Shown: in pieces, positions 1 to 64,000 of the stretch
Layout of the letters: each line of letters starts with the position of its first letter
Position numbering within the stretch: the first letter of the stretch is position 1
The notes under the pieces: model-generated
The model's input: only the letters and a program-made list of their open reading frames with translations
The model's database searches: none
What the model was told of the DNA's origin: nothing
Made by a program: the position numbers and the translations under genes
Origin: a virus
Direction: 5' to 3' (one strand)
Length of the DNA stretch: 64,000 nucleotides
IMG/VR virus record: IMGVR_UViG_3300020401_000014
Location: 1 to 64,000 of that record

Positions 1-141
1 AGCGAGCAAGAAGCCGATCAAGACGCTGTTGCAACATCCTTGCAAACTCGCTTGAGCAAGCAAGAGTCTGATCAAGATAGCGTTTCCGCTTCAATGGAAA
101 CCCGTCTCAGTGAGCAGGAATCAGACCAAGATTCTGTTACA
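1..141 (+). repeat. Degenerate 54-bp (18-aa) tandem coding repeat, at least 2.5 copies
   Basis: SxQExDQDxVxxSxxTRL unit recurs at 1, 55 and 109. Confidence 0.8.
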
Positions 142-435
142 GGATCTATCCATGACGTAATAACAAACGTCGACAACTCTATCAGAGTTTCGAACTACGC
201 TATTGCTAGTGGCGCAGAAAGGCTTACTTGTAACTTCACAGGCTTTGGATTCACAAAGTCTCCAAAAGTTATGGGCATGATCAAGAACGCGGACGCTTCA
301 GAACCAATCATGGTTTGTCAGCTTAAACGCGTTACAAGAGAAAAAGCAATTTTCGATTTTTCGGAAAATGCTCCTTCTGGAAACTACAGCATGGATATTA
401 TCTTGACGGTAGAACCTCAAGGTCACAACTCCTAA
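1..435 (+). CDS. C-terminal part of a repeat-containing coiled-coil (fibre-like) protein; 5' end outside window
   Basis: Frame is open from base 1 (SEQEADQDAVATSLQTRL-SKQESDQDSVSASMETRL-SEQESDQDSV...), followed by a ~80-aa beta-rich C-terminal domain. Confidence 0.6.
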   Translation, partial: SEQEADQDAVATSLQTRLSKQESDQDSVSASMETRLSEQESDQDSVTGSIHDVITNVDNSIRVSNYAIASGAERLTCNFTGFGFTKSPKVMGMIKNADASEPIMVCQLKRVTREKAIFDFSENAPSGNYSMDIILTVEPQGHNS

Positions 436-462
436 GTTGTTAAAAACAGTTTAACTGTTTAT

Positions 463-487
463 GGGGCTCAAAAGAGCCCCTTTTTTG
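463..487 (+). terminator. Rho-independent terminator
   Basis: GGGGCTC-AAAA-GAGCCCC-TTTTTT directly after the ORF stop; a second hairpin AAACAGT-TTA-ACTGTTT lies at 444-460. Confidence 0.85.
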
Positions 488-491
488 TGTA
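487..491 (+). promoter_or_regulatory. GTGTA upstream motif (candidate phage-sigma promoter)
   Basis: GTGTA 9 nt before ATG 501, immediately after a terminator; the motif recurs before many genes. Confidence 0.55.
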
Positions 492-500
492 AAAATAAAT

Positions 501-1169
501 ATGGACGACGACCCTTTCAATATGTTTAAAAAATTTAAAAATGAATTAGATAAACATAATCCTAATTCTAAAAAGAAACGTAAGCCAAAAAGCGCAAAAC
601 AAAACAAAAGCAATATAGCCAAAAGCAAAATTATGTCTAGACTCAAACATAAAAGCAAATATCTTGCGATTGAAATGGAGATGGCTGAAGAACAGTTAAC
701 AGAAGCCAAATCGGCGATGTTCAAAGCTATATCTGAATATTGCCAAAAAAACCCAAAAGCAAAAAACCCCCTTGTTGCGGCGGATGACGAAAAACAAATA
801 CCACAAGAAATGACAGACGAAGAAAAAGACGAGGTAAAAACTATATACAGAGAAATAGTAAAAGCAACACACCCAGATAAAGCTGAGCAAAACGAAGAAG
901 AGCTTACAGAAATGTTTATAAATGCTACCGAGGCAAAAAAGCTTAACGAGCTTAACTCTTTAATAGATATTTCTTTTGATTTAAATATAGACCTCTCAGA
1001 TATAAGTATCGACTTAATCGAAAAATTAGAAAAAGAACTAAACGAAAAAGAAAAACTCATAAAAGAAAAAAGGATGGACATATCCGTCCAATGGTTTCAA
1101 GCTTCAAAAGAAAACCAAAAAGACTTAATAAAGCAAATCTGCCCAATAAAAAAAGAAAACAAAAAATGA
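501..1169 (+). CDS. J-domain-like (HPD motif) coiled-coil protein
   Basis: KTIYREIVKATHPDKAEQNEEELTEMF matches J-domain helix II-HPD-helix III (HPD at 870-878). Confidence 0.6.
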   Translation: MDDDPFNMFKKFKNELDKHNPNSKKKRKPKSAKQNKSNIAKSKIMSRLKHKSKYLAIEMEMAEEQLTEAKSAMFKAISEYCQKNPKAKNPLVAADDEKQIPQEMTDEEKDEVKTIYREIVKATHPDKAEQNEEELTEMFINATEAKKLNELNSLIDISFDLNIDLSDISIDLIEKLEKELNEKEKLIKEKRMDISVQWFQASKENQKDLIKQICPIKKENKK

Positions 1170-1177
1170 TCTTTTTC

Positions 1178-1206
1178 TTGACTTTGTTCGTATTAAGCTG
1201 TAATAT
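1178..1206 (+). promoter_or_regulatory. sigma70-type promoter
   Basis: TTGACT-17nt-TAATAT, 6 nt before ATG 1213. Confidence 0.75.
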
Positions 1207-1212
1207 TATACC

Positions 1213-2226
1213 ATGGATAACAAAACTGGAGAACTTTTAAGCAAAAATATTGCCGGTGTGAACAGGATACTGCCACACAAACATAAATACGCCTGGGATC
1301 TTTTTCTCAAGAGTTGCGCAAACAATTGGATGCCCACGGAAATATCCATGCAGAATGATATTCAACAATGGAAAAATGATGAAATTACAGAAGATGAAAA
1401 ATTACTTGTTAAGCGCTGTCTTGGATTTTTTGCTGGAAGCGAGTCTTTGGTTGGTAATAATCTTTTGCTGTCTGCCTTTCGCTATGTTACAGACGCTGAG
1501 TGCCGTCAGTATATACTGCGCCAAGCTTTTGAAGAAAGCCTTCACAATCTTACGGTAGTTTATATTTGTGACAGTTTGGACTTAGACATAGAAGAAGTTT
1601 TTGCGGCATACGAAAACATCCCAAGCATTAAAGCTAAAGATGACTTCTTAATGAGCATTACCAACGATATTAGTGATCCATCATTTAACCCTCATACAAA
1701 AGAAGGTAAGCAAGAAATTCTTAGAAATTTCCTAACATATTGGATTGTTTGCGAAGGAACCTTCTTTTTTAGTGGTTTTGCTATGTTGCTTGCACTTGGA
1801 AGGCAAAATAAATTACAAGGTATTTCGGATCAAATCAAATACACCCTTAGAGATGAGAGCTCACATATTGCCTTCGGTACATACTTAATCAATACATTGA
1901 TCGAGCAAAACCCTACTATTTGGACTAAAAAAATTCAAGACGAATTTGTTGAACATATTAAAAAAGCAGTAGAACTAGAAATAGAATATGCCCATGACGT
2001 TCTACCAACAGGCATCTTGGGTTTAAATGCGGATATGTTTGTAGATTATATGTACTACATTGGAAACAGAAGGTTAGAAGCTATAGGTCTAGAATACAGG
2101 TTCCCTAGTGATAAAAACCCATTTCCTTGGTTAGGTGAAGTTGTGGATGTCCAAGCCATGGGAAACTTCTTTGAGAGAAGGGTTAGAGAATACCAGCAAA
2201 GCGGATCTTTGGAAGACGATTTTTAA
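1213..2226 (+). CDS. nrdB: Ribonucleotide reductase beta subunit, class Ic (R2c, Mn/Fe)-type
   Basis: Ferritin-like ligands FFAGSE77, E108SLH111, EGTFFFSGF, RDESSH; first ligand is Glu and the radical-Tyr position is Val115. Confidence 0.9.
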   Translation: MDNKTGELLSKNIAGVNRILPHKHKYAWDLFLKSCANNWMPTEISMQNDIQQWKNDEITEDEKLLVKRCLGFFAGSESLVGNNLLLSAFRYVTDAECRQYILRQAFEESLHNLTVVYICDSLDLDIEEVFAAYENIPSIKAKDDFLMSITNDISDPSFNPHTKEGKQEILRNFLTYWIVCEGTFFFSGFAMLLALGRQNKLQGISDQIKYTLRDESSHIAFGTYLINTLIEQNPTIWTKKIQDEFVEHIKKAVELEIEYAHDVLPTGILGLNADMFVDYMYYIGNRRLEAIGLEYRFPSDKNPFPWLGEVVDVQAMGNFFERRVREYQQSGSLEDDF

Positions 2227-2249
2227 AAACATGTGTAATATAGTCTATC

Positions 2250-2474
2250 ATGAATATAGACTATCCAAATAATCAAACCCCAGCAAATTTAAACAAGCCG
2301 AATTATTCCAATCAAGGGGTATTCAACCCAGCCTTACAAAAAAAAGATCGAGGCTACTACGGTAACGATAATAACGCAAACTACTACCCTAACTGTAACA
2401 GCGGTATTTCTGTTAACAACAAACAAACTCGGGGAGATACATATCCAAACTCCAATAAATCTGGCCGAAATTAA
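2250..2474 (+). CDS. Small Asn/Tyr/Pro-rich hypothetical protein
   Basis: 74-aa ORF filling the intergenic gap; GTGTA at 2233-2237 upstream; repeated YPN motifs. Confidence 0.5.
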   Translation: MNIDYPNNQTPANLNKPNYSNQGVFNPALQKKDRGYYGNDNNANYYPNCNSGISVNNKQTRGDTYPNSNKSGRN

Positions 2475-2484
2475 TATATAAGTT

Positions 2485-4392
2485 ATGTTTTTCTGCCTAC
2501 TATACATTTTATCTGCGCTAAGCATATCTTCCATTGCTGCGTATTTTAGCGTTATTGGTTTAGCTACAATATTCCCAGGATCAATGACTCCAATTATTAT
2601 CATGGGCGGAGTCCTTGAGGTTGGAAAGATAGTAACCGCAGTTTGGCTGCACAGAAATTGGAAGACCGCTCCCATATTGGTTAAAAGCTATTTAAGCTTT
2701 GCCACGCTTGTTCTAATGGGTATAACCAGTATGGGTATATTTGGATTTCTATCAAGAGCGCACATAGAACATCAAACAGTAACAGATAAAGCTGTTGCAC
2801 AAGTTCAAGTTATTGACAACAAAGTCAAAAGGGAAAACGATTTTATTGCCCGCCAGCAAGAACTTATTAAAGCTATAGAAGAAAGGTCTTCTCAGAAAAA
2901 CTCAAACAGCAGGGTAGATATTGATTCAGAAAATCAAAAAATAAGAGATATTACAGAGCAAATGAATAAAGATATATCATTTGAACAAACCCGAATATCT
3001 GATGAAAGCCAAAAACTCGCACAGCTTAATAAAGAATTACAAGATCTAGAAAATTCATCAGGAGGTTTATTTTCAAATAAAAAGAAAAAAATAGAAGAAT
3101 TAAAAGCCGCCCAATCCGCCCCAAGAGAAGCTATTTCAAAAAAAATAAACGAATACAACCAAAATATAGATGGCTTTAGAGAATTTGCATCAACCAAAAT
3201 AAAAGAAATCGAAGACAAAATAACATCATTCAGAACTCAAAGTGATGAAAAAGATACATCGATGCAACCTCAAATCGATGAGCTGACTTTTAAAATTTCA
3301 GAAGCCTACGGAAGAATAGACGAACTAGAAGCAGAAAAAATCGGTTTCTCTGATAGCGCAAGACAGCTTGAAGCAGAGGTTGGCCCAGTAAAATATGTCG
3401 CAGAAGCAATAGCGGATTTTACAGGCAAAGAATTCGATATATCCCAAGCCGTAAGAATTGTTATTATTATTCTCGTTTTAGTGTTTGACCCTCTTGCAAT
3501 ACTTCTTGTAATTGCCGCTAATATCAGTATAGAAAAACACATGCCGGTTTCTAAACGAGCCAATACAAAACTTAAAGCTTCATTTGAAGCCTTACAAGAA
3601 GAGGTGAAAAGTAAAAAACAAGAAATATCAGAACTTATCGAACAATCAATTATAGAGCAAGACCGAAAGCAAGAATTGACAAAATCATTAAAACAAGCTG
3701 AATCTGACTTAGTAGCAGATGGAGCAAAACTAAACGAACAACAAAAAGAACTAAGCAAGGCGGAGAAGGATATAGAGTTCGCAAGAGAAGAATTGAATCA
3801 AATAAATGATAATATCTTAAAATCAAACAAATCTTTGGCCGAACAACAAGCCTCAATCAAAGAAGAAAAAAACCAAATAAAAATTGAGCGCGAAAACTTA
3901 ATCTCCCAACAAAATTCACTCAGAGACAGGAAAGATGATATTAGTTTAAAAATACAAAATCTAGAATCTGATTATATAAAAATAGAAAAAGATGCCGCAG
4001 ATAAAGCTGCAGAGGTTCAAAAATCTCAAGCTGAAATAGAAGGTCTAGTTGCAGAAAAAGAGAGCTACGAAAATATGCTTAAAAATATAAAAGAAAACTA
4101 TGAGTCTACAAAATTCTCTACTGACTTTAAAAGTATTTTTCCAAATTTTCAAATCAACGAAACAGTAAGCAAATTGGACAGTGGTGGCAAAATAGTTTCC
4201 ATAGTTGACCAAAAAGGGAGAATCCATCAGTTTACGATTCCTGAACAACATATAGACTTAAGCCATAAATATTATCACTCTGTAGTGAATAAATTAAATA
4301 ATATAGATACAGAATATTTAAAGTTTGAATATACAGAAGAGATGGAAAAATATATTAGACTCTCACCTCCTGCATATAATGTGTTGACATAA
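2485..4392 (+). CDS. Membrane protein with long coiled coil (type seen in large myoviruses, function unknown)
   Basis: Three N-terminal TM segments (SIAAYFSVIGLATIF, LEVGKIVTAVWL, ITSMGIFGFLSRAH), coiled coil, AEVGPVKY, fourth TM (IIILVLVFDPLAILL), second coiled coil. Confidence 0.7.
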   Translation: MFFCLLYILSALSISSIAAYFSVIGLATIFPGSMTPIIIMGGVLEVGKIVTAVWLHRNWKTAPILVKSYLSFATLVLMGITSMGIFGFLSRAHIEHQTVTDKAVAQVQVIDNKVKRENDFIARQQELIKAIEERSSQKNSNSRVDIDSENQKIRDITEQMNKDISFEQTRISDESQKLAQLNKELQDLENSSGGLFSNKKKKIEELKAAQSAPREAISKKINEYNQNIDGFREFASTKIKEIEDKITSFRTQSDEKDTSMQPQIDELTFKISEAYGRIDELEAEKIGFSDSARQLEAEVGPVKYVAEAIADFTGKEFDISQAVRIVIIILVLVFDPLAILLVIAANISIEKHMPVSKRANTKLKASFEALQEEVKSKKQEISELIEQSIIEQDRKQELTKSLKQAESDLVADGAKLNEQQKELSKAEKDIEFAREELNQINDNILKSNKSLAEQQASIKEEKNQIKIERENLISQQNSLRDRKDDISLKIQNLESDYIKIEKDAADKAAEVQKSQAEIEGLVAEKESYENMLKNIKENYESTKFSTDFKSIFPNFQINETVSKLDSGGKIVSIVDQKGRIHQFTIPEQHIDLSHKYYHSVVNKLNNIDTEYLKFEYTEEMEKYIRLSPPAYNVLT

Positions 4393-4412
4393 TATAATTT
4401 ATATGCTATACT
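4384..4412 (+). promoter_or_regulatory. sigma70-type promoter
   Basis: TTGACA-17nt-TATACT, 6 nt before GTG 4419. Confidence 0.8.
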
Positions 4413-4418
4413 ACTTGT

Positions 4419-4754
4419 GTGAAAAAGAAAGAAGTTTTAGAAAATCTTTTAATTAAACAAAGTTTAGATTGCAAACAAGATTATATTAAACAGTATAGTA
4501 TACTAAATAATTTACTTAAAAAGTACAGCAATCCACTTTTCTGGGATCAGTTCTGTTTAAAAGAAAAAATTAAATCATTATACTTTTTCAAAACAGAAGC
4601 GGGTAGAAAAATCATACAACAAAAATATAAAGAATTCTGCCAAAGCCCTGCTAGTAAATATAAAAAATATAAAATTAGTACTAGAAAATCTGGAGGCAAA
4701 GTTCCTCATAAAAAAATTAAAAAACAAACCATAAGGAGGTTTTTAAATGGCTAA
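4419..4754 (+). CDS. Basic hypothetical protein
   Basis: 111-aa ORF right after a promoter and overlapping the recA start. Confidence 0.6.
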   Translation: MKKKEVLENLLIKQSLDCKQDYIKQYSILNNLLKKYSNPLFWDQFCLKEKIKSLYFFKTEAGRKIIQQKYKEFCQSPASKYKKYKISTRKSGGKVPHKKIKKQTIRRFLNG

Positions 4755-5844
4755 GACAGCAACATTAGATCAAATCAACTCTTTCTTGTCTGACAAGAAT
4801 AACAAAAAATATCACTTCAACAACTTTGAAGATTTAAATTACAAAATACCATCTGGTAGCATCAATTTAGACATTGCCCTAGGAGGAGGCTTAACACCTG
4901 GAGCCCACAGGTTTACTGGCGTAAACGAAGGTGGTAAAACAAGCTGCGCATTAGGATTCGCTAAAAACTTTCAGGATCATTTTGGAGAAGATGCAATGGT
5001 GGTAGTTATCAAAAGCGAAGGTAGGCTCAGTCAAGAACTGCTGCAAAGAAGCGGAGTCGATACGTCGCCCGAAAGATTTTTTGTTTTTGATTGTAATATT
5101 TTTGAAAAAGTATTTGAACTAATTAGGGAGCTAGTTTTCAATAATGAAGAAAAAAGAAAATTCATGTTTATTGTCGATAGCGTAGATGCATTATGTAGAA
5201 TTAATGATATAGACAAAGGCTTTGATGAGCCTGAACAAGTAGCGGGTGGAGCGCTAATCACTTCTGTCTTTCTCAAAAAGATGGTCCTGCCTATCAGTAA
5301 AATGGGCCACATGATGATACTAACATCTCAAGTAAGAGTTGAAGTGGCAACAAACCCTTATGCTTCCAGAGGAGGCCCTAAGGTAAAGCAAGCGGGAGGT
5401 AATGCGGTAAAGCATTACGCCAACTTCATACTAGAATTTGAAGAAAGATATAGCACAGATATTATGTACTCAAACCCAAGTGCTACTAGAATTGATGACA
5501 AAGGTGACCCTATAGGCCATTATTGTAAAATTAGATTCAGGAAAAGTGTTAACGAAAAAACAGGCAGCCAAGTTAGATATCCAATTAGGTATGGACAAAA
5601 AGATGGAAACTCCATCTGGCTTGCTAGAGAAATATTAGATTTAATGTTTGTATTTCAAATGGCAAGTAAAAGCGGCGCATGGATTTCTTTTTCAGATGAA
5701 ATAAAGTCGGAGTTAGAATCTAAAAAAATAGAACACGAAAGTAAATTCCAAGGAGAACTAAAGCTTCTGAACCATTTAGAAGAAAACGAACCTCTAAGAG
5801 ATTTTCTTTACGAAGAATTTAAAAATTTAATTAATGCATTTTAA
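4747..5844 (+). CDS. recA: RecA/UvsX-like recombinase
   Basis: IPSGSINLDIALGGG, Walker A GVNEGGKTS, Walker B FIVDSVDAL, SQVR, GGNAVKHYA. Confidence 0.88.
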   Translation: MAKTATLDQINSFLSDKNNKKYHFNNFEDLNYKIPSGSINLDIALGGGLTPGAHRFTGVNEGGKTSCALGFAKNFQDHFGEDAMVVVIKSEGRLSQELLQRSGVDTSPERFFVFDCNIFEKVFELIRELVFNNEEKRKFMFIVDSVDALCRINDIDKGFDEPEQVAGGALITSVFLKKMVLPISKMGHMMILTSQVRVEVATNPYASRGGPKVKQAGGNAVKHYANFILEFEERYSTDIMYSNPSATRIDDKGDPIGHYCKIRFRKSVNEKTGSQVRYPIRYGQKDGNSIWLAREILDLMFVFQMASKSGAWISFSDEIKSELESKKIEHESKFQGELKLLNHLEENEPLRDFLYEEFKNLINAF

Positions 5845-6238
5845 AACCCTAAATGGCGCTGTTAAAAAAATTTCTAAGTCTCATAAATATAAAATTGACT
5901 GGGACGGCCAGAGTAGAAGCAAAATACAATTTCAAACCAAACAAAAACTAAAGAATGTATGGCGCAACCATGTTGTTTTTGAAGAGTTTCCGGTAGCAGG
6001 AAGCAAAATGTCTTTTGATTTTTATAATGCAAATAAAAAAATAGCTATAGAAGTCCAGGGCAGACAGCACACAAGCTATGTACCGTTTTTTCACGGCAAA
6101 AACAAAATCAATTTTATATCACAAATGAGCAGGGATCATCAAAAAAGAGAGTTTTGCAAAATTAATGAAATTAAATTAATTGAAGTATTTGAAGAAAAAG
6201 AAATAGATTCTTTAATAAAAGAAGGTGTAATTATATAA
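5834..6238 (+). CDS. PD-(D/E)XK (DUF559/Vsr-like) endonuclease
   Basis: EEFPV...FDFYNANKKIAIEVQGRQH...RDHQKREFCKINEIKLIEV. Confidence 0.75.
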   Translation: MHFKTLNGAVKKISKSHKYKIDWDGQSRSKIQFQTKQKLKNVWRNHVVFEEFPVAGSKMSFDFYNANKKIAIEVQGRQHTSYVPFFHGKNKINFISQMSRDHQKREFCKINEIKLIEVFEEKEIDSLIKEGVII

Positions 6239-6239
6239 C

Positions 6240-6500
6240 ATGGATGAATTTGATCCAAACGAAGGCATGAATAAGTTTAGTATGCCTAAGTCTATATTAG
6301 ACCAGCTCTATGAATTTTCTGGAGGGTCTGAAGACAATAGGGGTTTTCTGTTATTGTTTGTAGATCAAACTGGCGTTCCGTCAGTGGTATCCCAATGTTC
6401 CTCTGCGGTAGTTGAAATGGGTTTAAGGAAAGCTGCAGAAGGATATTTAGACGAATGTGAAGCGGCCTCTAGGCCCGATATTAACCCAGACCAGGATTAA
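6240..6500 (+). CDS. Acidic hypothetical protein
   Basis: 86-aa ORF in operon orientation; GTGTA at 6225-6229. Confidence 0.65.
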   Translation: MDEFDPNEGMNKFSMPKSILDQLYEFSGGSEDNRGFLLLFVDQTGVPSVVSQCSSAVVEMGLRKAAEGYLDECEAASRPDINPDQD

Positions 6501-6505
6501 TCCTA

Positions 6506-6534
6506 TTGACAAGTCGTCAGACTTGTGCTATCAT
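6506..6534 (+). promoter_or_regulatory. sigma70-type promoter with overlapping inverted repeat
   Basis: TTGACA-17nt-TATCAT, 10 nt before ATG 6545; ACAAGTC-N4-GACTTGT at 6509-6526. Confidence 0.8.
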
Positions 6535-6544
6535 TTAAAACAAT

Positions 6545-8065
6545 ATGATATTTTCTTACGATTGCGAGCAACAGTTTTTGTCGGGGCTTATTAAGTTCCC
6601 AGATGTATATCCTCAAGTATCACACTATGTATCCGAGGATGATTTTTTTAACGAGGTAAGCCAAGTAAATAGAACAATCTTTTGCGTATTAAAGCAAAGC
6701 CTAGATAACACCGAAAAAATTGACGAAATCATTCTATCTGAACGGGTAAAGTCCTTAGGTATTGACTTTGAAGACAACATTAATATAGCAGACTATATTA
6801 AGGCTCTAGCAATGAGAAAGACTTCTGAGAATTCGGTAATCACTTCAGCCAAAGAGCTAAAGAAGCTTTCAGTAAAAAGAGGTTTATGTGAGTCATCAAA
6901 TCAAATTATTAGAGAAGTAAAATCACTTCCCAACACAGCGTCTTACTCAGAAATCATAGATAAAGCAGATTCAATCTATAATAAAAACATTAATCTTTTT
7001 CAAGAGGAGTCTGACTCGCCAACAAATATCTTTACAGATATGGCAGATATCATGGAAGATCGGGGCGAAAACCCAAAGGAAGAATCTGGATTCATGGGCC
7101 CACATAAGTCTATCAACAATCTTTATGGATCTCTTTTGAAGCCGGGAAATATTACTGTTGTTGTTGCCAGGTCTGGTGTTGGTAAAACACAGTTTTGTAT
7201 GGATTTTTGCACAAAAACATCGAGAGCTTACAATGACGTACCAGTTCTTCATTTAGATAACGGAGAAATGAGCCAAGAAGAAATTATCGACAGACAGTGC
7301 GCGGCAATAACGGGCGTACCTTTGCATCTGATCGAAACTGGAAAGTGGAGAAGCGCAGGAAAAGAAATTGTTCAAAAGATGCGTGATGGTTTAGCCAAAA
7401 TCAATAATTCACAGTTTTACTATTACAACGTTGGCGGCCTGTCGGTTGATAACATGGTTAGTTTAGTAAGAAGATTTTACTACTCCAGAGTTGGAAGGGG
7501 AAACAAAATGATTTTAAATTTTGACTATATTAAAACCACTTTTGAAAATTTTAACTCAAAATCCGAATGGCAAGTTGTAGGAGAAATGGTAGACAAGTTT
7601 AAAAGATTAATACAAAAAGATATTGTTTTTGAAAAAGAGCCCATGATATCAATGATGACTAGCGTACAAAGCAATAGGGCTGGAATTGTAGGCAATAGAA
7701 ATTCTAATTCTATTATTGATGACGAAAGCATAGTTTCTTTATCTGACAGAATTACCCAGTTTTCATCTCACCTTTTTAGCTTAAGAAAGAAAACTGCAGA
7801 TGAACTGCAAAATGAACATGAGGATTTTGGGTCACATAGGTTAACCTGCTTAAAACACAGACACCTAGGGGAAGATGTCTCTAGGGCATTAAGTCTAGTC
7901 GAAATGCCAGATGGAAACAAGGTTAGAAATGCAATTAATTTAGATGTAGTCAACTTTAATATTACAGACAAAGGTGACATGAAAGACCTAGCGGATAGCA
8001 TGGACGTAGAAGATGTTACTTTAAATACAGACAACAACTTCTTTAATCCCGCGCCAAACTTTTAA
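6545..8065 (+). CDS. dnaB: Replicative DNA helicase, DnaB family
   Basis: DnaB N-domain (EQQFLSGLI), Walker A ARSGVGKT, HLDNGEMS, FDYIK, SVQSNR, KHRH. Confidence 0.88.
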   Translation: MIFSYDCEQQFLSGLIKFPDVYPQVSHYVSEDDFFNEVSQVNRTIFCVLKQSLDNTEKIDEIILSERVKSLGIDFEDNINIADYIKALAMRKTSENSVITSAKELKKLSVKRGLCESSNQIIREVKSLPNTASYSEIIDKADSIYNKNINLFQEESDSPTNIFTDMADIMEDRGENPKEESGFMGPHKSINNLYGSLLKPGNITVVVARSGVGKTQFCMDFCTKTSRAYNDVPVLHLDNGEMSQEEIIDRQCAAITGVPLHLIETGKWRSAGKEIVQKMRDGLAKINNSQFYYYNVGGLSVDNMVSLVRRFYYSRVGRGNKMILNFDYIKTTFENFNSKSEWQVVGEMVDKFKRLIQKDIVFEKEPMISMMTSVQSNRAGIVGNRNSNSIIDDESIVSLSDRITQFSSHLFSLRKKTADELQNEHEDFGSHRLTCLKHRHLGEDVSRALSLVEMPDGNKVRNAINLDVVNFNITDKGDMKDLADSMDVEDVTLNTDNNFFNPAPNF

Positions 8066-8066
8066 T

Positions 8067-9116
8067 ATGAGTCCAGAAGAAATAAAGGATAGCTTACAAA
8101 GGCTTGGATACAAGCTTAGCGACAGGGGCTCATACTGGCAGACTAGTGCTGTTTTTAGAAACGGAGATAATCCAACAGCTTTACAAATTTACAAAAACTC
8201 TGGAGTATGGAAAGACTATGTTCAAGACACTTCGTTTAATAGTTTTAAAAATTTAGTAAAAGTCACCCTAGGAACAAGTGATCCTGAAGAAATTAAAAAG
8301 TATATATCAAGCGATAACGCTTTTAAATATGATGGATCCGTAAGCAAAAATGTAGAAAAAATAACAATGGAAGAAATATATCCAGAGTCTATGCTTGATA
8401 GACTTCTCCCTCATTACAAATTTTACAACAACAAAGGCATTAACTCTGAAATACTAAAATCGCTCAGGGGTGGACTAGCAACTTCTGGAAAGTTAAATCA
8501 AAGATTCGTGTTCCCAATATTTAACGAAAACAAACAAATTCACGGATTCTCAGGTAGAGACATCTATCCTTCAGATAAATCCAATAGACCAAAATGGAAG
8601 CATATTGGTAGAAAAAGCAATTGGGTATACCCCGCATTCTCTGATGAAATTACTGAAAAATCTATATCAGAGCAAGGCTTTGTTATTATTGTTGAAAGTA
8701 TAGGAGACTTACTTAATTTAAAAACAAATGGATTTGACAACGTACTTGTTTCATTTGGTCTAGAGTGTTCCAACAAACTGCTAAACTACCTTACGAGCCT
8801 AAACCCAGACAAAATAATACTATCTCTTAATAATGATATAGGGTCAAAAGAAAACAGAGGCCTAATCGCTGCGCACAAAGCTTTCTTAAAAATGGTTTCA
8901 CACATGTTTATGCCAGATAAAATTAAAATATGCCTTCCACTAAAAAATGACTTTGGTGATATGGGTGTTGAAGAATTTTATACTTGGCATGAAGACCTTA
9001 ATAATAGCTTAGAAGAAAATCAAATACCAAGAATTAAATCTTATTGTAAGAACCTAGAAAGAAATGGTAAGATTAGTAAAAATTTATCCAAAAACCTAAA
9101 ATCTTTAAATGAGTAA
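8067..9116 (+). CDS. DNA primase (DnaG-like Toprim)
   Basis: RFVFPIFNENKQIHGFSGR, KWKH, IIVESIGD (Toprim acidic motif); follows the helicase. Confidence 0.75.
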   Translation: MSPEEIKDSLQRLGYKLSDRGSYWQTSAVFRNGDNPTALQIYKNSGVWKDYVQDTSFNSFKNLVKVTLGTSDPEEIKKYISSDNAFKYDGSVSKNVEKITMEEIYPESMLDRLLPHYKFYNNKGINSEILKSLRGGLATSGKLNQRFVFPIFNENKQIHGFSGRDIYPSDKSNRPKWKHIGRKSNWVYPAFSDEITEKSISEQGFVIIVESIGDLLNLKTNGFDNVLVSFGLECSNKLLNYLTSLNPDKIILSLNNDIGSKENRGLIAAHKAFLKMVSHMFMPDKIKICLPLKNDFGDMGVEEFYTWHEDLNNSLEENQIPRIKSYCKNLERNGKISKNLSKNLKSLNE

Positions 9117-10176
9117 GAAGAAAGTATTTTTATCAGCTAGCAGAATCAAAACTGCTCAGCAGTGCTCTTGGCTTTATTGGTGCAAGTATATACTCAAACT
9201 TCCAGATAAAAGCAACGACGGGGCGTCAAAAGGATGGATATGCCATTTAGTTTTTGAGGTATTAGGAAAAGAAAGAAGAAAAAAGCACTTTGATACAATC
9301 ATTAAAAATCAAAGCATATGGTCTGTAGAATCAATTAAAATTATGGTTCATAATCATGCTAAAAAATTAAATGTTTTTGATAGTGAGAACCTAGAAGATA
9401 TAGATAGAATGGTTGTCAACGGATTGAATTATGATTTTTTCGGTGAAGATTACGGCCCAATGAATGAATCTTTTTCTGAAAAAGAATTCAATCTCGAAAT
9501 AGACGAAAACGGCAAGAAGTATAACATGAGAGGTTTTATAGATAAACTGTTTTTATACTCAGATGGTTCTGCAATAATAAGAGATTTTAAATCAAGTAAG
9601 CAAAAATTTAAAGGTAAAGAAATTACAGACAACATGCAAGACTTAATGTATTGCTTGGCTATTAAAAAATTATACCCTAAATACAAAAGCATTAGTGAAT
9701 TTTTATTTTTAAAATTTGATCTAGAAAAAGACATGCTTGGAGAACCTGGTGCTGGAGTTATTAAGATGGATGAAATATCAGACGATATGCTTGAGGGTCT
9801 AGAGTACGAACTTACTGGCATGCAAAATTACCTAGAAAAATTTTCCGAAGATAACGCAAGATCTAGTTTTGCATCAAACCAAGGCTATCCCAAAGATGGT
9901 ACGTTTGGTGGTCCTCTTTCTTGCGGCAAAGATGGATACAAAATGTCTAAAGGCGAACCCGTGCTAGATAAGTCTGGAAATCCAATCAAGGCTTTTATAT
10001 GTCAATTTAGAAAACCAATGGATTATTTTGTTCTAATAGATAATGACGGATCAATTAAAAAAAGTGTATTTGAAGGGGAAGAGCACCTGCTTAATGAAAT
10101 TAAAAAAGAAGATGAAATTATCGAAAAAAGACATTACGAAGGATGTCCTGCATGGAACTGTGGTCACGAGCTATGA
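9109..10176 (+). CDS. PD-(D/E)XK (RecB-like) exonuclease
   Basis: LSASRIKTAQQCSWLYW, RGFIDKL, IRDFKSSK, QDLMY. Confidence 0.8.
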   Translation: MSKKKVFLSASRIKTAQQCSWLYWCKYILKLPDKSNDGASKGWICHLVFEVLGKERRKKHFDTIIKNQSIWSVESIKIMVHNHAKKLNVFDSENLEDIDRMVVNGLNYDFFGEDYGPMNESFSEKEFNLEIDENGKKYNMRGFIDKLFLYSDGSAIIRDFKSSKQKFKGKEITDNMQDLMYCLAIKKLYPKYKSISEFLFLKFDLEKDMLGEPGAGVIKMDEISDDMLEGLEYELTGMQNYLEKFSEDNARSSFASNQGYPKDGTFGGPLSCGKDGYKMSKGEPVLDKSGNPIKAFICQFRKPMDYFVLIDNDGSIKKSVFEGEEHLLNEIKKEDEIIEKRHYEGCPAWNCGHEL

Positions 10177-10565
10177 ACGTAGCAACATTTGTAACATTTA
10201 AAAACCTTGTTATACTTTGTAGGAGAATTGATTTTTGCCCTATAAACAAAGTCAAAGTTCCATTCGGAGGTTTTTGGTCGCCATTTTGCGGTGCTATAGA
10301 ATCTGGAGAAGATCCTGAAATGGCTGCAGCCAGAGAGGTTTGGGAGGAATCTAAAATATGGGTAAACGAAAAAGATCTAATACCTATTGAACAACTAGAC
10401 GATATATATGTATTTGAATACAAACTAAAAGAAATGGAACCTGTTGAATTAAATTTTGAACATACTGAATATGGATACTTTAAGATATCACAATTAAATT
10501 GTCAACCAGAACCAATAGATCAGAGAATGTGTAATATCATTATGGAAAGACACAATGAAAACTAA
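10173..10565 (+). CDS. NUDIX hydrolase
   Basis: Nudix box GAIESGEDPEMAAAREVWEESKI; start taken at the ATGA overlap with the upstream stop. Confidence 0.85.
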   Translation: MNVATFVTFKNLVILCRRIDFCPINKVKVPFGGFWSPFCGAIESGEDPEMAAAREVWEESKIWVNEKDLIPIEQLDDIYVFEYKLKEMEPVELNFEHTEYGYFKISQLNCQPEPIDQRMCNIIMERHNEN

Positions 10566-12603
10566 ATTAATATTATTTTTTTTACTTTGCTCTGCTTCTT
10601 ATGCAGATAAGTTATATTTTAATAACGGTAAAGTATTAGACGCAAAAATACTTGAGGCAAACGAAACCCACGTAAAAATTCAAAGGGCTAGCGACCTGCA
10701 ACAGTTTAGAATTAAAAGTGAAATGTTGACCCAAGACACTCGAAAGCAAATCGAACTCTATCATAGCGAAAACAGGTACGGCTCAATACCGTCTGTAAAA
10801 ACACCCCTAGACCAAAGAACATTAAGAAATTATTCAGGCTATATAGATGAACTTATAGAACAGAATTTGAGGTCAAAAAGAATATCCAAAACAAGAGAGA
10901 TTGATGATGAAACATACGCAAGAAGGCTTTACCTCACATTAGCTGGAAGAATCCCGACTCAATCTGAGTTAGAAAAATTTTTTGATGATCGCGATAGTAA
11001 TAAAAAAGATAAACTTATTCAAGAACTTCTTAATTCAGAAAGCTACGTAAATCACCAGATGAATTGGTGGAGCGACATGCTCAGAATTAAAGATAGAATC
11101 AATGGCGCGAATATAAATGTTGGTGGTGTTTATAGAGAATGGTTACGAAATTCTCTAAGAGAAAATAAGCCTTATGACAGAATAGTAAAAGAACTTATCG
11201 CTAGTTCAGGTAGAATTTTTGAAGATAAAGAAAGCGCGGCTGTAAGTTATTTTTTAAGAGACAGAGGCATGCAAGAAGACAACCTTTCTCATACAATTAG
11301 AATTTTTCTAGGCACAAGACTGCAATGCGCAATGTGCCATGATCACCCTTTTGATCGCTGGACTCAAAAAGAATTTTATGAAATGACCGCATTTACTTCG
11401 GGCATAGGTAATGTAAGAATTAATTCTGCAAACAAACAAGTTGGCGCTTTGAGTAGGTCAATCAGTGAAGATGCAGATTCAAGAGCGGGACTTTTTAATA
11501 ATTGGAGAAATCAAATTAGAGATTCGCTAGCTTTTGGAATAGAAAATAATGGCACTGGACAAATTAAATTACCACGGGATTTTGCTGAACTCAATGGTAA
11601 ACCTGGCGATACAGTATATGCAAAGGCCATTTTTACTCCAAAACCTGTTTTTGACCCAAAGGCTTCTGATCCACAAAGTAGAACAATTTTGGCGGAATGG
11701 ATTACCAGCAAGGACAACCCTAGGTTCACCACAATGATTGCTAACAGAATTTGGAAGCAAATATTTGGTGCGGGACTAATAGAACCAATAGATACTATGT
11801 CAGACAAAACTCTTGCTAGCAATGAAGATTTGATGAAATACCTAGAAAGATTAATGGTTAGTGTTAATTATGACTTGAGAGAATATAAACGAATACTATT
11901 AAATACAAAATTATTTCAAAGAGCATCGAAGCAACAGGACTATAAAAGCCTTGAAGAGTATAGTTTCGAAGGCCCAATACTCAGAAGAATGACAGGAGAG
12001 CAACTGTGGGATTCTTTAGTCACATTAGTTTATAATGATATCGATGAGCCTGAAAGAGCCTATTTTCATAATCAACAGGATTATTCTCCAATATTCTTTA
12101 GATATAAAGACATGAACGGAAGCGCCATATATCAAGATATTAAAAAACTAGCCGACGAAAATCCAGGTGAGCGCAACTTTTTGAAGCTTGTTAGTACTTC
12201 TAGCGACACATACAATAAAAAGTTTCCAGATAGACACCTAGTAAGGAGCAGCTATCTTCCTTCCCCCGCGCCAGGAGGGCATCTTATTCGCCAGTTTGGA
12301 GGTTCTGATAGAGAACAAATAGACAATAGCAGTAGTGAGCCAAATACACCTCAAGTATTAAATTTATTAAATGGTTTTGTGGAGTCTAATATTTTAAGAA
12401 AAAAAGATGCAGATTTCATGGAGCAAATGCAGTCCGAAAAAGCAAAAACAAAACAAATTGAAAGTGTATTTTTGTCTATACTATCCAGAAAACCAACCTA
12501 TCAAGAATTTAACTCACTAAAAAGAATAATAGACGAACCAGATGGTTTTAAACATGTATCTTGGATATTACTCAATTCACATGAGTTTATTTTTATTAAG
12601 TAA
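10555..12603 (+). CDS. Secreted DUF1549 (PSCyt2) + DUF1553 (PSD1) protein with a c-type heme motif
   Basis: Signal peptide; SHD1-like N-domain; ARRLYLTLAGRIPT; FLGTRLQCAMCHDHPFDRWTQKEFY (CxxCH at 11326-11340); LAEWITSKDNPRF...NRIWKQIFGAGLIEPID; WILLNSHEFIF C-terminus. Confidence 0.85.
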   Translation: MKTKLILFFLLCSASYADKLYFNNGKVLDAKILEANETHVKIQRASDLQQFRIKSEMLTQDTRKQIELYHSENRYGSIPSVKTPLDQRTLRNYSGYIDELIEQNLRSKRISKTREIDDETYARRLYLTLAGRIPTQSELEKFFDDRDSNKKDKLIQELLNSESYVNHQMNWWSDMLRIKDRINGANINVGGVYREWLRNSLRENKPYDRIVKELIASSGRIFEDKESAAVSYFLRDRGMQEDNLSHTIRIFLGTRLQCAMCHDHPFDRWTQKEFYEMTAFTSGIGNVRINSANKQVGALSRSISEDADSRAGLFNNWRNQIRDSLAFGIENNGTGQIKLPRDFAELNGKPGDTVYAKAIFTPKPVFDPKASDPQSRTILAEWITSKDNPRFTTMIANRIWKQIFGAGLIEPIDTMSDKTLASNEDLMKYLERLMVSVNYDLREYKRILLNTKLFQRASKQQDYKSLEEYSFEGPILRRMTGEQLWDSLVTLVYNDIDEPERAYFHNQQDYSPIFFRYKDMNGSAIYQDIKKLADENPGERNFLKLVSTSSDTYNKKFPDRHLVRSSYLPSPAPGGHLIRQFGGSDREQIDNSSSEPNTPQVLNLLNGFVESNILRKKDADFMEQMQSEKAKTKQIESVFLSILSRKPTYQEFNSLKRIIDEPDGFKHVSWILLNSHEFIFIK

Positions 12604-12608
12604 GTGTA
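12604..12608 (+). promoter_or_regulatory. GTGTA upstream motif
   Basis: GTGTATATAATTTATT-ATG before the DUF1501 gene; another copy at 10529-10533 precedes the partner gene. Confidence 0.55.
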
Positions 12609-12619
12609 TATAATTTATT

Positions 12620-13888
12620 ATGAACGAATTAAGCAGAAGAGATTTTGTAGCGGGCCTTGCTAAAGGTTTTCTAGGAGTTAACGCTATTTTTGGCGCTAAA
12701 GATCTTTTAGCATTGAACACACCAGATGTTGTTCCAACGGCTAAAAGCGTCATTTTTCTATACATGTCTGGAGGAATGACACATATTGACACATTTGACC
12801 CAAAACCTGAAAACGGAGACGTAATGGGTGAAACAGAAGCAATCAGTTCTTCTGCAGATGGCATACAGCTTGGTCACTGGCTACCCGAAACAGCCAAACA
12901 AATGCATAGAGCTTCTTTACTACGCTCGCTAAATACCAATCAAGGTGCTCATGAGCAAGCAAATTATCTTTTGCACACAAGCTACCAAAAAAGAGGAACC
13001 ATCATTCACCCAACCCTAGGAAGTTGGATTACAAAAATGAGAGGCAACTTAAACCCTACACTCCCAGCAAATGTCAGAATAAACGGCGGAAGTAACATAC
13101 TTGGCGCAGGATATTTTGAAAAAAAATACGGCCCACTTCCACTAGGAAACCCAAGTGCAGGAATACAAAATGTAAAAAAAGCAGATTATATTGGGAAAGA
13201 TTTATATGATGAAAGGTTGGATTTAACAAAAACTTTTAATAGAAAATTCTCTTCTGAGTTTCCTCAAAAAAGAGTTCGAGCATATACCGACCTTTATGAC
13301 GATGCAATAAAACTCATGCAAAGTAAAGACCTAGAGGCCTTTGATTTAACAAAAGAAAGTCAAGAAATGAGAGATGCGTACGGAGATAATAACTTCGGGC
13401 AAGGATGTCTTTTAGCTAGAAGGCTGGTTGAAAACAACGTTCGCTTTATAGAAGTAATTTTAGGTGGATGGGACATGCATAATGATGTCTTTGGTAATCT
13501 CGAAACTAGAGGCGCAACTTTAGACCAAGGATTATCTATGCTTTTAAAAGACCTAGACTCAAGAGGTTTGCTGTCAGAAACCATGGTTGTGGTAGCTAGT
13601 GAATTCGGAAGAACCCCAGAGGTTAAACCAGGCAGGGTTGGAAGAGACCACCACCCATCTTCTTTTAGCGCCTTACTTGCAGGAGGAGGGATTAAAAGTG
13701 GATTTGTGCATGGAGAATCAGATGAAAGAGCGCATTACGTCGAAGAAGGAGGCGTAGGCATGGAAGACCTTAATGCTACGATTGCTTTTGCAATGGGATT
13801 AGATACCAGAAAAATAACATACTCTCCAGGTGGTAGACCTTTCAAGGTTGCGCACGATGGAAAAATAATCAGAGAACTTTTATCTTAA
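12620..13888 (+). CDS. Tat-exported DUF1501 protein (alkaline phosphatase/sulfatase clan)
   Basis: Twin-Arg SRRDFV; VIFLYMSGGMTHIDTFDPKP; FGQGCLLARRLVE; GWDMH; SEFGRTP; GRDHHP. Confidence 0.88.
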   Translation: MNELSRRDFVAGLAKGFLGVNAIFGAKDLLALNTPDVVPTAKSVIFLYMSGGMTHIDTFDPKPENGDVMGETEAISSSADGIQLGHWLPETAKQMHRASLLRSLNTNQGAHEQANYLLHTSYQKRGTIIHPTLGSWITKMRGNLNPTLPANVRINGGSNILGAGYFEKKYGPLPLGNPSAGIQNVKKADYIGKDLYDERLDLTKTFNRKFSSEFPQKRVRAYTDLYDDAIKLMQSKDLEAFDLTKESQEMRDAYGDNNFGQGCLLARRLVENNVRFIEVILGGWDMHNDVFGNLETRGATLDQGLSMLLKDLDSRGLLSETMVVVASEFGRTPEVKPGRVGRDHHPSSFSALLAGGGIKSGFVHGESDERAHYVEEGGVGMEDLNATIAFAMGLDTRKITYSPGGRPFKVAHDGKIIRELLS

Positions 13889-14634
13889 TGAAAAAATACA
13901 TTAAAAAAATAGATATGTCTGAAGAAATTCGGGCGGCACTTGAAGAGGAAGAGGGTTTTGAAGAAAATATTAGTGAAGAAGCTTTTGCCGAAGAAAAAAA
14001 CAAAGGCAAGAAACTAAACAAACCGTTCAGGACGCCAGGCGGACCTAAGAAATTTTCGGTTTATGTAAAAAATGAAAAGGGCAATGTAGTCAAAGTAAAC
14101 TTCGGGGATCCAAATATGGAAATTAAACGTGACGATCCAGCCAGAAGAAAATCTTTTAGAGCAAGGCACAACTGCGCGAACCCAGGTCCAAAAACTAAAG
14201 CCAAGTATTGGTCTTGTAAAATGTGGAGCAAAAAACCCGTAAGCAAAGTGTCCAGTAGTGTGGATTTTGAAGATGACATTCTAGACATGATCGATGAGTC
14301 GGAAGCTGAAATGTCTAACTACGCTTTCGACAATCCCGGAGAAGCAATGAAGGCTGCCAAAAAATTAGGTTTTGATAAGGTTCACGAGCATAAGGTTGGA
14401 GGAAAATCAATGTTCATGCCTGGCCCAAACCACGAAGCACTTGTAAAAAAGCTTAAGGAAAAAGGCAAGACCAAGGAAGAATCCGATAGTAAGAAAGGCC
14501 TTTGGCATAATATTCGCGAAAAGAAAAGACGCATGGGTAAAAATTATCGCCCAGCAAAACCTGGAGATAAAGATCGCCCAGATGCCAAGTCGTGGAAAAA
14601 AGCACAAGGACCCAAAAAGAAAAAGAAAAAATGA
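13888..14634 (+). CDS. Highly basic mosaic phage protein
   Basis: KLNKPFRTPGGPKKFSVYVKN...FGDPNMEIKRDDPARRKSFRARHNC...YWSCKMW module recalled from marine phages, plus HEH...MPGPNH and GLWHNIREK modules; poly-Lys tail. Confidence 0.7.
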   Translation: MKKYIKKIDMSEEIRAALEEEEGFEENISEEAFAEEKNKGKKLNKPFRTPGGPKKFSVYVKNEKGNVVKVNFGDPNMEIKRDDPARRKSFRARHNCANPGPKTKAKYWSCKMWSKKPVSKVSSSVDFEDDILDMIDESEAEMSNYAFDNPGEAMKAAKKLGFDKVHEHKVGGKSMFMPGPNHEALVKKLKEKGKTKEESDSKKGLWHNIREKKRRMGKNYRPAKPGDKDRPDAKSWKKAQGPKKKKKK

Positions 14635-14675
14635 GCTATAATAAAAAAAAGAAAAAGGGAACCAAGAGTAAGTAG
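14631..14675 (+). CDS. Putative 14-aa basic micropeptide MSYNKKKKKGTKSK
   Basis: ATGA overlap with the upstream stop; ends just before the next promoter; not in the ORF track. Confidence 0.35.
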   Translation: MSYNKKKKKGTKSK

Positions 14676-14683
14676 TTAATTTC

Positions 14684-14712
14684 TTGACATTTAACTCAAA
14701 ATCATATATACT
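14684..14712 (+). promoter_or_regulatory. sigma70-type promoter
   Basis: TTGACA-17nt-TATACT, 11 nt before ATG 14724. Confidence 0.8.
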
Positions 14713-14723
14713 TAAACCTATAT

Positions 14724-15449
14724 ATGATACCAATATTTACAACTCATTACAGTATAGGTAAAAGCATATTAACGCTAGATGAACCTTCAGACTCAAAAGA
14801 AGGATCTTCTAGCGTTTTTGCTTTGGCAGAAAAAGCGAATCTAGACCAAGTCGTTTTAGTAGAAAACTCTATGACAGGATTTCCAGAGGCTTTTTCAACT
14901 TCCAAAAAACTAGGTGTACAACTTATTTTTGGATTAAAAATTAGAGTGGACAAGCAAGGGCACAAGTGCATTGTATTTGCTAAAAACTCTGATGGTTGCC
15001 AAAATCTAAACGAAATATATAGCGCATCAAATGCATCTGCAGAAAACATTACTGTCCAAAAACTAAAAGATATATGGAGCGATAGCTTAATAATGGCAAT
15101 ACCATTTTATGATTCGTTCTTATATAAAAACACAATGTCTTTTGATACATGCACGCCTAATTTAAAATTTTTCAATCCAGTATTCTTCTTAGAACAAAAT
15201 GACCTACCCTTCGATCAATTAATTAGATCAAAGGTGTTAGACTATTGCGCCTCAAATAACTTCAGAACAGAAGAGTGCAAGTCAATCAAGTATGAATCTC
15301 GCCAAGACGTCGAAGCATTCCAAACGTATCAATGTATTTGTAATAGAAAATTTGGCCAAAAAAGCTTATCTAATCCTGGTCTAGATCACTTTGGTAGCAA
15401 CGAGTTTAGTTTCGAATCCTTTTTAGAGCATGAAGCACAACCTTTTTAA
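14724..15449 (+). CDS. Stand-alone PHP domain of DNA polymerase III alpha
   Basis: IFTTHYSIGKSIL, VLVENSMTGF, QLIFGLKI, IVFAKNSDGCQNL resemble the DnaE N-terminal PHP with degenerate metal ligands. Confidence 0.7.
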   Translation: MIPIFTTHYSIGKSILTLDEPSDSKEGSSSVFALAEKANLDQVVLVENSMTGFPEAFSTSKKLGVQLIFGLKIRVDKQGHKCIVFAKNSDGCQNLNEIYSASNASAENITVQKLKDIWSDSLIMAIPFYDSFLYKNTMSFDTCTPNLKFFNPVFFLEQNDLPFDQLIRSKVLDYCASNNFRTEECKSIKYESRQDVEAFQTYQCICNRKFGQKSLSNPGLDHFGSNEFSFESFLEHEAQPF

Positions 15450-15933
15450 TTCAAATAAAATAAAAATAGATCAATCGAAAATTTCCGGAAGAGGTGTGTT
15501 TGCTAAAGAAGCCATGGGGCCTGCGGAAATCATAGAGCAATGCCATTTTATAATTCCAGATGCAGAATATGGAGGCAAGGATAAAAATTTATTAAGGTAT
15601 ATGTTTTCTTTCTTCAGTAAAGACCAAGAACAAAAGGTACAAAAGGCCAGAACTAAACTGGACTTAGCAAAGCTTTTAGCTTTTAACGAAGACTTTAAAG
15701 AGCGTGCTGCAGACTTTATAGAGTTAGGTTACAACGAGCTATCTGGACTTATGTCTCAAGCTGTTGTACTGGGTCACGGAATGATATACAACCACTCGCA
15801 AGATCCTAATGTTGGTTTTCAATTCAATGAAAAATGCTTTTGTTTTGATTATTTCACATTAACAGACATCAATAAAGATGAAGAACTATTTATCAATTAT
15901 GGTAATACAGATTTAAGAGAAGATATAACATGA
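15430..15933 (+). CDS. SET-domain protein (putative lysine methyltransferase)
   Basis: SKISGRGVFAKE, GHGMIYNHSQDPN, DINKDEELFINYG. Confidence 0.85.
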   Translation: MKHNLFNSNKIKIDQSKISGRGVFAKEAMGPAEIIEQCHFIIPDAEYGGKDKNLLRYMFSFFSKDQEQKVQKARTKLDLAKLLAFNEDFKERAADFIELGYNELSGLMSQAVVLGHGMIYNHSQDPNVGFQFNEKCFCFDYFTLTDINKDEELFINYGNTDLREDIT

Positions 15934-16571
15934 AAGAAGAACTATTAAGATTTAATAAAAATCAAAAATATATTATATTTGACTACGAAACTTGTAATTT
16001 AAATTTAGTTTCAACAAAAAACAAGCCATGGCAATTAGCATTTATGGTATTTCAAAATAACAAAGTGCTTGATAAAGCTGATTATATTTTAGATTGGCCT
16101 AATATCGAAGTGTCAAAAGATGCTGCAAGAATTACTGGGTTCACAAAAACAATGTACAACAAAAGAAAATCCTGCCCTAAAAAAGCTCTAGACCATTTCG
16201 AAAAATACCTTTACGATGAAGACATCATACCTCTTGGGCATAATATACTAGGCTTTGATGTTTATATTCATAACACCCACAGAAAGCTCTTGAATCTGCC
16301 ATCAGACTATTCTTATATTGGTAGATCAATTGATACCGTATGCTTAGCCAAAGCCATCAAGAAAGATATCAAAAGAAATAAAAACTCTGACTCTTTATCT
16401 TGGTTATACAAGCTACTCAACCACAGGGAAAAAGGACTAAAAACCAACCTACAGCAATGCTGCAGAGATTACGATATAGATTTTGACCCCAAGAAACTTC
16501 ACGATGCTATGTACGATATTAACAAAAATATGGAAGTCTTCCAAAAAATGCTGTGGGAGGTAGAAGTATGA
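15930..16571 (+). CDS. DEDDh 3'-5' exonuclease (DnaQ/epsilon-like)
   Basis: ExoI IFDYET, ExoII GHNILGFD, ExoIII LHDAMYD. Confidence 0.85.
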   Translation: MKEELLRFNKNQKYIIFDYETCNLNLVSTKNKPWQLAFMVFQNNKVLDKADYILDWPNIEVSKDAARITGFTKTMYNKRKSCPKKALDHFEKYLYDEDIIPLGHNILGFDVYIHNTHRKLLNLPSDYSYIGRSIDTVCLAKAIKKDIKRNKNSDSLSWLYKLLNHREKGLKTNLQQCCRDYDIDFDPKKLHDAMYDINKNMEVFQKMLWEVEV

Positions 16572-19147
16572 ATTTCTTAGAAAATTTCTCAACTTATGAC
16601 AACTGCATGCCTCCTGGAGTTAGGTTGCCGGAAATTAAAATTAAAACAAGGTTTTATAAAAAACTCAACCTGCCAGAAAGCACGTCAAATTTTGATTTTC
16701 TTAAAAGTCTTTGTGAGCAAGGTTTTAAATTAAGGGGTCTGGATAAAGTCGAGAACTCAAAACAATACTCAGAAAGATTAGACTATGAACTTAATATTTT
16801 AGAAGAGCTTGGATTTACAGATTATATTTTATTAAATTGGGATATCATAAATTTTTGTCACGAAAACAATATCCCTACAGGGCCAGGCAGAGGTAGCGCC
16901 GCCGGATCTCTAGTGCTTTACTTAATAGATGTTACCAAGATTGACCCTATAGAAAACGATCTGTTTTTTGAGCGGTTTGTATCAAAAAGCAGGGCTCGTA
17001 AAATAGAGGTTGAGGGTACAACTTTTTTAGACGGGAGCCTTCTTGCGGACGTAGATAACGACATTGCCTATGAATACAGGCAGCAGGTTATATCCTATAT
17101 CGAAGACCAGCATCCAGGACGCACGGCAAAAATATTAACCCTAAACACCTTGAGTAGTAAGCTTTGCATTAAGGAATGCATTAAGATTGTAGGAGATCAA
17201 ACAGAGCAAGACGCAAACAGAGTTAGCGATATGATACCTAAAAAGTTTGGAAAAGTTGTCTCTATTGAGAACTCTATTGAAGAAAGTGAAGACTTCCAAT
17301 CTTGGGCAAGCAGCAGTCCGGAAATTGTTCGTATAGCTAAAAAGATACAAAATCTAAACAAAAATACTGGCATACACCCCTCAGGGATTGCAATTTCTTT
17401 TGACCAAATATCTAGCATTTGCCCGACCTCAATTAATGCAGAGGGTCAACGGGTAACAGGTTACGACATGAATTGGGTCGCAGAGTTAATGGTTAAGTTT
17501 GATATCCTTGGATTAAGAACGCTGAGTGTTTTGCACAATACTGCCAAGCAGGTAAATATAAACCTTGAAGATATTGATATAAATTCCGAAGACATATATG
17601 TTCCCCTTCAAGATTTACAGGCGCCAAGAGGATTATTTCAGATTGAAGCGGAGACAGACTTTAAAGTCTGCAAAAAAATTCAACCCAAAAACATAGAAGA
17701 ACTTAGTGCGGTACTCGCAATTGCAAGGCCAGGTGCTCTAGATTTTTTATCGAATTACGAAAGATATGTATCAACAGGTACGTTTCAAAGCATACATCCT
17801 ATATTTGACGATATCTTAAATTATACAGGGGGTATACCTTTATACCAAGAGCAGCTAATGAAGATGGCCGTTAAAGTAGGCTTCACGTTAGATGAAGCTG
17901 AACAGCTAAGAAGAATTGTTGGAAAAAAGAAGGTAGAAAAAATGCAGGCCTGGAAAGACAAGATAATAGAAAAAGTAAAATCTAACAAACTTACAAATAA
18001 AGACATAGGGCACGACGGAAAAGAAGCTGATGAAGTATTATGGAGAGTAGCAGAAGATAGCGCAAACTATTCTTTTAATAAAAGCCACTCTATTGCATAC
18101 TCCACGCTTGCGGCGTGGACAACATATTTAAAATTTAAGCACCCTTTAAATTTTTTCTTATCACTTCTAAATATGACCAAGTTCGAGCCTTCTCCCCAAG
18201 AAGAAGTTGGCAAAATCAGCAAAGAGCTTTCGTTCTTTGGCATCAAACTTTTACCACCTAACCTTTTAAAATCTGAAATGGATTTTTCTATTGAAGGTAA
18301 AAACATTAGATACGGATTAAATAGCATCAAGGGTATTAGCGAAAAAGCGCTCGAATCTCTTATAGAATTTAGGTCCAAATCTGGAGACACAAAATACGAA
18401 ATGTTTATCGCCGCCAAACAAGCTGGACTAAATATTGGCACTCTGTGTGCATTGATACAAGCTGGCGCCTTATCTAATTTTGAAGGTAGTAGGCCACTAC
18501 TAGTTCTGGAAGCTCAAGTTTTTAATGTTTTAACAGAGCGAGAAAAAAGAAACTTTATACAGCTTGGAGAAAAATTCAATTATAAACTTTTAGATTCAAT
18601 TGTTTATGCTAGAGATAATTCTACCGTAGGAGATGATGGTAGGCCTTTATTCAAAGAATCTAGGTTTCAAACATTTAAAAAGAAGTACGAACCCTACAAG
18701 CAAATTTATATGCAAAACAGTAAGTCCAGCTCTTTTGCCAACTGGTATTTTGAAAACCAACTACTAGGCTACTCTTATAGCGAAGACTTGAGAAATATAT
18801 TCTCAAAGCCAGGCGTAAGCTTTACTAATCTTAAAGACTATAGATCCAAAAATAGAAACTCAAACCTAAGTATTATTGGAATAGTTTTAGATTGCTTTAC
18901 TAGTACTAGTCGCGCGGGCAATAAATACATGAAAATGGAAATAGCTGATGAATTTGGCAGCTTGAATTGCATGCTTTGCAACAACTCTAAAGAAAACAAG
19001 CTAGATGAATATCTAGATAAAAACCCCGCGCCCGAAAAAAATTCTATTGTGGTCACTTATGGATCTAAGTCAGAAGATATATTTTTTATTAATAACATTA
19101 ATACCTTAAATGAGAACATATATATGAAGCTGGCAGACCTAAAATAG
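16568..19147 (+). CDS. dnaE: DNA polymerase III alpha (family C) lacking the N-terminal PHP
   Basis: GPGRGSAAGSLVLY, FERF, ADVDND, HPSG, KFDILGL, LYQEQLM, YSFNKSH, IRYGLNSIKG; start taken at the ATGA overlap. Confidence 0.92.
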   Translation: MNFLENFSTYDNCMPPGVRLPEIKIKTRFYKKLNLPESTSNFDFLKSLCEQGFKLRGLDKVENSKQYSERLDYELNILEELGFTDYILLNWDIINFCHENNIPTGPGRGSAAGSLVLYLIDVTKIDPIENDLFFERFVSKSRARKIEVEGTTFLDGSLLADVDNDIAYEYRQQVISYIEDQHPGRTAKILTLNTLSSKLCIKECIKIVGDQTEQDANRVSDMIPKKFGKVVSIENSIEESEDFQSWASSSPEIVRIAKKIQNLNKNTGIHPSGIAISFDQISSICPTSINAEGQRVTGYDMNWVAELMVKFDILGLRTLSVLHNTAKQVNINLEDIDINSEDIYVPLQDLQAPRGLFQIEAETDFKVCKKIQPKNIEELSAVLAIARPGALDFLSNYERYVSTGTFQSIHPIFDDILNYTGGIPLYQEQLMKMAVKVGFTLDEAEQLRRIVGKKKVEKMQAWKDKIIEKVKSNKLTNKDIGHDGKEADEVLWRVAEDSANYSFNKSHSIAYSTLAAWTTYLKFKHPLNFFLSLLNMTKFEPSPQEEVGKISKELSFFGIKLLPPNLLKSEMDFSIEGKNIRYGLNSIKGISEKALESLIEFRSKSGDTKYEMFIAAKQAGLNIGTLCALIQAGALSNFEGSRPLLVLEAQVFNVLTEREKRNFIQLGEKFNYKLLDSIVYARDNSTVGDDGRPLFKESRFQTFKKKYEPYKQIYMQNSKSSSFANWYFENQLLGYSYSEDLRNIFSKPGVSFTNLKDYRSKNRNSNLSIIGIVLDCFTSTSRAGNKYMKMEIADEFGSLNCMLCNNSKENKLDEYLDKNPAPEKNSIVVTYGSKSEDIFFINNINTLNENIYMKLADLK

Positions 19148-19158
19148 TGTATATTATC

Positions 19159-21642
19159 ATGATGACACCTAAACCAAATTTTACTCCTCGGGCGCAAAGA
19201 GCCATAGAATTAGCAAAAAATATAGCAAAAGAGTTTGGAAAACAAAAAGCTTGCCTAGAAGAACTATTTTTAGGTATACTGCATCTTAAAGCTGGAGTGG
19301 TCCATGAAGTGCTTAGCTCTATGGGAATTGATCCATCAGATTTAATTTCCTCGATGAGAAACCAATCTCAAAAAAGCAAGTCTTTTTCTAAAGATATTGT
19401 TTTTTCTTCTAAATTTAAACAAGTTTTAGAAATCTCTTCTGTCATCAGTCTTAACTTTGGGCATGATTATGTTGGTATAGAGCATATCTTATTGTCTCTA
19501 TTAAAATACGAAGGGTCTCCTGTATCTAAGTATTTTAAATCTTTGAAAATTCCAGAAGACTTAATTATTGAAGAAATTAAAAATTACTTTCAATTATCAA
19601 ATCCATCTCAAGAAACGATACAGTTTGCCCCGTTTTATATCCACCCACCTCAAGACGAAAAAAACTTTACCCAAGAAACCCCGAAAACCCAACAACAGCA
19701 ATCATCAAGAAAGCAATCTATCTTGGAAAAATATTGCATCAACTACAACGAGCTTGCTAGATCTGGCAAAATAGACAAAATCATAGGTAAGCAAGATGAA
19801 ATACTTGAGGTTTGTGAAATACTTTCTAGGCGCACCAAGAATAACCCCGTCTTAATAGGTGACCCAGGTGTTGGTAAAACTGCAATTGTTGAAGGTTTGG
19901 CTAGCTCTATTGAAGAATCACACTGCCCAGAGCCTCTTTTAAGTAAAACCATATTTGGCCTAGACCTTGGAATGCTTATCGCTGGCACAAAGTATAGGGG
20001 GCAGTTCGAAGAAAGACTCAAAGCGGTTATAGAAGAAATATCAAAAGACGAAAAAAAGATTTTATTTATTGACGAAATTCATACTCTAGTTGGCGCCGGA
20101 AGCGCAGAAGGCAGTATGGACGCGGCAAACATGCTTAAGCCTGCCTTGGCACGGGGACACATCAGATGCATTGGAGCGACAACAGACTCCGAATACAAGA
20201 AAACTATTTTAAAAGACGGCGCATTAGATCGTAGGTTTCAAGCTGTCAGGTGCAGAGCGCCATCTAAAACAGAAACTCTTGATATACTTAAAGGTATTAG
20301 AAATAAATACGAAGAATTTCACTTTATAGAATATAATGACGAGTGCCTAGAAATAATTGTTGATCTCGCTGCGAGATATATGCCTTCTAAAAATTTTCCA
20401 GATAAAGCGATAGACATTATGGACCAAACTGGGGCCAAGGTAAAAATTAAATCATTCAAAAGACCAAAGTCAACTATTGAGATGGAAAAAGAACTAGAAG
20501 CCCTAATGAAAGAAGAAGATCGTTTAAGCTCGTCAAGAGGTGATACTTCTGATGTAGTTAGAAAACAAGAAGAGCTTTTAGATAAATATAAAAATAGTCT
20601 TAATGCTTGGGCCAAGCGTAGGTTTAGTAAAAAACGAAAAATTACACCCATGGATATTTACAGAACAGTTTCTCAATCCACAAAAATACCTATAAGCCAA
20701 CTATCAAAAAGCGATTCAGAGATCTTTTTATCTCTAGACAAAAAACTTAAAAAACAGATTATAGGCCAGGATGAATCTGTAGAGCTAATATCAAAAGCTA
20801 TACTAAGATCTAAATCTGGACTTAGAAGTTCGTCTAAGCCGATCGCGAGCTTTTTAATTCTAGGAAATACTGGCCTAGGCAAAACTCACACAGCAAAAGT
20901 TTTATCTACTATACTGGTGGGGGAAACTGAACAAATTATTCGCATAGACATGTCCGAGTTTTCTGACAAGACTGCCAGCAATAAATTATCAGGAGCCTCA
21001 CCTGGATATGTAGGATACGAAGAAGGTTCTTTCTTAATTGACCAAATCAACAAAAAACCATACAGCGTTGTATTGTTTGATGAAATTGAAAAGTCTCACC
21101 CAGACGCAATACAATGCTTGCTACAAATATTAGACGAAGGCAGGTTAACTGACGGCCTAGGAAGGGTTGGAGATTTTAAAAACTCAATCATTATTATGAC
21201 TGGCAATATAGGTTCTGAGCTGGCTTCAAAAGGTGGTGGCATAGGATTTAATTCAGATAACAATGAAATCAAAAAGAAAGAAAAGATTATAGAAAAAGCT
21301 TGTACTGAACTTAGACCAGAATTTGTAAATAGAATATCAGAAATATTAATATATCAAACATTGTCTGAATCTAATTTAATTAAAATTCTAAATATAGAAG
21401 TCAAACCACTAATACAAAATTTAAATAAGAAAGATATTTCTTTTTCAATTACTGCTTCTGCTAAAAAATTTATAGCAAATCAAATTTTAAAACAAAACTT
21501 TGGAGCAAGACCAGTACAAAGAATTATAGAAAGAGAAATAGAAAACCCTTTATCTGAAATGTTAATTAGAAAAGAAATTGAAGCTGGAGATAAAGTTAGC
21601 CTTACTCTAGAACAACAACAATTAAAAATTAAGGTAAAATAG
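19159..21642 (+). CDS. clpC: ClpC-like Hsp100 AAA+ ATPase
   Basis: Clp N repeats, GDPGVGKT, FIDEIHTLVGAG, short M domain, GNTGLGKT, LFDEIEKSHP, IGF loop; start moved from GTG 19147 to ATG 19159. Confidence 0.88.
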   Translation: MMTPKPNFTPRAQRAIELAKNIAKEFGKQKACLEELFLGILHLKAGVVHEVLSSMGIDPSDLISSMRNQSQKSKSFSKDIVFSSKFKQVLEISSVISLNFGHDYVGIEHILLSLLKYEGSPVSKYFKSLKIPEDLIIEEIKNYFQLSNPSQETIQFAPFYIHPPQDEKNFTQETPKTQQQQSSRKQSILEKYCINYNELARSGKIDKIIGKQDEILEVCEILSRRTKNNPVLIGDPGVGKTAIVEGLASSIEESHCPEPLLSKTIFGLDLGMLIAGTKYRGQFEERLKAVIEEISKDEKKILFIDEIHTLVGAGSAEGSMDAANMLKPALARGHIRCIGATTDSEYKKTILKDGALDRRFQAVRCRAPSKTETLDILKGIRNKYEEFHFIEYNDECLEIIVDLAARYMPSKNFPDKAIDIMDQTGAKVKIKSFKRPKSTIEMEKELEALMKEEDRLSSSRGDTSDVVRKQEELLDKYKNSLNAWAKRRFSKKRKITPMDIYRTVSQSTKIPISQLSKSDSEIFLSLDKKLKKQIIGQDESVELISKAILRSKSGLRSSSKPIASFLILGNTGLGKTHTAKVLSTILVGETEQIIRIDMSEFSDKTASNKLSGASPGYVGYEEGSFLIDQINKKPYSVVLFDEIEKSHPDAIQCLLQILDEGRLTDGLGRVGDFKNSIIIMTGNIGSELASKGGGIGFNSDNNEIKKKEKIIEKACTELRPEFVNRISEILIYQTLSESNLIKILNIEVKPLIQNLNKKDISFSITASAKKFIANQILKQNFGARPVQRIIEREIENPLSEMLIRKEIEAGDKVSLTLEQQQLKIKVK

Positions 21643-22165
21643 GTTTGTCTGGCTCTATCGGAGGAGTTTCAGTGGGCTGCATAGGGTCATCAAATTGAGT
21701 TCCTGGATTGTTTGCAGCATTATCAATGTCTTGATTATAAATCAACAAACACGCCATAAAGCGATCAGATTGCTGAGGATACCTTGCCTTCATAGCTGGA
21801 TCTGATATACACCTTCCAACAAATTCATCTCCACCTTCGGCTTCTTGAGGCACAGGAAAGCGTTTGTCGTCATTTGTTAAATAATTGTTACTTTCCTTAG
21901 GATCGTCCTGGAGAGGCTCCAGAGGGTCTTTTACCTTCGGGAATGATGCGTTGTAGTCAATATAGCTAGAAACCTTTTCTAGGCCATCGTACGCGCTCAG
22001 AATAGACTTTTTCATCCACTCCTCTATTTCATCTCCAGAATTTAGAGATTCAAATATTTTTTGGGCACATTTTGCCATTTGGTATAATTGAGACTTGTAC
22101 ATTCTTAACGCTTCGCTAGAATCTTGAGCGTCGTTAATAAATTTTAAATCCTGATATTCTTCCAT
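21629..22165 (-). CDS. Hypothetical phage protein with two short conserved modules
   Basis: MYKSQLYQM...EEWMKKSI and PVPQEAEGGDEFVGRCISD...YPQQSDRFMAC; start MEEYQ lies 12 nt after GTGTA (22178-22182). Confidence 0.6.
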   Translation of the reverse strand: MEEYQDLKFINDAQDSSEALRMYKSQLYQMAKCAQKIFESLNSGDEIEEWMKKSILSAYDGLEKVSSYIDYNASFPKVKDPLEPLQDDPKESNNYLTNDDKRFPVPQEAEGGDEFVGRCISDPAMKARYPQQSDRFMACLLIYNQDIDNAANNPGTQFDDPMQPTETPPIEPDKPILP

Positions 22166-22189
22166 AACTAAAATATTTACACTCAAAAA

Positions 22190-22672
22190 TTAATTATAAG
22201 AATCTTTTTCTACCACCTGAGAAGGAGGAGATTGATACGTATTATAGTTTGATATTAATTTATTTAAAGTGTCTTGTGAATGAGAAATTAAGCTTTTATA
22301 ATCTTTTAAATGATCTCTCTTAGAAGACCTTTTAACCACAGAGTCTCCTTCTCTTAATTCAGAAAAATCTAAAGAATTTGCTGAATCATCTGCTTGACGC
22401 AACACAGATCTACTTTGCTTCTTGTAGTATTGTATTACATACATCTCTCTTAATATCGCAGATTCTTCTTGTTTAAAACCATCAACCTCACCAGAATCCG
22501 CTACAAAATTTGTATTCAGTAACGTATTTAATTCTCCCACATGGGCCTCTAGCCAAGAAGTTATAATTGGAATTTCGTCTGATCTTTCTTGAGCAGTACC
22601 TCCGATCATTAATTCTGAATCGTAAATTTGTTCTGCTAAAGTGGTAAGGTTGTATGGCGTTGACATGATCAA
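22190..22672 (-). CDS. Possible head-completion/adaptor protein
   Basis: Position two genes downstream of the capsid gene; helical ~160 aa; function inferred from synteny only. Confidence 0.4.
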   Translation of the reverse strand: MIMSTPYNLTTLAEQIYDSELMIGGTAQERSDEIPIITSWLEAHVGELNTLLNTNFVADSGEVDGFKQEESAILREMYVIQYYKKQSRSVLRQADDSANSLDFSELREGDSVVKRSSKRDHLKDYKSLISHSQDTLNKLISNYNTYQSPPSQVVEKDSYN

Positions 22673-23103
22673 TTATTTAAGTAATCAATCAACTCTTTAT
22701 GTTTTGGATTTTTTGGGTCTAATTTAATTGGAGCACCTTTATCAACAATAACTTGAAGTTGATCGGGATATTTTGCCTTAAAAGCTTTTTTTAATTTATT
22801 TTTGAGCATCGATTGATTTCCGGAAGGAAAAATACCCGCTCTTACTGCTAATTCTTGCATATCTGAAAGATTCATGTCTTCTAGATTTTCTTCAAAAACT
22901 TTAGCATGAGATGTTCCAAAAGGGTTTGTTAGCTTAACGTCTAGAATTTCTTCTAGTTGTCTTACTCGGTCCAAATCTTCATCTACTTCGTATGCCTTAC
23001 CGTTTGTTTGTTGTAAAGACTCTAGCTTTTTTGATTTGCTTGTAGTCTTTTTTGTTGCGGTAGTTTTACGAACACTCTTTTTTGTTGTTTTCTTTTGACT
23101 CAT
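22669..23103 (-). CDS. Hypothetical protein with Lys/Thr-rich N-terminus
   Basis: 144-aa ORF; GTGTA at 23116-23120 upstream. Confidence 0.6.
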   Translation of the reverse strand: MSQKKTTKKSVRKTTATKKTTSKSKKLESLQQTNGKAYEVDEDLDRVRQLEEILDVKLTNPFGTSHAKVFEENLEDMNLSDMQELAVRAGIFPSGNQSMLKNKLKKAFKAKYPDQLQVIVDKGAPIKLDPKNPKHKELIDYLNN

Positions 23104-23140
23104 ATCTAAATAGGGTACACAAATATACTACCAATAGAAC

Positions 23141-23172
23141 AAAAAAAAATCCACCAAATGGTGGATTTTTTA
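23141..23172 (-). terminator. Rho-independent terminator after the major capsid gene
   Basis: A-tract, AATCCACC-AAAT-GGTGGATT, T-tract; can act in both directions. Confidence 0.8.
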
Positions 23173-23196
23173 TGTTATCTATTTAAGATAAAAATC

Positions 23197-24318
23197 TTAA
23201 ACAATTATTCCTGTAAGGACTCGGTCATCAACAATCATGCGACCCTCTTCAAGAGATCCGTAGTAACCGATCTTTTGAGAGCGGCTAACGAATTGATCGT
23301 CAACAACAAGATCAAACTCAGCACCAGATTCGGAATCAGTTGCAACTGCACGAAGCATGGATTCGCGAGAAAGGTCTGCGCCAACCATGATTTCTTCGGA
23401 GGATTCTGTAAATCCAGCAGCCGCCGCATTGGCAGTTCCAACGTGACCTGCAAATGTTTTTCCGCTAGAAACGGTTTCAAAAACCTTGTTGAATTTTTGA
23501 CCACTACCCATTTCATTAAGTTCCATGATAGAAACTCCATAAAACTCAGGAATTCCAGCACTGTTAAATACTGCATTACGAACATCGTCGGTTGCAGGAA
23601 TATCAGTGTTTGCACCCTTTGTATTAATTGGGTTGTAAGCCATTCCTCTAAGCTCTTCTACGATTTCAGGAGAAACGAGAAGATCTGTGATTCCACGTCC
23701 ACGACGCTCAGTAGGTGTTCCACCTGTCCAAGCAGCATTGATTCTCTTAGCGAGTGTAAACAATGCGTTTAGATCTGCAAGAAGGAAACGGTCTGCAGTA
23801 TGAGAACGAACAACATGTGCCTTGCCGTTAGTTTCAGCATTAGCAAGTGCTGTCATAATCATTGTAGCAGATGTTTTTTCTTGCTTAAGAAGAATTTCTT
23901 GAGCGATTCTTGTGAATGTCTTGCTTACCACGTCCATACGGGAGCGTTGTGCAAACCTCTTGTCAAAAGAGACAGCACTGTCCAGACGGTAGGTGGTAAA
24001 CTTCATTTCTTGTTGTACTGGTGCAACATGGTTTGTAGGCAGACCACCTGGGGTGTTCTGACTCCAAATTTGGATATAATCTTCATCAGTAATATCATGA
24101 TAAAGGTCCAAAGGAATGCTTGCGTTGTCTTCAGAATTAAACTGAAGGCTAGTAAACAAATTACTTACGGTAGGAGCTTGATTAACAACCTCGGCCAATA
24201 CTGGTCCGATGAAATCTCCAAGCGCAGCTTGGGCTTCATAAGCAACCTCACGATTTTTAGAGGCCATAGCTTTTACTAGCTCGACCTGCTCTGGAGTTCT
24301 TTCGATTTTAATTTCCAT
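23197..24318 (-). CDS. Major capsid protein (likely HK97 fold)
   Basis: 373 aa; strong SD (AAGGAG); follows protease/scaffold and decoration genes and precedes a terminator; Ala/Gly/Thr-rich. Confidence 0.75.
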   Translation of the reverse strand: MEIKIERTPEQVELVKAMASKNREVAYEAQAALGDFIGPVLAEVVNQAPTVSNLFTSLQFNSEDNASIPLDLYHDITDEDYIQIWSQNTPGGLPTNHVAPVQQEMKFTTYRLDSAVSFDKRFAQRSRMDVVSKTFTRIAQEILLKQEKTSATMIMTALANAETNGKAHVVRSHTADRFLLADLNALFTLAKRINAAWTGGTPTERRGRGITDLLVSPEIVEELRGMAYNPINTKGANTDIPATDDVRNAVFNSAGIPEFYGVSIMELNEMGSGQKFNKVFETVSSGKTFAGHVGTANAAAAGFTESSEEIMVGADLSRESMLRAVATDSESGAEFDLVVDDQFVSRSQKIGYYGSLEEGRMIVDDRVLTGIIV

Positions 24319-24331
24319 TATTCAATTCTCC

Positions 24332-24994
24332 TTAGAATGAAAGCTTACAAAGATACTTTGTGGAAGCGTCTGCCGGCCCACCAGATGCTGACAAATCAAC
24401 TGTGTCTGGGCCTGTAGCCAAACAACGTCCAACAATTTGAGCTCCGCCGCCAGTGCCCTTATCGAGCAAACCTGCGGTTTCAGCGAGTTCAATAGTGTCT
24501 CCTGCATCAGGTACAGATTCAAATGCAGTATAACTAAGAAGGATAAGACCTCTTGTTAAAATCGGCACTGCCTGACCTGGTGTAACAGCTTGAAGCTCGT
24601 CCTTCTTAAGAGGATAGCGAAGAAGATTTTCTCCGTTTTCATCAAAAGCAAGAGTTTGCTTAAGCATAATTCCAATAGCTGGAACGGGGGCTCCGCCTCC
24701 CTCAACTGCTGGAACAACAGTCATTTCTACAAGGGGCATACCATTAACACCAACGTGGCCAGTGCTAATTTCTGCGCCCAAGTACTCTCTTAGGTTTGAC
24801 CCAGCGGCTGCAAATCCTGGGAGATCACCCGGCAATACCGAGTCACCCAAGCCTACAACGACCCCTGCGTCATATTTACCGGAGGTACCAGCCTTGAATG
24901 TACTTAAAACATCCGAGGACTCTACCTTCAGCGAGTACATGTTAACAACCTCGTGCTCGCTGTAATCTCTATATGGTTCTAATCTAGTTGCCAT
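24332..24994 (-). CDS. Capsid decoration/auxiliary head protein
   Basis: Gly/Ala-rich beta-type 220 aa immediately upstream of the capsid gene (MATRLEPYRDY..., AIGIMLK, QAVPILTRG). Confidence 0.55.
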   Translation of the reverse strand: MATRLEPYRDYSEHEVVNMYSLKVESSDVLSTFKAGTSGKYDAGVVVGLGDSVLPGDLPGFAAAGSNLREYLGAEISTGHVGVNGMPLVEMTVVPAVEGGGAPVPAIGIMLKQTLAFDENGENLLRYPLKKDELQAVTPGQAVPILTRGLILLSYTAFESVPDAGDTIELAETAGLLDKGTGGGAQIVGRCLATGPDTVDLSASGGPADASTKYLCKLSF

Positions 24995-25005
24995 AATATA
25001 AATTC

Positions 25006-26574
25006 CTAGTAGGTGATTTTTACAGAATCTCTAAATGCTTGCTGAAACTTGTCATGCAAGCTGGTTTCTGTTTCAATGGTTTCACCATTGTTATTTGAAA
25101 TTGTAGCTTCCTCTTCAACAACATTGTCAAGAGAAACTTCTTCTTGAACTTCTTCTTCAGCTTCTACAGTTTTTGTAGAACTGGCTTCAGCAGTTTCAGA
25201 CAAACGTTTTTCAACTTCGGCCTGAATCTTTTGTTCCATTTCTTCTGCAAGCTTTTGCAAGAATTCTTTGTTCTTATTTTTGAAAACAACAGAAACTTTT
25301 TCTTGATATGCGGCGAAAGATTCTTCCGTCTCGTCAAGCTGTGAAATTTCTGCGGCTACGATCTTACGATCTTCGTCGTCAAACTCGTATGTATCTTCAA
25401 GAGCGCTCATGCGAGCATCAAACCGTGCTTGAGACTCCCTTTCAGCCTTTTCTTCTTCAAGGCTCGAAAGTTTATTTTCAGCATCAGTCAACTTTTCTTG
25501 CAGATCTGATAGTGTTTGAGACAATTCTTCTTTTGCACTCTGTGCTTCGGCTTGATCGGCTTTCGCTTTTTCGATTTCATTGACATACTCTTCGCTTTTC
25601 TCCCGAATTGCGTCATGAAAAACCTTAGTAATGTTAGCGATTGCTTCATCCGAAAAGTCTTTCGCAGCCGCCTTTTCAGAAAGGAGCTGTTCAATATCTT
25701 TTAGTAGTTCTGTTTTTTCCATAATATTTGAGAAAAATTGTTCTTCTTTTTGTATTACAGTATCGTTATCTAAATGAGAACTTTTTTCTTGTAATACTTT
25801 TTTATCCATAACATCTTCTTTTGCAGCGCTTTTCGCATTTTCTTTATTTTTATCATCCTGAACAATAACGCCTTTTACGTCCGCTGCTGGATTATTTGTA
25901 AATCCAATTCCTAACGGATAGATGTTTCCGACAATTAGACGGTTTACTTCGGTACCGTCCTCTAGGCGACCTTCGCCTCCAAAAGCTTTGAGGTATTTTG
26001 AATACTCTTCTATTTCAGATTCTTCATTAATAATTTTGCGTTCATCTCCAGATCCAACGGCAATATTGTATTCATTAAAACCAACTTCCCAGCTGGCAGA
26101 AATTGAATTATAACTTTCCGATTCTGGATCAGATGAACTCAAGAGTATATCTGAAAATTCTTGTGCGACTGTTTTATAAACAACCGCTCCAAGGCATATA
26201 TTAAAAGGTTTATCATAAGCTTCGTCTATATTTTTAAATTGATTGTTATGACCATACTCAGAGAAGCCAGCGGAAACGACATGTCCAACAATATTATTTT
26301 TTTGATGTTCTATATTACAAGGCTTATGTATAAAATGGTCTGCTATTGATAAAGCAGACTTAGTTTCAATTCCGTCTCCGTTTTTATTAAAAGTATTAAC
26401 AACCGCCGCATTAAATGCAACGCCCAATAAATCGATATTTTTATCAAGATCAATTGACTCTGGAACTAAATCCTTTAAAGGCTCCAAAGAAGCCTTCGAA
26501 ACAATGCTAAAATCATTATCCTCTGAAGCAGTAACCTCACTGGCGAACGTAGCTTTATACTTATATTCTTTCAT
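25006..26574 (-). CDS. Prohead protease-scaffold fusion (putative)
   Basis: N-domain NKNGDGI, KPCNIEHQ...IVGH, SASWEVGF; long acidic coiled-coil C-terminal half; located between terminase and capsid. Confidence 0.6.
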   Translation of the reverse strand: MKEYKYKATFASEVTASEDNDFSIVSKASLEPLKDLVPESIDLDKNIDLLGVAFNAAVVNTFNKNGDGIETKSALSIADHFIHKPCNIEHQKNNIVGHVVSAGFSEYGHNNQFKNIDEAYDKPFNICLGAVVYKTVAQEFSDILLSSSDPESESYNSISASWEVGFNEYNIAVGSGDERKIINEESEIEEYSKYLKAFGGEGRLEDGTEVNRLIVGNIYPLGIGFTNNPAADVKGVIVQDDKNKENAKSAAKEDVMDKKVLQEKSSHLDNDTVIQKEEQFFSNIMEKTELLKDIEQLLSEKAAAKDFSDEAIANITKVFHDAIREKSEEYVNEIEKAKADQAEAQSAKEELSQTLSDLQEKLTDAENKLSSLEEEKAERESQARFDARMSALEDTYEFDDEDRKIVAAEISQLDETEESFAAYQEKVSVVFKNKNKEFLQKLAEEMEQKIQAEVEKRLSETAEASSTKTVEAEEEVQEEVSLDNVVEEEATISNNNGETIETETSLHDKFQQAFRDSVKITY

Positions 26575-26588
26575 ATTATTTATTTAAG

Positions 26589-26593
26589 TACAC
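26589..26593 (-). promoter_or_regulatory. GTGTA upstream motif of the head operon
   Basis: GTGTACTTAAATAAATAAT-ATG on the minus strand. Confidence 0.55.
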
Positions 26594-26606
26594 ACACTTC
26601 ACGCTA

Positions 26607-28475
26607 TTAACCAATAAATATCGGCTCAAAAGTAGTTTGAACATTATCAATATTGACAGTCATCATATCATTATATATTTTAATCATCCAATTGCCAAGA
26701 ACTAATGCAGAATAACTATCTTTTCTTGCTTTATCTGGCCCGGTTTGTCTTTTTAAATTATCAGGTAAATCAAAAGTTTGGTTTCCCTGAGGCGATGTTT
26801 TTATTTGTATCAGCGCACACTGGCCCTTTGTAGCCTCAATCAAATCATACTGATGCTCAACAAAATCAATCATCTTTGCAGACTTAGATTGTTTATGATA
26901 AGTATCAACAGTTTTTAAAAATTTTAATTTCTGTATTGGAATTTGTTTTTTAATTTGTTCTTGATAGCTTTCATTTGTCGCCCTAGCTCCAAACCAAATT
27001 CGCTTATGATCAAAATTAGCTTGTAGCAATTCGTTTGCAGTTCTAATCCAAGATGATGTCGGTTTCCTTAAATAACATATTTTCCATTTATTTTTATCGT
27101 ATTCTTGTTTAGTCGTAATCAAGTCTTTGCTGTATTCTTCTGGCTTATCAAATGCTGCAGAAAGCAGCTCTATTTTTATTTTTTGTTTTTTAAATAAAGA
27201 GCTTTGGTTGACTGCGTTAATAAATTGTACTCCACCATTATAGTCTCCTACGATTGCGACTACATTAAAATTATTTAATAAATAACTAAAATAATCCATG
27301 TGTTGCCTGAGGTTTGTTCCAGACATTGCGTAAGAATGTACAAGAACACCCTGCCCTGTCTTCTCTGCAATTTTAAATACAGACATAGCAAAATCGTCAG
27401 AACTTTCTGATTCAGCCCAGCTTGGGTCAAATGCTAATATATATTTAGCACCAACTTCTCCCTTGACTTCTACGCTATAACCTTCTCCTGGCTGTATAGA
27501 ACATGCCGCCATTCTAGAAGTTTTAAAATAGCCACTACTATCATCTGTGAATATAGCTCCAAACTCACGCTCAAATTGACTCTGACTCATTGTAGCTTTC
27601 GCTTGGTCTATTAGATTCTGGTCGTACAACTGTTTTGGCGCACAGTCATAACTAAATTGCATAATAACTCTGTTAGCAAAATCTCCGCCCTCTCTTTTAT
27701 TTAATATTAAATCTTCAAATTGACTATACAACTTGTACATATACTCAAATTTGTAACTAGCAGAAGAAAGCATTATTAATTTATTATTTGGCCATTTATG
27801 TCTATCTTCTTCTTTCATCTTGCCTTCTTGAATTAGTTTTGTTTCTAAGTTGTAAAGCTCTTCTCTTTGTGTGGGATTTTCTACAACCGAAAGGAATGGC
27901 ACAATAACCTCATTGTAAATTCTTTCTGGCATCAGCAAAAACTCATCAATAATTATCCTATGAAAACGAAAACCACGCAGCTTTTCACCGTCACCCAGAG
28001 GTAAGGCTCTAATTCTAGAAGCACCAATCTCCATTAACCATTCGTCATTACTTTTAGATTTTTTAGTTATACATTGTGCTAAAAATGCGGCCTCTGGTTT
28101 TGCAGCGATATCCTCGATCTTTTTAAATATCATTTTCGCTTGTCGAAAAGATTTAGATAATATCCCTATTTCTACACCCTGATGAAGTATTGCATCAAGA
28201 AAAGCATAGATGCCAGTTGTGAATGATTTAGACATACCACGAGACCATACCCCCATAAAATAATCTGTTTCAAACATAGACTTAATAGCCATATGCTGAA
28301 AAGGAAATAATTTAATGCCAGAAATAAGCTCGGTAGTAAAAGTTGGATTTTCTTTTAAAAATTTATATAGTAATATCTTTGCTTCTTTTTCATCTATAAA
28401 ACCCTCTATCTGACTGATATAATCATTTATATCTTCAGCCTTATTGTATTTTTGTATTCCCTCTGCCCAGCTCAT
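26607..28475 (-). CDS. terL: Terminase large subunit
   Basis: LFPFQ Q-motif, SRGMSKS P-loop, SKSFRQA, GEKLRG, RIIIDEF Walker B, AFDPS...SDDFA and DSYSAL nuclease motifs. Confidence 0.88.
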   Translation of the reverse strand: MSWAEGIQKYNKAEDINDYISQIEGFIDEKEAKILLYKFLKENPTFTTELISGIKLFPFQHMAIKSMFETDYFMGVWSRGMSKSFTTGIYAFLDAILHQGVEIGILSKSFRQAKMIFKKIEDIAAKPEAAFLAQCITKKSKSNDEWLMEIGASRIRALPLGDGEKLRGFRFHRIIIDEFLLMPERIYNEVIVPFLSVVENPTQREELYNLETKLIQEGKMKEEDRHKWPNNKLIMLSSASYKFEYMYKLYSQFEDLILNKREGGDFANRVIMQFSYDCAPKQLYDQNLIDQAKATMSQSQFEREFGAIFTDDSSGYFKTSRMAACSIQPGEGYSVEVKGEVGAKYILAFDPSWAESESSDDFAMSVFKIAEKTGQGVLVHSYAMSGTNLRQHMDYFSYLLNNFNVVAIVGDYNGGVQFINAVNQSSLFKKQKIKIELLSAAFDKPEEYSKDLITTKQEYDKNKWKICYLRKPTSSWIRTANELLQANFDHKRIWFGARATNESYQEQIKKQIPIQKLKFLKTVDTYHKQSKSAKMIDFVEHQYDLIEATKGQCALIQIKTSPQGNQTFDLPDNLKRQTGPDKARKDSYSALVLGNWMIKIYNDMMTVNIDNVQTTFEPIFIG

Positions 28476-29416
28476 TTTTTATCTAAATAATATTGTAGAT
28501 CGACATCCCACATTCTTTCTCCAAAAAATAATATTTTTGGTATAATCTCCTCAGAAGACTCTCTGCTTCCAGAGAAAACAAACTGACAAACACCCTTAAA
28601 CTCATGAGATATTTCTCGCATATTGTGATATATAAAACTAAGGTTTATCTTACTTGGTCCGAATTTATTTCTTTTAGCAGCTCGAATGTAAGATTCAACA
28701 CCCTCTAAACTAGAGTCAATAACAATGAAAATGTAAGAGTTAGCCATTTTCGCACGCTCCAATTCTCTCTTGAATCGGTCTATATTTTTCAAGCTAAGTG
28801 TTCCAATGAAATCGTTTGCGCTTTTTCTATCAACATAAGTATACGAGTAATGTTCTCCAGCGGCAGTATAATCTCCAAAATCTAATTTCATAAACTCAGA
28901 GTTCTTAAAAGTAAGAGGCAGCTGCTCGCGAGTATCTATAAATATCTTCATATCCGATTTGTTCTCAAAAAAATCATCAGGTATTCTTCGAGAAAACATA
29001 GGTTCAATATTTAATTTATTAGCAACAGCAGAGTATGACTTAAAGTGTTTAATATAATGATCAATACTAGGAAGATTATTTATTTTTAATTCTAAGTGAG
29101 ATGGAGTAAATTTAAGATTTTTTTCTTTTACTCTAGATTCAATTAAATTAAATATATATTTTTTGACCTCATCCTGATTAGCAGCCTCAAGCCATTGGTT
29201 CATTTCTGACTTATCAATAAAGTCTTGTGAAAAATATTGCGCCTTTGACATACCTTTTTTGAATGATATGGGAGTTTGATTAAGTTTACTTAACCTAGGA
29301 TAGTATTTTGTATAATATTCCGCCAAATAAATATTATGCTCTTTAATGTGACAGTGCAAGGCACGGTCGTTTTTGAATGTTTTTCCACAAACCTTACATA
29401 TAACCTGTTCGCTCAT
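28472..29416 (-). CDS. C2H2 zinc finger + ERCC4/XPF-type nuclease
   Basis: CKVCGKTFKNDRALHCHIKEH; IFIDTREQ, GDY, VDRKSANDF, RFKRELER. Confidence 0.75.
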   Translation of the reverse strand: MSEQVICKVCGKTFKNDRALHCHIKEHNIYLAEYYTKYYPRLSKLNQTPISFKKGMSKAQYFSQDFIDKSEMNQWLEAANQDEVKKYIFNLIESRVKEKNLKFTPSHLELKINNLPSIDHYIKHFKSYSAVANKLNIEPMFSRRIPDDFFENKSDMKIFIDTREQLPLTFKNSEFMKLDFGDYTAAGEHYSYTYVDRKSANDFIGTLSLKNIDRFKRELERAKMANSYIFIVIDSSLEGVESYIRAAKRNKFGPSKINLSFIYHNMREISHEFKGVCQFVFSGSRESSEEIIPKILFFGERMWDVDLQYYLDKK

Positions 29417-30081
29417 AACTCAAAATCATATACTTTTAAATCTTTTTCTGGCAAACGCCTGCGAGTACCAAGTAAACCAAACCTTTGTCCCCACCAAAAT
29501 AAAGCCAGTAAAATTTTTGGAATCTTCAATATCTTACCATCACAATTCTTTACGGATGGGTTTTCTGAATACAACCTTCTGCATAAAATTTTTCTAGAGG
29601 ACTCAAATATTCTACAGTTATTAAGAGAAACCTCTCGGACTCCTGGCCTATTAACATCATCGTAATCAGTCCAATTTCCCAAGTCAATAAAAGCTCCGTC
29701 CCATTTCATTCTGTAGTCTCCCACAAAATTACAGTTAGTAAAAGACAGGCTTTTTACGCCTCCCTTTGCGGTAATATGGTGCTTAGTATTTTTCGATACA
29801 AACCTGCAGTTGTAAAAAGATATATCTCCACCTCGAACAATATCAACACAATCTTCTACGCCACCAATAATAGTGCAGTCTTCAACATAAACATCATAAC
29901 AAAAAGATAGCTTAAGGCCTTCACCCCCTCTAGAGCCATCAATCAAACAATCCCTTATTTCGTAACCAATTTTTTCTCGACCAGGACGCCATGATAAACC
30001 TAATGCGCAAGATGTTAAAAATTTGTCCTGATAACCCGCGCCACACGAAAAGTCTTGGCCCTCTATAAGTTTTCTACTCAT
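29413..30081 (-). CDS. Right-handed beta-helix (pectate-lyase-like) protein
   Basis: Repeating IRDCLID / VEDCTII / FYNCRF / FTNCNF / LNNCRI rungs; GVEDCVDI. Confidence 0.6.
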   Translation of the reverse strand: MSRKLIEGQDFSCGAGYQDKFLTSCALGLSWRPGREKIGYEIRDCLIDGSRGGEGLKLSFCYDVYVEDCTIIGGVEDCVDIVRGGDISFYNCRFVSKNTKHHITAKGGVKSLSFTNCNFVGDYRMKWDGAFIDLGNWTDYDDVNRPGVREVSLNNCRIFESSRKILCRRLYSENPSVKNCDGKILKIPKILLALFWWGQRFGLLGTRRRLPEKDLKVYDFEL

Positions 30082-31139
30082 TACAAAATATCTTTCTTAG
30101 CTATACCCAGAACTCTAGATTTCCAGTCTGGCATTTTTTCTAATTCATCAGCTTCTTTCTCTATTATTTTTTTCTGCATTTCTGCCATTTTAATCATTAT
30201 CTTTCTTTCTTCCTCTTCCTGAAAAAGCTGAACTAAGTTTAGTATACTGGCATTTTTTTCAACATGAGAAGCAATTCTTTTAGATCTGTCTCCTTGCAGC
30301 TTAGATATCAAGGATTCCATTCTTTTCTCGCATTGATTATATTCTTCACTTTTTGTCTTTAAAAGCTCAGCAAGCCTGACTGTCAAGTCTTGTTGCTCCT
30401 CGGCTTCATCGAACATTCTATTTAGTTTATCCATTGCATATTGTATTCTTTTTAAATGAATATAGTCCATGCAAACGTTGATATATAAATTAATTTCATC
30501 AGTAGTTAAATCCGGCTTATCCCAAGTAGCCCTAACAAATTCAGCCTCAAACAGGTCTCTATCCTCTATATTACCATATGTTGATATAACTTGCAAAAAT
30601 CTTGGTGCTGACATAAATTTACGCAATGCCTCTATGCACCTTTTCTCTTGAACATTAATTTTATCTAAATCTATTTCATGCCCTACGCAGTCTAAAACTT
30701 TTTTTATAATTTTACTATCAGCCTTAGGAGGGCTGTATTTTATATTTAATGCAGTTTCTCCGCTATATACATTTAAGCCCTCAGACTCTATAAAATTATG
30801 CACAGCCCAAAACTCCTTGCTCATTTGCTTAACCTTGTTGTCAGAAAAAACAAGCTTGGCCAGTTCTAGACTACTGATTTCAGAAGAGCAATTATTTACA
30901 ATAAATTCTTTTTGCTCTGGAGATAAGATGATATCATCTTTTTTAGATACATGTCGTGTTTGGTACTCAATTTCTTTTTGAGATAAATATGCCCTAACAA
31001 GCCTTCCTTCTTTAGTTCTTCCGTCTAAAGATTCATTCATAAAAACCTCTCTAGTTAACTCTGAAAGGTCATCGATATTAGAACCCTTGGAATCAATAAG
31101 TTCCTCTTGTTCTTGAGTGAGACGTAGAGGCTTCTTCAT
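30081..31139 (-). CDS. Helical/coiled-coil protein, possible terminase small subunit
   Basis: 352 aa in the same operon as terL; C-terminal coiled coil; function from context only. Confidence 0.4.
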   Translation of the reverse strand: MKKPLRLTQEQEELIDSKGSNIDDLSELTREVFMNESLDGRTKEGRLVRAYLSQKEIEYQTRHVSKKDDIILSPEQKEFIVNNCSSEISSLELAKLVFSDNKVKQMSKEFWAVHNFIESEGLNVYSGETALNIKYSPPKADSKIIKKVLDCVGHEIDLDKINVQEKRCIEALRKFMSAPRFLQVISTYGNIEDRDLFEAEFVRATWDKPDLTTDEINLYINVCMDYIHLKRIQYAMDKLNRMFDEAEEQQDLTVRLAELLKTKSEEYNQCEKRMESLISKLQGDRSKRIASHVEKNASILNLVQLFQEEEERKIMIKMAEMQKKIIEKEADELEKMPDWKSRVLGIAKKDIL

Positions 31140-31899
31140 AAGCTATAATCTCTCCTTTCTTTAATATTAGAATGGCTTTTTCTTTAAATATTTTTGTTAA
31201 ATTTTTAAGCTGTTTGTACCCTGCTTTTCTGCCAGTTTCGCTAGTTTTATAACCCATTTCTCTTGCAACCTCTTCTTCGCTCTTATGTTCGACGTAAAGC
31301 ATTTTGTAAACTTTGTATTGTTTTTCAGGTAGATGTTTTTTCATCTCTTGTGATAATTTCTCTATAGCCCTATCCACATCTAATTGAGGATCCTGCATTG
31401 CGGAAACCTCTCCAGTATGATTTTCCATGGTCACGGCCATCTTAATATCATATGCAGATTTTTTTGTTTTTTCCCATTTTGCATACAAAGGGCATTCTGA
31501 ATCCTGAAGGCCAGTAGAAGTGAAACCGCACAAGGAACCAGATGTAATGCCAGGATCAATACTAGACTTTGATTGATTAAAAGGGCAGTTGAGGCATGGC
31601 CTAACAAAATTTGAATAATTATTCCGAAGAATATTCTTCATTTGATTTGTTATAATTTTATTGATCCAAGGGCCTAAGGGTCTTGACTGATCCCACTGAT
31701 GCCATTTTTTATATATATGAGCTTGGATAATTTGCTCTACATCTTCAAAGTCAAACCAAGCTAAAGAATCTAAAAACCACTTGCCTTTTCTTTTTTTGAT
31801 TTCTTTATTTATTGTCTCGTACTGATCTTCAAATGTAACATTATTTCTTTTTTCTTGGTCTGCCTCGTTTTTTTCTGGTTTTTGGTTTTTCTTCTTCAA
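31093..31899 (-). CDS. Phage RNA polymerase sigma factor (sigma70/ECF-like)
   Basis: Region 2-like FEDVEQIIQAHIYKKWHQWDQSRPLGPWINKIITNQMKNILR; region 4 HTH LPEKQYKVYKMLYVEHKSEEEVAREMGY; Cys-rich insert. Confidence 0.7.
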   Translation of the reverse strand: MKKKNQKPEKNEADQEKRNNVTFEDQYETINKEIKKRKGKWFLDSLAWFDFEDVEQIIQAHIYKKWHQWDQSRPLGPWINKIITNQMKNILRNNYSNFVRPCLNCPFNQSKSSIDPGITSGSLCGFTSTGLQDSECPLYAKWEKTKKSAYDIKMAVTMENHTGEVSAMQDPQLDVDRAIEKLSQEMKKHLPEKQYKVYKMLYVEHKSEEEVAREMGYKTSETGRKAGYKQLKNLTKIFKEKAILILKKGEIIAYEEASTSHSRTRGTY

Positions 31900-32194
31900 T
31901 GTTTTCTTCCGAAATTTCTGGTAAAAAGGAGTCTAACTTCATTTTTCTTCCGCCTGCATAACCTACAGATGAAGAACATTTAAAATTAGATATCTTTGGC
32001 ACACTATTAATGTCCAAACCGTCTTCGGCATCGCCTTCTTCGCTAGACTCTTTCTCTACTGGCCTTACTCTCTTTGTTGTTTTAACGCTTGCGCTGCTTC
32101 CCATAAGCGGCTCACCGCAACTATTGCAGAAGTTAGGGGCGCGCATTGTATAAATATTTTTATGCCCGCATGACTTGCAGTAATGATATAACAT
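31841..32194 (-). CDS. Double zinc-ribbon protein with C-terminal AT-hook-like tail
   Basis: CKSCG...FCNSCGEPL; ends KKRGRPRKKK. Confidence 0.7.
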   Translation of the reverse strand: MLYHYCKSCGHKNIYTMRAPNFCNSCGEPLMGSSASVKTTKRVRPVEKESSEEGDAEDGLDINSVPKISNFKCSSSVGYAGGRKMKLDSFLPEISEENIEEEKPKTRKKRGRPRKKK

Positions 32195-32201
32195 ATATTT
32201 T

Positions 32202-32230
32202 ATTATGCTTAGTTTATATTAAAATATCAA
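32202..32230 (-). promoter_or_regulatory. sigma70-type promoter
   Basis: TTGATA-17nt-CATAAT on the minus strand, 7 nt before ATG 32194. Confidence 0.6.
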
Positions 32231-32824
32231 CTAACACAAATAACCGCTAATCGCACGGGCCTGCATTCTCATAAATTTATCAAACTTTATATCTTTACAG
32301 GAGACTTCAAATTTTTGCTTTTTAACCAAAAACTCTATCCCCAATATGCCAATTACTTTTCCATTTAAAGTTTTGATTGGGACGTTGTATATTGACTGAA
32401 CGCCTTTTGATTTAAGCAGAGATTTAAATGCCTGGTCCTTTATATTGTCGGTATTTAAAGAATGAAAAACCCCATTAGATATTAATTCAGATATATAACT
32501 TGTATAGTTTGAAATTCTATGCCCCTGAGAATTCAAAGACTCTGCACTAACCCCAGCCCTAACACACTCATAGGTGCAGCTAAATTTTTGCTGGCCTCTT
32601 CCTGAAAAAAAATGTTCGCCATTATGAAACTCAAAAACATACGCCCTGGCGCAGTGGGTCTGAGATTGAATATATTCTAGCGCTTTATATATATTAATTC
32701 CGGAGATCGTTGCAGATTCAAGCGTATTTTTTCTTTTATAATCAAATTTACTTTTTAGCCACACGGCCAAAACAGCACCAACCGCAGAGATCATCGAGGC
32801 AATTATTATAGCAACATTTTCCAT
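32231..32824 (-). CDS. Single-TM protein with GAF-like domain (T4 holin T-like architecture)
   Basis: N-terminal TM (VAIIIASMISAVGAVLAVWL); RAYVFEFHNG...GVQSIYNVPIKTLNGKVIGILGIEF GAF-like; start 10 nt after GTGTA (32835-32839). Confidence 0.55.
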   Translation of the reverse strand: MENVAIIIASMISAVGAVLAVWLKSKFDYKRKNTLESATISGINIYKALEYIQSQTHCARAYVFEFHNGEHFFSGRGQQKFSCTYECVRAGVSAESLNSQGHRISNYTSYISELISNGVFHSLNTDNIKDQAFKSLLKSKGVQSIYNVPIKTLNGKVIGILGIEFLVKKQKFEVSCKDIKFDKFMRMQARAISGYLC

Positions 32825-32825
32825 A

Positions 32826-33113
32826 TTACTTTTGTACACCTTTTGTTGACTTGCGGAGCATAAAAGAACAAGCGCCAGTAGATATTACAACCATTATTAA
32901 TATTAAAAACAATCCCCATGCTGGACTAGTAGTATTTACTTGATTAGTTATTGCATCAAATTCTGATGGATCAATAGATCCATTTTTATCTAAATCTACT
33001 GCTTTGAATGATATAGAATTTATTTTGTGATTAACCGCCCCAGATTTAAAAATTTTAGGCGAAGACATACATCCGCAAATTAAAAATAGAAATATAATTG
33101 CTACAATTTTCAT
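32826..33113 (-). CDS. Lipoprotein with EF-hand and C-terminal TM (u-spanin-like architecture)
   Basis: Lipobox LICG-C15; DLDKNGSIDPSE loop; TM WGLFLILIMVVISTGACSFML. Confidence 0.55.
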   Translation of the reverse strand: MKIVAIIFLFLICGCMSSPKIFKSGAVNHKINSISFKAVDLDKNGSIDPSEFDAITNQVNTTSPAWGLFLILIMVVISTGACSFMLRKSTKGVQK

Positions 33114-33547
33114 CTTCTTTTACTAGGGATTGCATAAAAACCAATGACCATAAAACATAAGTCCATAAAAGACGAAAGCATAAGACCGCCTGTCAGTTGA
33201 ACGACGTGAAAATCTGTGCCCCCAAAAAACCAAGAAAATATCCCCCATTTAGCTCCATCTCCCATAGGAACAACCAGGTCATACTTTATATCTGGATTGT
33301 GCGCATAGTAAATCATAAGATAACAAAGAGTAAACGTTAAAGACATAAATAAAACTCTTCTTGTAACTTTAACAAAAGGATCGGAAGCGCTAGCTTTTTG
33401 ACTTGCAACCATTGCTTCCATCATTTCTTTATCTCTTGCAGCAAGCGCGAGCTGGTCTTGTCTTTTTTGTTCAAGCCAAGCATTAACTAAGTTTGCGCCA
33501 ATTTTTATCCCTGCGCCAAGAATAGTATTTAATATTGGGCCCATCAT
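33110..33547 (-). CDS. Membrane protein, holin-like
   Basis: Hydrophobic segments (VLFMSLTFTLCYLMIYY; GLMLSSFMDLCFMVIGFYAIP) with a basic C-terminus; in a cluster of small TM genes. Confidence 0.5.
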   Translation of the reverse strand: MMGPILNTILGAGIKIGANLVNAWLEQKRQDQLALAARDKEMMEAMVASQKASASDPFVKVTRRVLFMSLTFTLCYLMIYYAHNPDIKYDLVVPMGDGAKWGIFSWFFGGTDFHVVQLTGGLMLSSFMDLCFMVIGFYAIPSKRR

Positions 33548-33732
33548 TTCTTTGAATTTTTACCTAAGTCTGCCATGCCTTGACCAACAACATAAGCCAG
33601 CATCGGCGTCATCATTGTGGTCACGGCCTCATGGTCTATATTTAGGCCCAGTATTTCGTTGCATAAAGGTATTGCGACAGCTATACAAGCTGCCCAAAAC
33701 TTTTTGCTTTTCCAGAATTGTTTTTCTTCCAT
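33544..33732 (-). CDS. Small two-TM holin-like protein
   Basis: FWKSKKFWAACIAVAIPL...PMLAYVVGQGMADLGK. Confidence 0.6.
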   Translation of the reverse strand: MEEKQFWKSKKFWAACIAVAIPLCNEILGLNIDHEAVTTMMTPMLAYVVGQGMADLGKNSKK

Positions 33733-33733
33733 T

Positions 33734-34864
33734 TTATTCCCCCTTTATTTCTTGTTCGTATTTCTGCTCCCAGTTAACTTCTTTATCTGTACTGCATTTA
33801 GAAAATGATAATGCACTAATTCCAGCAAGGATCAATGCGCCTATTCCAATAACTATTTTTGAACGTTTTTCAGAATCTTTTTTTGGTTTTGGTTCAGGTT
33901 TTGGAGCGGGCTTTGGCTTGGGTTCCGGCTCTGGATAAGGATGCGGAATTTCCGGTTCAGATTCAATTAGTTTTTCAACGTCTATTACACCGTATCCCCA
34001 CGCATTATCTTTACCCAACCTACCTTTATCCATAGTATATTTGAGCAAGTGTTCTCTAATTTGAGCCACCGTCTTGCAGTCATTTTGCCCCGTTTCTTTT
34101 TCTTGCTTTTTATGCTTTGCGAGCATCAAAGCAACCACTCCAGCGATAAATGGGCAGGCCATTGACGTGCCATTTAAACTGGCATAAGTATTATTTAAAA
34201 AAGTGCTGTATATATTTACTCCTGGCGCAGCCCATTCAACTTTTTCTCCTCTTGAAGAAAAGTTAGCTATTTGTCCGTTTTTATCATGTGCTGCAACAGC
34301 AATTGTTTCATCAAAAGCTGCAGGCCAGTTTACTCCTCCTTGCCCAGTGTTTCCCGCAGCGCAAATTACAGGAATATTCATATCATATAGTTTTTTAATT
34401 TTAGATTGCAATATTGGACTTGGACCGGAACCGCCCAAGCTCATGGAGACTATGTCGGGTTTTGTCCTTATTGCGTAATCTAAAGATTTTGCAAGCCCCA
34501 AATAGCTGCCTCCTCCAGACTTTGACAAGGCTTTAACGCATACAGCTTTTGCCTTCGGCGCCACGCCCACCATGCCAATTCCATTATTCTTAGCGCAAAT
34601 TATGCCAACACAATGGGTCTGATGTCCGTTTTCATCTTCCAATGGCTCACCTGGAATAAAATTTTCTCCAGGTATAGCATTTTCTTCTATATCTATATGG
34701 CTAGGAAAACCGGTATCTATAACCATAACTGTGATACCTTCTCCTTGTGTTACCTTCCAGGTTTCTGGAACATTAGACTGTCGCAAACCCCAATCTACAA
34801 GCTGACTTAATGAGCCTACGGTCTCATTAACTTCAATTTTTGGTAAATAAGTATTTTCACTCAT
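33734..34864 (-). CDS. Subtilisin-family (S8) serine protease with Pro-rich linker and C-terminal TM anchor
   Basis: VIDTG (Asp), HQTHCVG (His), AAGN (oxyanion Asn), GTSMACP (Ser); PEPEPKPKPAPKP linker; IVIGIGALILAGISAL. Confidence 0.9.
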   Translation of the reverse strand: MSENTYLPKIEVNETVGSLSQLVDWGLRQSNVPETWKVTQGEGITVMVIDTGFPSHIDIEENAIPGENFIPGEPLEDENGHQTHCVGIICAKNNGIGMVGVAPKAKAVCVKALSKSGGGSYLGLAKSLDYAIRTKPDIVSMSLGGSGPSPILQSKIKKLYDMNIPVICAAGNTGQGGVNWPAAFDETIAVAAHDKNGQIANFSSRGEKVEWAAPGVNIYSTFLNNTYASLNGTSMACPFIAGVVALMLAKHKKQEKETGQNDCKTVAQIREHLLKYTMDKGRLGKDNAWGYGVIDVEKLIESEPEIPHPYPEPEPKPKPAPKPEPKPKKDSEKRSKIVIGIGALILAGISALSFSKCSTDKEVNWEQKYEQEIKGE

Positions 34865-34872
34865 AAAACAAG

Positions 34873-35595
34873 TTACACTTTTCTTGCGTCTAGCTTTCCA
34901 ATAATATATTTTAAGATCTCGCTCCTAAGTATATCTTCTTTGCCAAATTTAAAGCAATGAATGCCCATATCAATACTTTGCTTATCGTTAAATAGATCGA
35001 ACATTGGAGCAAATCCGCTCTTACCATTTATGTCGCTCTGCATAAAATCACCGCAAACAAAAAGCTTGCAATTATTTCCTATTCTTGTAATTAATGTAGT
35101 AAGCTCTCTGTAAGTAAAATTTTGCGCCTCATCGGCAACCACAATTTTATCTATCCAGCTTGACCCCCTTAAATAGTTTATAGGCATAGCGGAGATTCTT
35201 CCGCTATCCAGCATTTCCTTTTTAGCTGTATTGGTTCTTGGAAGCATTTCATATAATTTATCTTCTAACGGCGCCATATAAGGATTCAACTTTTCATCTA
35301 TGCCTCCAGGAAGTGCCCCAAGCCCTTTGTCTGCACTTTCGATCGCAGTTCTGACATAAAGCAGATCTAATTCTTCAAAAGCGCTCAATAGCCTAAGAGC
35401 GGAATAAACAGCCATATATGTTTTAGTCGAACCCGCAGGCCCTGCAATAAACATTATTTTTGTTTCTTCATTGAAAGCTAGAGATAAAAACCTTTTCTGT
35501 TTTTCTGTTAATTTTAATGAATTAACAGGAATATTTTGTTTAAGTTGCGGGATTTCAAAATCTGAAATATCTCTGTTGGACTTTTTAGTAGTCAT
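34873..35595 (-). CDS. phoH: PhoH-family ATPase
   Basis: GPAGSTKT, LGALPGGIDEKLNPY, YLRGSS, ADEAQN, GDFMQSD. Confidence 0.9.
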   Translation of the reverse strand: MTTKKSNRDISDFEIPQLKQNIPVNSLKLTEKQKRFLSLAFNEETKIMFIAGPAGSTKTYMAVYSALRLLSAFEELDLLYVRTAIESADKGLGALPGGIDEKLNPYMAPLEDKLYEMLPRTNTAKKEMLDSGRISAMPINYLRGSSWIDKIVVADEAQNFTYRELTTLITRIGNNCKLFVCGDFMQSDINGKSGFAPMFDLFNDKQSIDMGIHCFKFGKEDILRSEILKYIIGKLDARKV

Positions 35596-35610
35596 ACTAT
35601 AATATATAGT

Positions 35611-35629
35611 TACACAAACAATATGTGTA
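35611..35629. promoter_or_regulatory. Back-to-back GTGTA motifs in a divergent intergenic region
   Basis: TACAC 35611-35615 (towards phoH) and GTGTA 35625-35629 (towards 35644). Confidence 0.6.
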
Positions 35630-35643
35630 TATTATAATATGTA

Positions 35644-35844
35644 ATGAAAAATAACGTCGCAATATTAAAACTTTTAAGCAAAAGCTTGAATGGTTACGAA
35701 TCCACGTGTTGGCTGAAAGCAGAAAATGAGCTGCTTGACGGTAAAAGCCCTGCGGAATATATGATAGAAGGTAAAACTTCTGATGTAGAAAAAATACTTC
35801 CCGCAGAAATTAAAAGAATAAAATCTAAGAAGAAAACCAACTAG
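35644..35844 (+). CDS. Orphan Xre/MbcA/ParS antitoxin C-terminal (DUF2384-like) domain
   Basis: WLKAENELLDGKSPAEYMIEGKTSDV fits the WLxxxNxxLxGxxPxxxxxxGxxxxV pattern; has its own upstream motif. Confidence 0.6.
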   Translation: MKNNVAILKLLSKSLNGYESTCWLKAENELLDGKSPAEYMIEGKTSDVEKILPAEIKRIKSKKKTN

Positions 35845-36559
35845 GCTTAGGCATCAACTCTCTTGGCCATGTCACAGAAGCCAACGATGAAAGGTTTTCT
35901 ATTTTTGTGCCAGAACACCTTTTAATTGAATTAACTAATTTTTTCTTATCGTTAATTGGCATTGATTTATCTGACTTGATTTCTTGAACAGATAGCTCAA
36001 TATATACTTCAATAATTTTCTTCCATTGTTCTTGTGGCGATTCTCCTTTGCCGATGTAGTCTAGAAACATCTCTTCAATTGGAACTTTATAAAAAATTTC
36101 GCTACATAATAAATCGTCGATGATCTGATTAATTTTATTTTTAGCACAGGCATACTCTATTCCAGTAAAAAATTCTATTAAATTTTTTTTAGACTCAAAA
36201 CTTATTTTTTTTGCAGAACCTCTAGACAGAGGGTTTTTATCTTCCGGGAAAGAGTTTTTTATTTCTTGAACAAACTCAGGGGTGGGCTGCGCCTCTCCAT
36301 ATACTATTTGCCCAGATTTAACTCCATCAGGGGAATCAAATGAAGCCTCTAATATGCGCGTTTCATCTTTTATAATTATTTTTTTATTTCTATAAATTTC
36401 AAAACACTCAAAATGAAATGCGGGCTTATATATAATATTATGATCTCCAATAAATCGACCATGATTACAAAATAAACCCCTTGTAATAAAACCTCCTTCA
36501 GAGAAATATTTTAATTTAACTACATTATTACAAACTGCACCATACAATACATCATCCAT
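35825..36559 (-). CDS. Hypothetical protein
   Basis: 244-aa ORF directly downstream of the giant ORF. Confidence 0.65.
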   Translation of the reverse strand: MDDVLYGAVCNNVVKLKYFSEGGFITRGLFCNHGRFIGDHNIIYKPAFHFECFEIYRNKKIIIKDETRILEASFDSPDGVKSGQIVYGEAQPTPEFVQEIKNSFPEDKNPLSRGSAKKISFESKKNLIEFFTGIEYACAKNKINQIIDDLLCSEIFYKVPIEEMFLDYIGKGESPQEQWKKIIEVYIELSVQEIKSDKSMPINDKKKLVNSIKRCSGTKIENLSSLASVTWPRELMPKPSWFSS

Positions 36560-36577
36560 AATATTATTATTTATATT

Positions 36578-39500
36578 TTATTGTGCAATATCAATTTCTA
36601 TATTTGTGTTGTGCCAATCTTTAATATTGATCATTGACCCAAGTAATGCTAATGCAAGCCCTCCGTTTTTGACTTTTAATATACCCGGAAACTTATTGTC
36701 TATTTCTGACTTCCACTTTTCTATTACCCCATGTATTCTAGCAAGACATTGATGGTGTTTTTTACCGCCAATATATATAACATCATGCTCAATCCATTTA
36801 TCCATACTTCTGTTTACTGACCCATCATCATTTTTATAAATGTCTGGATAACACTCCACTCCCCATTCGAATAAATCATTATCGCTAAGCCCTGCGTTTT
36901 GCGCTGCAGATCTAGCCAAATCTTCAGAAGAGTACTCTCCAGCAACACTTTCTTGAAGCCAATTCCTTCCAGCAATCCACTTACATTTTCTAGCATCATA
37001 CCAAACATAATCTAGACCCTCTCGCTTTTTGGCTAAATTTATTATATGTTTTTCTGCTAGAAGTTTTGCTTGATCTTTGCTAATTTGATGGTGTTTATGA
37101 TGTAATCCTACCTGAAAAGTCGTTGCAAGTGAGGTGGTATTATGTGACTCAGAATCTGTATAAGATTTATTTATTTTATTAGAATATGTATCCTTAAAAA
37201 TATCAAAATAATCAGACATTGCGATTCCTGCAAATCCGCCTTCAAGAACGTATGCATATTTATCGCTAGATGTATCAGATGGATTAATAAAACCTTGATG
37301 CCTGTATGTGGTCCCAGAGTCAATATAATTCATAGACTGATTATTTACATTTGTCTCCATGGACCATATCTTTCTAAGTTCAAAGCGCAAGTGCCTACGG
37401 TTTCTAATAGCGTGCGCAAAGTCTTCAAAGTAATTAAATTTTTTGTCGCTAACCAAAGCAAGTTTTCCGTCTGCAGATTGACTGTAAACATCCTCGCTTT
37501 GTATGGATACCGAATTAGCATAAATATCACCAAGAAACTCCATGTAATCATTTTTTCCTAAAAATGGAAACCTGACATCATTATTGCCATGCATACTCAC
37601 AACGTCCCAACTCTGAAGGCAAACGTAAAGTCCTCCCAAAACCAAGTAAACTTTACCCTTTACAAATTCAAAGTTAGACCTAAATTCGCCACCTCGATAA
37701 TATAACTCTGGTCCATATAAAACCGCACTCACAACTAAATTACCTGCGGAATTTGTATACTTATATAAAATTTGTGAATGATCTTTTTCTTCTTTGGTTA
37801 GCAACAAACCAGTACTTTCGACATGCATTTTATTTCTATTCGGCAAATAAAAAGCGCCATTAGGCACTTGAATTATGTCGTCTTGTTTTGTAAAACTTAA
37901 GTCCCCGCTAGCATCGATCGAATACAAACTAATAGCAGAATCATTTTTCCATGTAGATATATTCGATTCAGTCATTGTGTTCTCGCAATATACATTCGAT
38001 ATACCAGTAGGAGATCGATCAATATAATAATTTTCTTTTAACTGGTTGTAATAATCTGTAGAAAATTTAGGCGAACAATAAAAATCTTGATTTATCTCTC
38101 TTCCCCAAATATCTGTAGAAGCATCAGATCCTTTTGTAAAATTAGAAAATCCAAAATTATGCATTTCTGAAACAGCCTCCATATAGTCGGTAACTTGACC
38201 AAACGGATTTGGAAAAGCAGGTTTAGGAAATTTATATTTTACGTTTTTGACGGCTTGCAATGTTGGCGAAGTTTGCACCATGTCTCTTACATGGTAAAAA
38301 ATCTCAATAGGTATATTGTTTGCTATTTCTTCTGGGTCAGTTAAGACATTACCGCTTTCGTCTAAAATGCTTTCAACTCCATTAGCGTCAATTTGATTTT
38401 TCATTGCTTGAATCTGTGCGGATGTTCTTACTGCAAATCTAGGATTCACGCTGATTTTGGTTCCGTTAGCAAAAGTATATTCATAGTTTTGAATATAATT
38501 TGGAATGTTAGTGGGCACTCGGAAGTTAAAAATCCAAAACACTGGAGAATCATCTGGCTGGGTATTATCGCCTGCTGGAATTTCAGATTTGCTTTTCCTT
38601 TCATAACCAGAATCTCCCGTAGCATTTGTATGATATTCATCATAGTAACCAAGTACGTGATAAAATCTACCGAGAGAGTGCATATAATGAAATTTTTGTT
38701 GAGAAAAACCTGAATATCCTTGGAAATTAGACCAATAATTATCGAAGTATGAATTGTAAGCTGCTGACTGCGCCTGACTTTTTACTGCATACCAAAATGG
38801 ATAGTCTATACCTTTTATGTTTTTCGCTTGAGCAGATAAAGGTTCTGCCCGAGTATTTTCAGCCTCAACAATTGGATGCGTTTCATGCGGCATCAAGTCT
38901 GCAGGGGTCTCGTTATTTTGATTTGCTTTATTCCATTCAGCTCTATCAAAAAGATCAAAGTCCTTGATTTTATGAAAGTTAGTTAAATCGCTTTTTCTAG
39001 CAAAAGAAAAATCTATTTGCGAATGACCAATTGTTTGTTGCGGAATATACTCTTGCCGTAAATACGGATCTCCATCGACAATACTGTTTGAATTTAATTT
39101 TGCAGAAGTTACCTGGTGTGCGGTTCCAATTTGAGAACGAAATCTATGCAGTTCTTCGGGCTCAATTGCATTCCACCCGTTTTCATCAATGCCTGCATCT
39201 CTGGAATTGGACACAACAGGCTCTAAAGAATTAGAATTTACTGTAGAAACAAAACAAAAACCCTTATGAAAAACTCTTTCGCCGATATTATACTCAGACT
39301 TACTAACTATCTTATCAGATTCAAACCCATACCCCCATCTAGGAATGCTTTCCCCGAAAGGCAGTGAAGCCGGGTCCAGCATATAAGATCCAAGCAGAAA
39401 TTTATCGTGAGAATTTAAATCAAAAATTGTTAATTCTTTAAAAGCATCCGTTAGGCCTGAAAAGTCATCTTCGTTAATTTGCGAAGAAAACCATTCATCC

Positions 39501-42500
39501 CAAATACTATCTTCAAAGTTCGAAGGGTTGAGTATTTGCGAATCATTTAAAAAGCCTGCCAGCATGTTACTGTTAACATTACCCCCATAAATGTTGTCGA
39601 AATTTTTCATATCATAAGTGGTTAATGATGTAAAAACAGACCAATTCTCTTGCTTTGCAGCGTATTGAATAAAATTATTACTTTCTGACCACGGATTGTA
39701 ATATTGAGTATTATCTCTATTTTGCCAAGGCGCCGCAGATTCTGAAATGTGTGGTTTTGCCTCGAAATGAGTTTTATCGCTTAAAGGAAAAGTATTGGAA
39801 TTTTCAACTCCGTAATAATTTTCCATAAACGTAAACTCAGAAAAGGCTTGGTGATCTTGAATAGAGGTATCAATATTTTTTGAGTATTTTAGTTTTTTAG
39901 ATACATCTTTAACCAAATCCCACCAGCTTAATAATCCCTTTACAGGAGTCCTCAATGCTGCGGGAATTAGCGCTGGGTATTCCGTCGAATGCTCAAAATT
40001 TAACCAAGAGTAAACATTATCCCTTAAAGACTCTAAACCGGTTTTGTGGCCATATGGATTAGAAGAAAAATCTATAAGCCCAATATCTAACCTATCAATA
40101 CCTGCATAATTTGCTGGAGTATAATGTCCTATCACAAACCTTTGCGTAAGTGGGGTTGCATATTTGGCGCCTAATCCTTGCATAAAAGATGGAGCAAATG
40201 GATCTAAAACTGGCCAAGAGTAATATAATTCTCCGTTAAATAGAGTGTTCTTACGACCGAAACTAGAACTATTGGACAGCTCCCTGTCTAAAATTCTTCC
40301 GGTTGGTGCGTGAGAACTAACATGAGGCTTCCAGTTATTCGCGAGCAATTGAAAATCAGCGAAATTTAAAGATCCATATACGGTATTTTGTGAAACAAAA
40401 TTCAAATTAGAATAATCCCCTATATCCATATTAGTCGCGGCCTCAATCTCGGTTTGCCTTAAAGTTCCAGTTAACTGCTCCCATCTATTTGTATCATCTG
40501 CTGGACTTTGACTGTTGAACGCTTCTCCTGCAATTTCTACTTTTGCCCGATAAACTTGCCCTTCATCGAAAACGTATTCTCCTTCATTGTAATCATAGCC
40601 CCCAGACCAAGTTTGCCCCACAAATGCCTGCGAAGAGTTCTCGAAAGCAAAAAGATATCTTCCTCGGGCTCTATTAAAACCTAAAAAGTCAACGCAATTT
40701 AAGCTTCTTCCGCCGGAAATTGTTTGATTAAATTCAACGCCAACAGGGTCTGGATGAACCCAATCTCTGACAAAACCCTGCTGTAAATCAAGATAAAGAC
40801 TAGAAACATGAAATGGATTTTGAAGCCGAACTGCATTGGTCAAATCGTAATTAAAAGCTTTCACGCCAGCATGCTTTCTTATTATATTTTGACTTTCTGG
40901 AGATCTTACGCCCAACTCAGATCCCCTTTCGTTTGCGATTAATGCAGAATTATCTTTTAATCCAGACATTACGCCTCCAGTACCTGAAGTATATCCGAAA
41001 TTATAACCCCTAATATTTAATTTATTATTTGAATCAACATATATCATCGATGAAAAACTAAACAAATTTAATTTTTCTACAATAGTTTGTATTATATTTT
41101 TATTTTGTAAATCTGACACTTCCTCCCAATACAGCTCACTTCCTGCTTGCCCTGGAATGAAAACCATATTATCTTCAGTAAACGAAGACTGCCAATTTCG
41201 GCACCTTCTGTTTTTCATAAACAGGCTATTTACTTCGTTAGAAAAATTATCTGCTCCATTATTCTGTATACATTTGTATATTTTATTTTCATATGTTACA
41301 AGGGACGGAACTGTAGACTCGAATGCACTAGGTAAAGCATTAAATTTTATAGCACTATCTCTTCCAGAAGATAACTCCGGTCTTTCGGTTTGTATATATG
41401 TTTCAGTTTCTGCGTCATAAATTTGACCGCTTTTAATATGGGCTTGATAATTTTTTGCAGAGTCATATGGCTCAATAAAACTGTTTATTTCAGGAGTATT
41501 ATAAGTATGGCTAGTATATTGACCAACCCTGGAATTTAATGAAATTCTTGACTCGCTCATTTCTTTATATTTTTCTCCTTTTAAATAAAATTTATTTTTA
41601 AACTTTTGAGATAAAAATCTTTCCATAAACCAATCTTCTTTATCCCAAAAATCTACAGATTCAACAAATACAGTTTTGGCTTTAATTTCCGTGCCATCGT
41701 TATCTAAAATTAATGCTGGAGCACCAAGTTCTTGATAGTTTTCGAAGTAAGGATTAAGCCCGACCCCACCTGCCCTGTAAGATTTACCTCCAGATATAAA
41801 TGAAACGCAATCGCCCACTTTACTCATAAACGTAACACCATCAGCTATAAAACTCGGACCCTCAAGAAACTCAGACCGAAAACCAAACACTGTACCAAGC
41901 GGATTATCAGAGAGATACTCTCCTTTTTTGCTGCAAGAAATTTCATTATTTCCAATACCATATAAATTATTAGAAGAATCTAAAAATATACTGCCTTTTC
42001 CAGAAGCGTCAATTGCGGAAATTCTTACATTCTGTACAGCAGAAACGCTTTCAAAATTAAATATTTGGTGCGGATTTAAATAACAACGATCTGTTATGAA
42101 AAAACTATCTCCATAAGAATATCTGTGTTGAGACTTCATTCCTTTTGTATGATGAATTAAATCTTTTTTGCCTGCGAATATTATTACGTTATAAAATGAA
42201 TTATCGAATGGAGGGCTAGATGAATATCCAGGAGCCCATTCTCTTTCAAACATTTCACCGATAGTTCTAGCGCACACAACTTCACTAGACATTGCGTACC
42301 TATTAGAATTTTCAAAAGTAGCTTCCATTTCTGTCCAAAATCCAAGATCAAGCCACTTGCTACCAATAACTTTATCAGTTACTTTTACATTTGTGTTTCC
42401 TTGTGGAAGATATAGAATAGAAAAGAACGTTTCGTTTCTAACAAATACTTTATCTCCCACTGAATAGGTTGAGCTTTGTTTCCATGCGTTTACGGGCCAG

Positions 42501-45500
42501 ACTGGTTTAGGTATTTGTTTCCAGTGGCTTTTTTGATCAAAAGGCGATTGTGCATTATTTTGTATACATTCTAAATATAAAATATCATTGTTTACAGACC
42601 TTCCGTATAAATCATCTTGGATTAATCCGTTAAAATTATCATTGCGGGTAAACTTTTTATCAATTTGCTTGAAAGAGTTATCTCCAACGCCAAAAACTTT
42701 TCCAGATTCAGTTAATATTAAAGCATGAGAATCACCTAACTCTACAGATTTAGCCTTATCTCCGCCATATTCACTTGGATCATAAACCACTAATGATCCA
42801 TCTAGATTTGAGTCTGAAGAAGTATTTTGTTTGGTGATAGAATATCTTTTTGTTATGCCTTTTGGTGCAGGAACTTTTATTTTCTTTTCGTCAACCTGAG
42901 ACAAGCTGCCTATAAAGCCCACTTCTTCAGTGTTATTATCTTTTAATGATACGAAGTATAATGTTCTGTATAATTTTTCAGATTCGGCAAGTTCTATCTT
43001 CACAACGTCACCATTATTATATACGTACGAATCAAGCTGATTGTATGTTTGATCTATTTGAATTTCTCCAACAAGTACTTCGCCAAAAGAATCAAAAGAA
43101 ACAAGCCCATCATTATTATATGGGATAGATCCTGGGCTATGCTGAATTAGATTAAATCCATAATTTAATAAAAAAACATCAAAACTTGATCCGTTATCCC
43201 TGCGCGTCTTTTGATCGCTTTTAACTTCAAACCAGCAATTATATTTTGTAGTAAAATACCACTCACTGTCGGAATATTGTTTTAAATTACTAGGAGGTTC
43301 ATGTGTTCCGTTGCTTTTTGTAGTCCAACCAAATATATCATCATAAAACCAGTCTGCATTATGGCGCATAGAATCTATGCCCCTATAATATGAAGCGCTA
43401 GACTTAATTCTTTGAGATCCTCCAGCCTGAAGATATTGAGACTTTTCAACTCTTTGATTCCAAAACATTTGAGAATTCCAATCATAAAGACCTAATAATG
43501 CTAGTGGTACGCCAGGATACTGCGCTGAAAGTTGAGACTCTAATCCAGGCTGATTGTCAAAATAAAAATTCCAGTCTGTTAATTCTCCAAGAAAATAATT
43601 TACCCAACTCTTTTTCGGGAACCCTGCACTTAAAAACCTTTCGGTAAAATCAGACTGAATATATGTTTCAGAAATTTCGTAGTCGAATGGACTTGCGTCT
43701 AAACCAGTTATTGAACTATAATACTGCGAAACACCACCGCTTTCGAGAGAGAAACTTTGTGGGGTGATGTTTTTTTCGGCAGCTTGAACTTGAGTTAAAG
43801 GAGCATTTGTAACAGGGTCTTGAGTAACAACATGAAGCGTTGTACAACTGCTTAAGAACATAGGCTCGTCAAAAACTTCTACAAACGGAGTAACAGAAGC
43901 GGTAATTTCGTATTCTTCATTTAGCAAATTTAAATCTATTTCGCTGACTGTATCTAAATGTTCAGCAACAGGAACAACAAAAAAGCCTTGAGGTGGAATT
44001 GAGTTGCTTGCAGAGTAATTAAGAGTATCATTAAATAGCAAGGTAATTTCCATTTCAAGCTCTCCGTTTTCATCGAAATCTGCATAAGAGCCAAAATTAT
44101 GAGATGATCCAGATCCAAAATGCGAATTAACATGAAATGCGTCATGCCGCTCAAATTGAGCATCGCTCGTTAATTCTGCTCCTGGAGCACTTGGAAAACC
44201 GTCTATCAAACTAGCGTTATATAATGTTATGGCGGCTCCATAACCCTGTACGCCAAAACCTATAATTCTATTTTCATCCCGGTTAAGTATATGGTCAGAT
44301 GCAATGCCCCATTGATCAGCACTAAAATTTTCAGGACGAGAGCCCGTAAGACCAGATGAATTAATTATAAGGTCACGATTCGGGCCAGAAAAAGTAAATG
44401 TGCCATTATCATCATATGCTTCATAAATATAATTATCCCATCTAAAAAACCTTTGAAGAAACGCATATTGCCTAGCGTCGGCATCAAATTTATTATCATG
44501 CATGAAATCCCGCCCAGATGACGGTGCAAAATTTGGATTAAAGTAATAAAATCTTGTGCCGCCCAATGTAACAAATTCACCATTTTGGACATAAACATCA
44601 GGCACAGTTTTCCGCTGGCTATCGTCTTGAAAGTGGAAATCTGCAGTGCCCGTAGGAAGCATTGCTCCACTTGCTGATACTGTATTATATCCATCACCTA
44701 CGAAATTGTCGACCAAGCCGATTTCGAGAGGGTTACCGTTGTATATTATTGGTAGCGATCCAGCGCCAGGAAATCCTGCAAAACCAGGCGTCTCAATACC
44801 CCCAAAGCCCGGGGTGTCGTCGGAAAGATAGGCCCCAATCGAACTGAAACCGTACATAAATGCAGATCGAGAGAAATCCAGAAAAAGTGGGTCGCCTGGG
44901 TATTTGTGCGTTAGCGGCCATGTACTAAACAGAGCGTCAACATCTGTCATATACAGAGGTTTATAACCAGCATCTTGAAATATATAAAAACCAAAAGCTA
45001 CTCCTGTACTATTAAAATTTCCAGGTTTCTTGGTAAATTTTACTTTGAATGTTATAGATTCTGCTTCAACATTTAAATTGTACCTCCATACATCCAGAGA
45101 ATCTCTAGATCCAGTAGGAACAGTATCAAATGGACTAAGCATTGAAAACGCTTCTCTTACCGCGCCCCCTCTATAATGACCTAGCGCTCCTGATGCAATA
45201 TTGTTTCCAGAAAATTCTGTAACAAAATCAACATCTTCAGGAATATAGTTCCAACCTCCATTTCCGTAAATTATACCACCTTCTGTTCTGTAGCCAGGCC
45301 AAGCAGGAAGATTAGAATTAGAATCGTTTTTAATATTAAATTTATCGCCCCAATGCGCAGGAATCCAAGTTCTAGTGTTCCCAGCTTGATCGCCTGTTGG
45401 TATGGTGATATCAACAACAGTATTTACATCTATCTGTTTTGATCCATCGTTATCTAGTGCGCCGACTATTTCAAAAGAGTCGTCCACGATCAGATGCTCT

Positions 45501-48500
45501 CCGGGCATGGACACGGCGTCACCGGAAAAATTCGAATGAACAGTTCCTTTATGGTAATATTCGTCATCATCCTCTGCCACGTTAAAGTTTTGCAGTGCAA
45601 GTGCGTCGCGTAGTGATTCAGAAGACACCAAATTTATTGCTTCTGTAGGAAAAGTATAATTCCTTATAATTTCAACAGGTCTTGCACCCTGCCAATCTCT
45701 TCGATTAAAATAATGCGATACTCCGTCAGGACTAAATAAATTTGTGTGACCATCCGTACCAAAAGTAAAACTGGGATTTGTGACCGTGGCGTCCAATGGA
45801 ATTGGAAAAATTGTTAGGTGTGCATGTTGAGTTGTGTTCCAATTGTATGCGCTATAGAATCTTCTTGCTGGCCAAGAAACGCGCGTAGAATCATAAAAAG
45901 TATGTTGTGTATTTGAGACAACCACAGGATCTTGCGCCTCACCACCTTCTTCAACATCTTGATTTAGCCAGGCTCCAGTTCCTACTACCCAAGAATCTAC
46001 ATCTGCAGGTGTTTTATTATTTGCTTTGCTGGTTTTTGTATAACCCGTTCCGTCGGCAGCGTTAGCATCTTCATAGTGATATTGCATTGCAATAAGTAAT
46101 TCGATTTTTGGGTCTGCGCCACTTGAAAAAGTTTCTTGCACGTAAAAATCAGAATACTGCATTCTCCAGAGCTTGAATGCTGCATCAAAAAATATTAAAA
46201 TTTTTCCGTAAGCTGTATCTTTTTCGCTAACCCAAATTCCATAACCTTCTGAACGAGCGTCGGAATTAAATGGATGATTATACCATTGATTTAAATCATT
46301 AAACGCAGTAGCCATTCTGTATGTTCCGTTTACTTCTTGTCGCTCACAGTTTTCAATATTAACTGCACCAAAAAAATCTGGAGAAATTTGTATAAGGTGT
46401 TTCGCAGGAGTGCTAGACGCATAAGAAATCCCAGTATTACCAAAGGTTTTTAAAAACTCAAAATCTCTCTTAACAGAAGCGGGCGTTGGATCTTCTCCGT
46501 GAATTGATGGGTCGTATTCTCCTCCGTGATTTATTCCCTCATCTATAATGTGTTGCACCAATTCGTAAACCGTTAAATAACCCCTGGCAGTATAATAAGC
46601 TTCGCCAGCAGTATCTGACGCTCTATTTAAAATAAGGCGGTACACAGCATCGACCGTCGCATCTGAATTTACACCACTAAACCATGGAACATGAAAAACG
46701 CTGGTTGGACTATAAATCCCAAATTGATTAACTTCTATTCCGTTATGAGTTGTAACATCTGACTCTAAAGGTGCGCTGGTTATAAAAGATCCGTCTAGAG
46801 GATTAAAAAAATTGTAGATGCTATTATCTTTTCCTGCAATTTTACTTTCTCCACTTAAAATATCTGACTTATTTTGCAAATTAGATGAATCCACGGTGCC
46901 TTTTTCTGAATAAACCAAACCCCATGCGTCATTTGAATAAACGTATGGATCTGGACTCAATCGCAAATTACCAAAAGAGTCAAAATTTTGAATATCAATT
47001 TCAGAATTTAAGTTTAAATTTCCTTCGCTTGATAAATCAGAATCATCAAAACCTTGAATTTCAAATGCTGGACAAGCACAGACCGAACCTAATGCCTTAA
47101 CTTGCCCGCTAGAGTTGATATAAAAAGTAGAATATTTGTTGGTTGATGCCCAGGTTACATCTTCATCAGTTAATTTAGTTGCCCTAGGAACATAGGTTCT
47201 AGCAGGAATTACACTTTTAATATTACCAGATAAACCATCTTGCCACCTTTCTCCCCCTGCCAAATTTGATATTTCTAAAGATTTTGAAAATCTAGGATAA
47301 TTACCAAAAGTAATATTCGATTCGCTTACTAATTTGTAAAGTCCAAGAACATTATCTTTAGAGTCGTCAGACCCTTCTGGATATTCTCCTGAAACAAAAT
47401 CAAAAACAACATGATCAGGACAGCCAATAATTGGATCCCAAAAAGGTTTGCCCTGAACGTACAAAGTTTCTTTGGGCATGATTTGATTATTCGGATCTTC
47501 GTTGCTGTAAATTAAATTAGTATTGTAAAAACTTCTAAAATTTGTTGTTGTTCCAAAAGAGTCAAGAGACGAAGCCCCAATTAAGTCTCCTATTTTAAAT
47601 CTTGAAAGTGAAGTCGCTGGAGTTTGACTTGCGGGATTTATAATAGAAGATGAAAAATTAGGATGATTTTGATTTAATGCGTCCTCGCTAACCAATATTC
47701 CGTTCCACCCTATTGATGGCTCGGAACCTCCAAATGATAAATCAACAGTAGACACCTTATCTGATAAAAATTTAAATTGCGCAGCGTTGCTTTTTATTGT
47801 TTCTATATACTCAGATTTATCAGAAGTTTTATTATTTAATCTTTTAAAATTTTCAAAAATTGATACTTCTTGATAAGCATCAATATCGCCGATAACCATT
47901 TGATTTGAATCTGTAGGTGCATATTTTTGATCAATATTGAATGCGTGCAAACCTCCAGTTTGCCAAAACTCTGAAGGTTTGTAAGGTGGGGCATAAGCGC
48001 TGACAGTAGACATTACTCCTGATTGAGCTATCCATGATTTTGAAGAATTATATTGATCAGTAAAACTCCAATTTAAATTACTTATATATCCATTATAAGG
48101 ATTACTTATTTGACTGCTATTAATTACAGAGTGGCAGATTAATTCATATTCTGCAGGCAAAGACTTATAAAACCCAAAATTTTTAAAATATTTCCAAGCC
48201 ATTAATACCTTAGATTGATCATCTGCAAAAACACCCCTTTCATCTCCCAAATTATAATCACTACCTGTGGCCTGTAGTTTTAAATAATATTCTGCGTCAA
48301 AATGCAAAAAAGCTTCCATCATATCTTGAGTGGCCTCGCTAGATTTTTCTTGCAAACTTAAAGATGATGCTCTCTGGCCAATGCCAAAGTTGTCGTTAGC
48401 ATCTGCGCACAAACCCAAGGAATATCCTTGGTTATGACCAAATCCATACAATTTATTGTTAAATATAAATACTGTGTTTCCGCCTTCTGAATCAACCATT

Positions 48501-51500
48501 GTTACCCCCGACACAGAGGCCTCCTCAGTTGCATTTGAGTAATCAAAGTCGCCGTCGTTTTCTTCAAAGATTTTAACTTCTTGATTGCTGATCTGATCAA
48601 ATGGATACATTTTGTTATACGCAACACTTTCATCGCCATATTCATCTAGATCTATTTTTAGATCAGAAGTATCTTCAAGCAGCCCAATAAACCCAAACTC
48701 ACTACTATCTAAGCCAGACGCATACAATTTATTATTATTTATAATAAACCTATTCTTACAGAACATTGATGCTCCAGAACTTGCAAACTTTGAGCTGGTT
48801 TTTTCGGACTGATTTAGACCTTCAAACGGAATCTCGCTTACTGCGGTGGGGTCAGGATTATTTACTTTAACCTTAAAAGATATTACTCCAGAAGAAACCA
48901 ATCCCTCTCCTATGGAATTTATAGAATAGCCAGAAATTAAAGATGGATGCGAGTCTGTTATTTCAGGTTCATCAACAATGTTTTGCAATAATGTAGATTC
49001 TGTATTACCAAAAACACTTATGCAAATAGTTTTTTCTGATTCGCTAAATTGTCCATCATTTTGATATTCAAAATTTAATTGTATTTTTTCATCGTAATTA
49101 TATATTTTTGAGATATTATCATTTGTTCTAATTAGAACATCATCATCTCCATGCATTCCGGCGAGTAAACTGACCTTTCTAGGATTATGACCACCGTCGC
49201 CAGGCTGTAGATCTTTTTGGCACACAAAAAACACGATATCTCCTCCATGATCTGGTTCTCCCGAATAATTCGAAACTAAATTAAAAACAAGCAGCAAATC
49301 AGGCTCGGCTTGAACCGAGCCTTCTGTATGACATTCATATATTTTATTATCAAAAACAATTTTTTCACCAATTTTATAGGATTTTCTTTTTGATAATGAT
49401 GGATAAAATTCGTTAGGCCCACTATACTCACTGGGTCCATATTTTTGTATATTAGATTGCGAGATACCCTCTTCTTCATCAATCAATTCAAGAATTTCTT
49501 GGTATATGTAAATGTAATCCCCAGCACTATAATGAGAGCTTTCGTGATAATGTTGAACGATTGACCACTCGGGAGGCTCTAAAGCAGGGTTTAAGTTGTT
49601 GTTTAATTCTTTTGATATATAAATTTTATTTTGATAAGTCACTATATCTCCCTTAGAATAAACTTCGGACGGAGACCACTCAAGATTTAATAAATCACCA
49701 GTTTGAGAATCGGATCCAGGACCGTCAACATCCTTCCATTTAGGAGAACTTCTAAACAAATCTGAATGGTCGGAGATTTGGTCATAAAAATTATTTAGTT
49801 TTTTAAATCTAGAAAGAAGAGTATCTTTAGTAGATATTTCTGTATAAACTTGACTATATTCACCTTGTAGGTCTACTTGGCTATCTCCGCCCACAAATAT
49901 ATTTGAGTTAGAAAATAAATTTAAATCCACACCACTATTTATAATTGACCCTTCAGAAGAAAAGGGCGGAACATCGTCCGGCGCGGTAATAGGCTCGTTA
50001 TAGTCAGTGTTTTTGTCGTATTTTACAAATCCTGAATCTCCTGAACTAAGTTCAGCTGCAAAAATTACACCATCTTCTGTTTCATTATTATTTTGAAAAT
50101 TATTAGTAGGATTATTATGAGAAAGCAATCTATAATGATTTACTGCTCTATTAGGAGTATTTTTAAATAATTCTGTTTTCCCCGCGGATAATTCATAATA
50201 ATTACCACCATATTCCACAATACTGTACCTACTATATTCCCCATCTTCTGACCAGGTAACAGCATTTGCTGCAAAAGATGTTGTATCCTGATTACCAGAT
50301 GTCGCCTCGCTCATAGTGAAAAACGGTATTCTCAATCCGTCTGCATCCACTGGCGGATTACTAATAGACAAATTAGTAAATAACAAATCAAAAGAAATAC
50401 TTTTTTGATAATCTTCTCTCGGGGATCTAAGATATTCTCCTATTACATTTCCACTGGAAATTGAATTTAAAATTGCAGAATAACTGGTGATTAAAGTTCC
50501 ATTTTCTTCTTCTAGCTCAGGAGTAATTTCTAAAGATTCATCTTTTGATATTTCAATTGTTTCTCCATTATATTGCCGATCTGCTTGACCGACCTGATTT
50601 CCGCTTTCATCAAGAACTGTATATTTAAATTTTACAGTTGGATTATATTTTTCAAATAATTTTTGTAAATTAAATTTATCTGACAACTTTTCATCCACAA
50701 TAGAAGGGTTTCCTGACGCAAAATCTCTAGTAAAATCTACGTCAAAATTAGAATCCAGCCACGACTTAAAGTACTCTACTGCAGGATGTGCATTGTTAGA
50801 CACCAGAGGGTGATTTGCGGTCAAGCCTTTTCCGGTCACCCAGTTTACTCCAAATTCTGCTTGGGAAATGTAGGGGTGGTAAATTGAAGTCACCCTTAAA
50901 TTTTCAAGATTAAGCTCGGGGTTTGAATCGCTAATGTCCAAAGCATTTATCATGCTTGACGTAATATTTTTTACATTCGAACTCCAATAAAACGCTTCGC
51001 CTCTTACATCAAACGTTTTAACTTCGTCTGAATAAACTTTTATTTGTGATGAAAGCACGGTTTGATCTGTTTGTTCATAAACACCATCATTTAAGTAAAG
51101 ATAATCAAAAGACCTCGGGGACACAAAGTAAGTATTAGATTGATTATCTGACCCATATAATTTTTTTAATTCTCCTGTTCTTTTGGCGATAGGCTGCCAC
51201 CATTTTGTTCTAATTAATGAATGTACCGTGGAGCTTGTGCTGTAATTAGCAGGCCCGGATAACTCTAGATTAATGTTATAATTATAAACAGCTTTTTGTG
51301 ATTCTGTTTTTATGATTGTATCAAAATCAATTACTGGATCTTCTAAATCATAACCTGATGGAACCTCCTCAACCAAGCAAAACATCTTAATTTTTACGAA
51401 AAAGTCGTCGCCCATTTTTACTGCATCACCAATTTCGTAATAATTTTCAAAAGCAAGGTCGTAAGAACAATTTCCAGATCCATAAACATCTTTTTTATTT

Positions 51501-54500
51501 ATAGAGTTTCCATCAATTCCGTAGTAATCAATATTAGTATGGCCTGTATCCAATTGGCCTTGATTAAATTCTGCTTGAGTAATTTGTTTCCAAATTGTTT
51601 GAGATATAATATTTTGATTTATTAATTGATCAAACCTTTGGTTTGATTCCTGAACATTGGACACAAATTTATAATTTTTCGAACCTACGCTCGAATCTAT
51701 GTAGCCAGGAATTATTCCTGCGTAATCTTCAGGATTTTCGAGGTCTACATCAGAAGTATTTTTAAGGCATTTATAAACATGCACTGGCGTTTCAGCCTCA
51801 GCCGTAGAAAACAATAAAGACAACTCTTGCTCACTGTAACCAGATTGTTCTTCTAAGCCAAAAGTCCTAATCCATTCTTCATAAGTTTTATAAGTTCCAT
51901 CTGGCGACAAAACTTTAACTGGCCCAGAAGTTACAACAACCAGATCTCCAGGCGAATAATTACCTCCTTGAACCCATGACGGTAAGTTTGTTTCTGTATT
52001 GTTTTCTGCAATTTTATTGATGATTCCTTCTTCTGATACTGCCCGTTTCCAACCAAACCCAAGCGTCACGGCGCTTCTGCCGGATGTAGGCCAACTATTA
52101 GAATTGGCTAAAACTCTAAATGAGGTATATGTTGTAATTGAGGTTACTGAGGTGTTTATCCAAGCTAAATTATCATCTACCAAAACCAGCTTTGACCATA
52201 AACCAGGGTGTTCTAAAGGGTTTTTATCTTGGCTTGCTTTTTTCGCTCTAAAAAAATGATAAGCTTGTTTCGGCGAGAATCCAGCATTTTGTTTAATACA
52301 TTTGTAGTAAACCTTACTTGCACCCTCCCAACAGTAAATAATATCATCTATACTGTAATTTTGATCATGAAACCAAGGGTTTGTGCTTGATGTTGTTGTT
52401 TTTTCCCAATAATCTCCAGAAGAAAGCTTTACAATGGTTTGCGTTTTATATTCTTTAGAATCACTCCAGCTTATTGCTGCGTCTTCTAGTTTAATCGCGC
52501 CAGAACTTGCGCCAGTTTGTTTTCCGTGAGCGCTACCAACAACTAATTTAAATAAATCGCTCTGTTGCTGGGCAAAAGTTTCTCCAAGATCTAACCAGAG
52601 ATTATTTGTCATTGTGCCATGGTCTTCTAATTCAGAAAATTCTTCTTTAAGCTCGTCTGCGTTTATGCCGGGAAATCCAGTCTGCATAAGTCCTACAATC
52701 CTTTTAAATTTTGAAGATGATAGCGCGTCTGTTCTGAGAAGAATTGGGCGATACGCTCTATCTATAACTCTAGTTTCATCCTCATATACTAAACCAGCAT
52801 TTGCTTGCTGATCTGTTGGATTTAATGCGTTACCTAGAATCAAATAGTGAAGCGGCTGAGCCTGCGTTGTATCTGCAGCAACACTTTGGGTATTGATCAT
52901 TTGAGTAATATTCCCGTCGGTAATCGGATTATAACTATAATTTCTTGGTTCAGGGGGCTGACCATATTGCTGGAAAGGCCAACCAGAACCATGCAATCCA
53001 TTAAGAGGGTTGCCGTTAGAAAAAAGCTGCGGCGTAACCATTTCAATTCTTTGCCTAGAGAGCAGGTCTTCAATCATCAATACATATTTGCCAAGCAAAT
53101 GACTACCCTTATTTCCACCAGGATGCACGCCCCCTCTTCTTCTTGCATGAACATAGCCACGAGACATATAATAACAAGGAATTAAATTATCATACGTATA
53201 ATGAACAAGATCTCCAGTTGCATTTTCAATACTCACATTAGAAGGTGAAAAACTGTCGACATTTAAATATGAATTTATTTTATTATTGTCTATAGAATGG
53301 GTAGCAAAAGTAGATACGCCAGATATTGATAAAAATTTTATGCTAGTAGTTCTTCCGAATGTTACCGCTAACCTTGGTTGGCCTCCATGGTCTTTTCTTA
53401 AGTTTTTCGTATATATTAAAATATCATATTGTCCATCTTGAAAAGGTCCAGAAGAATTATTTGCCCCAGAATACCAAGGCCGACATTTACTTGAATGATA
53501 AAGATTTAATTTATTTCCCCATTTAGCCATTAAGTGCCCATATATATTTGATCCGCCACCAAAATCATTCATTCTTATTCTTGCTTTTGTTGGAATTATT
53601 GATTCGTTAGCAAGATTCTTGGAAACAGAACTAGAGTCTACTTGAAATCCTCTATGTGTCGCCTGCTTATTAACCAAATAGTCATATATAGAGCTTAATG
53701 AAGAATTAGGTCGATTAGTTGATGATGCATAATCTCTCCAAAAACTAGATGCATTATTCCATGGTATTTTGTCAAAATCATAATTTCCAGAAGCATCTCT
53801 TGCAGGAGTCTCAGTATTTTTTATACAAACTGCCAGTCTTGGGTGTTCGGTAGAATCAAAAGATTCATCCCAATTTGAAGGTATACTTGTGGTATCAATT
53901 TGTCCACTTACAATTGGCTGAAAATAGTTTACAAAATCTCCAACAGAATAAACCTCTGAAGAATTAAAAACTTGCGCGTCGATATTTGGGTCTGTAGGGC
54001 TATTTGTTGCGTCAATAATGTTAGTGTTTGCACCCAAATGTGCATTTAAAGATGTAGACGCAAATCCAAATTCTTTACTAGGCAAGGGTGTTTTTCCTAC
54101 GCCCGAAATAGCGAACTCTGGATAATTAACAGCTAATCTATCAAATCCAATGCCATCATCTAAATTAGGGCTTGGTTTTTTGGTTCTTACCACTCCGCCT
54201 CCCATAGAAGCACCTCCCGTAGGCCTTAAGGCTATAGCTGCTCCATTTTTATCACGCGGCAAAAAAGTTGCATTACAAACAATAAAAGGCATGTTAATAA
54301 ACTCAAACAAATTTAAGCATATTTCGTTTTCATTTACAGCATTACCAGAACCATTAATAAAATCATTCCTAGAAACCAATCTGACCCCTGTATGGTGAGT
54401 GATATTTAATTCCTCCATCGACTTCCATGAACTCGAAGAAGGTGGGTTAAAATCGCCAGCATTATTACCATCAACACAAACATATAAGTTTGTTGAGCTT

Positions 54501-54730
54501 GGTGTCGGCCTTTCTTCTCTTGACAAAAGATCCAGATCGTCACTATAGTAAATTGCAATGTGCCCGACTTGATACTGTGCCCCTAGACGAAACCTAGCGT
54601 ACCACATTGGCAGAGCGCCCGGTAAAGCCGCCCTGTGGGCGCCAAATATATTTCTATTAGATATTCCGGCAAAGGCGGGTTCTGCAGACAAAAAGTCTAA
54701 ATTAAAATCAATATGTACTCCGCCGCCCAT
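36578..54730 (-). CDS. Giant 6050-aa adhesin/tail-fibre-like protein
   Basis: Uninterrupted 18.15-kb ORF; about a dozen CBM5/12-like WxxxxxYxxGDxV motifs, RCC1/BLIP-II-like blades and a DUF4214-like motif; no signal peptide. Confidence 0.7.
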   Translation of the reverse strand: MGGGVHIDFNLDFLSAEPAFAGISNRNIFGAHRAALPGALPMWYARFRLGAQYQVGHIAIYYSDDLDLLSREERPTPSSTNLYVCVDGNNAGDFNPPSSSSWKSMEELNITHHTGVRLVSRNDFINGSGNAVNENEICLNLFEFINMPFIVCNATFLPRDKNGAAIALRPTGGASMGGGVVRTKKPSPNLDDGIGFDRLAVNYPEFAISGVGKTPLPSKEFGFASTSLNAHLGANTNIIDATNSPTDPNIDAQVFNSSEVYSVGDFVNYFQPIVSGQIDTTSIPSNWDESFDSTEHPRLAVCIKNTETPARDASGNYDFDKIPWNNASSFWRDYASSTNRPNSSLSSIYDYLVNKQATHRGFQVDSSSVSKNLANESIIPTKARIRMNDFGGGSNIYGHLMAKWGNKLNLYHSSKCRPWYSGANNSSGPFQDGQYDILIYTKNLRKDHGGQPRLAVTFGRTTSIKFLSISGVSTFATHSIDNNKINSYLNVDSFSPSNVSIENATGDLVHYTYDNLIPCYYMSRGYVHARRRGGVHPGGNKGSHLLGKYVLMIEDLLSRQRIEMVTPQLFSNGNPLNGLHGSGWPFQQYGQPPEPRNYSYNPITDGNITQMINTQSVAADTTQAQPLHYLILGNALNPTDQQANAGLVYEDETRVIDRAYRPILLRTDALSSSKFKRIVGLMQTGFPGINADELKEEFSELEDHGTMTNNLWLDLGETFAQQQSDLFKLVVGSAHGKQTGASSGAIKLEDAAISWSDSKEYKTQTIVKLSSGDYWEKTTTSSTNPWFHDQNYSIDDIIYCWEGASKVYYKCIKQNAGFSPKQAYHFFRAKKASQDKNPLEHPGLWSKLVLVDDNLAWINTSVTSITTYTSFRVLANSNSWPTSGRSAVTLGFGWKRAVSEEGIINKIAENNTETNLPSWVQGGNYSPGDLVVVTSGPVKVLSPDGTYKTYEEWIRTFGLEEQSGYSEQELSLLFSTAEAETPVHVYKCLKNTSDVDLENPEDYAGIIPGYIDSSVGSKNYKFVSNVQESNQRFDQLINQNIISQTIWKQITQAEFNQGQLDTGHTNIDYYGIDGNSINKKDVYGSGNCSYDLAFENYYEIGDAVKMGDDFFVKIKMFCLVEEVPSGYDLEDPVIDFDTIIKTESQKAVYNYNINLELSGPANYSTSSTVHSLIRTKWWQPIAKRTGELKKLYGSDNQSNTYFVSPRSFDYLYLNDGVYEQTDQTVLSSQIKVYSDEVKTFDVRGEAFYWSSNVKNITSSMINALDISDSNPELNLENLRVTSIYHPYISQAEFGVNWVTGKGLTANHPLVSNNAHPAVEYFKSWLDSNFDVDFTRDFASGNPSIVDEKLSDKFNLQKLFEKYNPTVKFKYTVLDESGNQVGQADRQYNGETIEISKDESLEITPELEEENGTLITSYSAILNSISSGNVIGEYLRSPREDYQKSISFDLLFTNLSISNPPVDADGLRIPFFTMSEATSGNQDTTSFAANAVTWSEDGEYSRYSIVEYGGNYYELSAGKTELFKNTPNRAVNHYRLLSHNNPTNNFQNNNETEDGVIFAAELSSGDSGFVKYDKNTDYNEPITAPDDVPPFSSEGSIINSGVDLNLFSNSNIFVGGDSQVDLQGEYSQVYTEISTKDTLLSRFKKLNNFYDQISDHSDLFRSSPKWKDVDGPGSDSQTGDLLNLEWSPSEVYSKGDIVTYQNKIYISKELNNNLNPALEPPEWSIVQHYHESSHYSAGDYIYIYQEILELIDEEEGISQSNIQKYGPSEYSGPNEFYPSLSKRKSYKIGEKIVFDNKIYECHTEGSVQAEPDLLLVFNLVSNYSGEPDHGGDIVFFVCQKDLQPGDGGHNPRKVSLLAGMHGDDDVLIRTNDNISKIYNYDEKIQLNFEYQNDGQFSESEKTICISVFGNTESTLLQNIVDEPEITDSHPSLISGYSINSIGEGLVSSGVISFKVKVNNPDPTAVSEIPFEGLNQSEKTSSKFASSGASMFCKNRFIINNNKLYASGLDSSEFGFIGLLEDTSDLKIDLDEYGDESVAYNKMYPFDQISNQEVKIFEENDGDFDYSNATEEASVSGVTMVDSEGGNTVFIFNNKLYGFGHNQGYSLGLCADANDNFGIGQRASSLSLQEKSSEATQDMMEAFLHFDAEYYLKLQATGSDYNLGDERGVFADDQSKVLMAWKYFKNFGFYKSLPAEYELICHSVINSSQISNPYNGYISNLNWSFTDQYNSSKSWIAQSGVMSTVSAYAPPYKPSEFWQTGGLHAFNIDQKYAPTDSNQMVIGDIDAYQEVSIFENFKRLNNKTSDKSEYIETIKSNAAQFKFLSDKVSTVDLSFGGSEPSIGWNGILVSEDALNQNHPNFSSSIINPASQTPATSLSRFKIGDLIGASSLDSFGTTTNFRSFYNTNLIYSNEDPNNQIMPKETLYVQGKPFWDPIIGCPDHVVFDFVSGEYPEGSDDSKDNVLGLYKLVSESNITFGNYPRFSKSLEISNLAGGERWQDGLSGNIKSVIPARTYVPRATKLTDEDVTWASTNKYSTFYINSSGQVKALGSVCACPAFEIQGFDDSDLSSEGNLNLNSEIDIQNFDSFGNLRLSPDPYVYSNDAWGLVYSEKGTVDSSNLQNKSDILSGESKIAGKDNSIYNFFNPLDGSFITSAPLESDVTTHNGIEVNQFGIYSPTSVFHVPWFSGVNSDATVDAVYRLILNRASDTAGEAYYTARGYLTVYELVQHIIDEGINHGGEYDPSIHGEDPTPASVKRDFEFLKTFGNTGISYASSTPAKHLIQISPDFFGAVNIENCERQEVNGTYRMATAFNDLNQWYNHPFNSDARSEGYGIWVSEKDTAYGKILIFFDAAFKLWRMQYSDFYVQETFSSGADPKIELLIAMQYHYEDANAADGTGYTKTSKANNKTPADVDSWVVGTGAWLNQDVEEGGEAQDPVVVSNTQHTFYDSTRVSWPARRFYSAYNWNTTQHAHLTIFPIPLDATVTNPSFTFGTDGHTNLFSPDGVSHYFNRRDWQGARPVEIIRNYTFPTEAINLVSSESLRDALALQNFNVAEDDDEYYHKGTVHSNFSGDAVSMPGEHLIVDDSFEIVGALDNDGSKQIDVNTVVDITIPTGDQAGNTRTWIPAHWGDKFNIKNDSNSNLPAWPGYRTEGGIIYGNGGWNYIPEDVDFVTEFSGNNIASGALGHYRGGAVREAFSMLSPFDTVPTGSRDSLDVWRYNLNVEAESITFKVKFTKKPGNFNSTGVAFGFYIFQDAGYKPLYMTDVDALFSTWPLTHKYPGDPLFLDFSRSAFMYGFSSIGAYLSDDTPGFGGIETPGFAGFPGAGSLPIIYNGNPLEIGLVDNFVGDGYNTVSASGAMLPTGTADFHFQDDSQRKTVPDVYVQNGEFVTLGGTRFYYFNPNFAPSSGRDFMHDNKFDADARQYAFLQRFFRWDNYIYEAYDDNGTFTFSGPNRDLIINSSGLTGSRPENFSADQWGIASDHILNRDENRIIGFGVQGYGAAITLYNASLIDGFPSAPGAELTSDAQFERHDAFHVNSHFGSGSSHNFGSYADFDENGELEMEITLLFNDTLNYSASNSIPPQGFFVVPVAEHLDTVSEIDLNLLNEEYEITASVTPFVEVFDEPMFLSSCTTLHVVTQDPVTNAPLTQVQAAEKNITPQSFSLESGGVSQYYSSITGLDASPFDYEISETYIQSDFTERFLSAGFPKKSWVNYFLGELTDWNFYFDNQPGLESQLSAQYPGVPLALLGLYDWNSQMFWNQRVEKSQYLQAGGSQRIKSSASYYRGIDSMRHNADWFYDDIFGWTTKSNGTHEPPSNLKQYSDSEWYFTTKYNCWFEVKSDQKTRRDNGSSFDVFLLNYGFNLIQHSPGSIPYNNDGLVSFDSFGEVLVGEIQIDQTYNQLDSYVYNNGDVVKIELAESEKLYRTLYFVSLKDNNTEEVGFIGSLSQVDEKKIKVPAPKGITKRYSITKQNTSSDSNLDGSLVVYDPSEYGGDKAKSVELGDSHALILTESGKVFGVGDNSFKQIDKKFTRNDNFNGLIQDDLYGRSVNNDILYLECIQNNAQSPFDQKSHWKQIPKPVWPVNAWKQSSTYSVGDKVFVRNETFFSILYLPQGNTNVKVTDKVIGSKWLDLGFWTEMEATFENSNRYAMSSEVVCARTIGEMFEREWAPGYSSSPPFDNSFYNVIIFAGKKDLIHHTKGMKSQHRYSYGDSFFITDRCYLNPHQIFNFESVSAVQNVRISAIDASGKGSIFLDSSNNLYGIGNNEISCSKKGEYLSDNPLGTVFGFRSEFLEGPSFIADGVTFMSKVGDCVSFISGGKSYRAGGVGLNPYFENYQELGAPALILDNDGTEIKAKTVFVESVDFWDKEDWFMERFLSQKFKNKFYLKGEKYKEMSESRISLNSRVGQYTSHTYNTPEINSFIEPYDSAKNYQAHIKSGQIYDAETETYIQTERPELSSGRDSAIKFNALPSAFESTVPSLVTYENKIYKCIQNNGADNFSNEVNSLFMKNRRCRNWQSSFTEDNMVFIPGQAGSELYWEEVSDLQNKNIIQTIVEKLNLFSFSSMIYVDSNNKLNIRGYNFGYTSGTGGVMSGLKDNSALIANERGSELGVRSPESQNIIRKHAGVKAFNYDLTNAVRLQNPFHVSSLYLDLQQGFVRDWVHPDPVGVEFNQTISGGRSLNCVDFLGFNRARGRYLFAFENSSQAFVGQTWSGGYDYNEGEYVFDEGQVYRAKVEIAGEAFNSQSPADDTNRWEQLTGTLRQTEIEAATNMDIGDYSNLNFVSQNTVYGSLNFADFQLLANNWKPHVSSHAPTGRILDRELSNSSSFGRKNTLFNGELYYSWPVLDPFAPSFMQGLGAKYATPLTQRFVIGHYTPANYAGIDRLDIGLIDFSSNPYGHKTGLESLRDNVYSWLNFEHSTEYPALIPAALRTPVKGLLSWWDLVKDVSKKLKYSKNIDTSIQDHQAFSEFTFMENYYGVENSNTFPLSDKTHFEAKPHISESAAPWQNRDNTQYYNPWSESNNFIQYAAKQENWSVFTSLTTYDMKNFDNIYGGNVNSNMLAGFLNDSQILNPSNFEDSIWDEWFSSQINEDDFSGLTDAFKELTIFDLNSHDKFLLGSYMLDPASLPFGESIPRWGYGFESDKIVSKSEYNIGERVFHKGFCFVSTVNSNSLEPVVSNSRDAGIDENGWNAIEPEELHRFRSQIGTAHQVTSAKLNSNSIVDGDPYLRQEYIPQQTIGHSQIDFSFARKSDLTNFHKIKDFDLFDRAEWNKANQNNETPADLMPHETHPIVEAENTRAEPLSAQAKNIKGIDYPFWYAVKSQAQSAAYNSYFDNYWSNFQGYSGFSQQKFHYMHSLGRFYHVLGYYDEYHTNATGDSGYERKSKSEIPAGDNTQPDDSPVFWIFNFRVPTNIPNYIQNYEYTFANGTKISVNPRFAVRTSAQIQAMKNQIDANGVESILDESGNVLTDPEEIANNIPIEIFYHVRDMVQTSPTLQAVKNVKYKFPKPAFPNPFGQVTDYMEAVSEMHNFGFSNFTKGSDASTDIWGREINQDFYCSPKFSTDYYNQLKENYYIDRSPTGISNVYCENTMTESNISTWKNDSAISLYSIDASGDLSFTKQDDIIQVPNGAFYLPNRNKMHVESTGLLLTKEEKDHSQILYKYTNSAGNLVVSAVLYGPELYYRGGEFRSNFEFVKGKVYLVLGGLYVCLQSWDVVSMHGNNDVRFPFLGKNDYMEFLGDIYANSVSIQSEDVYSQSADGKLALVSDKKFNYFEDFAHAIRNRRHLRFELRKIWSMETNVNNQSMNYIDSGTTYRHQGFINPSDTSSDKYAYVLEGGFAGIAMSDYFDIFKDTYSNKINKSYTDSESHNTTSLATTFQVGLHHKHHQISKDQAKLLAEKHIINLAKKREGLDYVWYDARKCKWIAGRNWLQESVAGEYSSEDLARSAAQNAGLSDNDLFEWGVECYPDIYKNDDGSVNRSMDKWIEHDVIYIGGKKHHQCLARIHGVIEKWKSEIDNKFPGILKVKNGGLALALLGSMINIKDWHNTNIEIDIAQ

Positions 54731-55244
54731 TTTTATAAAAAGTTACTTGAGAAAATTTTTTATCTTTGGGCGTGATTTCGGCTCCCAAAAACTTCAACCA
54801 TCGGATGCCTAATTTATTTTTATTTTCTACTATGTTTACAAGTATATCAAAATCTTCTCCAAATAGCCAATCAAAGTGGTCTTTTGATATTTTCATAAAT
54901 TCATATGCGCCCAGAATGCTTTTTAGGTTGCCATAACTTTTTTTCATTCCTCCTTTGAATTTTAATATGTCAAGAGAGCTTTTGGTTCCCAAGGCCCAGA
55001 CTCCGCCCACTCTTTCGTGAGGAGACTCATGCACGCCAAGGCACCCAACCAACGAATCATCGCTAAAACAAAACGAGAGGCTTCTTACTGAAGAATTAAA
55101 TGTACTAACAACATGCTCTTGATAGTTTTCCCAGCCCAAATATTGTGAGTGCCTTAAATCAACCTCTCTAGGATGCATGCACAACTCCATAATATCTCCA
55201 TCTTGCACGTCCCTGACATAGCCATTTTTACCTAAAATTTTCAT
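54708..55244 (-). CDS. GNAT-fold protein, T7 gp13/DUF2833-like
   Basis: LVGCLGV...GGVWALGT...LVNIVENKNKLGIRWLKFLGAEI. Confidence 0.55.
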   Translation of the reverse strand: MKILGKNGYVRDVQDGDIMELCMHPREVDLRHSQYLGWENYQEHVVSTFNSSVRSLSFCFSDDSLVGCLGVHESPHERVGGVWALGTKSSLDILKFKGGMKKSYGNLKSILGAYEFMKISKDHFDWLFGEDFDILVNIVENKNKLGIRWLKFLGAEITPKDKKFSQVTFYKNGRRSTY

Positions 55245-55284
55245 ACCGAACCTTATATATTATATACACAAGAGGCTGAATTTA

Positions 55285-56364
55285 TTAACTTTTATTGTGC
55301 TTAACTAGATTGTTTTGGAAAAATACTAAATTTTTGGGGTTCGTAGGAGAAAACCCTTTTAGCATAGCTCTATTTTGTTCTTCGTAAACATTTATATTTT
55401 CTTCGTGATTTTTTACTGCATTAATTAACTGATTCGCAGCAAAATTTATATTACAATCATTATAATAATATCCATATGATTTAATATATTCAGAATTATG
55501 TATAAGCGGTAAATTTAAATACAAAGCTTCTAAAAATAAATAATTTAAAATATTGTTTTCTTGATATGATAATACATATTTTCCTATACTATTAAATACA
55601 TCAAATGAACTCCAAGACCCACTTAAAAATAATTTCTTTACTTTATCTATATTTAATTGTCGCGTGAATTTAAAAATGTTTTTACTTTTTTTAAGCTTTT
55701 GAGTATTAAACATACTAAATGAGTCAAAGCTCTCGGGTGAAATATGATTTGCTCGCTCACAAATTAACATAGGTACTAGAGAATTCTTAAAAGCATTTTG
55801 ATTGTTTTCAAGTACAACTACATTCTTCTTTTCATTTTTAACTTTAAAATTTATATTTTTTTCGTTTTTCTTTATACTGATAAACATAGGCGACCAAAGG
55901 TATGGTGCGGCCTTTGACTCGCAGTCCATATTGTGATACGTTTTAGCATACTCCAACGAAGCTGCATGATGTTCTGGAACCCACACTTCATCAGCATACC
56001 AGGTTCTTGCTCGCATTTGCCTAGAGTTTACAAAATCCTCTTGGTCTATTGCTGCAGAGTAATAATGATCGTATAAAATAAACTTACAAGCTGGATTAGC
56101 TTCTTTTATTTTTGTATATTCTGCTTTAGAAAGCTCAAAGCAAGACATTATGACATAATCTATTTCAGGAAACTTTTCTAAATATACATCTTCTATATCA
56201 TAAAACTTACAATCTAGATTATTTTGCACATCAGACTTAAATCTATTTAACAAAAAAACATTAAATCCTGCTTTTTCGATAGATTTATACATAAAAATTG
56301 AGGCTTGAATTGCAGATTTTTTCCAAACTGAACTGCCTAAATCGCAAGTAATAAAAATATTCAT
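55285..56364 (-). CDS. DUF2827-like putative glycosyltransferase
   Basis: PYLWSPMFI, VLENNQNAFKNSLVPMLICE, QENNILNYLFLEALYLNLPLIHNS...GYYY. Confidence 0.65.
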   Translation of the reverse strand: MNIFITCDLGSSVWKKSAIQASIFMYKSIEKAGFNVFLLNRFKSDVQNNLDCKFYDIEDVYLEKFPEIDYVIMSCFELSKAEYTKIKEANPACKFILYDHYYSAAIDQEDFVNSRQMRARTWYADEVWVPEHHAASLEYAKTYHNMDCESKAAPYLWSPMFISIKKNEKNINFKVKNEKKNVVVLENNQNAFKNSLVPMLICERANHISPESFDSFSMFNTQKLKKSKNIFKFTRQLNIDKVKKLFLSGSWSSFDVFNSIGKYVLSYQENNILNYLFLEALYLNLPLIHNSEYIKSYGYYYNDCNINFAANQLINAVKNHEENINVYEEQNRAMLKGFSPTNPKNLVFFQNNLVKHNKS

Positions 56365-56370
56365 AAATAC

Positions 56371-56388
56371 GTGTAATCTATTTTACAC
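56371..56388. promoter_or_regulatory. Overlapping inverted GTGTA motifs (GTGTAA-N6-TTACAC) between divergent GT genes
   Basis: 38-bp intergenic region between ORFs starting at 56364(-) and 56403(+). Confidence 0.55.
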
Positions 56389-56402
56389 AAATATAACGCA
56401 TA

Positions 56403-57227
56403 ATGGAGATACCAAAGATCATTCATCAAAGCCACAAAGGGCCAGAGTCTACAATACCTGAGCGAGAATTAAAAATCAGGTCTAAGCTTTTAATGAATCA
56501 TGCTGACTGGGAATATAAGTACTGGACAGACGAAGATAATAGAAAATTAATAACAGACCATTATCCTTGGTTTTTGAAAACATACGATCAATATGCTTAT
56601 CCAATACAAAGAGCAGATGTTGCCAGATATTTTTATATGCACAAATATGGCGGGGTATATTTAGATTTAGACATGTTTTCCTTGCAGCCAATGGACGAAT
56701 TATTTCAAAGAATTAACGATAATGAAGCTCAATTTCTTGTAAACGTCACAGGACATAAATCGGTTGTATTATTTGAAGAGTATCCAAACGCTTATGGAGC
56801 ACAGAAATCCATTTATAACGCCATACTTGCCTCCGAAAGAGGGGCGGATTTTTGGATGCTATGCTTTTATATGCTAGCCCAAGAGCAAAAATTACAAAAC
56901 TACGAAGACATTGGAATGGAAAATACAGTTTTCAGAACTACTGGCCCTAGGTTTCTCCATAGTGCCGCAAACGCACATATTAACATGTCTTATTTAAAAA
57001 ATTTATGTATACTGCCTTACTTTTATACAAACCCTGTTTGCCTAAGGGTAAAAGGTAGCGATAATCAACTAGTATTATTTAATAAGTATAACATCAAATC
57101 TTTATTTCAAAAAGCAAATCTTGATGGCGGTTGGTTGTTGGTGCCGAAAGATTATCAAACAAAAGAGCTGCTCGCTGATTCTTACTTTATGCACTTATCA
57201 GCTAGGACCTGGAGCCATGAAAGATAG
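56403..57227 (+). CDS. Glycosyltransferase, DxD sugar-binding (GT32/OCH1-like)
   Basis: IPKIIHQS, YKYWTDED, QRADVARYFYMHKYGGVYLDLD, TTGP. Confidence 0.85.
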   Translation: MEIPKIIHQSHKGPESTIPERELKIRSKLLMNHADWEYKYWTDEDNRKLITDHYPWFLKTYDQYAYPIQRADVARYFYMHKYGGVYLDLDMFSLQPMDELFQRINDNEAQFLVNVTGHKSVVLFEEYPNAYGAQKSIYNAILASERGADFWMLCFYMLAQEQKLQNYEDIGMENTVFRTTGPRFLHSAANAHINMSYLKNLCILPYFYTNPVCLRVKGSDNQLVLFNKYNIKSLFQKANLDGGWLLVPKDYQTKELLADSYFMHLSARTWSHER

Positions 57228-58455
57228 AATTATATTTGACAATAGGTTTCTATTTGATCATCAATTTGAATTTGAAGGTTTTTTTATGGATTGTGAAATT
57301 GGTAGTGAAGAATTTTTTAGCTACATTTGCAAAAAACTTATACCTCTAACAAATGATAAAAATGCAATGCAAAACTTGCTAGGAGACTTCAAATATTATC
57401 CTGAAGATTACAGAGGTGAATACGACCATGCCGTAGCAAACCACAACTACAATCAGTTTTTAAACCTCTATACCACACCCAATCCTAGGTGCTGGGTTGA
57501 CAAATTTAAAAATGTATTTAGCGATACAAGTGGATTTATTCACGAAGGTTGGGATTTAGCAATAAAAGAATTTAAGCCATTCTGGGGTTTGGGAGACGTT
57601 AATTTTATGACTTTTTTTGAGTCGCATTTTGGCTGGTTTTCTAATGAAGAAAGTATGATGGAGTTTTCTGGCATGAATATATCTATGCTTTGCGAGTTAT
57701 TTCCTAAGGAAAAATTTGTGGCAATAGTACACGACCCATTTGATACCAGTAAGTACATAAATAAAATTACTCCATATCCAGATGAAGTTCTAGATATTAT
57801 ATCCAAACAATGCTTGGGGATGTATTTTCTTAGCGATTGTGAGGTAGATAAATATAAATCTTTTTTTAGATCTAAAGGAATCAACATTCCTTGTGAAAAA
57901 ATTTTACATCCCATCAAAAAGATTGAGAAAATTTTCGACATAGAGGGCTTTTTATCTAGACCAAAAAGAAAACTAACCTCTTCAGGAATACATTTAAGAA
58001 ACCCTTTTGATTTTACCAAAATGATGGTTCCAGCAAATTACTCAAAAAGATTAATACCATGGGAGATAAGGCTGCAAAACGCATATTCAAACCCAGGAGC
58101 AAATGCAGACGACATTGAAAAAACACCACCAATCTCTATTAAAGAATACTACAAATTATACGAAACTGATATATTTTTCTTGAGCACTTTTGATTGTTCT
58201 GCAAATAATGTAGTATTAGATTGCATAGATTGTGCAACACCAATTTTAGTAAAAAGAAACCCTTCCATGGAAGAATATTTGGGACCTAAATACCCGTTGT
58301 TTTTTGATGACATAATTGATGCGCACGTTTTATTATCGTCTGATATTAATATAGTTAAAGCCCACGAATACCTAAAAAGCATTAGGCAGAAATTTTTAAA
58401 GATAGGCTCTATATACAATCAAATTAAAAATACAGATATATATAAGTCAATTTAA
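57217..58455 (+). CDS. Putative GT-B-like glycan biosynthesis protein
   Basis: GFIHEG and C-terminal DCSANNVVLDCIDCATPILVKRNPSMEEYLGPKYPLFF; context within the GT cluster; start MKDRII. Confidence 0.45.
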   Translation: MKDRIIFDNRFLFDHQFEFEGFFMDCEIGSEEFFSYICKKLIPLTNDKNAMQNLLGDFKYYPEDYRGEYDHAVANHNYNQFLNLYTTPNPRCWVDKFKNVFSDTSGFIHEGWDLAIKEFKPFWGLGDVNFMTFFESHFGWFSNEESMMEFSGMNISMLCELFPKEKFVAIVHDPFDTSKYINKITPYPDEVLDIISKQCLGMYFLSDCEVDKYKSFFRSKGINIPCEKILHPIKKIEKIFDIEGFLSRPKRKLTSSGIHLRNPFDFTKMMVPANYSKRLIPWEIRLQNAYSNPGANADDIEKTPPISIKEYYKLYETDIFFLSTFDCSANNVVLDCIDCATPILVKRNPSMEEYLGPKYPLFFDDIIDAHVLLSSDINIVKAHEYLKSIRQKFLKIGSIYNQIKNTDIYKSI

Positions 58456-59262
58456 ATCGTCTGCCCACTCCTTTACGACTGAACCGTAAATTTTAAAAAA
58501 TTCATCAAAATGATCCTGCAGAACATCAAAAGCCGCTTTCCGTTCGTCTTCAGACAGAGGTTTTTTACTTCTAGCATGCCCTACCTTGTTTTTCATTTCT
58601 AAATCGGTTACGCCTAAAAATTTAAATATTTCACTATATTGATCTTGCCCTGCGGGTATTGTTTGTCCATTTTGGTATTCTACATTTTCTTTATAGCATG
58701 GGGGCATTAAGCGTTCCTGTATGACAAATAACATTTTATCTCTTTTAAAATATTTTAAGTATGACTCTAGTGTTGACGCATAATTATACTTTGTAAACGC
58801 TTGATGGTTTTTTAAATTATAAATAAAATCTTCACTAGGGTCCCATTGTTGATTATTTGGCTTGCACCACTGCTCGCCTCTAGCCAAGCACTGCTGATAG
58901 TGATTATAAGCAGAGTATGCTCGGTCTATTGGGTTTCTGAATGTAAAAATTAATTTTACGTTAGGCACAATCTGACTCATCCTTTTTGCTGAAAATTCTG
59001 GCCTAAGAGAATAGCTGGGAGATTTTTCTCCGCACACTTTTAAGTCTGTGTTAAATTTAGATTTATACCAATTTAAAGCTTCTTCATGAGGCATTTCATG
59101 AAAACCTTTAGACTTGCAAAAAAAATTTATTTCGGGTCTTGCGGCGCAATATTGACCCTCGCAATAAGCCATGTAAATATCTGGATGATTATCCAGATTT
59201 TTTCTGAGAGCTGTGGTGCCTGATTTTTGAAAACCAGGAATTATAAAGTCAGGAAGCCTCAT
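58447..59262 (-). CDS. PAPS-dependent sulfotransferase (heparan-sulfate-ST-like)
   Basis: 5'-PSB LPDFIIPGFQKSGTTAL; GEKSPSY; 3'-PB KLIFTFRNPIDRAYSAYNH. Confidence 0.88.
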   Translation of the reverse strand: MRLPDFIIPGFQKSGTTALRKNLDNHPDIYMAYCEGQYCAARPEINFFCKSKGFHEMPHEEALNWYKSKFNTDLKVCGEKSPSYSLRPEFSAKRMSQIVPNVKLIFTFRNPIDRAYSAYNHYQQCLARGEQWCKPNNQQWDPSEDFIYNLKNHQAFTKYNYASTLESYLKYFKRDKMLFVIQERLMPPCYKENVEYQNGQTIPAGQDQYSEIFKFLGVTDLEMKNKVGHARSKKPLSEDERKAAFDVLQDHFDEFFKIYGSVVKEWADDLN

Positions 59263-59264
59263 GA

Positions 59265-60341
59265 TTATTTTTCAGTTATAAGGATATATTTCAAAAAGTC
59301 TTTTATGGTTTTTTCTCGCTCTTCGGATGTTTTTTTACCACAGAAATATTCCTCTTCGTGAAACATTGACCAGAACGACCCTTCTATATCGCATTTTAAC
59401 TCTTCTGCAGAAGGTCTAGTAGACATGACTTCTGCAAGAGCTTTCAGGCTAAGAGCGTTCAGTTTGGCAAGACTGTTTTGAATATATTCGTTAACTTCTT
59501 CTAGCGTAATTTCTTTGAAGCATTTTTCTGCATGTCGCTTTTGTTCTAAAAACTTTTTGACACCTAATCCAACTTCTTCTCCATTATGATCAAAATGCGT
59601 GCAAACCATTTGTGAATCTAAAACAATATCATAACCTCTAAGTTTTATATCATTGCATAAACAAATATCTGGACCCCAAAAGTAAGATTTTGTTCCTTCT
59701 GGAATTTCTACTCTAAGAGGCAAGCAGTCCTTGACAACACTACTCCTCCATAATGCACACCCTGTGCCGCAGTGAGTGATATCTAGCTCTCCCATCCCCC
59801 AAACATCGTCAATATCGCACATCCCATCTTTTTTTAGATTACGCGCAACGGAGACCATACGAGAGCTATCTTCCCTGCTCCAGTCTGGGTTAGTAAAGTA
59901 ATATCCAGTCATACATCCAATGCGATTATTCTTCATCATTGAAACTAAAAATGCCATTAATATATGAGAAGGACAAAGGACGTCGTCGTCTAAAGTAAAA
60001 ATATAGTCAGATTTACAATACTCAAAGCCAAAATTAAATGCGTCTGCTGTTGATTTATGCTTTTTGTATGCATTCTCTGAATCCCTTGCTTTTTCAATAA
60101 CATCAGGCAGCCCAGCGGTGCAATTAATGATGTTGATTTCTTTAAACGCTTCATTGGCATTATGTTCAGCAAGAGTATCTTGCATAATTTTAGAAAAGCT
60201 TGGGTCGCAAGCATTATCTACTACCGTTAAAGATACATTAGGCACGGAACTACCCATAGTAAACAAGGAGCTGGCCCATGACTCTAAAACCCCAACCTTG
60301 CCACATACAACAGTCAATATATCAACAGATGGAAATGCCAT
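59265..60341 (-). CDS. Glycosyltransferase family 2
   Basis: VVDNACD, AFNFGFEYCKSDYIFTLDDD, GTGCALW, WGPDICLC. Confidence 0.8.
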   Translation of the reverse strand: MAFPSVDILTVVCGKVGVLESWASSLFTMGSSVPNVSLTVVDNACDPSFSKIMQDTLAEHNANEAFKEINIINCTAGLPDVIEKARDSENAYKKHKSTADAFNFGFEYCKSDYIFTLDDDVLCPSHILMAFLVSMMKNNRIGCMTGYYFTNPDWSREDSSRMVSVARNLKKDGMCDIDDVWGMGELDITHCGTGCALWRSSVVKDCLPLRVEIPEGTKSYFWGPDICLCNDIKLRGYDIVLDSQMVCTHFDHNGEEVGLGVKKFLEQKRHAEKCFKEITLEEVNEYIQNSLAKLNALSLKALAEVMSTRPSAEELKCDIEGSFWSMFHEEEYFCGKKTSEEREKTIKDFLKYILITEK

Positions 60342-60350
60342 ATAATTATT

Positions 60351-60375
60351 TACACGGCTCGCACATCAAGGTGTA
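60351..60375. promoter_or_regulatory. Back-to-back GTGTA motifs between divergent GT genes
   Basis: TACAC 60351-60355 lies 9 nt from ATG 60341(-); GTGTA 60371-60375 lies 10 nt from ATG 60386(+). Confidence 0.6.
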
Positions 60376-60385
60376 CATTATTTTA

Positions 60386-61111
60386 ATGAAAATTGCATTA
60401 ATTCAGCTAGGAGACAAAGAGTACGCCGCAGAAAATATAGGCTGCCTTCATTTAAATAGTTTATACTGTGAAAAATATGGTTATTCGCATATAGTCGAGA
60501 GCTTAAATTTTCCAGACATAGAAGCCACTTATCAAAAGCCATATATATTACTAAAGTACATGCATGATTTTGATTATGTTATATGGGCAGATCTTGACTC
60601 TGCAATTATAAATCATGAGATTAAATTGGAAGATATAATTAATTCATACTCAGACAAAGATTATTTAATTTTTAAAGATCCTGGGAACTGGGATTTTAAT
60701 GCTGGAATTTTAGTTTTTAAAAATTGCTTAAGTAATACCAAGCTGCTTTGGCAATGGTGGAATATGTGCCCTAAAGTGCCTCACCCCGAATGGAGAAAAG
60801 TTGGAGGCGATCAAGAGCTACTACATCAATTGCTAGAGTCAAAAGGTCCGATAGATTCGCTCCCGGCAAAAATTATGAATCAACACCCTAAGAATTTTAT
60901 TGCTGGAGATTTTTTGATTCACTTTATGGGCTATTTCTCTGAAGACGTTAAAACTCATATGTGTTTTCTTGTTGGACAAAACAAAGATTCCGAATGGAAC
61001 GGTAGGTACTTAGAAGCTTTTGGAAAAATTCATCCAACCATAACTGATCGACTTGAGGGTAATCATCTTGATACTATAAAGCCAGAGGAAATTGTTAATT
61101 TGATGTTATAG
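60386..61111 (+). CDS. Glycosyltransferase, GT34 (GMA12/MNN10)-like
   Basis: TYQKPYILL...DYVIWADLDSAIIN...FNAGILVFKN...GDQE; start MKIALIQ. Confidence 0.75.
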   Translation: MKIALIQLGDKEYAAENIGCLHLNSLYCEKYGYSHIVESLNFPDIEATYQKPYILLKYMHDFDYVIWADLDSAIINHEIKLEDIINSYSDKDYLIFKDPGNWDFNAGILVFKNCLSNTKLLWQWWNMCPKVPHPEWRKVGGDQELLHQLLESKGPIDSLPAKIMNQHPKNFIAGDFLIHFMGYFSEDVKTHMCFLVGQNKDSEWNGRYLEAFGKIHPTITDRLEGNHLDTIKPEEIVNLML

Positions 61112-61419
61112 AGTTATATGCCTATCAGCTTGAGGCGATACCAATTCAATAAATAATATTTACTAATTTAAATTATAATTATTTCGGCTGACGCCGGAAT
61201 CGCCTGGGGGGCATATACAAAATCATTATTAAAACAAAATAATGATAGAAAAACTATATTAAAAACATAATATATTATATGCAAACAATCAATTTGTTAC
61301 GAAAAAAAATGAAAACAAAATTTAAACAGCGTGGTGAAAAAATAAGAAAAGAGGTTTACGTTTGATGGTATTCGTTTTTACAGTCTACGACAAAGCCCCG
61401 AAAGTTATAATACAAAACA

Positions 61420-61998
61420 ATGAATGATGATATATATAATTTAATTAAAGAGTATACTTGTCTTAATGTATATGAAATAAATTATCTTATTGATGTTGTA
61501 TATAATGCTCCTATTGGTAATATAGTTATTGCTGGTACTTATTTAGGAGGAGATGTAATGTCTATGATGTTAACTAGTCCAGATAGAGAATACCATGTAA
61601 TTGACTCCTTTCAGGGTTTAGCTCCTCCCGGACAAGAAGATATGTGTGATAACCCTTGTGTGGAAGGTGAGTTTAATGCAGGAGGGGTAGATAAGTGGCT
61701 AAGTAATTTTAAAAAGAAAAAAATCAGAGAGCCGCGAACATACCCCATGTTTATAGATGAAAATACAATACAATCAGTCGATGTTAGCAATATTGCCGTA
61801 TTATGGATGGATCTTGATCATTATGTTCCAACTAAAACTTGCTTAGATCATTTCTACGATAAAATAGTTGACGGAGGTAAAATACTAACTCATGATTACG
61901 GTTTTTATAAATGCCCTGGAATTAAAAAAGCCTGCGACCCGTATGCAAAAAACTGGCATAAACCAGCAAATACTGGCATAGGGACAATTAGCATATGA
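61420..61998 (+). CDS. TylF/MycF/NovP-family sugar O-methyltransferase
   Basis: AGTYLGG, IDSFQGL, LWMDLDHYVPTK, GGKILTHDY. Confidence 0.8.
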   Translation: MNDDIYNLIKEYTCLNVYEINYLIDVVYNAPIGNIVIAGTYLGGDVMSMMLTSPDREYHVIDSFQGLAPPGQEDMCDNPCVEGEFNAGGVDKWLSNFKKKKIREPRTYPMFIDENTIQSVDVSNIAVLWMDLDHYVPTKTCLDHFYDKIVDGGKILTHDYGFYKCPGIKKACDPYAKNWHKPANTGIGTISI

Positions 61999-62747
61999 GT
62001 TTTAAAATGATAAAAATTATTGGCGAGCGAAACTCGGGAACACATTGGCTGAAGCACTTAATCTCTACAAATAGTGATGCCGAGGTTTGCGATGAAGACA
62101 AACATTTATTTAAATTAAAAGCAAAAAACATAAAATCATTAAAAACAGTAGATCTTTTTTCAGAATCAGAATACATAAACTGCCTTAACCTAAATTCTCC
62201 TGATGTTCTAAGTATTTATATATACAAATCAACACTAAGCTGGATTGCCTCCATGCACAAAACTCCATACCACGCCTGGGAAATGGCGGACATAAACGAA
62301 GACGGGTTACTCTGCTCAAACAAAAAAATGTCTGAATTTATTAGATCAAAATGGACAGAAAGAGGTGGTTGGATCACAGACTATAAAAATAACCCTTCAG
62401 CATACGGTGTGCTTGCTGAATATGAAAACGTGATTGACTTAAGAAATAAAAAACACGAGTCGGTTTTTAGCCTCGCCTCTCAGTGTCCTAATTTTAAATT
62501 TGTTAAATATGAAAATCTTTTGTTTAACACAGAGACTGTGCTGTCAAATATATTATTAAAAGAAGATATTTTATTACCAAACAACCAAAGCAAAACTCAT
62601 AAAAACTCAAAATTGTGGTCTGAGCAAAGAAAGAATTATTACAAAAACCAAGAATACAAGCTTTTATTTAGTCAAGAAGACTGCGAGTTTATATCCTCCC
62701 AAATAAATCATGACTTTGAATTTAAGCTAGATTTTTTGTCTAATTAA
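61995..62747 (+). CDS. Second sulfotransferase-like protein
   Basis: IIGERNSGTHWL (5'-PSB-like), YKSTLSWIASM, FVKYENLL. Confidence 0.65.
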   Translation: MSFKMIKIIGERNSGTHWLKHLISTNSDAEVCDEDKHLFKLKAKNIKSLKTVDLFSESEYINCLNLNSPDVLSIYIYKSTLSWIASMHKTPYHAWEMADINEDGLLCSNKKMSEFIRSKWTERGGWITDYKNNPSAYGVLAEYENVIDLRNKKHESVFSLASQCPNFKFVKYENLLFNTETVLSNILLKEDILLPNNQSKTHKNSKLWSEQRKNYYKNQEYKLLFSQEDCEFISSQINHDFEFKLDFLSN

Positions 62748-63126
62748 TTTTAATTTGTTTTGGCTTACATTTTTCCGCTTTAGGAATTTTAATTTCTAGT
62801 ATTCCATTTTCTACTTTTGCTTCAATTTTGCTAGCGTCAACATCTGGTCCGAGCTTGAAAGTTCGGTCAATTGACGTATGCATATGCGAATTGATATCTT
62901 TCTCTCCTGTTACGCGTAATATAGCATTTTCAGCTGTAATAGTGACGTCTGATTTAGACATCCCTGGAATTTGCGCAGTGATAACATAATTATCCTCCTT
63001 TTGATCGATTGTTGTTCGGTATTTATAGGAATCTATACTTGAGTCGATCACATTGTTAATCGCTTCATCAAAAACGCCTAACAATTCAGTCTCCCCAAAG
63101 AAGTTAGTGAATAGTGAATTTTTCAT
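62740..63126 (-). CDS. Small heat-shock protein (Hsp20/alpha-crystallin)
   Basis: YVITAQIPGMSKSDVTI...LRVTGEK...RTFKLG...IEAKVENGILEIKIPK. Confidence 0.9.
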   Translation of the reverse strand: MKNSLFTNFFGETELLGVFDEAINNVIDSSIDSYKYRTTIDQKEDNYVITAQIPGMSKSDVTITAENAILRVTGEKDINSHMHTSIDRTFKLGPDVDASKIEAKVENGILEIKIPKAEKCKPKQIKIN

Positions 63127-63204
63127 ATGCAAGTATATTTGCATACTTCATGCCAATTTAAAAACCGCTATAATAAAGCCTGACAGGATAAAACTGAGAC
63201 AAAA

Positions 63205-64000
63205 TTACTCAGGGCGCTTTCCGAGGGGTTTGCCGTCCTGGCCAATTTGTCCCGATCTTATTTTTGTGGCGGAGACATCTTGCATTTCTTTGCTTAATTC
63301 TAGCTGCTCAATATTATAACCCACACCTCTGCCGTAAAAAACGTCTGTAATATTAGGGAGTTCAACAACCCGGATTTTATCTCCAAATTCAACGCAAGCT
63401 TTTTCTATTTCGTATTTTACCTTTTCAAAATCATACGGATTACTGTCATCAGTTCCAGCAACATCCCTTAATGCAATGCAACATTGACCAACCCGTTGAA
63501 TAGATTCTTGTACTAAAGTTTTGTGGCCTATATGAAATGGCTGATATCTGCCAATTAAAAGTGCTGTTGGGGCCTGGTTGTCCCATTTCTCTGTTTCATA
63601 TATTTTTCTAAGAACTTTTTCAACCCATTCTTCTGGCGAACCATCAGTTAATCTTACGTCGTAATTCATGGGTCTTTCGAATAGCTTATTAGTATCTTCA
63701 TATCTACCTTCAAGAATTCTATCTACCCATATTATTAAATCAGCATTAAATACATCCCTGGTTTCTTTAGTTGGGCAGCAAAAATCCGCTATAACAAAAT
63801 TTCCACCCATGGCAGCCCAATCACTTAGCTTGCCTAATCTTCTAGCATGCTCTATTCTATCTTCTTCAGAAAATCCCAAATCTTTGTGGATTTCTTGCCT
63901 TATAGCATCAGCATTAAACCATACCGCTCCAAGTGCAGGTACAAGAAGTTCTGCCAGGGTAGTTTTACCACTCCCAGGCAATCCCATTATTAATATTTTT
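63205..64000 (-). CDS. APS-kinase-like domain fused to a HIGH-motif nucleotidyltransferase; start at or just beyond the window end
   Basis: GLPGSGKTT, NADAIR...DLGFSEEDRIEHARR (CysC-like); GRYQPFHIGH and SATKIR. Confidence 0.75.
   Translation of the reverse strand, partial: KILIMGLPGSGKTTLAELLVPALGAVWFNADAIRQEIHKDLGFSEEDRIEHARRLGKLSDWAAMGGNFVIADFCCPTKETRDVFNADLIIWVDRILEGRYEDTNKLFERPMNYDVRLTDGSPEEWVEKVLRKIYETEKWDNQAPTALLIGRYQPFHIGHKTLVQESIQRVGQCCIALRDVAGTDDSNPYDFEKVKYEIEKACVEFGDKIRVVELPNITDVFYGRGVGYNIEQLELSKEMQDVSATKIRSGQIGQDGKPLGKRPE

What the first reader, a model, noticed from the sequence alone, without database searches (positions are those of the whole stretch)
36578..54730. 6050-aa mosaic adhesin with about a dozen CBM5/12-like motifs, RCC1-like blades and a DUF4214-like motif
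A single ORF takes up 28% of the window. Aromatic WxxxxxYxxGDxVxxxGxxY-type motifs occur near 54570, 53950, 52440, 52350, 51950, 51420, 50260, 49650, 49520, 49350, 42460, 40580 and 39280. RCC1/BLIP-II-like blades occur near 48720, 48450, 47110, 42700, 41970 and 41020. AVYRLILNRASDTAGEAYY near 46620 resembles DUF4214, a surface-protein domain. There is no signal peptide. The inference is a very long multivalent glycan-binding fibre; its size is in the range of the largest phage proteins I know of.
Basis: partly seen in the sequence, partly recalled or inferred. Interest (0 to 1): 0.72.

Follow-up and report, generated by a model that had tools for sequence, protein, structure and literature searches.

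The report
Giant conserved marine jumbo-phage protein
An uncultured ocean phage of about 200 kb and its relatives all carry one intact gene of about 6,000 codons, a conserved 750-residue base followed by a long non-repetitive chain with sugar-binding-type modules; it is probably a virus-particle protein that grips host or particle surfaces, but that is inferred, not shown.

Summary
The ORF is real: 36578..54730 (-), 6050 aa, 678 kDa, pI 4.8, with no stop, transmembrane segment or signal peptide. Intact homologues of 5875-6591 aa (29-57% identity) occur in independent assemblies, including two IMG/VR phage genomes that CheckV rates complete (205 and 211 kb).

Y..G[DE].[VIA] occurs 10 times against 0.5 in shuffles. 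aa 1675-1830 passes Pfam's CBM_5_12 cut-off. Two further modules (aa 252-336, 755-852) fold like chitinase CBM5/12 domains. One RCC1 blade passes Pfam, and seven conserved blades lie in a 3+4 pattern. DUF4214 is below threshold.

New findings:
- It has no internal repeats, so it is not a repetitive fibre.
- Its first ~750 aa form an orphan module. That module also heads proteins of 1007-4770 aa elsewhere and a 3847-aa protein in a 128-kb sister phage.
- It is the fastest-evolving gene of its neighbourhood, with swapped cassettes between near-identical relatives.
- It lies far from the lambda-type tail and fibre genes. It is translationally coupled to a T7 gp13-like gene behind a conserved GTGTA box.

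Best reading (about 0.45): a virion-borne adhesin with a conserved anchor and a variable glycan-binding distal part. Main rival: a packaged or ejected internal protein. Virion location is untested.

The parts
36578..54730 (-). Giant ORF, 6050 aa (P0001), 678 kDa, pI 4.8
   Evidence: intact homologues of 5875-6591 aa
52481..54730 (-). Conserved N-terminal module (aa 1 to about 750). It is an orphan fold and holds the invariant block RGYVHxRRRGGVHPG...SRQRIExVTPQ (aa 524-574). It is shared with proteins of 1007-4770 aa and with the 3847-aa protein of G005.
53723..53977 (-). CBM5/12-like module, aa 252-336
   Evidence: AF2 pLDDT 64-77; VIA Z 5.4-5.6 to chitinase CBM5/12 domains
52175..52468 (-). 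CBM5/12-like tandem module, aa 755-852
   Evidence: AF2 pLDDT 58-78; VIA Z 3.7-4.3, with CBM5/12 domains dominating the top rows
49241..49708 (-). CBM5/12 modules, aa 1675-1830 (motifs at 1691, 1734, 1785)
   Evidence: Pfam CBM_5_12 38.1 bits against cut-off 26.2, two stretches
47051..48760 (-). First group of three RCC1-like blades (aa 1991, 2081, 2530)
   Evidence: invariant columns; weak RCC1_2 in the G003 homologue
46361..46663 (-). DUF4214-like stretch (aa 2690-2790), below threshold
   Evidence: 14.3 bits against 23.2
40955..42736 (-). Second group of four RCC1-like blades (aa 3999, 4242, 4305, 4558), with a CBM-like motif at aa 4089 between them
   Evidence: Pfam RCC1_2 40.2 bits and 41.7 bits in G003
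36581..36781 (-). Conserved C-terminal ~65 aa (VIYIGG..H.QCLAR...W...PG...NG.L..LG), found only in the ~6000-aa subfamily
54708..55244 (-). 178-aa homologue of T7 gp13 (internal virion protein A). Its 3' end overlaps the giant's start by 23 nt. It is 60-80% identical among relatives.
   Evidence: phrog_308 E 2.6e-12; Pfam Phage_T7_Gp13 E 0.0064; tblastn to Rhizobium phage RHEph01 gp51, which lies directly after tail tube B
55259..55269 (-). GTGTATATAAT promoter-like box 25 nt upstream of the gp13-like ATG, conserved in 5 phages
35825..36559 (-). 244-aa downstream partner gene of unknown fold that diverges in step with the giant
   Evidence: no Pfam, PHROG or PDB match

Best explanation
The ORF encodes one very large, soluble, acidic, aromatic-rich, beta-rich multidomain protein. 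It is a signature gene of an uncultured lineage of marine siphovirus-like phages of 128-211 kb. I read it as a virion-borne adhesin built on the usual receptor-binding-protein plan. A conserved N-terminal module of about 750 aa would dock the protein on the particle. A long, fast-evolving, non-repetitive distal chain, extended here to about 5300 aa, carries CBM5/12-type and RCC1-type modules that would bind polysaccharide on the host envelope or on chitin-rich marine particles. The upstream gp13-like protein, translationally coupled and under the same GTGTA promoter-like box, and the co-diverging 244-aa downstream protein would serve its assembly or mounting. Shown here: the ORF, its conservation, the module identities, the N-terminal/distal architecture, the rate contrast, the cassette swaps and the synteny. 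Inferred: presence in the virion, the docking role of the N-terminus, glycan binding, and the roles of the two neighbouring genes.
For: Intact homologues of ~6000 aa in 8 protein clusters and 4 IMG/VR contigs, two of them rated complete by CheckV. The N-terminal ~750 aa are collinear from residue 1 with proteins of 1007, 1027, 1075, 1322, 2683 and 4770 aa and with the 3847-aa protein of the 128-kb sister phage G005 at the same genomic position. So the base is conserved and the distal length varies. P0015 (1027 aa) ends in a CBM-like motif. CBM5/12 is supported by Pfam and by fold, and RCC1_2 by Pfam. Small CBM5/12-like modules of solved phage tail fibres appear among the fold matches (9rkv, 9b45). 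Rate contrast for window against G004: MCP 90.5%, TerL 87.6%, gp13-like 80%, giant about 42-46%. Against G005: MCP 74%, giant 25% over the N-terminal part only. P0007 and P0008 are mostly 90% or more identical (200-aa windows), apart from a few moderately lower stretches, two fully replaced cassettes (21% and 25% identity) and the missing N-terminus of P0008. The CBM-like motif is enriched in this protein and in no other large protein of G004. No transmembrane segment, enzyme domain or basic stretch was found.
Against: There are no proteomic or imaging data, so virion presence is untested. The gene is not in the tail module; the relatives already have a J-like protein and fibres of 3418, 1832, 1575 and 627 aa about 70 kb away. 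It has no fibre-type repeats or recognisable trimerisation or fibre domains. AlphaFold gave low confidence for most of the 1781 residues tried (mean pLDDT 36 and 45), so about 90% of the chain has no fold assignment. The closest annotated neighbour is a homologue of an 'internal virion protein'. The genes downstream (PhoH, subtilase) are not structural.
Confidence: 0.45

Rival explanations
1. It is a packaged internal head protein that is ejected into the host, a functional analogue of T7 gp14-gp16, N4 vRNAP or crAss-like cargo proteins, with the gp13-like protein helping to load it.
For: It lies directly behind, and is translationally coupled to, a homologue of T7 internal virion protein A (gp13). 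In T7-like genomes that gene is followed by gp14, gp15 and gp16 (gene order and names in PMC4925675 and PMC4517105). It lies on the packaging/head side of the genome, upstream of TerL, portal and MCP, and not in the tail module. Fast evolution and cassette swaps also fit an ejected counter-defence protein.
Against: No PHROG or Pfam similarity to gp14, gp15 or gp16, and no lytic transglycosylase, polymerase or other enzyme domain. No hydrophobic segments. Its recognisable modules are types typical of extracellular glycan binding. The phage has a 2343-aa tape measure, which in siphoviruses normally does the channel-forming job. A beta-rich 678-kDa chain would have to unfold to pass through the tail.
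Confidence: 0.2
2. It is a non-virion protein made in the infected cell, for example one acting on or binding host envelope polysaccharide from inside, or released at lysis to bind glycans or particles.
For: The GTGTA box is also found before non-structural genes.
Against: A 6050-aa investment conserved in every member of the lineage, with an anchor-plus-variable-tip architecture and a gp13-like partner, fits a structural protein better. It has no signal peptide for export and no catalytic domain.
Confidence: 0.12
3. It is a polyprotein that is cut, by the phage S8 subtilase or the prohead protease, into several virion proteins.
For: It has mosaic conservation with low-identity linkers. A conserved subtilase gene lies two genes downstream in the ~200-kb members. 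Giant phage head proteins are often processed (own knowledge of phiKZ-like and T4 proteins).
Against: No split version of the gene was found: the 'shorter' search returned only a contig-end fragment. The subtilase is not next to the homologue in G005. No cleavage motif was identified.
Confidence: 0.1
4. It is an assembly artefact or a chance open frame.
For: None found.
Against: The same frame stays open over 17.7-19.8 kb in homologues at 29-57% identity from ENA, Logan, JGI and NCBI assemblies.
Confidence: 0.01

Closest known systems
Phage receptor-binding or tail-fibre proteins with a conserved N-terminal anchor and exchangeable distal modules (for example T4 and lambda-type fibres; Agrobacterium phage 7-7-1 tail fibre, PDB 9rkv)
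   Same: Conserved N-terminal module, a distal part of variable length, cassette swaps between close relatives, the fastest evolution in its neighbourhood, and small CBM5/12-like beta modules.
   Different: No fibre repeats and no PHROG fibre family match. It lies outside the tail module. It is a single non-repetitive 6050-aa chain. The N-terminal module is an orphan, with 13 hits among 1.84 billion representatives.
CBM5/12 chitin-binding modules of bacterial chitinases, chitin deacetylase and LPMO GbpA (Pfam PF02839; PDB 4tx8, 4ny2, 4hmc, 1ed7)
   Same: The W...Y..GD.V.Y..G..Y signature, a Pfam score above the cut-off for aa 1675-1830, and fold matches for aa 252-336 and 755-852.
   Different: The modules are not attached to any catalytic domain, most copies are too divergent for Pfam, and the ligand is untested.
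RCC1-like propeller virion proteins of Rak2/121Q-type jumbo phages (earlier scan notes) and RCC1 repeats (PF13540)
   Same: Blades with the G-x-V-y-x-x-G-x-N signature, one of them above Pfam's cut-off.
   Different: The seven blades are dispersed in a 3+4 pattern over 2600 residues with other modules between them. No contiguous propeller domain is recognised (WD40_RLD 24 bits against 150).
T7 internal virion proteins gp13-gp16
   Same: The upstream gene is a gp13 homologue and the giant takes the place of gp14-16 in the gene order.
   Different: No sequence similarity to gp14, gp15 or gp16, and no SLT domain. The phage is a lambda-type siphovirus with a tape measure, not a podovirus.
Giant packaged phage proteins (N4 vRNAP of about 3500 aa; crAss-like cargo proteins) - from my own knowledge
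   Same: One very large polypeptide per phage, conserved within a lineage.
   Different: Those are enzymes with polymerase motifs. None was detected here.

Membership tests
CBM5/12 (Pfam PF02839) | HMM score at or above the gathering cut-off (26.2 bits) | tested here: met
   aa 1675-1830 scanned alone: 38.1 bits, E 1.6e-9, two stretches. In the 3000-aa scan it scored only 22.5 bits. aa 4695-4770 scored 14.4 bits, below the cut-off.
CBM5/12 (Pfam PF02839) | Small three-stranded antiparallel beta fold with exposed aromatic residues | tested here: met
   aa 252-336: Z 5.4-5.6, rmsd 1.5-1.9 A over 42-49 residues to 4tx8, 4ny2 and 4hmc. aa 755-852: Z 3.7-4.3, with about 10 of the top 16 rows CBM5/12 domains. 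The models have only moderate pLDDT (58-78).
CBM5/12 (Pfam PF02839) | Binding of chitin or another insoluble glycan | not testable with these tools
   Needs pull-down or glycan-array assays.
RCC1 repeat / RCC1-like propeller (PF13540, PF25390) | Repeat HMM above the cut-off (22 bits) | tested here: met
   aa 3994-4022: 40.2 bits; G003 homologue: 41.7 bits.
RCC1 repeat / RCC1-like propeller (PF13540, PF25390) | Contiguous seven-bladed propeller domain | tested here: not met
   WD40_RLD scores 24 bits against a cut-off of 150. The seven blades lie at aa 1991, 2081, 2530, 3999, 4242, 4305 and 4558, separated by 60-1470 residues. No structure prediction of this region was possible.
DUF4214 (PF13946) | HMM score at or above 23.2 bits | tested here: not met
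   14.3 bits, E 0.045, covering 23 of 72 profile positions.
Phage tail fibre / receptor-binding protein | Conserved N-terminal anchor with a variable distal part and mosaic exchange | tested here: met
Phage tail fibre / receptor-binding protein | Gene lies in the tail module, or matches known fibre families | tested here: not met
   No PHROG fibre family at E<=0.1. The tail and fibre genes of G004 lie at 105-162 kb and the giant at 18.7-36.4 kb.
Phage tail fibre / receptor-binding protein | Present on the virion surface | not testable with these tools
   No cultured relative: tblastn against 50,697 phage records found nothing.
T7-type internal virion / ejection proteins (gp14-16) | Follows a gp13 homologue in the gene order | tested here: met
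   the overlap or abutment is conserved in 4 phages.
T7-type internal virion / ejection proteins (gp14-16) | Sequence similarity to gp14, gp15 or gp16, or an SLT domain | tested here: not met
   No Pfam or PHROG hit in the window protein or the G003 homologue.

The most novel reading that the evidence does not exclude
The protein is a new class of phage appendage. It would be a single-chain, non-repetitive, ~680-kDa tether mounted on the head or neck through an orphan N-terminal module with the help of a gp13-like factor. It might be decorated by the adjacent phage glycan-modification genes. It would hold the virion on chitin- or polysaccharide-rich marine particles where its probable PVC-type hosts (Planctomycetota/Verrucomicrobiota group) live, rather than bind the host receptor. 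Its seven dispersed RCC1-like blades (3+4, the number in one RCC1 propeller) might close into one propeller, folding the chain back on itself.
Probability: 0.12. Interest if true: 0.8.

Novelty: new variant of a known kind. Interest (0 to 1): 0.52.

Why it matters
If it is a virion adhesin, it is among the largest single phage polypeptides. It would be an unusual non-repetitive solution to multivalent glycan binding. It would also be the likely host-range or habitat-range determinant of a cosmopolitan but uncultured lineage of 128-211-kb marine siphovirus-like phages. Its orphan, strongly conserved N-terminal module (invariant block RGYVHxRRRGGVHPG) defines a new protein family with members from 1,000 to 6,600 aa. 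Such a family shows how phage proteins grow by distal accretion. If it is instead packaged and ejected, it would be the largest known ejected phage protein, and the first link between a T7 gp13-like factor and a siphovirus.

Tried and rejected
- AlphaFold2 on aa 380-1400 (10-row alignment) and aa 1-760 (15 rows including distant relatives) gave mean pLDDT 36 and 45. Only aa 42-170, 252-336 and 755-852 are usable.
- Foldseek against PDB and BFVD found nothing at E<=0.001.
- VIA matches of aa 393-640 to C2/Ig sandwiches rest on low-confidence parts of the model and are not used.
- phmmer and profile searches of the PDB with both halves, with A5, with the gp13-like profile and with the 244-aa profile found nothing significant.
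- The ESM Atlas on aa 380-760 gave no credible hit.
- For the 244-aa neighbour the Atlas lead was 'RNA ligase' (0.92), but I see no KxDG motif, so I leave it open.
- An AP2-like reading of the C-terminal region was dropped because the segment is not conserved in G003/G002.
- tblastn of both halves, and of P0013 and P0015, against 50,697 phage records found no match.
- The search for related loci with single sequences failed because it chose non-conserved peptides. Back-translated invariant peptides worked.
- Both genome-contig scans found nothing.
So the genomic context of the ~1000-aa relatives could not be read.
- The 'moraphage' paper (PMC12619734) describes a different, myovirus-type lineage.
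- N-glycosylation sequons are not enriched: 71 against 71.8 expected.
Full report
**Observation.**
- The minus-strand ORF 36578..54730 translates without a stop into 6050 residues. It is 678 kDa with pI 4.8 and 13% aromatic residues.
- No 19-residue window exceeds hydropathy 1.37, so there is no signal peptide or membrane segment.
- The core of the CBM-like motif, Y..G[DE].[VIA], occurs 10 times, against 0.53 (maximum 4) in 300 shuffles. The same enrichment (9-10 copies) holds in every ~6000-aa homologue and in no other large protein of a complete relative.

**Is it a real gene?**
- A word-indexed search of 5.8 billion proteins found seven further clusters of 5875-6511 aa at 30-53% BLAST identity (29-57% in the full alignment) from ENA, Logan, JGI and NCBI assemblies.
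- A back-translated invariant peptide (RGYVHxRRRGGVHPG) found four IMG/VR contigs and four metagenome contigs.
- Two of the IMG/VR contigs are phage genomes that CheckV rates 100% complete: G003 (211,117 bp) and G004 (204,906 bp). They carry open frames of 6591 and 5899 aa.
- A frame kept open over 18-20 kb at this divergence rules out artefact.

**What kind of phage?**
- The window carries TerL, PhoH, a sigma factor, DnaE, ClpB, DnaB and UvsX. No cultured relative exists: the best TerL match among 50,697 phage records is 27% identical.
- In G004 (TerL 88% and MCP 90.5% identical to the window) a separate module at 105-162 kb encodes the tail. It holds a 2343-aa tape measure, a gpL-like protein, a gpI+gpJ fusion of 1632 aa, and fibres of 3418, 1832, 1575 and 627 aa.
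- No tail sheath is detectable in G003, G004 or G005. The lineage is therefore siphovirus-like and already has a full set of conventional fibres.
- The giant gene lies about 70 kb away, in a conserved row: gp13-like, giant, 244-aa gene, PhoH, subtilase, sigma, nuclease, TerL, portal, 220-aa gene, MCP.

**The neighbours.**
- The 178-aa upstream gene matches phrog_308 'internal virion protein' (E 2.6e-12) and, weakly, Pfam Phage_T7_Gp13.
- By tblastn it matches gp51 of the T7-like Rhizobium phage RHEph01. That gene sits directly after tail tube B, in the gp13 position, and is followed by gp14-16 (nomenclature in PMC4925675 and PMC4517105).
- It is 60-80% identical among relatives. Its end overlaps or abuts the giant's ATG in four phages.
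- A GTGTA(TATAAT) box lies 20-25 nt upstream in five phages. The same box precedes the portal gene, PhoH, the subtilase and several auxiliary genes.
- The 244-aa downstream gene has no family or PDB match. It diverges in step with the giant: 58, 39 and 23% identity in G004, G003 and G005.

**Anatomy of the protein.**
- There is no internal duplication. BLASTP of the protein against itself returns only the identity hit at E<=50, and Tandem Repeats Finder finds one trivial 44-bp array. It is therefore not a repetitive fibre of the bacterial-adhesin type.
- Conservation is mosaic. The strongest blocks are aa 400-700, 2000-2100, 2500-2600, 3900-4100, 4200-4400 and 5900-6050. The weakest are aa 1500-1600, 3000-3700, 4600-5100 and 5300-5700.
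- Pfam recognises only CBM_5_12 and RCC1 repeats in the window protein and in the G003 homologue. PHROGs gives nothing meaningful.
- Scanned alone, aa 1675-1830 passes the CBM_5_12 cut-off at 38.1 bits.
- AlphaFold2 was poor overall. It gave moderately confident small beta modules at aa 252-336 and 755-852. Their best structural matches are CBM5/12 domains of chitinases and chitin deacetylase, and similar modules in solved phage tail fibres.
- A blade HMM finds exactly seven RCC1-like blades, three at aa 1991-2560 and four at aa 3999-4592. The other family members searched show the same seven blades in the same 3+4 pattern, though they contributed to the HMM seed. No contiguous propeller is recognised.
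- DUF4214 is below threshold.

**The key new finding: a conserved base with a variable extension.**
- An exhaustive HMMER search of 1.84 billion representatives with a profile of aa 1-1200 gave only 13 hits.
- Besides family members and fragments, the hits are proteins of 1007, 1027, 1075, 1322, 2683 and 4770 aa. They align collinearly with the giant from residue 1 to about residue 750-950. All begin with Met-Gly.
- A back-translated peptide from these relatives found G005, a 128.6-kb phage rated 95% complete. Its head genes are 62-78% identical to the window's. Its 3847-aa homologue sits in the same slot, between a 163-aa gene (weak hhalign match to gp13-like, E 5.8e-4) and a homologue of the 244-aa gene.
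- The conserved C-terminal 65 aa of the ~6000-aa subfamily are absent from these shorter forms.
- The family is therefore a ~750-aa orphan module plus a distal chain that ranges from about 250 to about 5800 aa.

**Evolutionary behaviour.**
- The giant is the most divergent gene of its neighbourhood. Against G004 it is about 42-46% identical, while MCP and TerL are 88-90%. Against G005 it is 25% identical over the N-terminal part only, while they are 74-78%.
- P0007 and P0008 are mostly 90% or more identical in 200-aa windows. The main exceptions are two cassettes of 260-440 aa that have been replaced outright (21% and 25% identity). A few other stretches are moderately lower, and P0008 lacks the N-terminus.
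- This is the pattern of host-interaction genes.

**Interpretation.**
- These features fit the plan of a phage receptor-binding or adhesion protein best (confidence about 0.45): a conserved base, a variable distal part, glycan-binding-type modules, acidic soluble composition, rapid mosaic evolution and dedicated small partner genes.
- It is an atypical one. It is single-chain and non-repetitive, it is encoded outside the tail module, and it has an orphan anchor.
- The gp13-like neighbour and the head-side position keep a packaged or ejected internal protein alive as the main rival (about 0.2). Against that rival are the lack of any gp14-16, SLT or polymerase similarity or hydrophobic segments, and the presence of a long tape measure.
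- Non-virion and polyprotein readings are less likely. Virion presence and glycan binding are inferred, not shown.

**Novelty.**
- I found no description of this family. Only hypothetical-protein labels exist, and the literature searches I ran turned up no paper on this lineage or this protein.
- The kind of thing (a modular phage adhesin with CBM and RCC1 modules) is known. The orphan N-terminal family, the size, the non-repetitive build, the 3+4 blade pattern and the gp13-like coupling in a siphovirus-type jumbo phage are new variants on it.

**Limits.**
The RCC1 regions and the C-terminus were not folded.

Noticed in passing
window 54725-54730 (giant aa 1-2); P0012-P0019; L045:1392 onward: Every relative of the N-terminal module, from 1007 to 6591 aa, starts with Met-Gly (MGGG or MGSG). 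The extreme N-terminus itself is conserved across about 22% identity.
   Followed up: partly
window 35825-36559 (-): The 244-aa gene downstream of the giant diverges in step with it (58, 39 and 23% identity against 90, 78 and 74% for MCP). It is kept in the 128-kb sister phage. It has no family match. An Atlas lead to RNA ligase (0.92) is not backed by a KxDG motif.
   Followed up: partly
P0007 aa 3489-3748 and 5519-5955, against P0008: Two whole cassettes are replaced (21% and 25% identity) in proteins that are otherwise mostly 90% or more identical. P0008 (NCBI MAG 'Verrucomicrobiales' CMO74_14610) also lacks the first ~515 aa, probably from a gene-calling or assembly break.
   Followed up: partly
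window 55259-55269 (-); also upstream of genes starting at 12620, 10555, 26574, 34864, 35595 and 56364: A GTGTA(TATAAT) box lies 14-26 nt upstream of many starts, including the portal gene, PhoH, the subtilase and auxiliary genes. It is conserved before the gp13-like gene in five phages.
   Followed up: partly
G004 105,540-162,550 (L035-L038): The tail module of the 205-kb relative holds many very large genes: tape measure 2343 aa, gpI+gpJ fusion 1632 aa, fibres of 3418, 1832 and 1575 aa, and unknowns of 1451, 1114 and 1351 aa. No tail sheath was found.
   Followed up: partly
window 33734-34864 (-): A phage-encoded S8 subtilase with an acidic, proline-rich C-terminal tail. It is 73% identical in G004. 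It was not found beside the giant's homologue in G005.
   Followed up: no
window 40955-48760 (-): There are exactly seven RCC1-like blades, the number in one RCC1 propeller. They are split 3+4 with about 1440 residues between the groups, and the other family members searched show the same count and split.
   Followed up: partly
P0009, P0018 (Tara 0.1-0.22 um fractions): Fragments of this family come from Tara Oceans 0.1-0.22 um size fractions, which fits free large virions.
   Followed up: no

Follow-up and report, generated by a model that had tools for sequence, protein, structure and literature searches.

Gene content of the island

The window analysed here, a 64,000-nt stretch of IMG/VR virus DNA, encodes TerL, DnaB, Lon and a DnaE-type polymerase and shares synteny with an IMG/VR contig of 204.9 kb, which bears out the first-pass annotation in placing the gene cluster at positions 55285–64000 on phage DNA. 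The replicon is that of a tailed phage, the source being an uncultured marine phage whose tail is contractile and whose genome spans approximately 200 kb. Pfam matches were counted above the gathering score, and five soluble glycosyltransferases of differing families were recovered, as annotated. The first, on the minus strand at 55285–56364, is a DUF2827 protein of GT-B fold (PF10933, E 2e-50), whose AF2 model (pLDDT 66.8) matched BshA and other GT4 enzymes (Foldseek E 3e-8, TM ~0.6); its orthologue in the relative L001 occupies the same place and is 46% identical. On the plus strand follow a GT32-type glycosyltransferase with a DXD motif (56403–57227; Gly_transf_sug, E 6.9e-21; 56% identical in L001) and a GT-B/GT4-like glycosyltransferase of uncertain start (57217–58455). 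The latter was assigned from ESM Atlas look-alikes belonging to GT4 families (TM 0.58–0.61), a lead only; tblastn against L001 gave 48% identity over residues 127–444 of the long form, conservation being confined to the last 318 aa. A GT2 enzyme (59265–60341, minus strand; Glycos_transf_2, E 1.9e-6, 28.4 bits, cut-off 23.3) and a GT34/DUF273-like GT-A enzyme (60386–61111, plus strand; Glyco_transf_34, 27.4 bits, cut-off 23; DUF273, 29.4 bits) complete the set. For the GT34-like gene the probable start is 60386, in place of the listed 60278; its L001 orthologue has 242 aa.

Both annotated sulfotransferases were found again, on different kinds of evidence. ST1 (58447–59262, minus strand), which forms a two-gene unit with the preceding GT2 gene, is by Pfam a carbohydrate-type PAPS-dependent sulfotransferase (Sulfotransfer_1, E 8.6e-11; Sulfotransfer_3, E 1.7e-9). 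It keeps the KSGTT (5'-PSB) and RNPIDRAYS (3'-PB) motifs. Of its 14 relatives with PDB structures, 13 are heparan-sulfate glucosamine sulfotransferases (3-O- and N-sulfotransferases). The second is a divergent sulfotransferase-like protein (61995–62747, plus strand) with an N-terminal GERNSGTHW motif; its ESM Atlas look-alikes, again a lead only, were viral sulfotransferase clusters (feature score 0.97) and sulfotransferase-family models (TM 0.67–0.69), and L001 has a 202-aa methyltransferase-like gene in its place. The O-methyltransferase corresponds to a TylF-like SAM methyltransferase (61420–61998, plus strand; TylF, E 2.1e-11, profile positions 86–242 of 264; 75% identical in L001). The APS-kinase fusion, likewise matched in Pfam, lies at the end of the window. 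Most ORFs were thus accounted for by Pfam, 57217–58455 and 61995–62747 being left without a match. An Hsp20 small heat-shock protein gene (62740–63144, minus strand; HSP20, E 3.6e-17; 53% identical in L001), absent from the earlier gene list, also sits within the cluster; any part it plays in the pathway would be hypothetical.

A Kyte-Doolittle scan found neither a transmembrane-grade hydrophobic stretch nor, as annotated, a signal-peptide-like N-terminus in any cluster ORF, and none of the 10 matched flippase, polymerase or nucleotide-sugar synthase families, likewise as annotated. The encoded families support a predicted glycan-tailoring set with PAPS-type sulfotransferases. The genes do alternate strands, and GTGTA precedes five of them, including GT2 (14 nt upstream); two divergent intergenic regions, at 56365–56402 and 60342–60385, have GTGTA facing each way, as judged from the sequence and motif statistics. 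Across the window, 17 of 50 genes have the motif in the 35 nt preceding them (0.4 expected), and it offers no argument on timing because non-structural genes are also preceded by it.

The fusion and its occurrence in other genomes

The fusion (63205–64000, minus strand) joins an APS-kinase-like domain (APS_kinase, E 4.9e-12) to an NMNAT-like nucleotidyltransferase domain of 110 aa (CTP_transf_like). The window edge truncates it at the 5' end, with approximately five codons missing relative to the 269-aa L001 orthologue (92% identical), and it matches phrog_10255 over its full length (E 4.7e-51). Among the PDB sequence matches of the kinase domain, 19 of 21 were APS kinases, as were about the top 50 Foldseek matches and the best structural matches of the AF2 model (pLDDT 92.5; Z 17.2–18.5). 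Residues D36, R39, F48 and R53, invariant or nearly so in 51 homologues, align with D89, R92, F101 and R106 in the kinase domain of human PAPSS1. The score against the NCBIfam APS kinase model, 50 bits, is far under the cut-off of 138.7; only the first 60% of the Pfam APS_kinase profile aligns; and split and reordered forms of the fusion occur.

Bifunctional PAPS synthases (human PAPSS1/2, PDB 1x6v; Aquifex Sat-APS kinase, 2gks) likewise combine an APS kinase with a HIGH-motif nucleotidyltransferase-fold domain. The fusion and PAPSS1 have the same domain order, and 1x6v was aligned with both domains of the fusion model (231 residues, Z 18.0), although the domains are oriented differently. However, the second domain of PAPS synthases belongs to the ATP-sulfurylase family, whereas that of the fusion is NMNAT-like and lacks PF01747; the fusion kinase, unlike theirs, is without the C-terminal third of the profile; and the 269 aa of the whole fusion compare with 586 residues in the solved chain 1x6v_B. 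The full PAPSS1 protein has approximately 620 aa.

The nucleotidyltransferase profile matched NadM and archaeal NMNAT (E 3e-9), then NadR and PPAT, its fold is likewise NMNAT-like, and no ATP sulfurylase appeared among the PDB matches of this domain up to E 10. Such affinities would suit a two-step cofactor enzyme (kinase plus adenylyltransferase) resembling NadR or CoA synthase, which would merely border the island while the sulfotransferases used host PAPS. Gluconate kinase is a close structural second to the kinase domain (Z 16.4); in Salvo-like phages the fusion lies among DNA-metabolism genes, and none of three sulfotransferase families was found in Xylella phage Salvo; and one conserved gene neighborhood of SAR11 places the two-gene form beside enoyl-CoA hydratase and CoA-binding genes. 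Yet the kinase domain has its matches specifically with APS kinases (24–32% identity, against 14% to gluconate kinase) and retains residues aligning with the APS-binding ones. Sulfotransferases accompany the fusion in 7/7 related IMG/VR marine phage contigs searched and in Stenotrophomonas phage DLP_6, they directly adjoin it in many Alphaproteobacteria, and an inorganic pyrophosphatase closes the G004 island. A cofactor role outside sulfation is unlikely on this evidence, and the fusion is probably a PAPS supplier. The earlier claim that the pathway has its own sulfate-donor enzyme is supported by association, because the alphaproteobacterial fusion resides in surface-polysaccharide loci, often adjoining sulfotransferases; the second domain, resembling NMN adenylyltransferases and no known ATP sulfurylase, speaks against it.

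In the related contigs the sulfotransferases, up to seven per genome, occupy swappable islands of 8–18 kb. The pooled neighbors of the fusion comprise nine Sulfotransfer_2 genes together with GT2, GT25, GT32/Caps_synth, pyruvyl transferase and methyltransferase genes and one for an inorganic pyrophosphatase; the G003 island alone holds 23 co-directional genes, six of them for sulfotransferases, in 18 kb. None of 14 control bacteria had a Sulfotransfer_2 match. At least 7 of 23 alphaproteobacterial genomes had Sulfotransfer_3 in the fetched fusion locus (8-kb flanks). In SAR11 the neighbors include epimerase, GT2, NeuB, DegT and Sulfotransfer_1 genes, and among ten genomes with the fusion, eight had no ATP sulfurylase and seven no other APS kinase; assimilatory sulfate reduction is missing from all 135 complete Pelagibacter genomes, whose hypervariable regions hold sulfotransferases (10.64898/2026.04.03.716430). 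The kind of island is conserved across related phages while its gene content varies. Identity to G001 is 46–57% for the island genes and the adjacent giant protein, against 77–94% for replication genes.

Candidate acceptors

The giant protein, an intact ORF of 6050 aa (36578–54730, minus strand), is a candidate glycan acceptor; over its first 750 aa it shares 57% identity with an ORF of 5899 aa in the corresponding syntenic position of G001. Its start is overlapped by 23 nt by the end of a 178-aa gene (54708–55244, minus strand) whose product resembles the PHROG 308 'internal virion protein' (phrog_308, E 2.6e-12; no Pfam match; 80% identical in L001) and which has GTGTA 25 nt upstream. In the window as in G001, the DUF2827 gene is co-oriented with these two genes and directly upstream of them. 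In G002 and G005, a DUF2827/GT34-like/DUF2827/GT32 module lies in the same orientation just 3' of a gene for the tail sheath (phrog_15433, E 2e-58), its GT34-like proteins being 30–33% identical paralogues of the window's enzyme. Bacterial DUF2827 proteins are cytoplasmic, and their genes are reported to be constant companions of those for trimeric autotransporter adhesins (10.64898/2026.01.22.700529). The position of DUF2827 beside the giant gene, the tail sheath gene and bacterial adhesins favors a virion protein as the acceptor. For the putative sulfated coat on the virion or giant fibre that had been proposed, these adjacencies are better support than the lack of signal peptides and a flippase. 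The first 750 aa of the giant protein had no match in G002–G005, and the complete relative G002, which has no homologue of it, carries the fusion, a sulfotransferase island and DUF2827 genes, so that the giant fibre is not the general acceptor.

Alternatively, the enzymes could modify host lipid-linked O-antigen, capsule or LPS-core intermediates at the cytoplasmic face, host flippase and ligase then exporting a sulfated glycan that alters the infected-cell surface, for example by blocking superinfection or keeping progeny from sticking to debris. The absence of signal peptides and a flippase, previously taken to argue against a capsule or O-antigen locus, carries little weight since capsule and LPS glycosyltransferases acting on lipid-linked intermediates are also soluble. 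Soluble GT2, GT4, GT25, GT32/Caps_synth, LicD and pyruvyl-transferase enzymes make up the usual repertoire for synthesizing capsule and LPS, and Caps_synth, GT25, LicD and pyruvyl transferase are found in islands of the relatives. Gene-for-gene variability between close phages would also fit the tracking of host serotypes. Known phage serotype conversion (GtrABC, Oac), however, takes few genes, several of their products being membrane-bound; neither the window cluster nor the 18-kb G003 island has an initiating phosphoglycosyl transferase, flippase, polymerase, ligase or ABC exporter; the DUF2827 modules directly adjoin virion genes; and two island proteins find their ESM Atlas look-alikes mostly in viral rather than bacterial clusters. 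In SAR11 and other Alphaproteobacteria, homologues of the fusion do belong to surface-polysaccharide loci, in regions described as phage-receptor determinants (10.64898/2026.04.03.716430 for Pelagibacter). Host-envelope remodelling is possible but doubtful.

DNA modification had also been raised; the glycosyl-, sulfo- and methyltransferases would then decorate modified bases of the phage DNA as a means of evading restriction. T-even phages provide the classical DNA-acting glycosyltransferases, T4 beta-glucosyltransferase turns up as a distant GT-B match to the DUF2827 model (rank 24, TM 0.45), and the DLP_6 sulfotransferase gene has replication genes around it and no glycosyltransferase close by. 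Five glycosyltransferases from five families and a heparan-sulfate-type sulfotransferase, however, point to an oligosaccharide and away from a base adduct; the cluster lies between the structural genes and the early region, outside the replication module; and the absence of a thymidylate-synthase-family (hydroxymethylase) gene from the two complete relatives weakens the idea further. DNA modification is an unlikely role for the island, and indeed a most improbable one.

Proposed pathway

We favor, with a probability of roughly one in two, a glycan-tailoring island that decorates a phage structural protein, with the fusion securing the sulfate donor. The five glycosyltransferases would build a short hetero-oligosaccharide in the cytoplasm of the infected cell, DUF2827 possibly acting as the protein-proximal transferase, and one or two PAPS-dependent sulfotransferases and the TylF-like methyltransferase would then decorate it. 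The flanking, strongly conserved fusion would most likely secure the donor, its kinase domain converting APS to PAPS and its NMNAT-like domain perhaps making APS from ATP and sulfate. This glycan would most likely be attached to a phage structural protein, in this genome the fibre-like protein of 6050 aa next to the island, in which case the particle would bear a strain-specific, negatively charged glycan coat. The related phages all carry such enzyme blocks, which probably decorate the virus particle, a use that has not been described for phages.

Comparison with known systems

Fibril glycosylation clusters of Megavirinae also consist of virus-encoded, clade-specific soluble glycosyltransferases and sugar-tailoring enzymes, likewise vary between close relatives, and are proposed to glycosylate particle fibres (PMC10117803; reviewed in PMC9614988); for two island proteins, Nucleocytoviricota clusters are among the ESM Atlas look-alikes. 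Megavirinae, however, are eukaryotic giant viruses with nucleotide-sugar synthesis genes, whereas the island belongs to a tailed phage, and sulfation with a donor-supply enzyme is central to it, while the 2022 review mentions neither sulfotransferases nor sulfated glycans (PMC9614988). Pelagibacter hypervariable regions share the enzyme families, the fusion gene and the gene-for-gene replacement (10.64898/2026.04.03.716430), but also encode export and the synthesis of nucleotide sugars (epimerases, DegT, NeuB, ABC transporter), genes of which the window island has none. In Burkholderia, Veillonellales and Pasteurellales, DUF2827 proteins of the same Pfam family and GT-B fold, often in at least two copies, are also cytoplasmic and encoded beside a very long fibrous surface protein (10.64898/2026.01.22.700529). 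The neighbor there is an autotransporter, as opposed to the giant protein or tail sheath gene in the phages, and the function is putative in both.

Mycobacteriophages encode cytoplasmic glycosyltransferases beside capsid and tail genes that are thought to glycosylate virion proteins, with one or two glycosyltransferases and no known sulfotransferase, methyltransferase or PAPS enzyme. The present island group, in contrast, has at least five glycosyltransferases and up to seven sulfotransferases per genome. Virion glycosylation in mycobacteriophages is mentioned in PMC11256854.

Gene content of the glycan cluster

The window is that of a tailed phage, with genes for DnaB, a DnaE-type polymerase, Lon, a large terminase and a prohead-protease-like protein. 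TerL, Lon and the polymerase have distant cultured relatives only, and a megablast search of the region against cultured phages returned no match. The ORF listing and Pfam bore out the inventory that a first-pass annotation had proposed for positions 55285–64000. Pfam families were assigned to a DUF2827 gene (55285–56364, minus strand), a GT32/Gly_transf_sug gene (56403–57227, plus), a Sulfotransfer_1 gene designated ST1 (58447–59262, minus), a GT2 gene (59265–60341, minus), a GT34/DUF273-like gene with a revised start (60386–61111, plus), a TylF-like methyltransferase (61420–61998, plus), an Hsp20 gene (62740–63144, minus) and a fusion of an APS_kinase domain with a cytidylyltransferase-like domain (63205 to past 64000, minus). 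Two further ORFs had no Pfam match, a GT-B/GT4-like ORF (57217–58455, plus) and a sulfotransferase-like gene designated ST2 (61995–62747, plus); their ESM Atlas look-alikes serve as a lead only. As modelled by AlphaFold (pLDDT 66.8), the DUF2827 protein consists of two Rossmann-like halves, and it matched GT4 enzymes (Foldseek E 3e-8, TM ~0.6). With this model and the GT-B/GT4 likeness of 57217–58455, the total of glycosyltransferases comes to five.

Conservation of the island in related phages

A search with the fusion gene retrieved eight IMG/VR contigs of 37.6–204.9 kb. The closest of them, G001 (204,906 bp, rated complete), shares the gene order of the window throughout the cluster. Identity to the G001 counterparts is 77–94% for flanking and replication genes (fusion, 92%; phrog_308-like gene, 80%; RNR, 94%; DnaB, 83%), as against only 46–56% for the glycan genes (TylF, 75%) and 57% for the N-terminus of the giant protein, a 6050-aa ORF at 36578–54730 (minus). 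In addition, G001 has a methyltransferase-like gene in the place of ST2 and one extra methyltransferase inserted. The island thus keeps its kind while its content changes quickly, and its divergence keeps pace with that of the giant protein. Positions 61112–61419 form a 308-nt non-coding gap where the G001 locus (L001) has its extra 269-aa methyltransferase gene, and no remnant of that gene was detectable within the gap.

The other contigs encode a fusion that is ~78–80% identical, bordered by different genes. When the neighbours of the fusion were pooled, they comprised nine Sulfotransfer_2 genes, GT2, GT25, GT32/Caps_synth, Fringe-like, GT47 and LicD genes, a pyruvyl transferase, FkbM/TylF methyltransferases, epimerase/RmlD-like proteins and one inorganic pyrophosphatase. 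In the contig G003, 23 co-directional genes spanning 18 kb come after the fusion, and six of them encode sulfotransferases. The pyrophosphatase (L008:18358–18867) is the last gene of a co-directional island in G004 that begins with the fusion; such an enzyme would pull any pyrophosphate-releasing activation step.

Sulfotransferases

ST1 scored 42.1 bits against PF00685 (cut-off 22) and possesses both PAPS-binding motifs, a 5'-PSB of sequence KSGTT and a 3'-PB of sequence RNPIDRAYS. Heparan-sulfate glucosamine 3-O- or N-sulfotransferases account for 13 of its 14 solved relatives. Family score, motifs and relatives identify ST1 as a predicted PAPS-dependent sulfotransferase of the carbohydrate type. 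For ST2, the likeness to sulfotransferases comes from ESM Atlas look-alikes only. Sulfotransferases were present in every fusion-bearing contig searched (7/7), with types 1 and 3 in G001 and type 2, in up to seven copies, in G002–G007. The Sulfotransfer_2 family was absent from 14 control bacteria, and a tblastn search with two of these phage sulfotransferases found no match in 50,697 deposited phage records. The complete contig G002 lacks PF00685 and PF13469, but a reading of the fusion as independent of sulfotransferases was rejected, as phages of the G002 type use Sulfotransfer_2.

The two halves of the fusion protein

The kinase half matched PF01583 with 46.6 bits (cut-off 21.1), aligning to profile positions 9–91 of 152 only; it lacks the C-terminal third of the APS_kinase profile. 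Its score of 50 bits against the APS kinase equivalog TIGR00455 lies below the threshold of 138.7. The GxxGxGKT P-loop is present. The counterpart of the DGDxxR motif is NADxxR, in which D36 and R39 are kept and the first Asp is replaced by Asn, and the counterpart of LGFSxxDR is DLGFSEEDR, in which F48 and R53, both APS-binding positions, are kept. Across 51 diverse homologues these four residues vary little or not at all, and they align with D89, R92, F101 and R106 of PAPSS1. Among PDB sequence matches, 19 of 21 were APS kinases, as were all of about the top 50 Foldseek matches. Structural alignment with VIA-align gave Z 17.2–18.5 for five APS kinases at 22–32% identity and Z 16.4 for a gluconate kinase at 14%. 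The kinase half is specifically APS-kinase-like, with a modelled fold nearer to APS kinases than to other P-loop kinases. We regard an APS → PAPS kinase activity of the fusion as likely.

The nucleotidyltransferase (NT) domain is a HIGH-motif nucleotidyltransferase of 110 aa with invariant GRxQPxHxGH, NP, YGRxVGY and SxxxxR motifs. It contains both motifs of the NadM/archaeal type, GRFQPFHxGH and ISxTxIR, and both are invariant. The closest relatives of its profile are NadM and archaeal NMN adenylyltransferases (PDB matches to E 3e-9). Its scores against the NCBIfam NMNAT models are far under the cut-offs (31.6 vs 397; 27.8 vs 181), and its length of ~110 aa compares with 168–181 aa for solved archaeal NMNATs. 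No match to ATP sulfurylase PF01747 was obtained in the fusion protein or in G001–G005, and among the matches of the NT-domain profile, taken to E 10, there was no ATP sulfurylase; the two have in common the general HIGH-motif fold only. The idea that the NT-domain segment YGRDVGY corresponds to the GRDHAG loop of ATP sulfurylase was dropped, since relatives have G, K, Q or T instead of its Asp; the lack of any ATP sulfurylase in the profile search also counters it. That the NMNAT-like domain makes APS is an attractive but unsupported extension, which we regard as somewhat doubtful.

Distribution of the fusion and its proposed link to sulfation

The fusion (269 aa in the G001 locus, L001:9007–9816) belongs over its full length to PHROG 10255, and it is also part of a family of 3469 clusters at 90% identity. 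At E <=1e-30 this family has 138 representatives, with stand-alone, split and reordered forms among them. Gene associations speak strongly for a role in sulfation. Sulfotransferase genes accompany the fusion in every marine phage contig searched and also in the Stenotrophomonas phage DLP_6 (KU682439.2), a cultured phage with an annotated sulfotransferase and a fusion (orthologue AAY80_227), listed at 38223–38837 and 129043–129774. The DLP_6 sulfotransferase sits among replication genes without a glycosyltransferase nearby. DLP_6 is a possible laboratory model, and its having both genes makes part of the question directly testable.

Beyond phages, the fusion gene is common in Alphaproteobacteria, including Bradyrhizobium, Xanthobacteraceae, Hyphomicrobiaceae and SAR11 (loci L019–L098). 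A TPR-Sulfotransfer_3 gene often directly adjoins the alphaproteobacterial fusion (e.g., L055:3973–7903 and L072:3973–7918), and at least 7 of 23 genomes had a Sulfotransfer_3 gene inside the fetched locus with its 8-kb flanks. SAR11 single-cell genomes carry the fusion amid epimerases, GT2, NeuB, DegT, methyltransferases and Sulfotransfer_1, that is, in a surface-polysaccharide region. No ATP sulfurylase was seen in 8 of the 10 SAR11 genomes with the fusion, and no other APS kinase in 7 of the 10; because these genomes are incomplete, the bearing of the counts on the role of the fusion is suggestive only. According to a preprint, the hypervariable region of Pelagibacter contains sulfotransferases, and all 135 complete genomes lack assimilatory sulfate reduction (10.64898/2026.04.03.716430).

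Two contexts constitute counter-evidence to a role of the fusion in sulfation. Xylella phage Salvo carries the fusion among DNA-metabolism genes and had none of the three sulfotransferase families searched. The second is a CoA-related context in SAR11, which could hint at another substrate. In this one conserved arrangement the two domains are encoded by separate abutting genes (L095:7998–8405 and 8405–8779; also L093 and L096–L098), which adjoin enoyl-CoA hydratase and CoA-binding genes, not glycan genes.

The acceptor of the glycan

The first-pass annotation had reasoned from the lack of signal peptides and of a flippase to a protein acceptor. The absences held up. No membrane-grade hydrophobic or transmembrane segments were found in the cluster proteins, and no flippase, polymerase, initiating transferase or nucleotide-sugar synthase was matched by Pfam or NCBIfam among the 10 window ORFs. 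An initiating phosphoglycosyl transferase with Wzx/Wzy or an ABC exporter, the combination that defines an O-antigen or capsule locus, was accordingly missing from these ORFs, and the 17 ORFs of the G003 island that are not sulfotransferases likewise lacked the exporter and initiator families. The step from these absences to a protein acceptor is weak on its own, because capsule and LPS glycosyltransferases are likewise soluble and rely on the carrier lipid and exporters of the host. Modification of host envelope glycoconjugates, with which such soluble enzymes would be compatible, is a rival explanation, though a less probable one than a phage protein.

The context of DUF2827 is better evidence on the acceptor. 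In both the window and G001, DUF2827 is co-oriented with the phrog_308-like gene (54708–55244, minus) and lies 40 nt upstream of it, and the end of the latter overlaps the start of the 6050-aa ORF. G001, G002 and G005 have two DUF2827 copies each. In G002 and G005, the tail sheath gene (phrog_15433, E 2e-58) is directly followed, in matching orientation, by a DUF2827/GT34-like/DUF2827/GT32-containing module. Thus glycosyltransferase genes adjoin, and are co-oriented with, structural genes in the window, G001, G002 and G005, an arrangement expected of a virus-encoded virion glycosylation system. In a 2026 preprint, bacterial DUF2827 proteins are described as cytoplasmic and constantly associated with genes for trimeric autotransporter adhesins, and a role in adhesin glycosylation is proposed for them (10.64898/2026.01.22.700529). 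From the placement of DUF2827 beside structural genes, the window cluster looks like two parts joined together, a protein-glycosylation module close to the structural genes (DUF2827, GT32, GT34-like) and a sulfation/methylation island close to the fusion.

The sheath-adjacent module spans L099:8047–17589 in G002 and L100:7892–15733 in G005; it includes a GT32-containing protein of 501 aa, a further GT34-like gene and, in G002 only, a 544-aa protein of unknown function. It is separated from the sulfation island of G002 by ~97 kb. The ORF cut at window positions 1–435 is homologous to a 465-aa G001 gene beside the second DUF2827 copy (L101:8035–10602), which makes a second DUF2827 gene probable immediately ahead of the window start.

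A homologue of the conserved N-terminus of the giant protein is missing from the complete relative G002, which counts against the giant fibre as the general acceptor. Co-occurrence of the island with giant fibres, proposed in the first-pass annotation as a check, consequently fails as a general rule. DNA as the acceptor is very improbable: the glycosyltransferase families are too many, one sulfotransferase is of the heparan-sulfate type, and the ThyA-family hydroxymethylase PF00303 was unmatched in the complete G001 and G002 and in G004 and G005. We predict that the acceptor is a virion protein or another phage protein, with a probability of about one half.

Comparison with known systems

Giant viruses and a few phages are known to encode glycosylation systems of their own. 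Among the nearest systems is mycobacteriophage virion glycosylation, in which, to our knowledge, there is no sulfation. The fibril-glycosylation clusters of Megavirinae, also among the nearest, differ in being without sulfation (PMC10117803; PMC9614988), and neither "sulfated" nor "sulfotransferase" appears in the text of a giant-virus glycan review of 290,000 characters (PMC9614988). Our literature search found no report of phage sulfated-glycan pathways, nor of sulfation within virus-encoded glycosylation. A conceptual precedent for sulfated fibre proteins is given by bacterial operons predicted in an older comparative-genomics study, which combine sulfotransferases and PAPS synthetases with phage-tail-collar or collagen-like substrate proteins (PMC2938197).

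A very abundant marine phage group devotes 10–25 genes per genome to glycan and sulfation chemistry. In its fullest form, the proposal would be that an abundant marine myovirus clade coats its own fibres or sheath with a strain-specific sulfated and methylated oligosaccharide made wholly in the cytoplasm of the host, the donor coming from a hitherto unrecognised 269-aa PAPS synthase whose NMNAT-like 110-aa domain acts as the ATP sulfurylase; taken as a whole, this combination is unlikely. If true, the same PAPS synthase would explain the sulfation of surface glycans by SAR11 without sulfate assimilation. The donor enzyme would offer a new way of making PAPS, which would matter for the sulfur metabolism of SAR11 and soil Alphaproteobacteria, and a negatively charged, variable glycan coat would have a bearing on how the phage adsorbs, on its host range, on how readily it sticks to marine particles and on its decay.

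Expression signals and gene order

The motif GTGTA with an AT-rich tail was located 12–32 nt upstream of 17 of the 50 window genes (scan within 35 nt), as compared with 0.4 expected. Sites occur in each of the two divergent promoter regions of the cluster (56371 and 60371 on the plus strand, 56384 and 60351 on the minus strand) and at 55265 (minus), and others precede the protease-like gene, other structural-region genes and non-structural genes (Lon and the DUF1501 pair). GTGTA has the look of a promoter or initiation element that is specific to the phage and common to structural genes, glycan genes and some others. The motif marks a class of genes with phage-specific expression and does not date the island as "late". 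Sigma-70 promoter-like sites were not enriched (46 vs 42 expected), terminator-like sites were weakly so (10 vs 5.5), and an Rfam scan of 54000–64000 gave no match.

Likely units are GT2 to ST1, GT32 to the GT4-like gene, GT34-like through TylF to ST2, DUF2827 alone, phrog_308-like to the giant protein, and fusion to Hsp20. The Hsp20 gene, which has no evident link to the pathway, is situated between ST2 and the fusion and occupies the same place in the G001 locus, where its counterpart is 53% identical.
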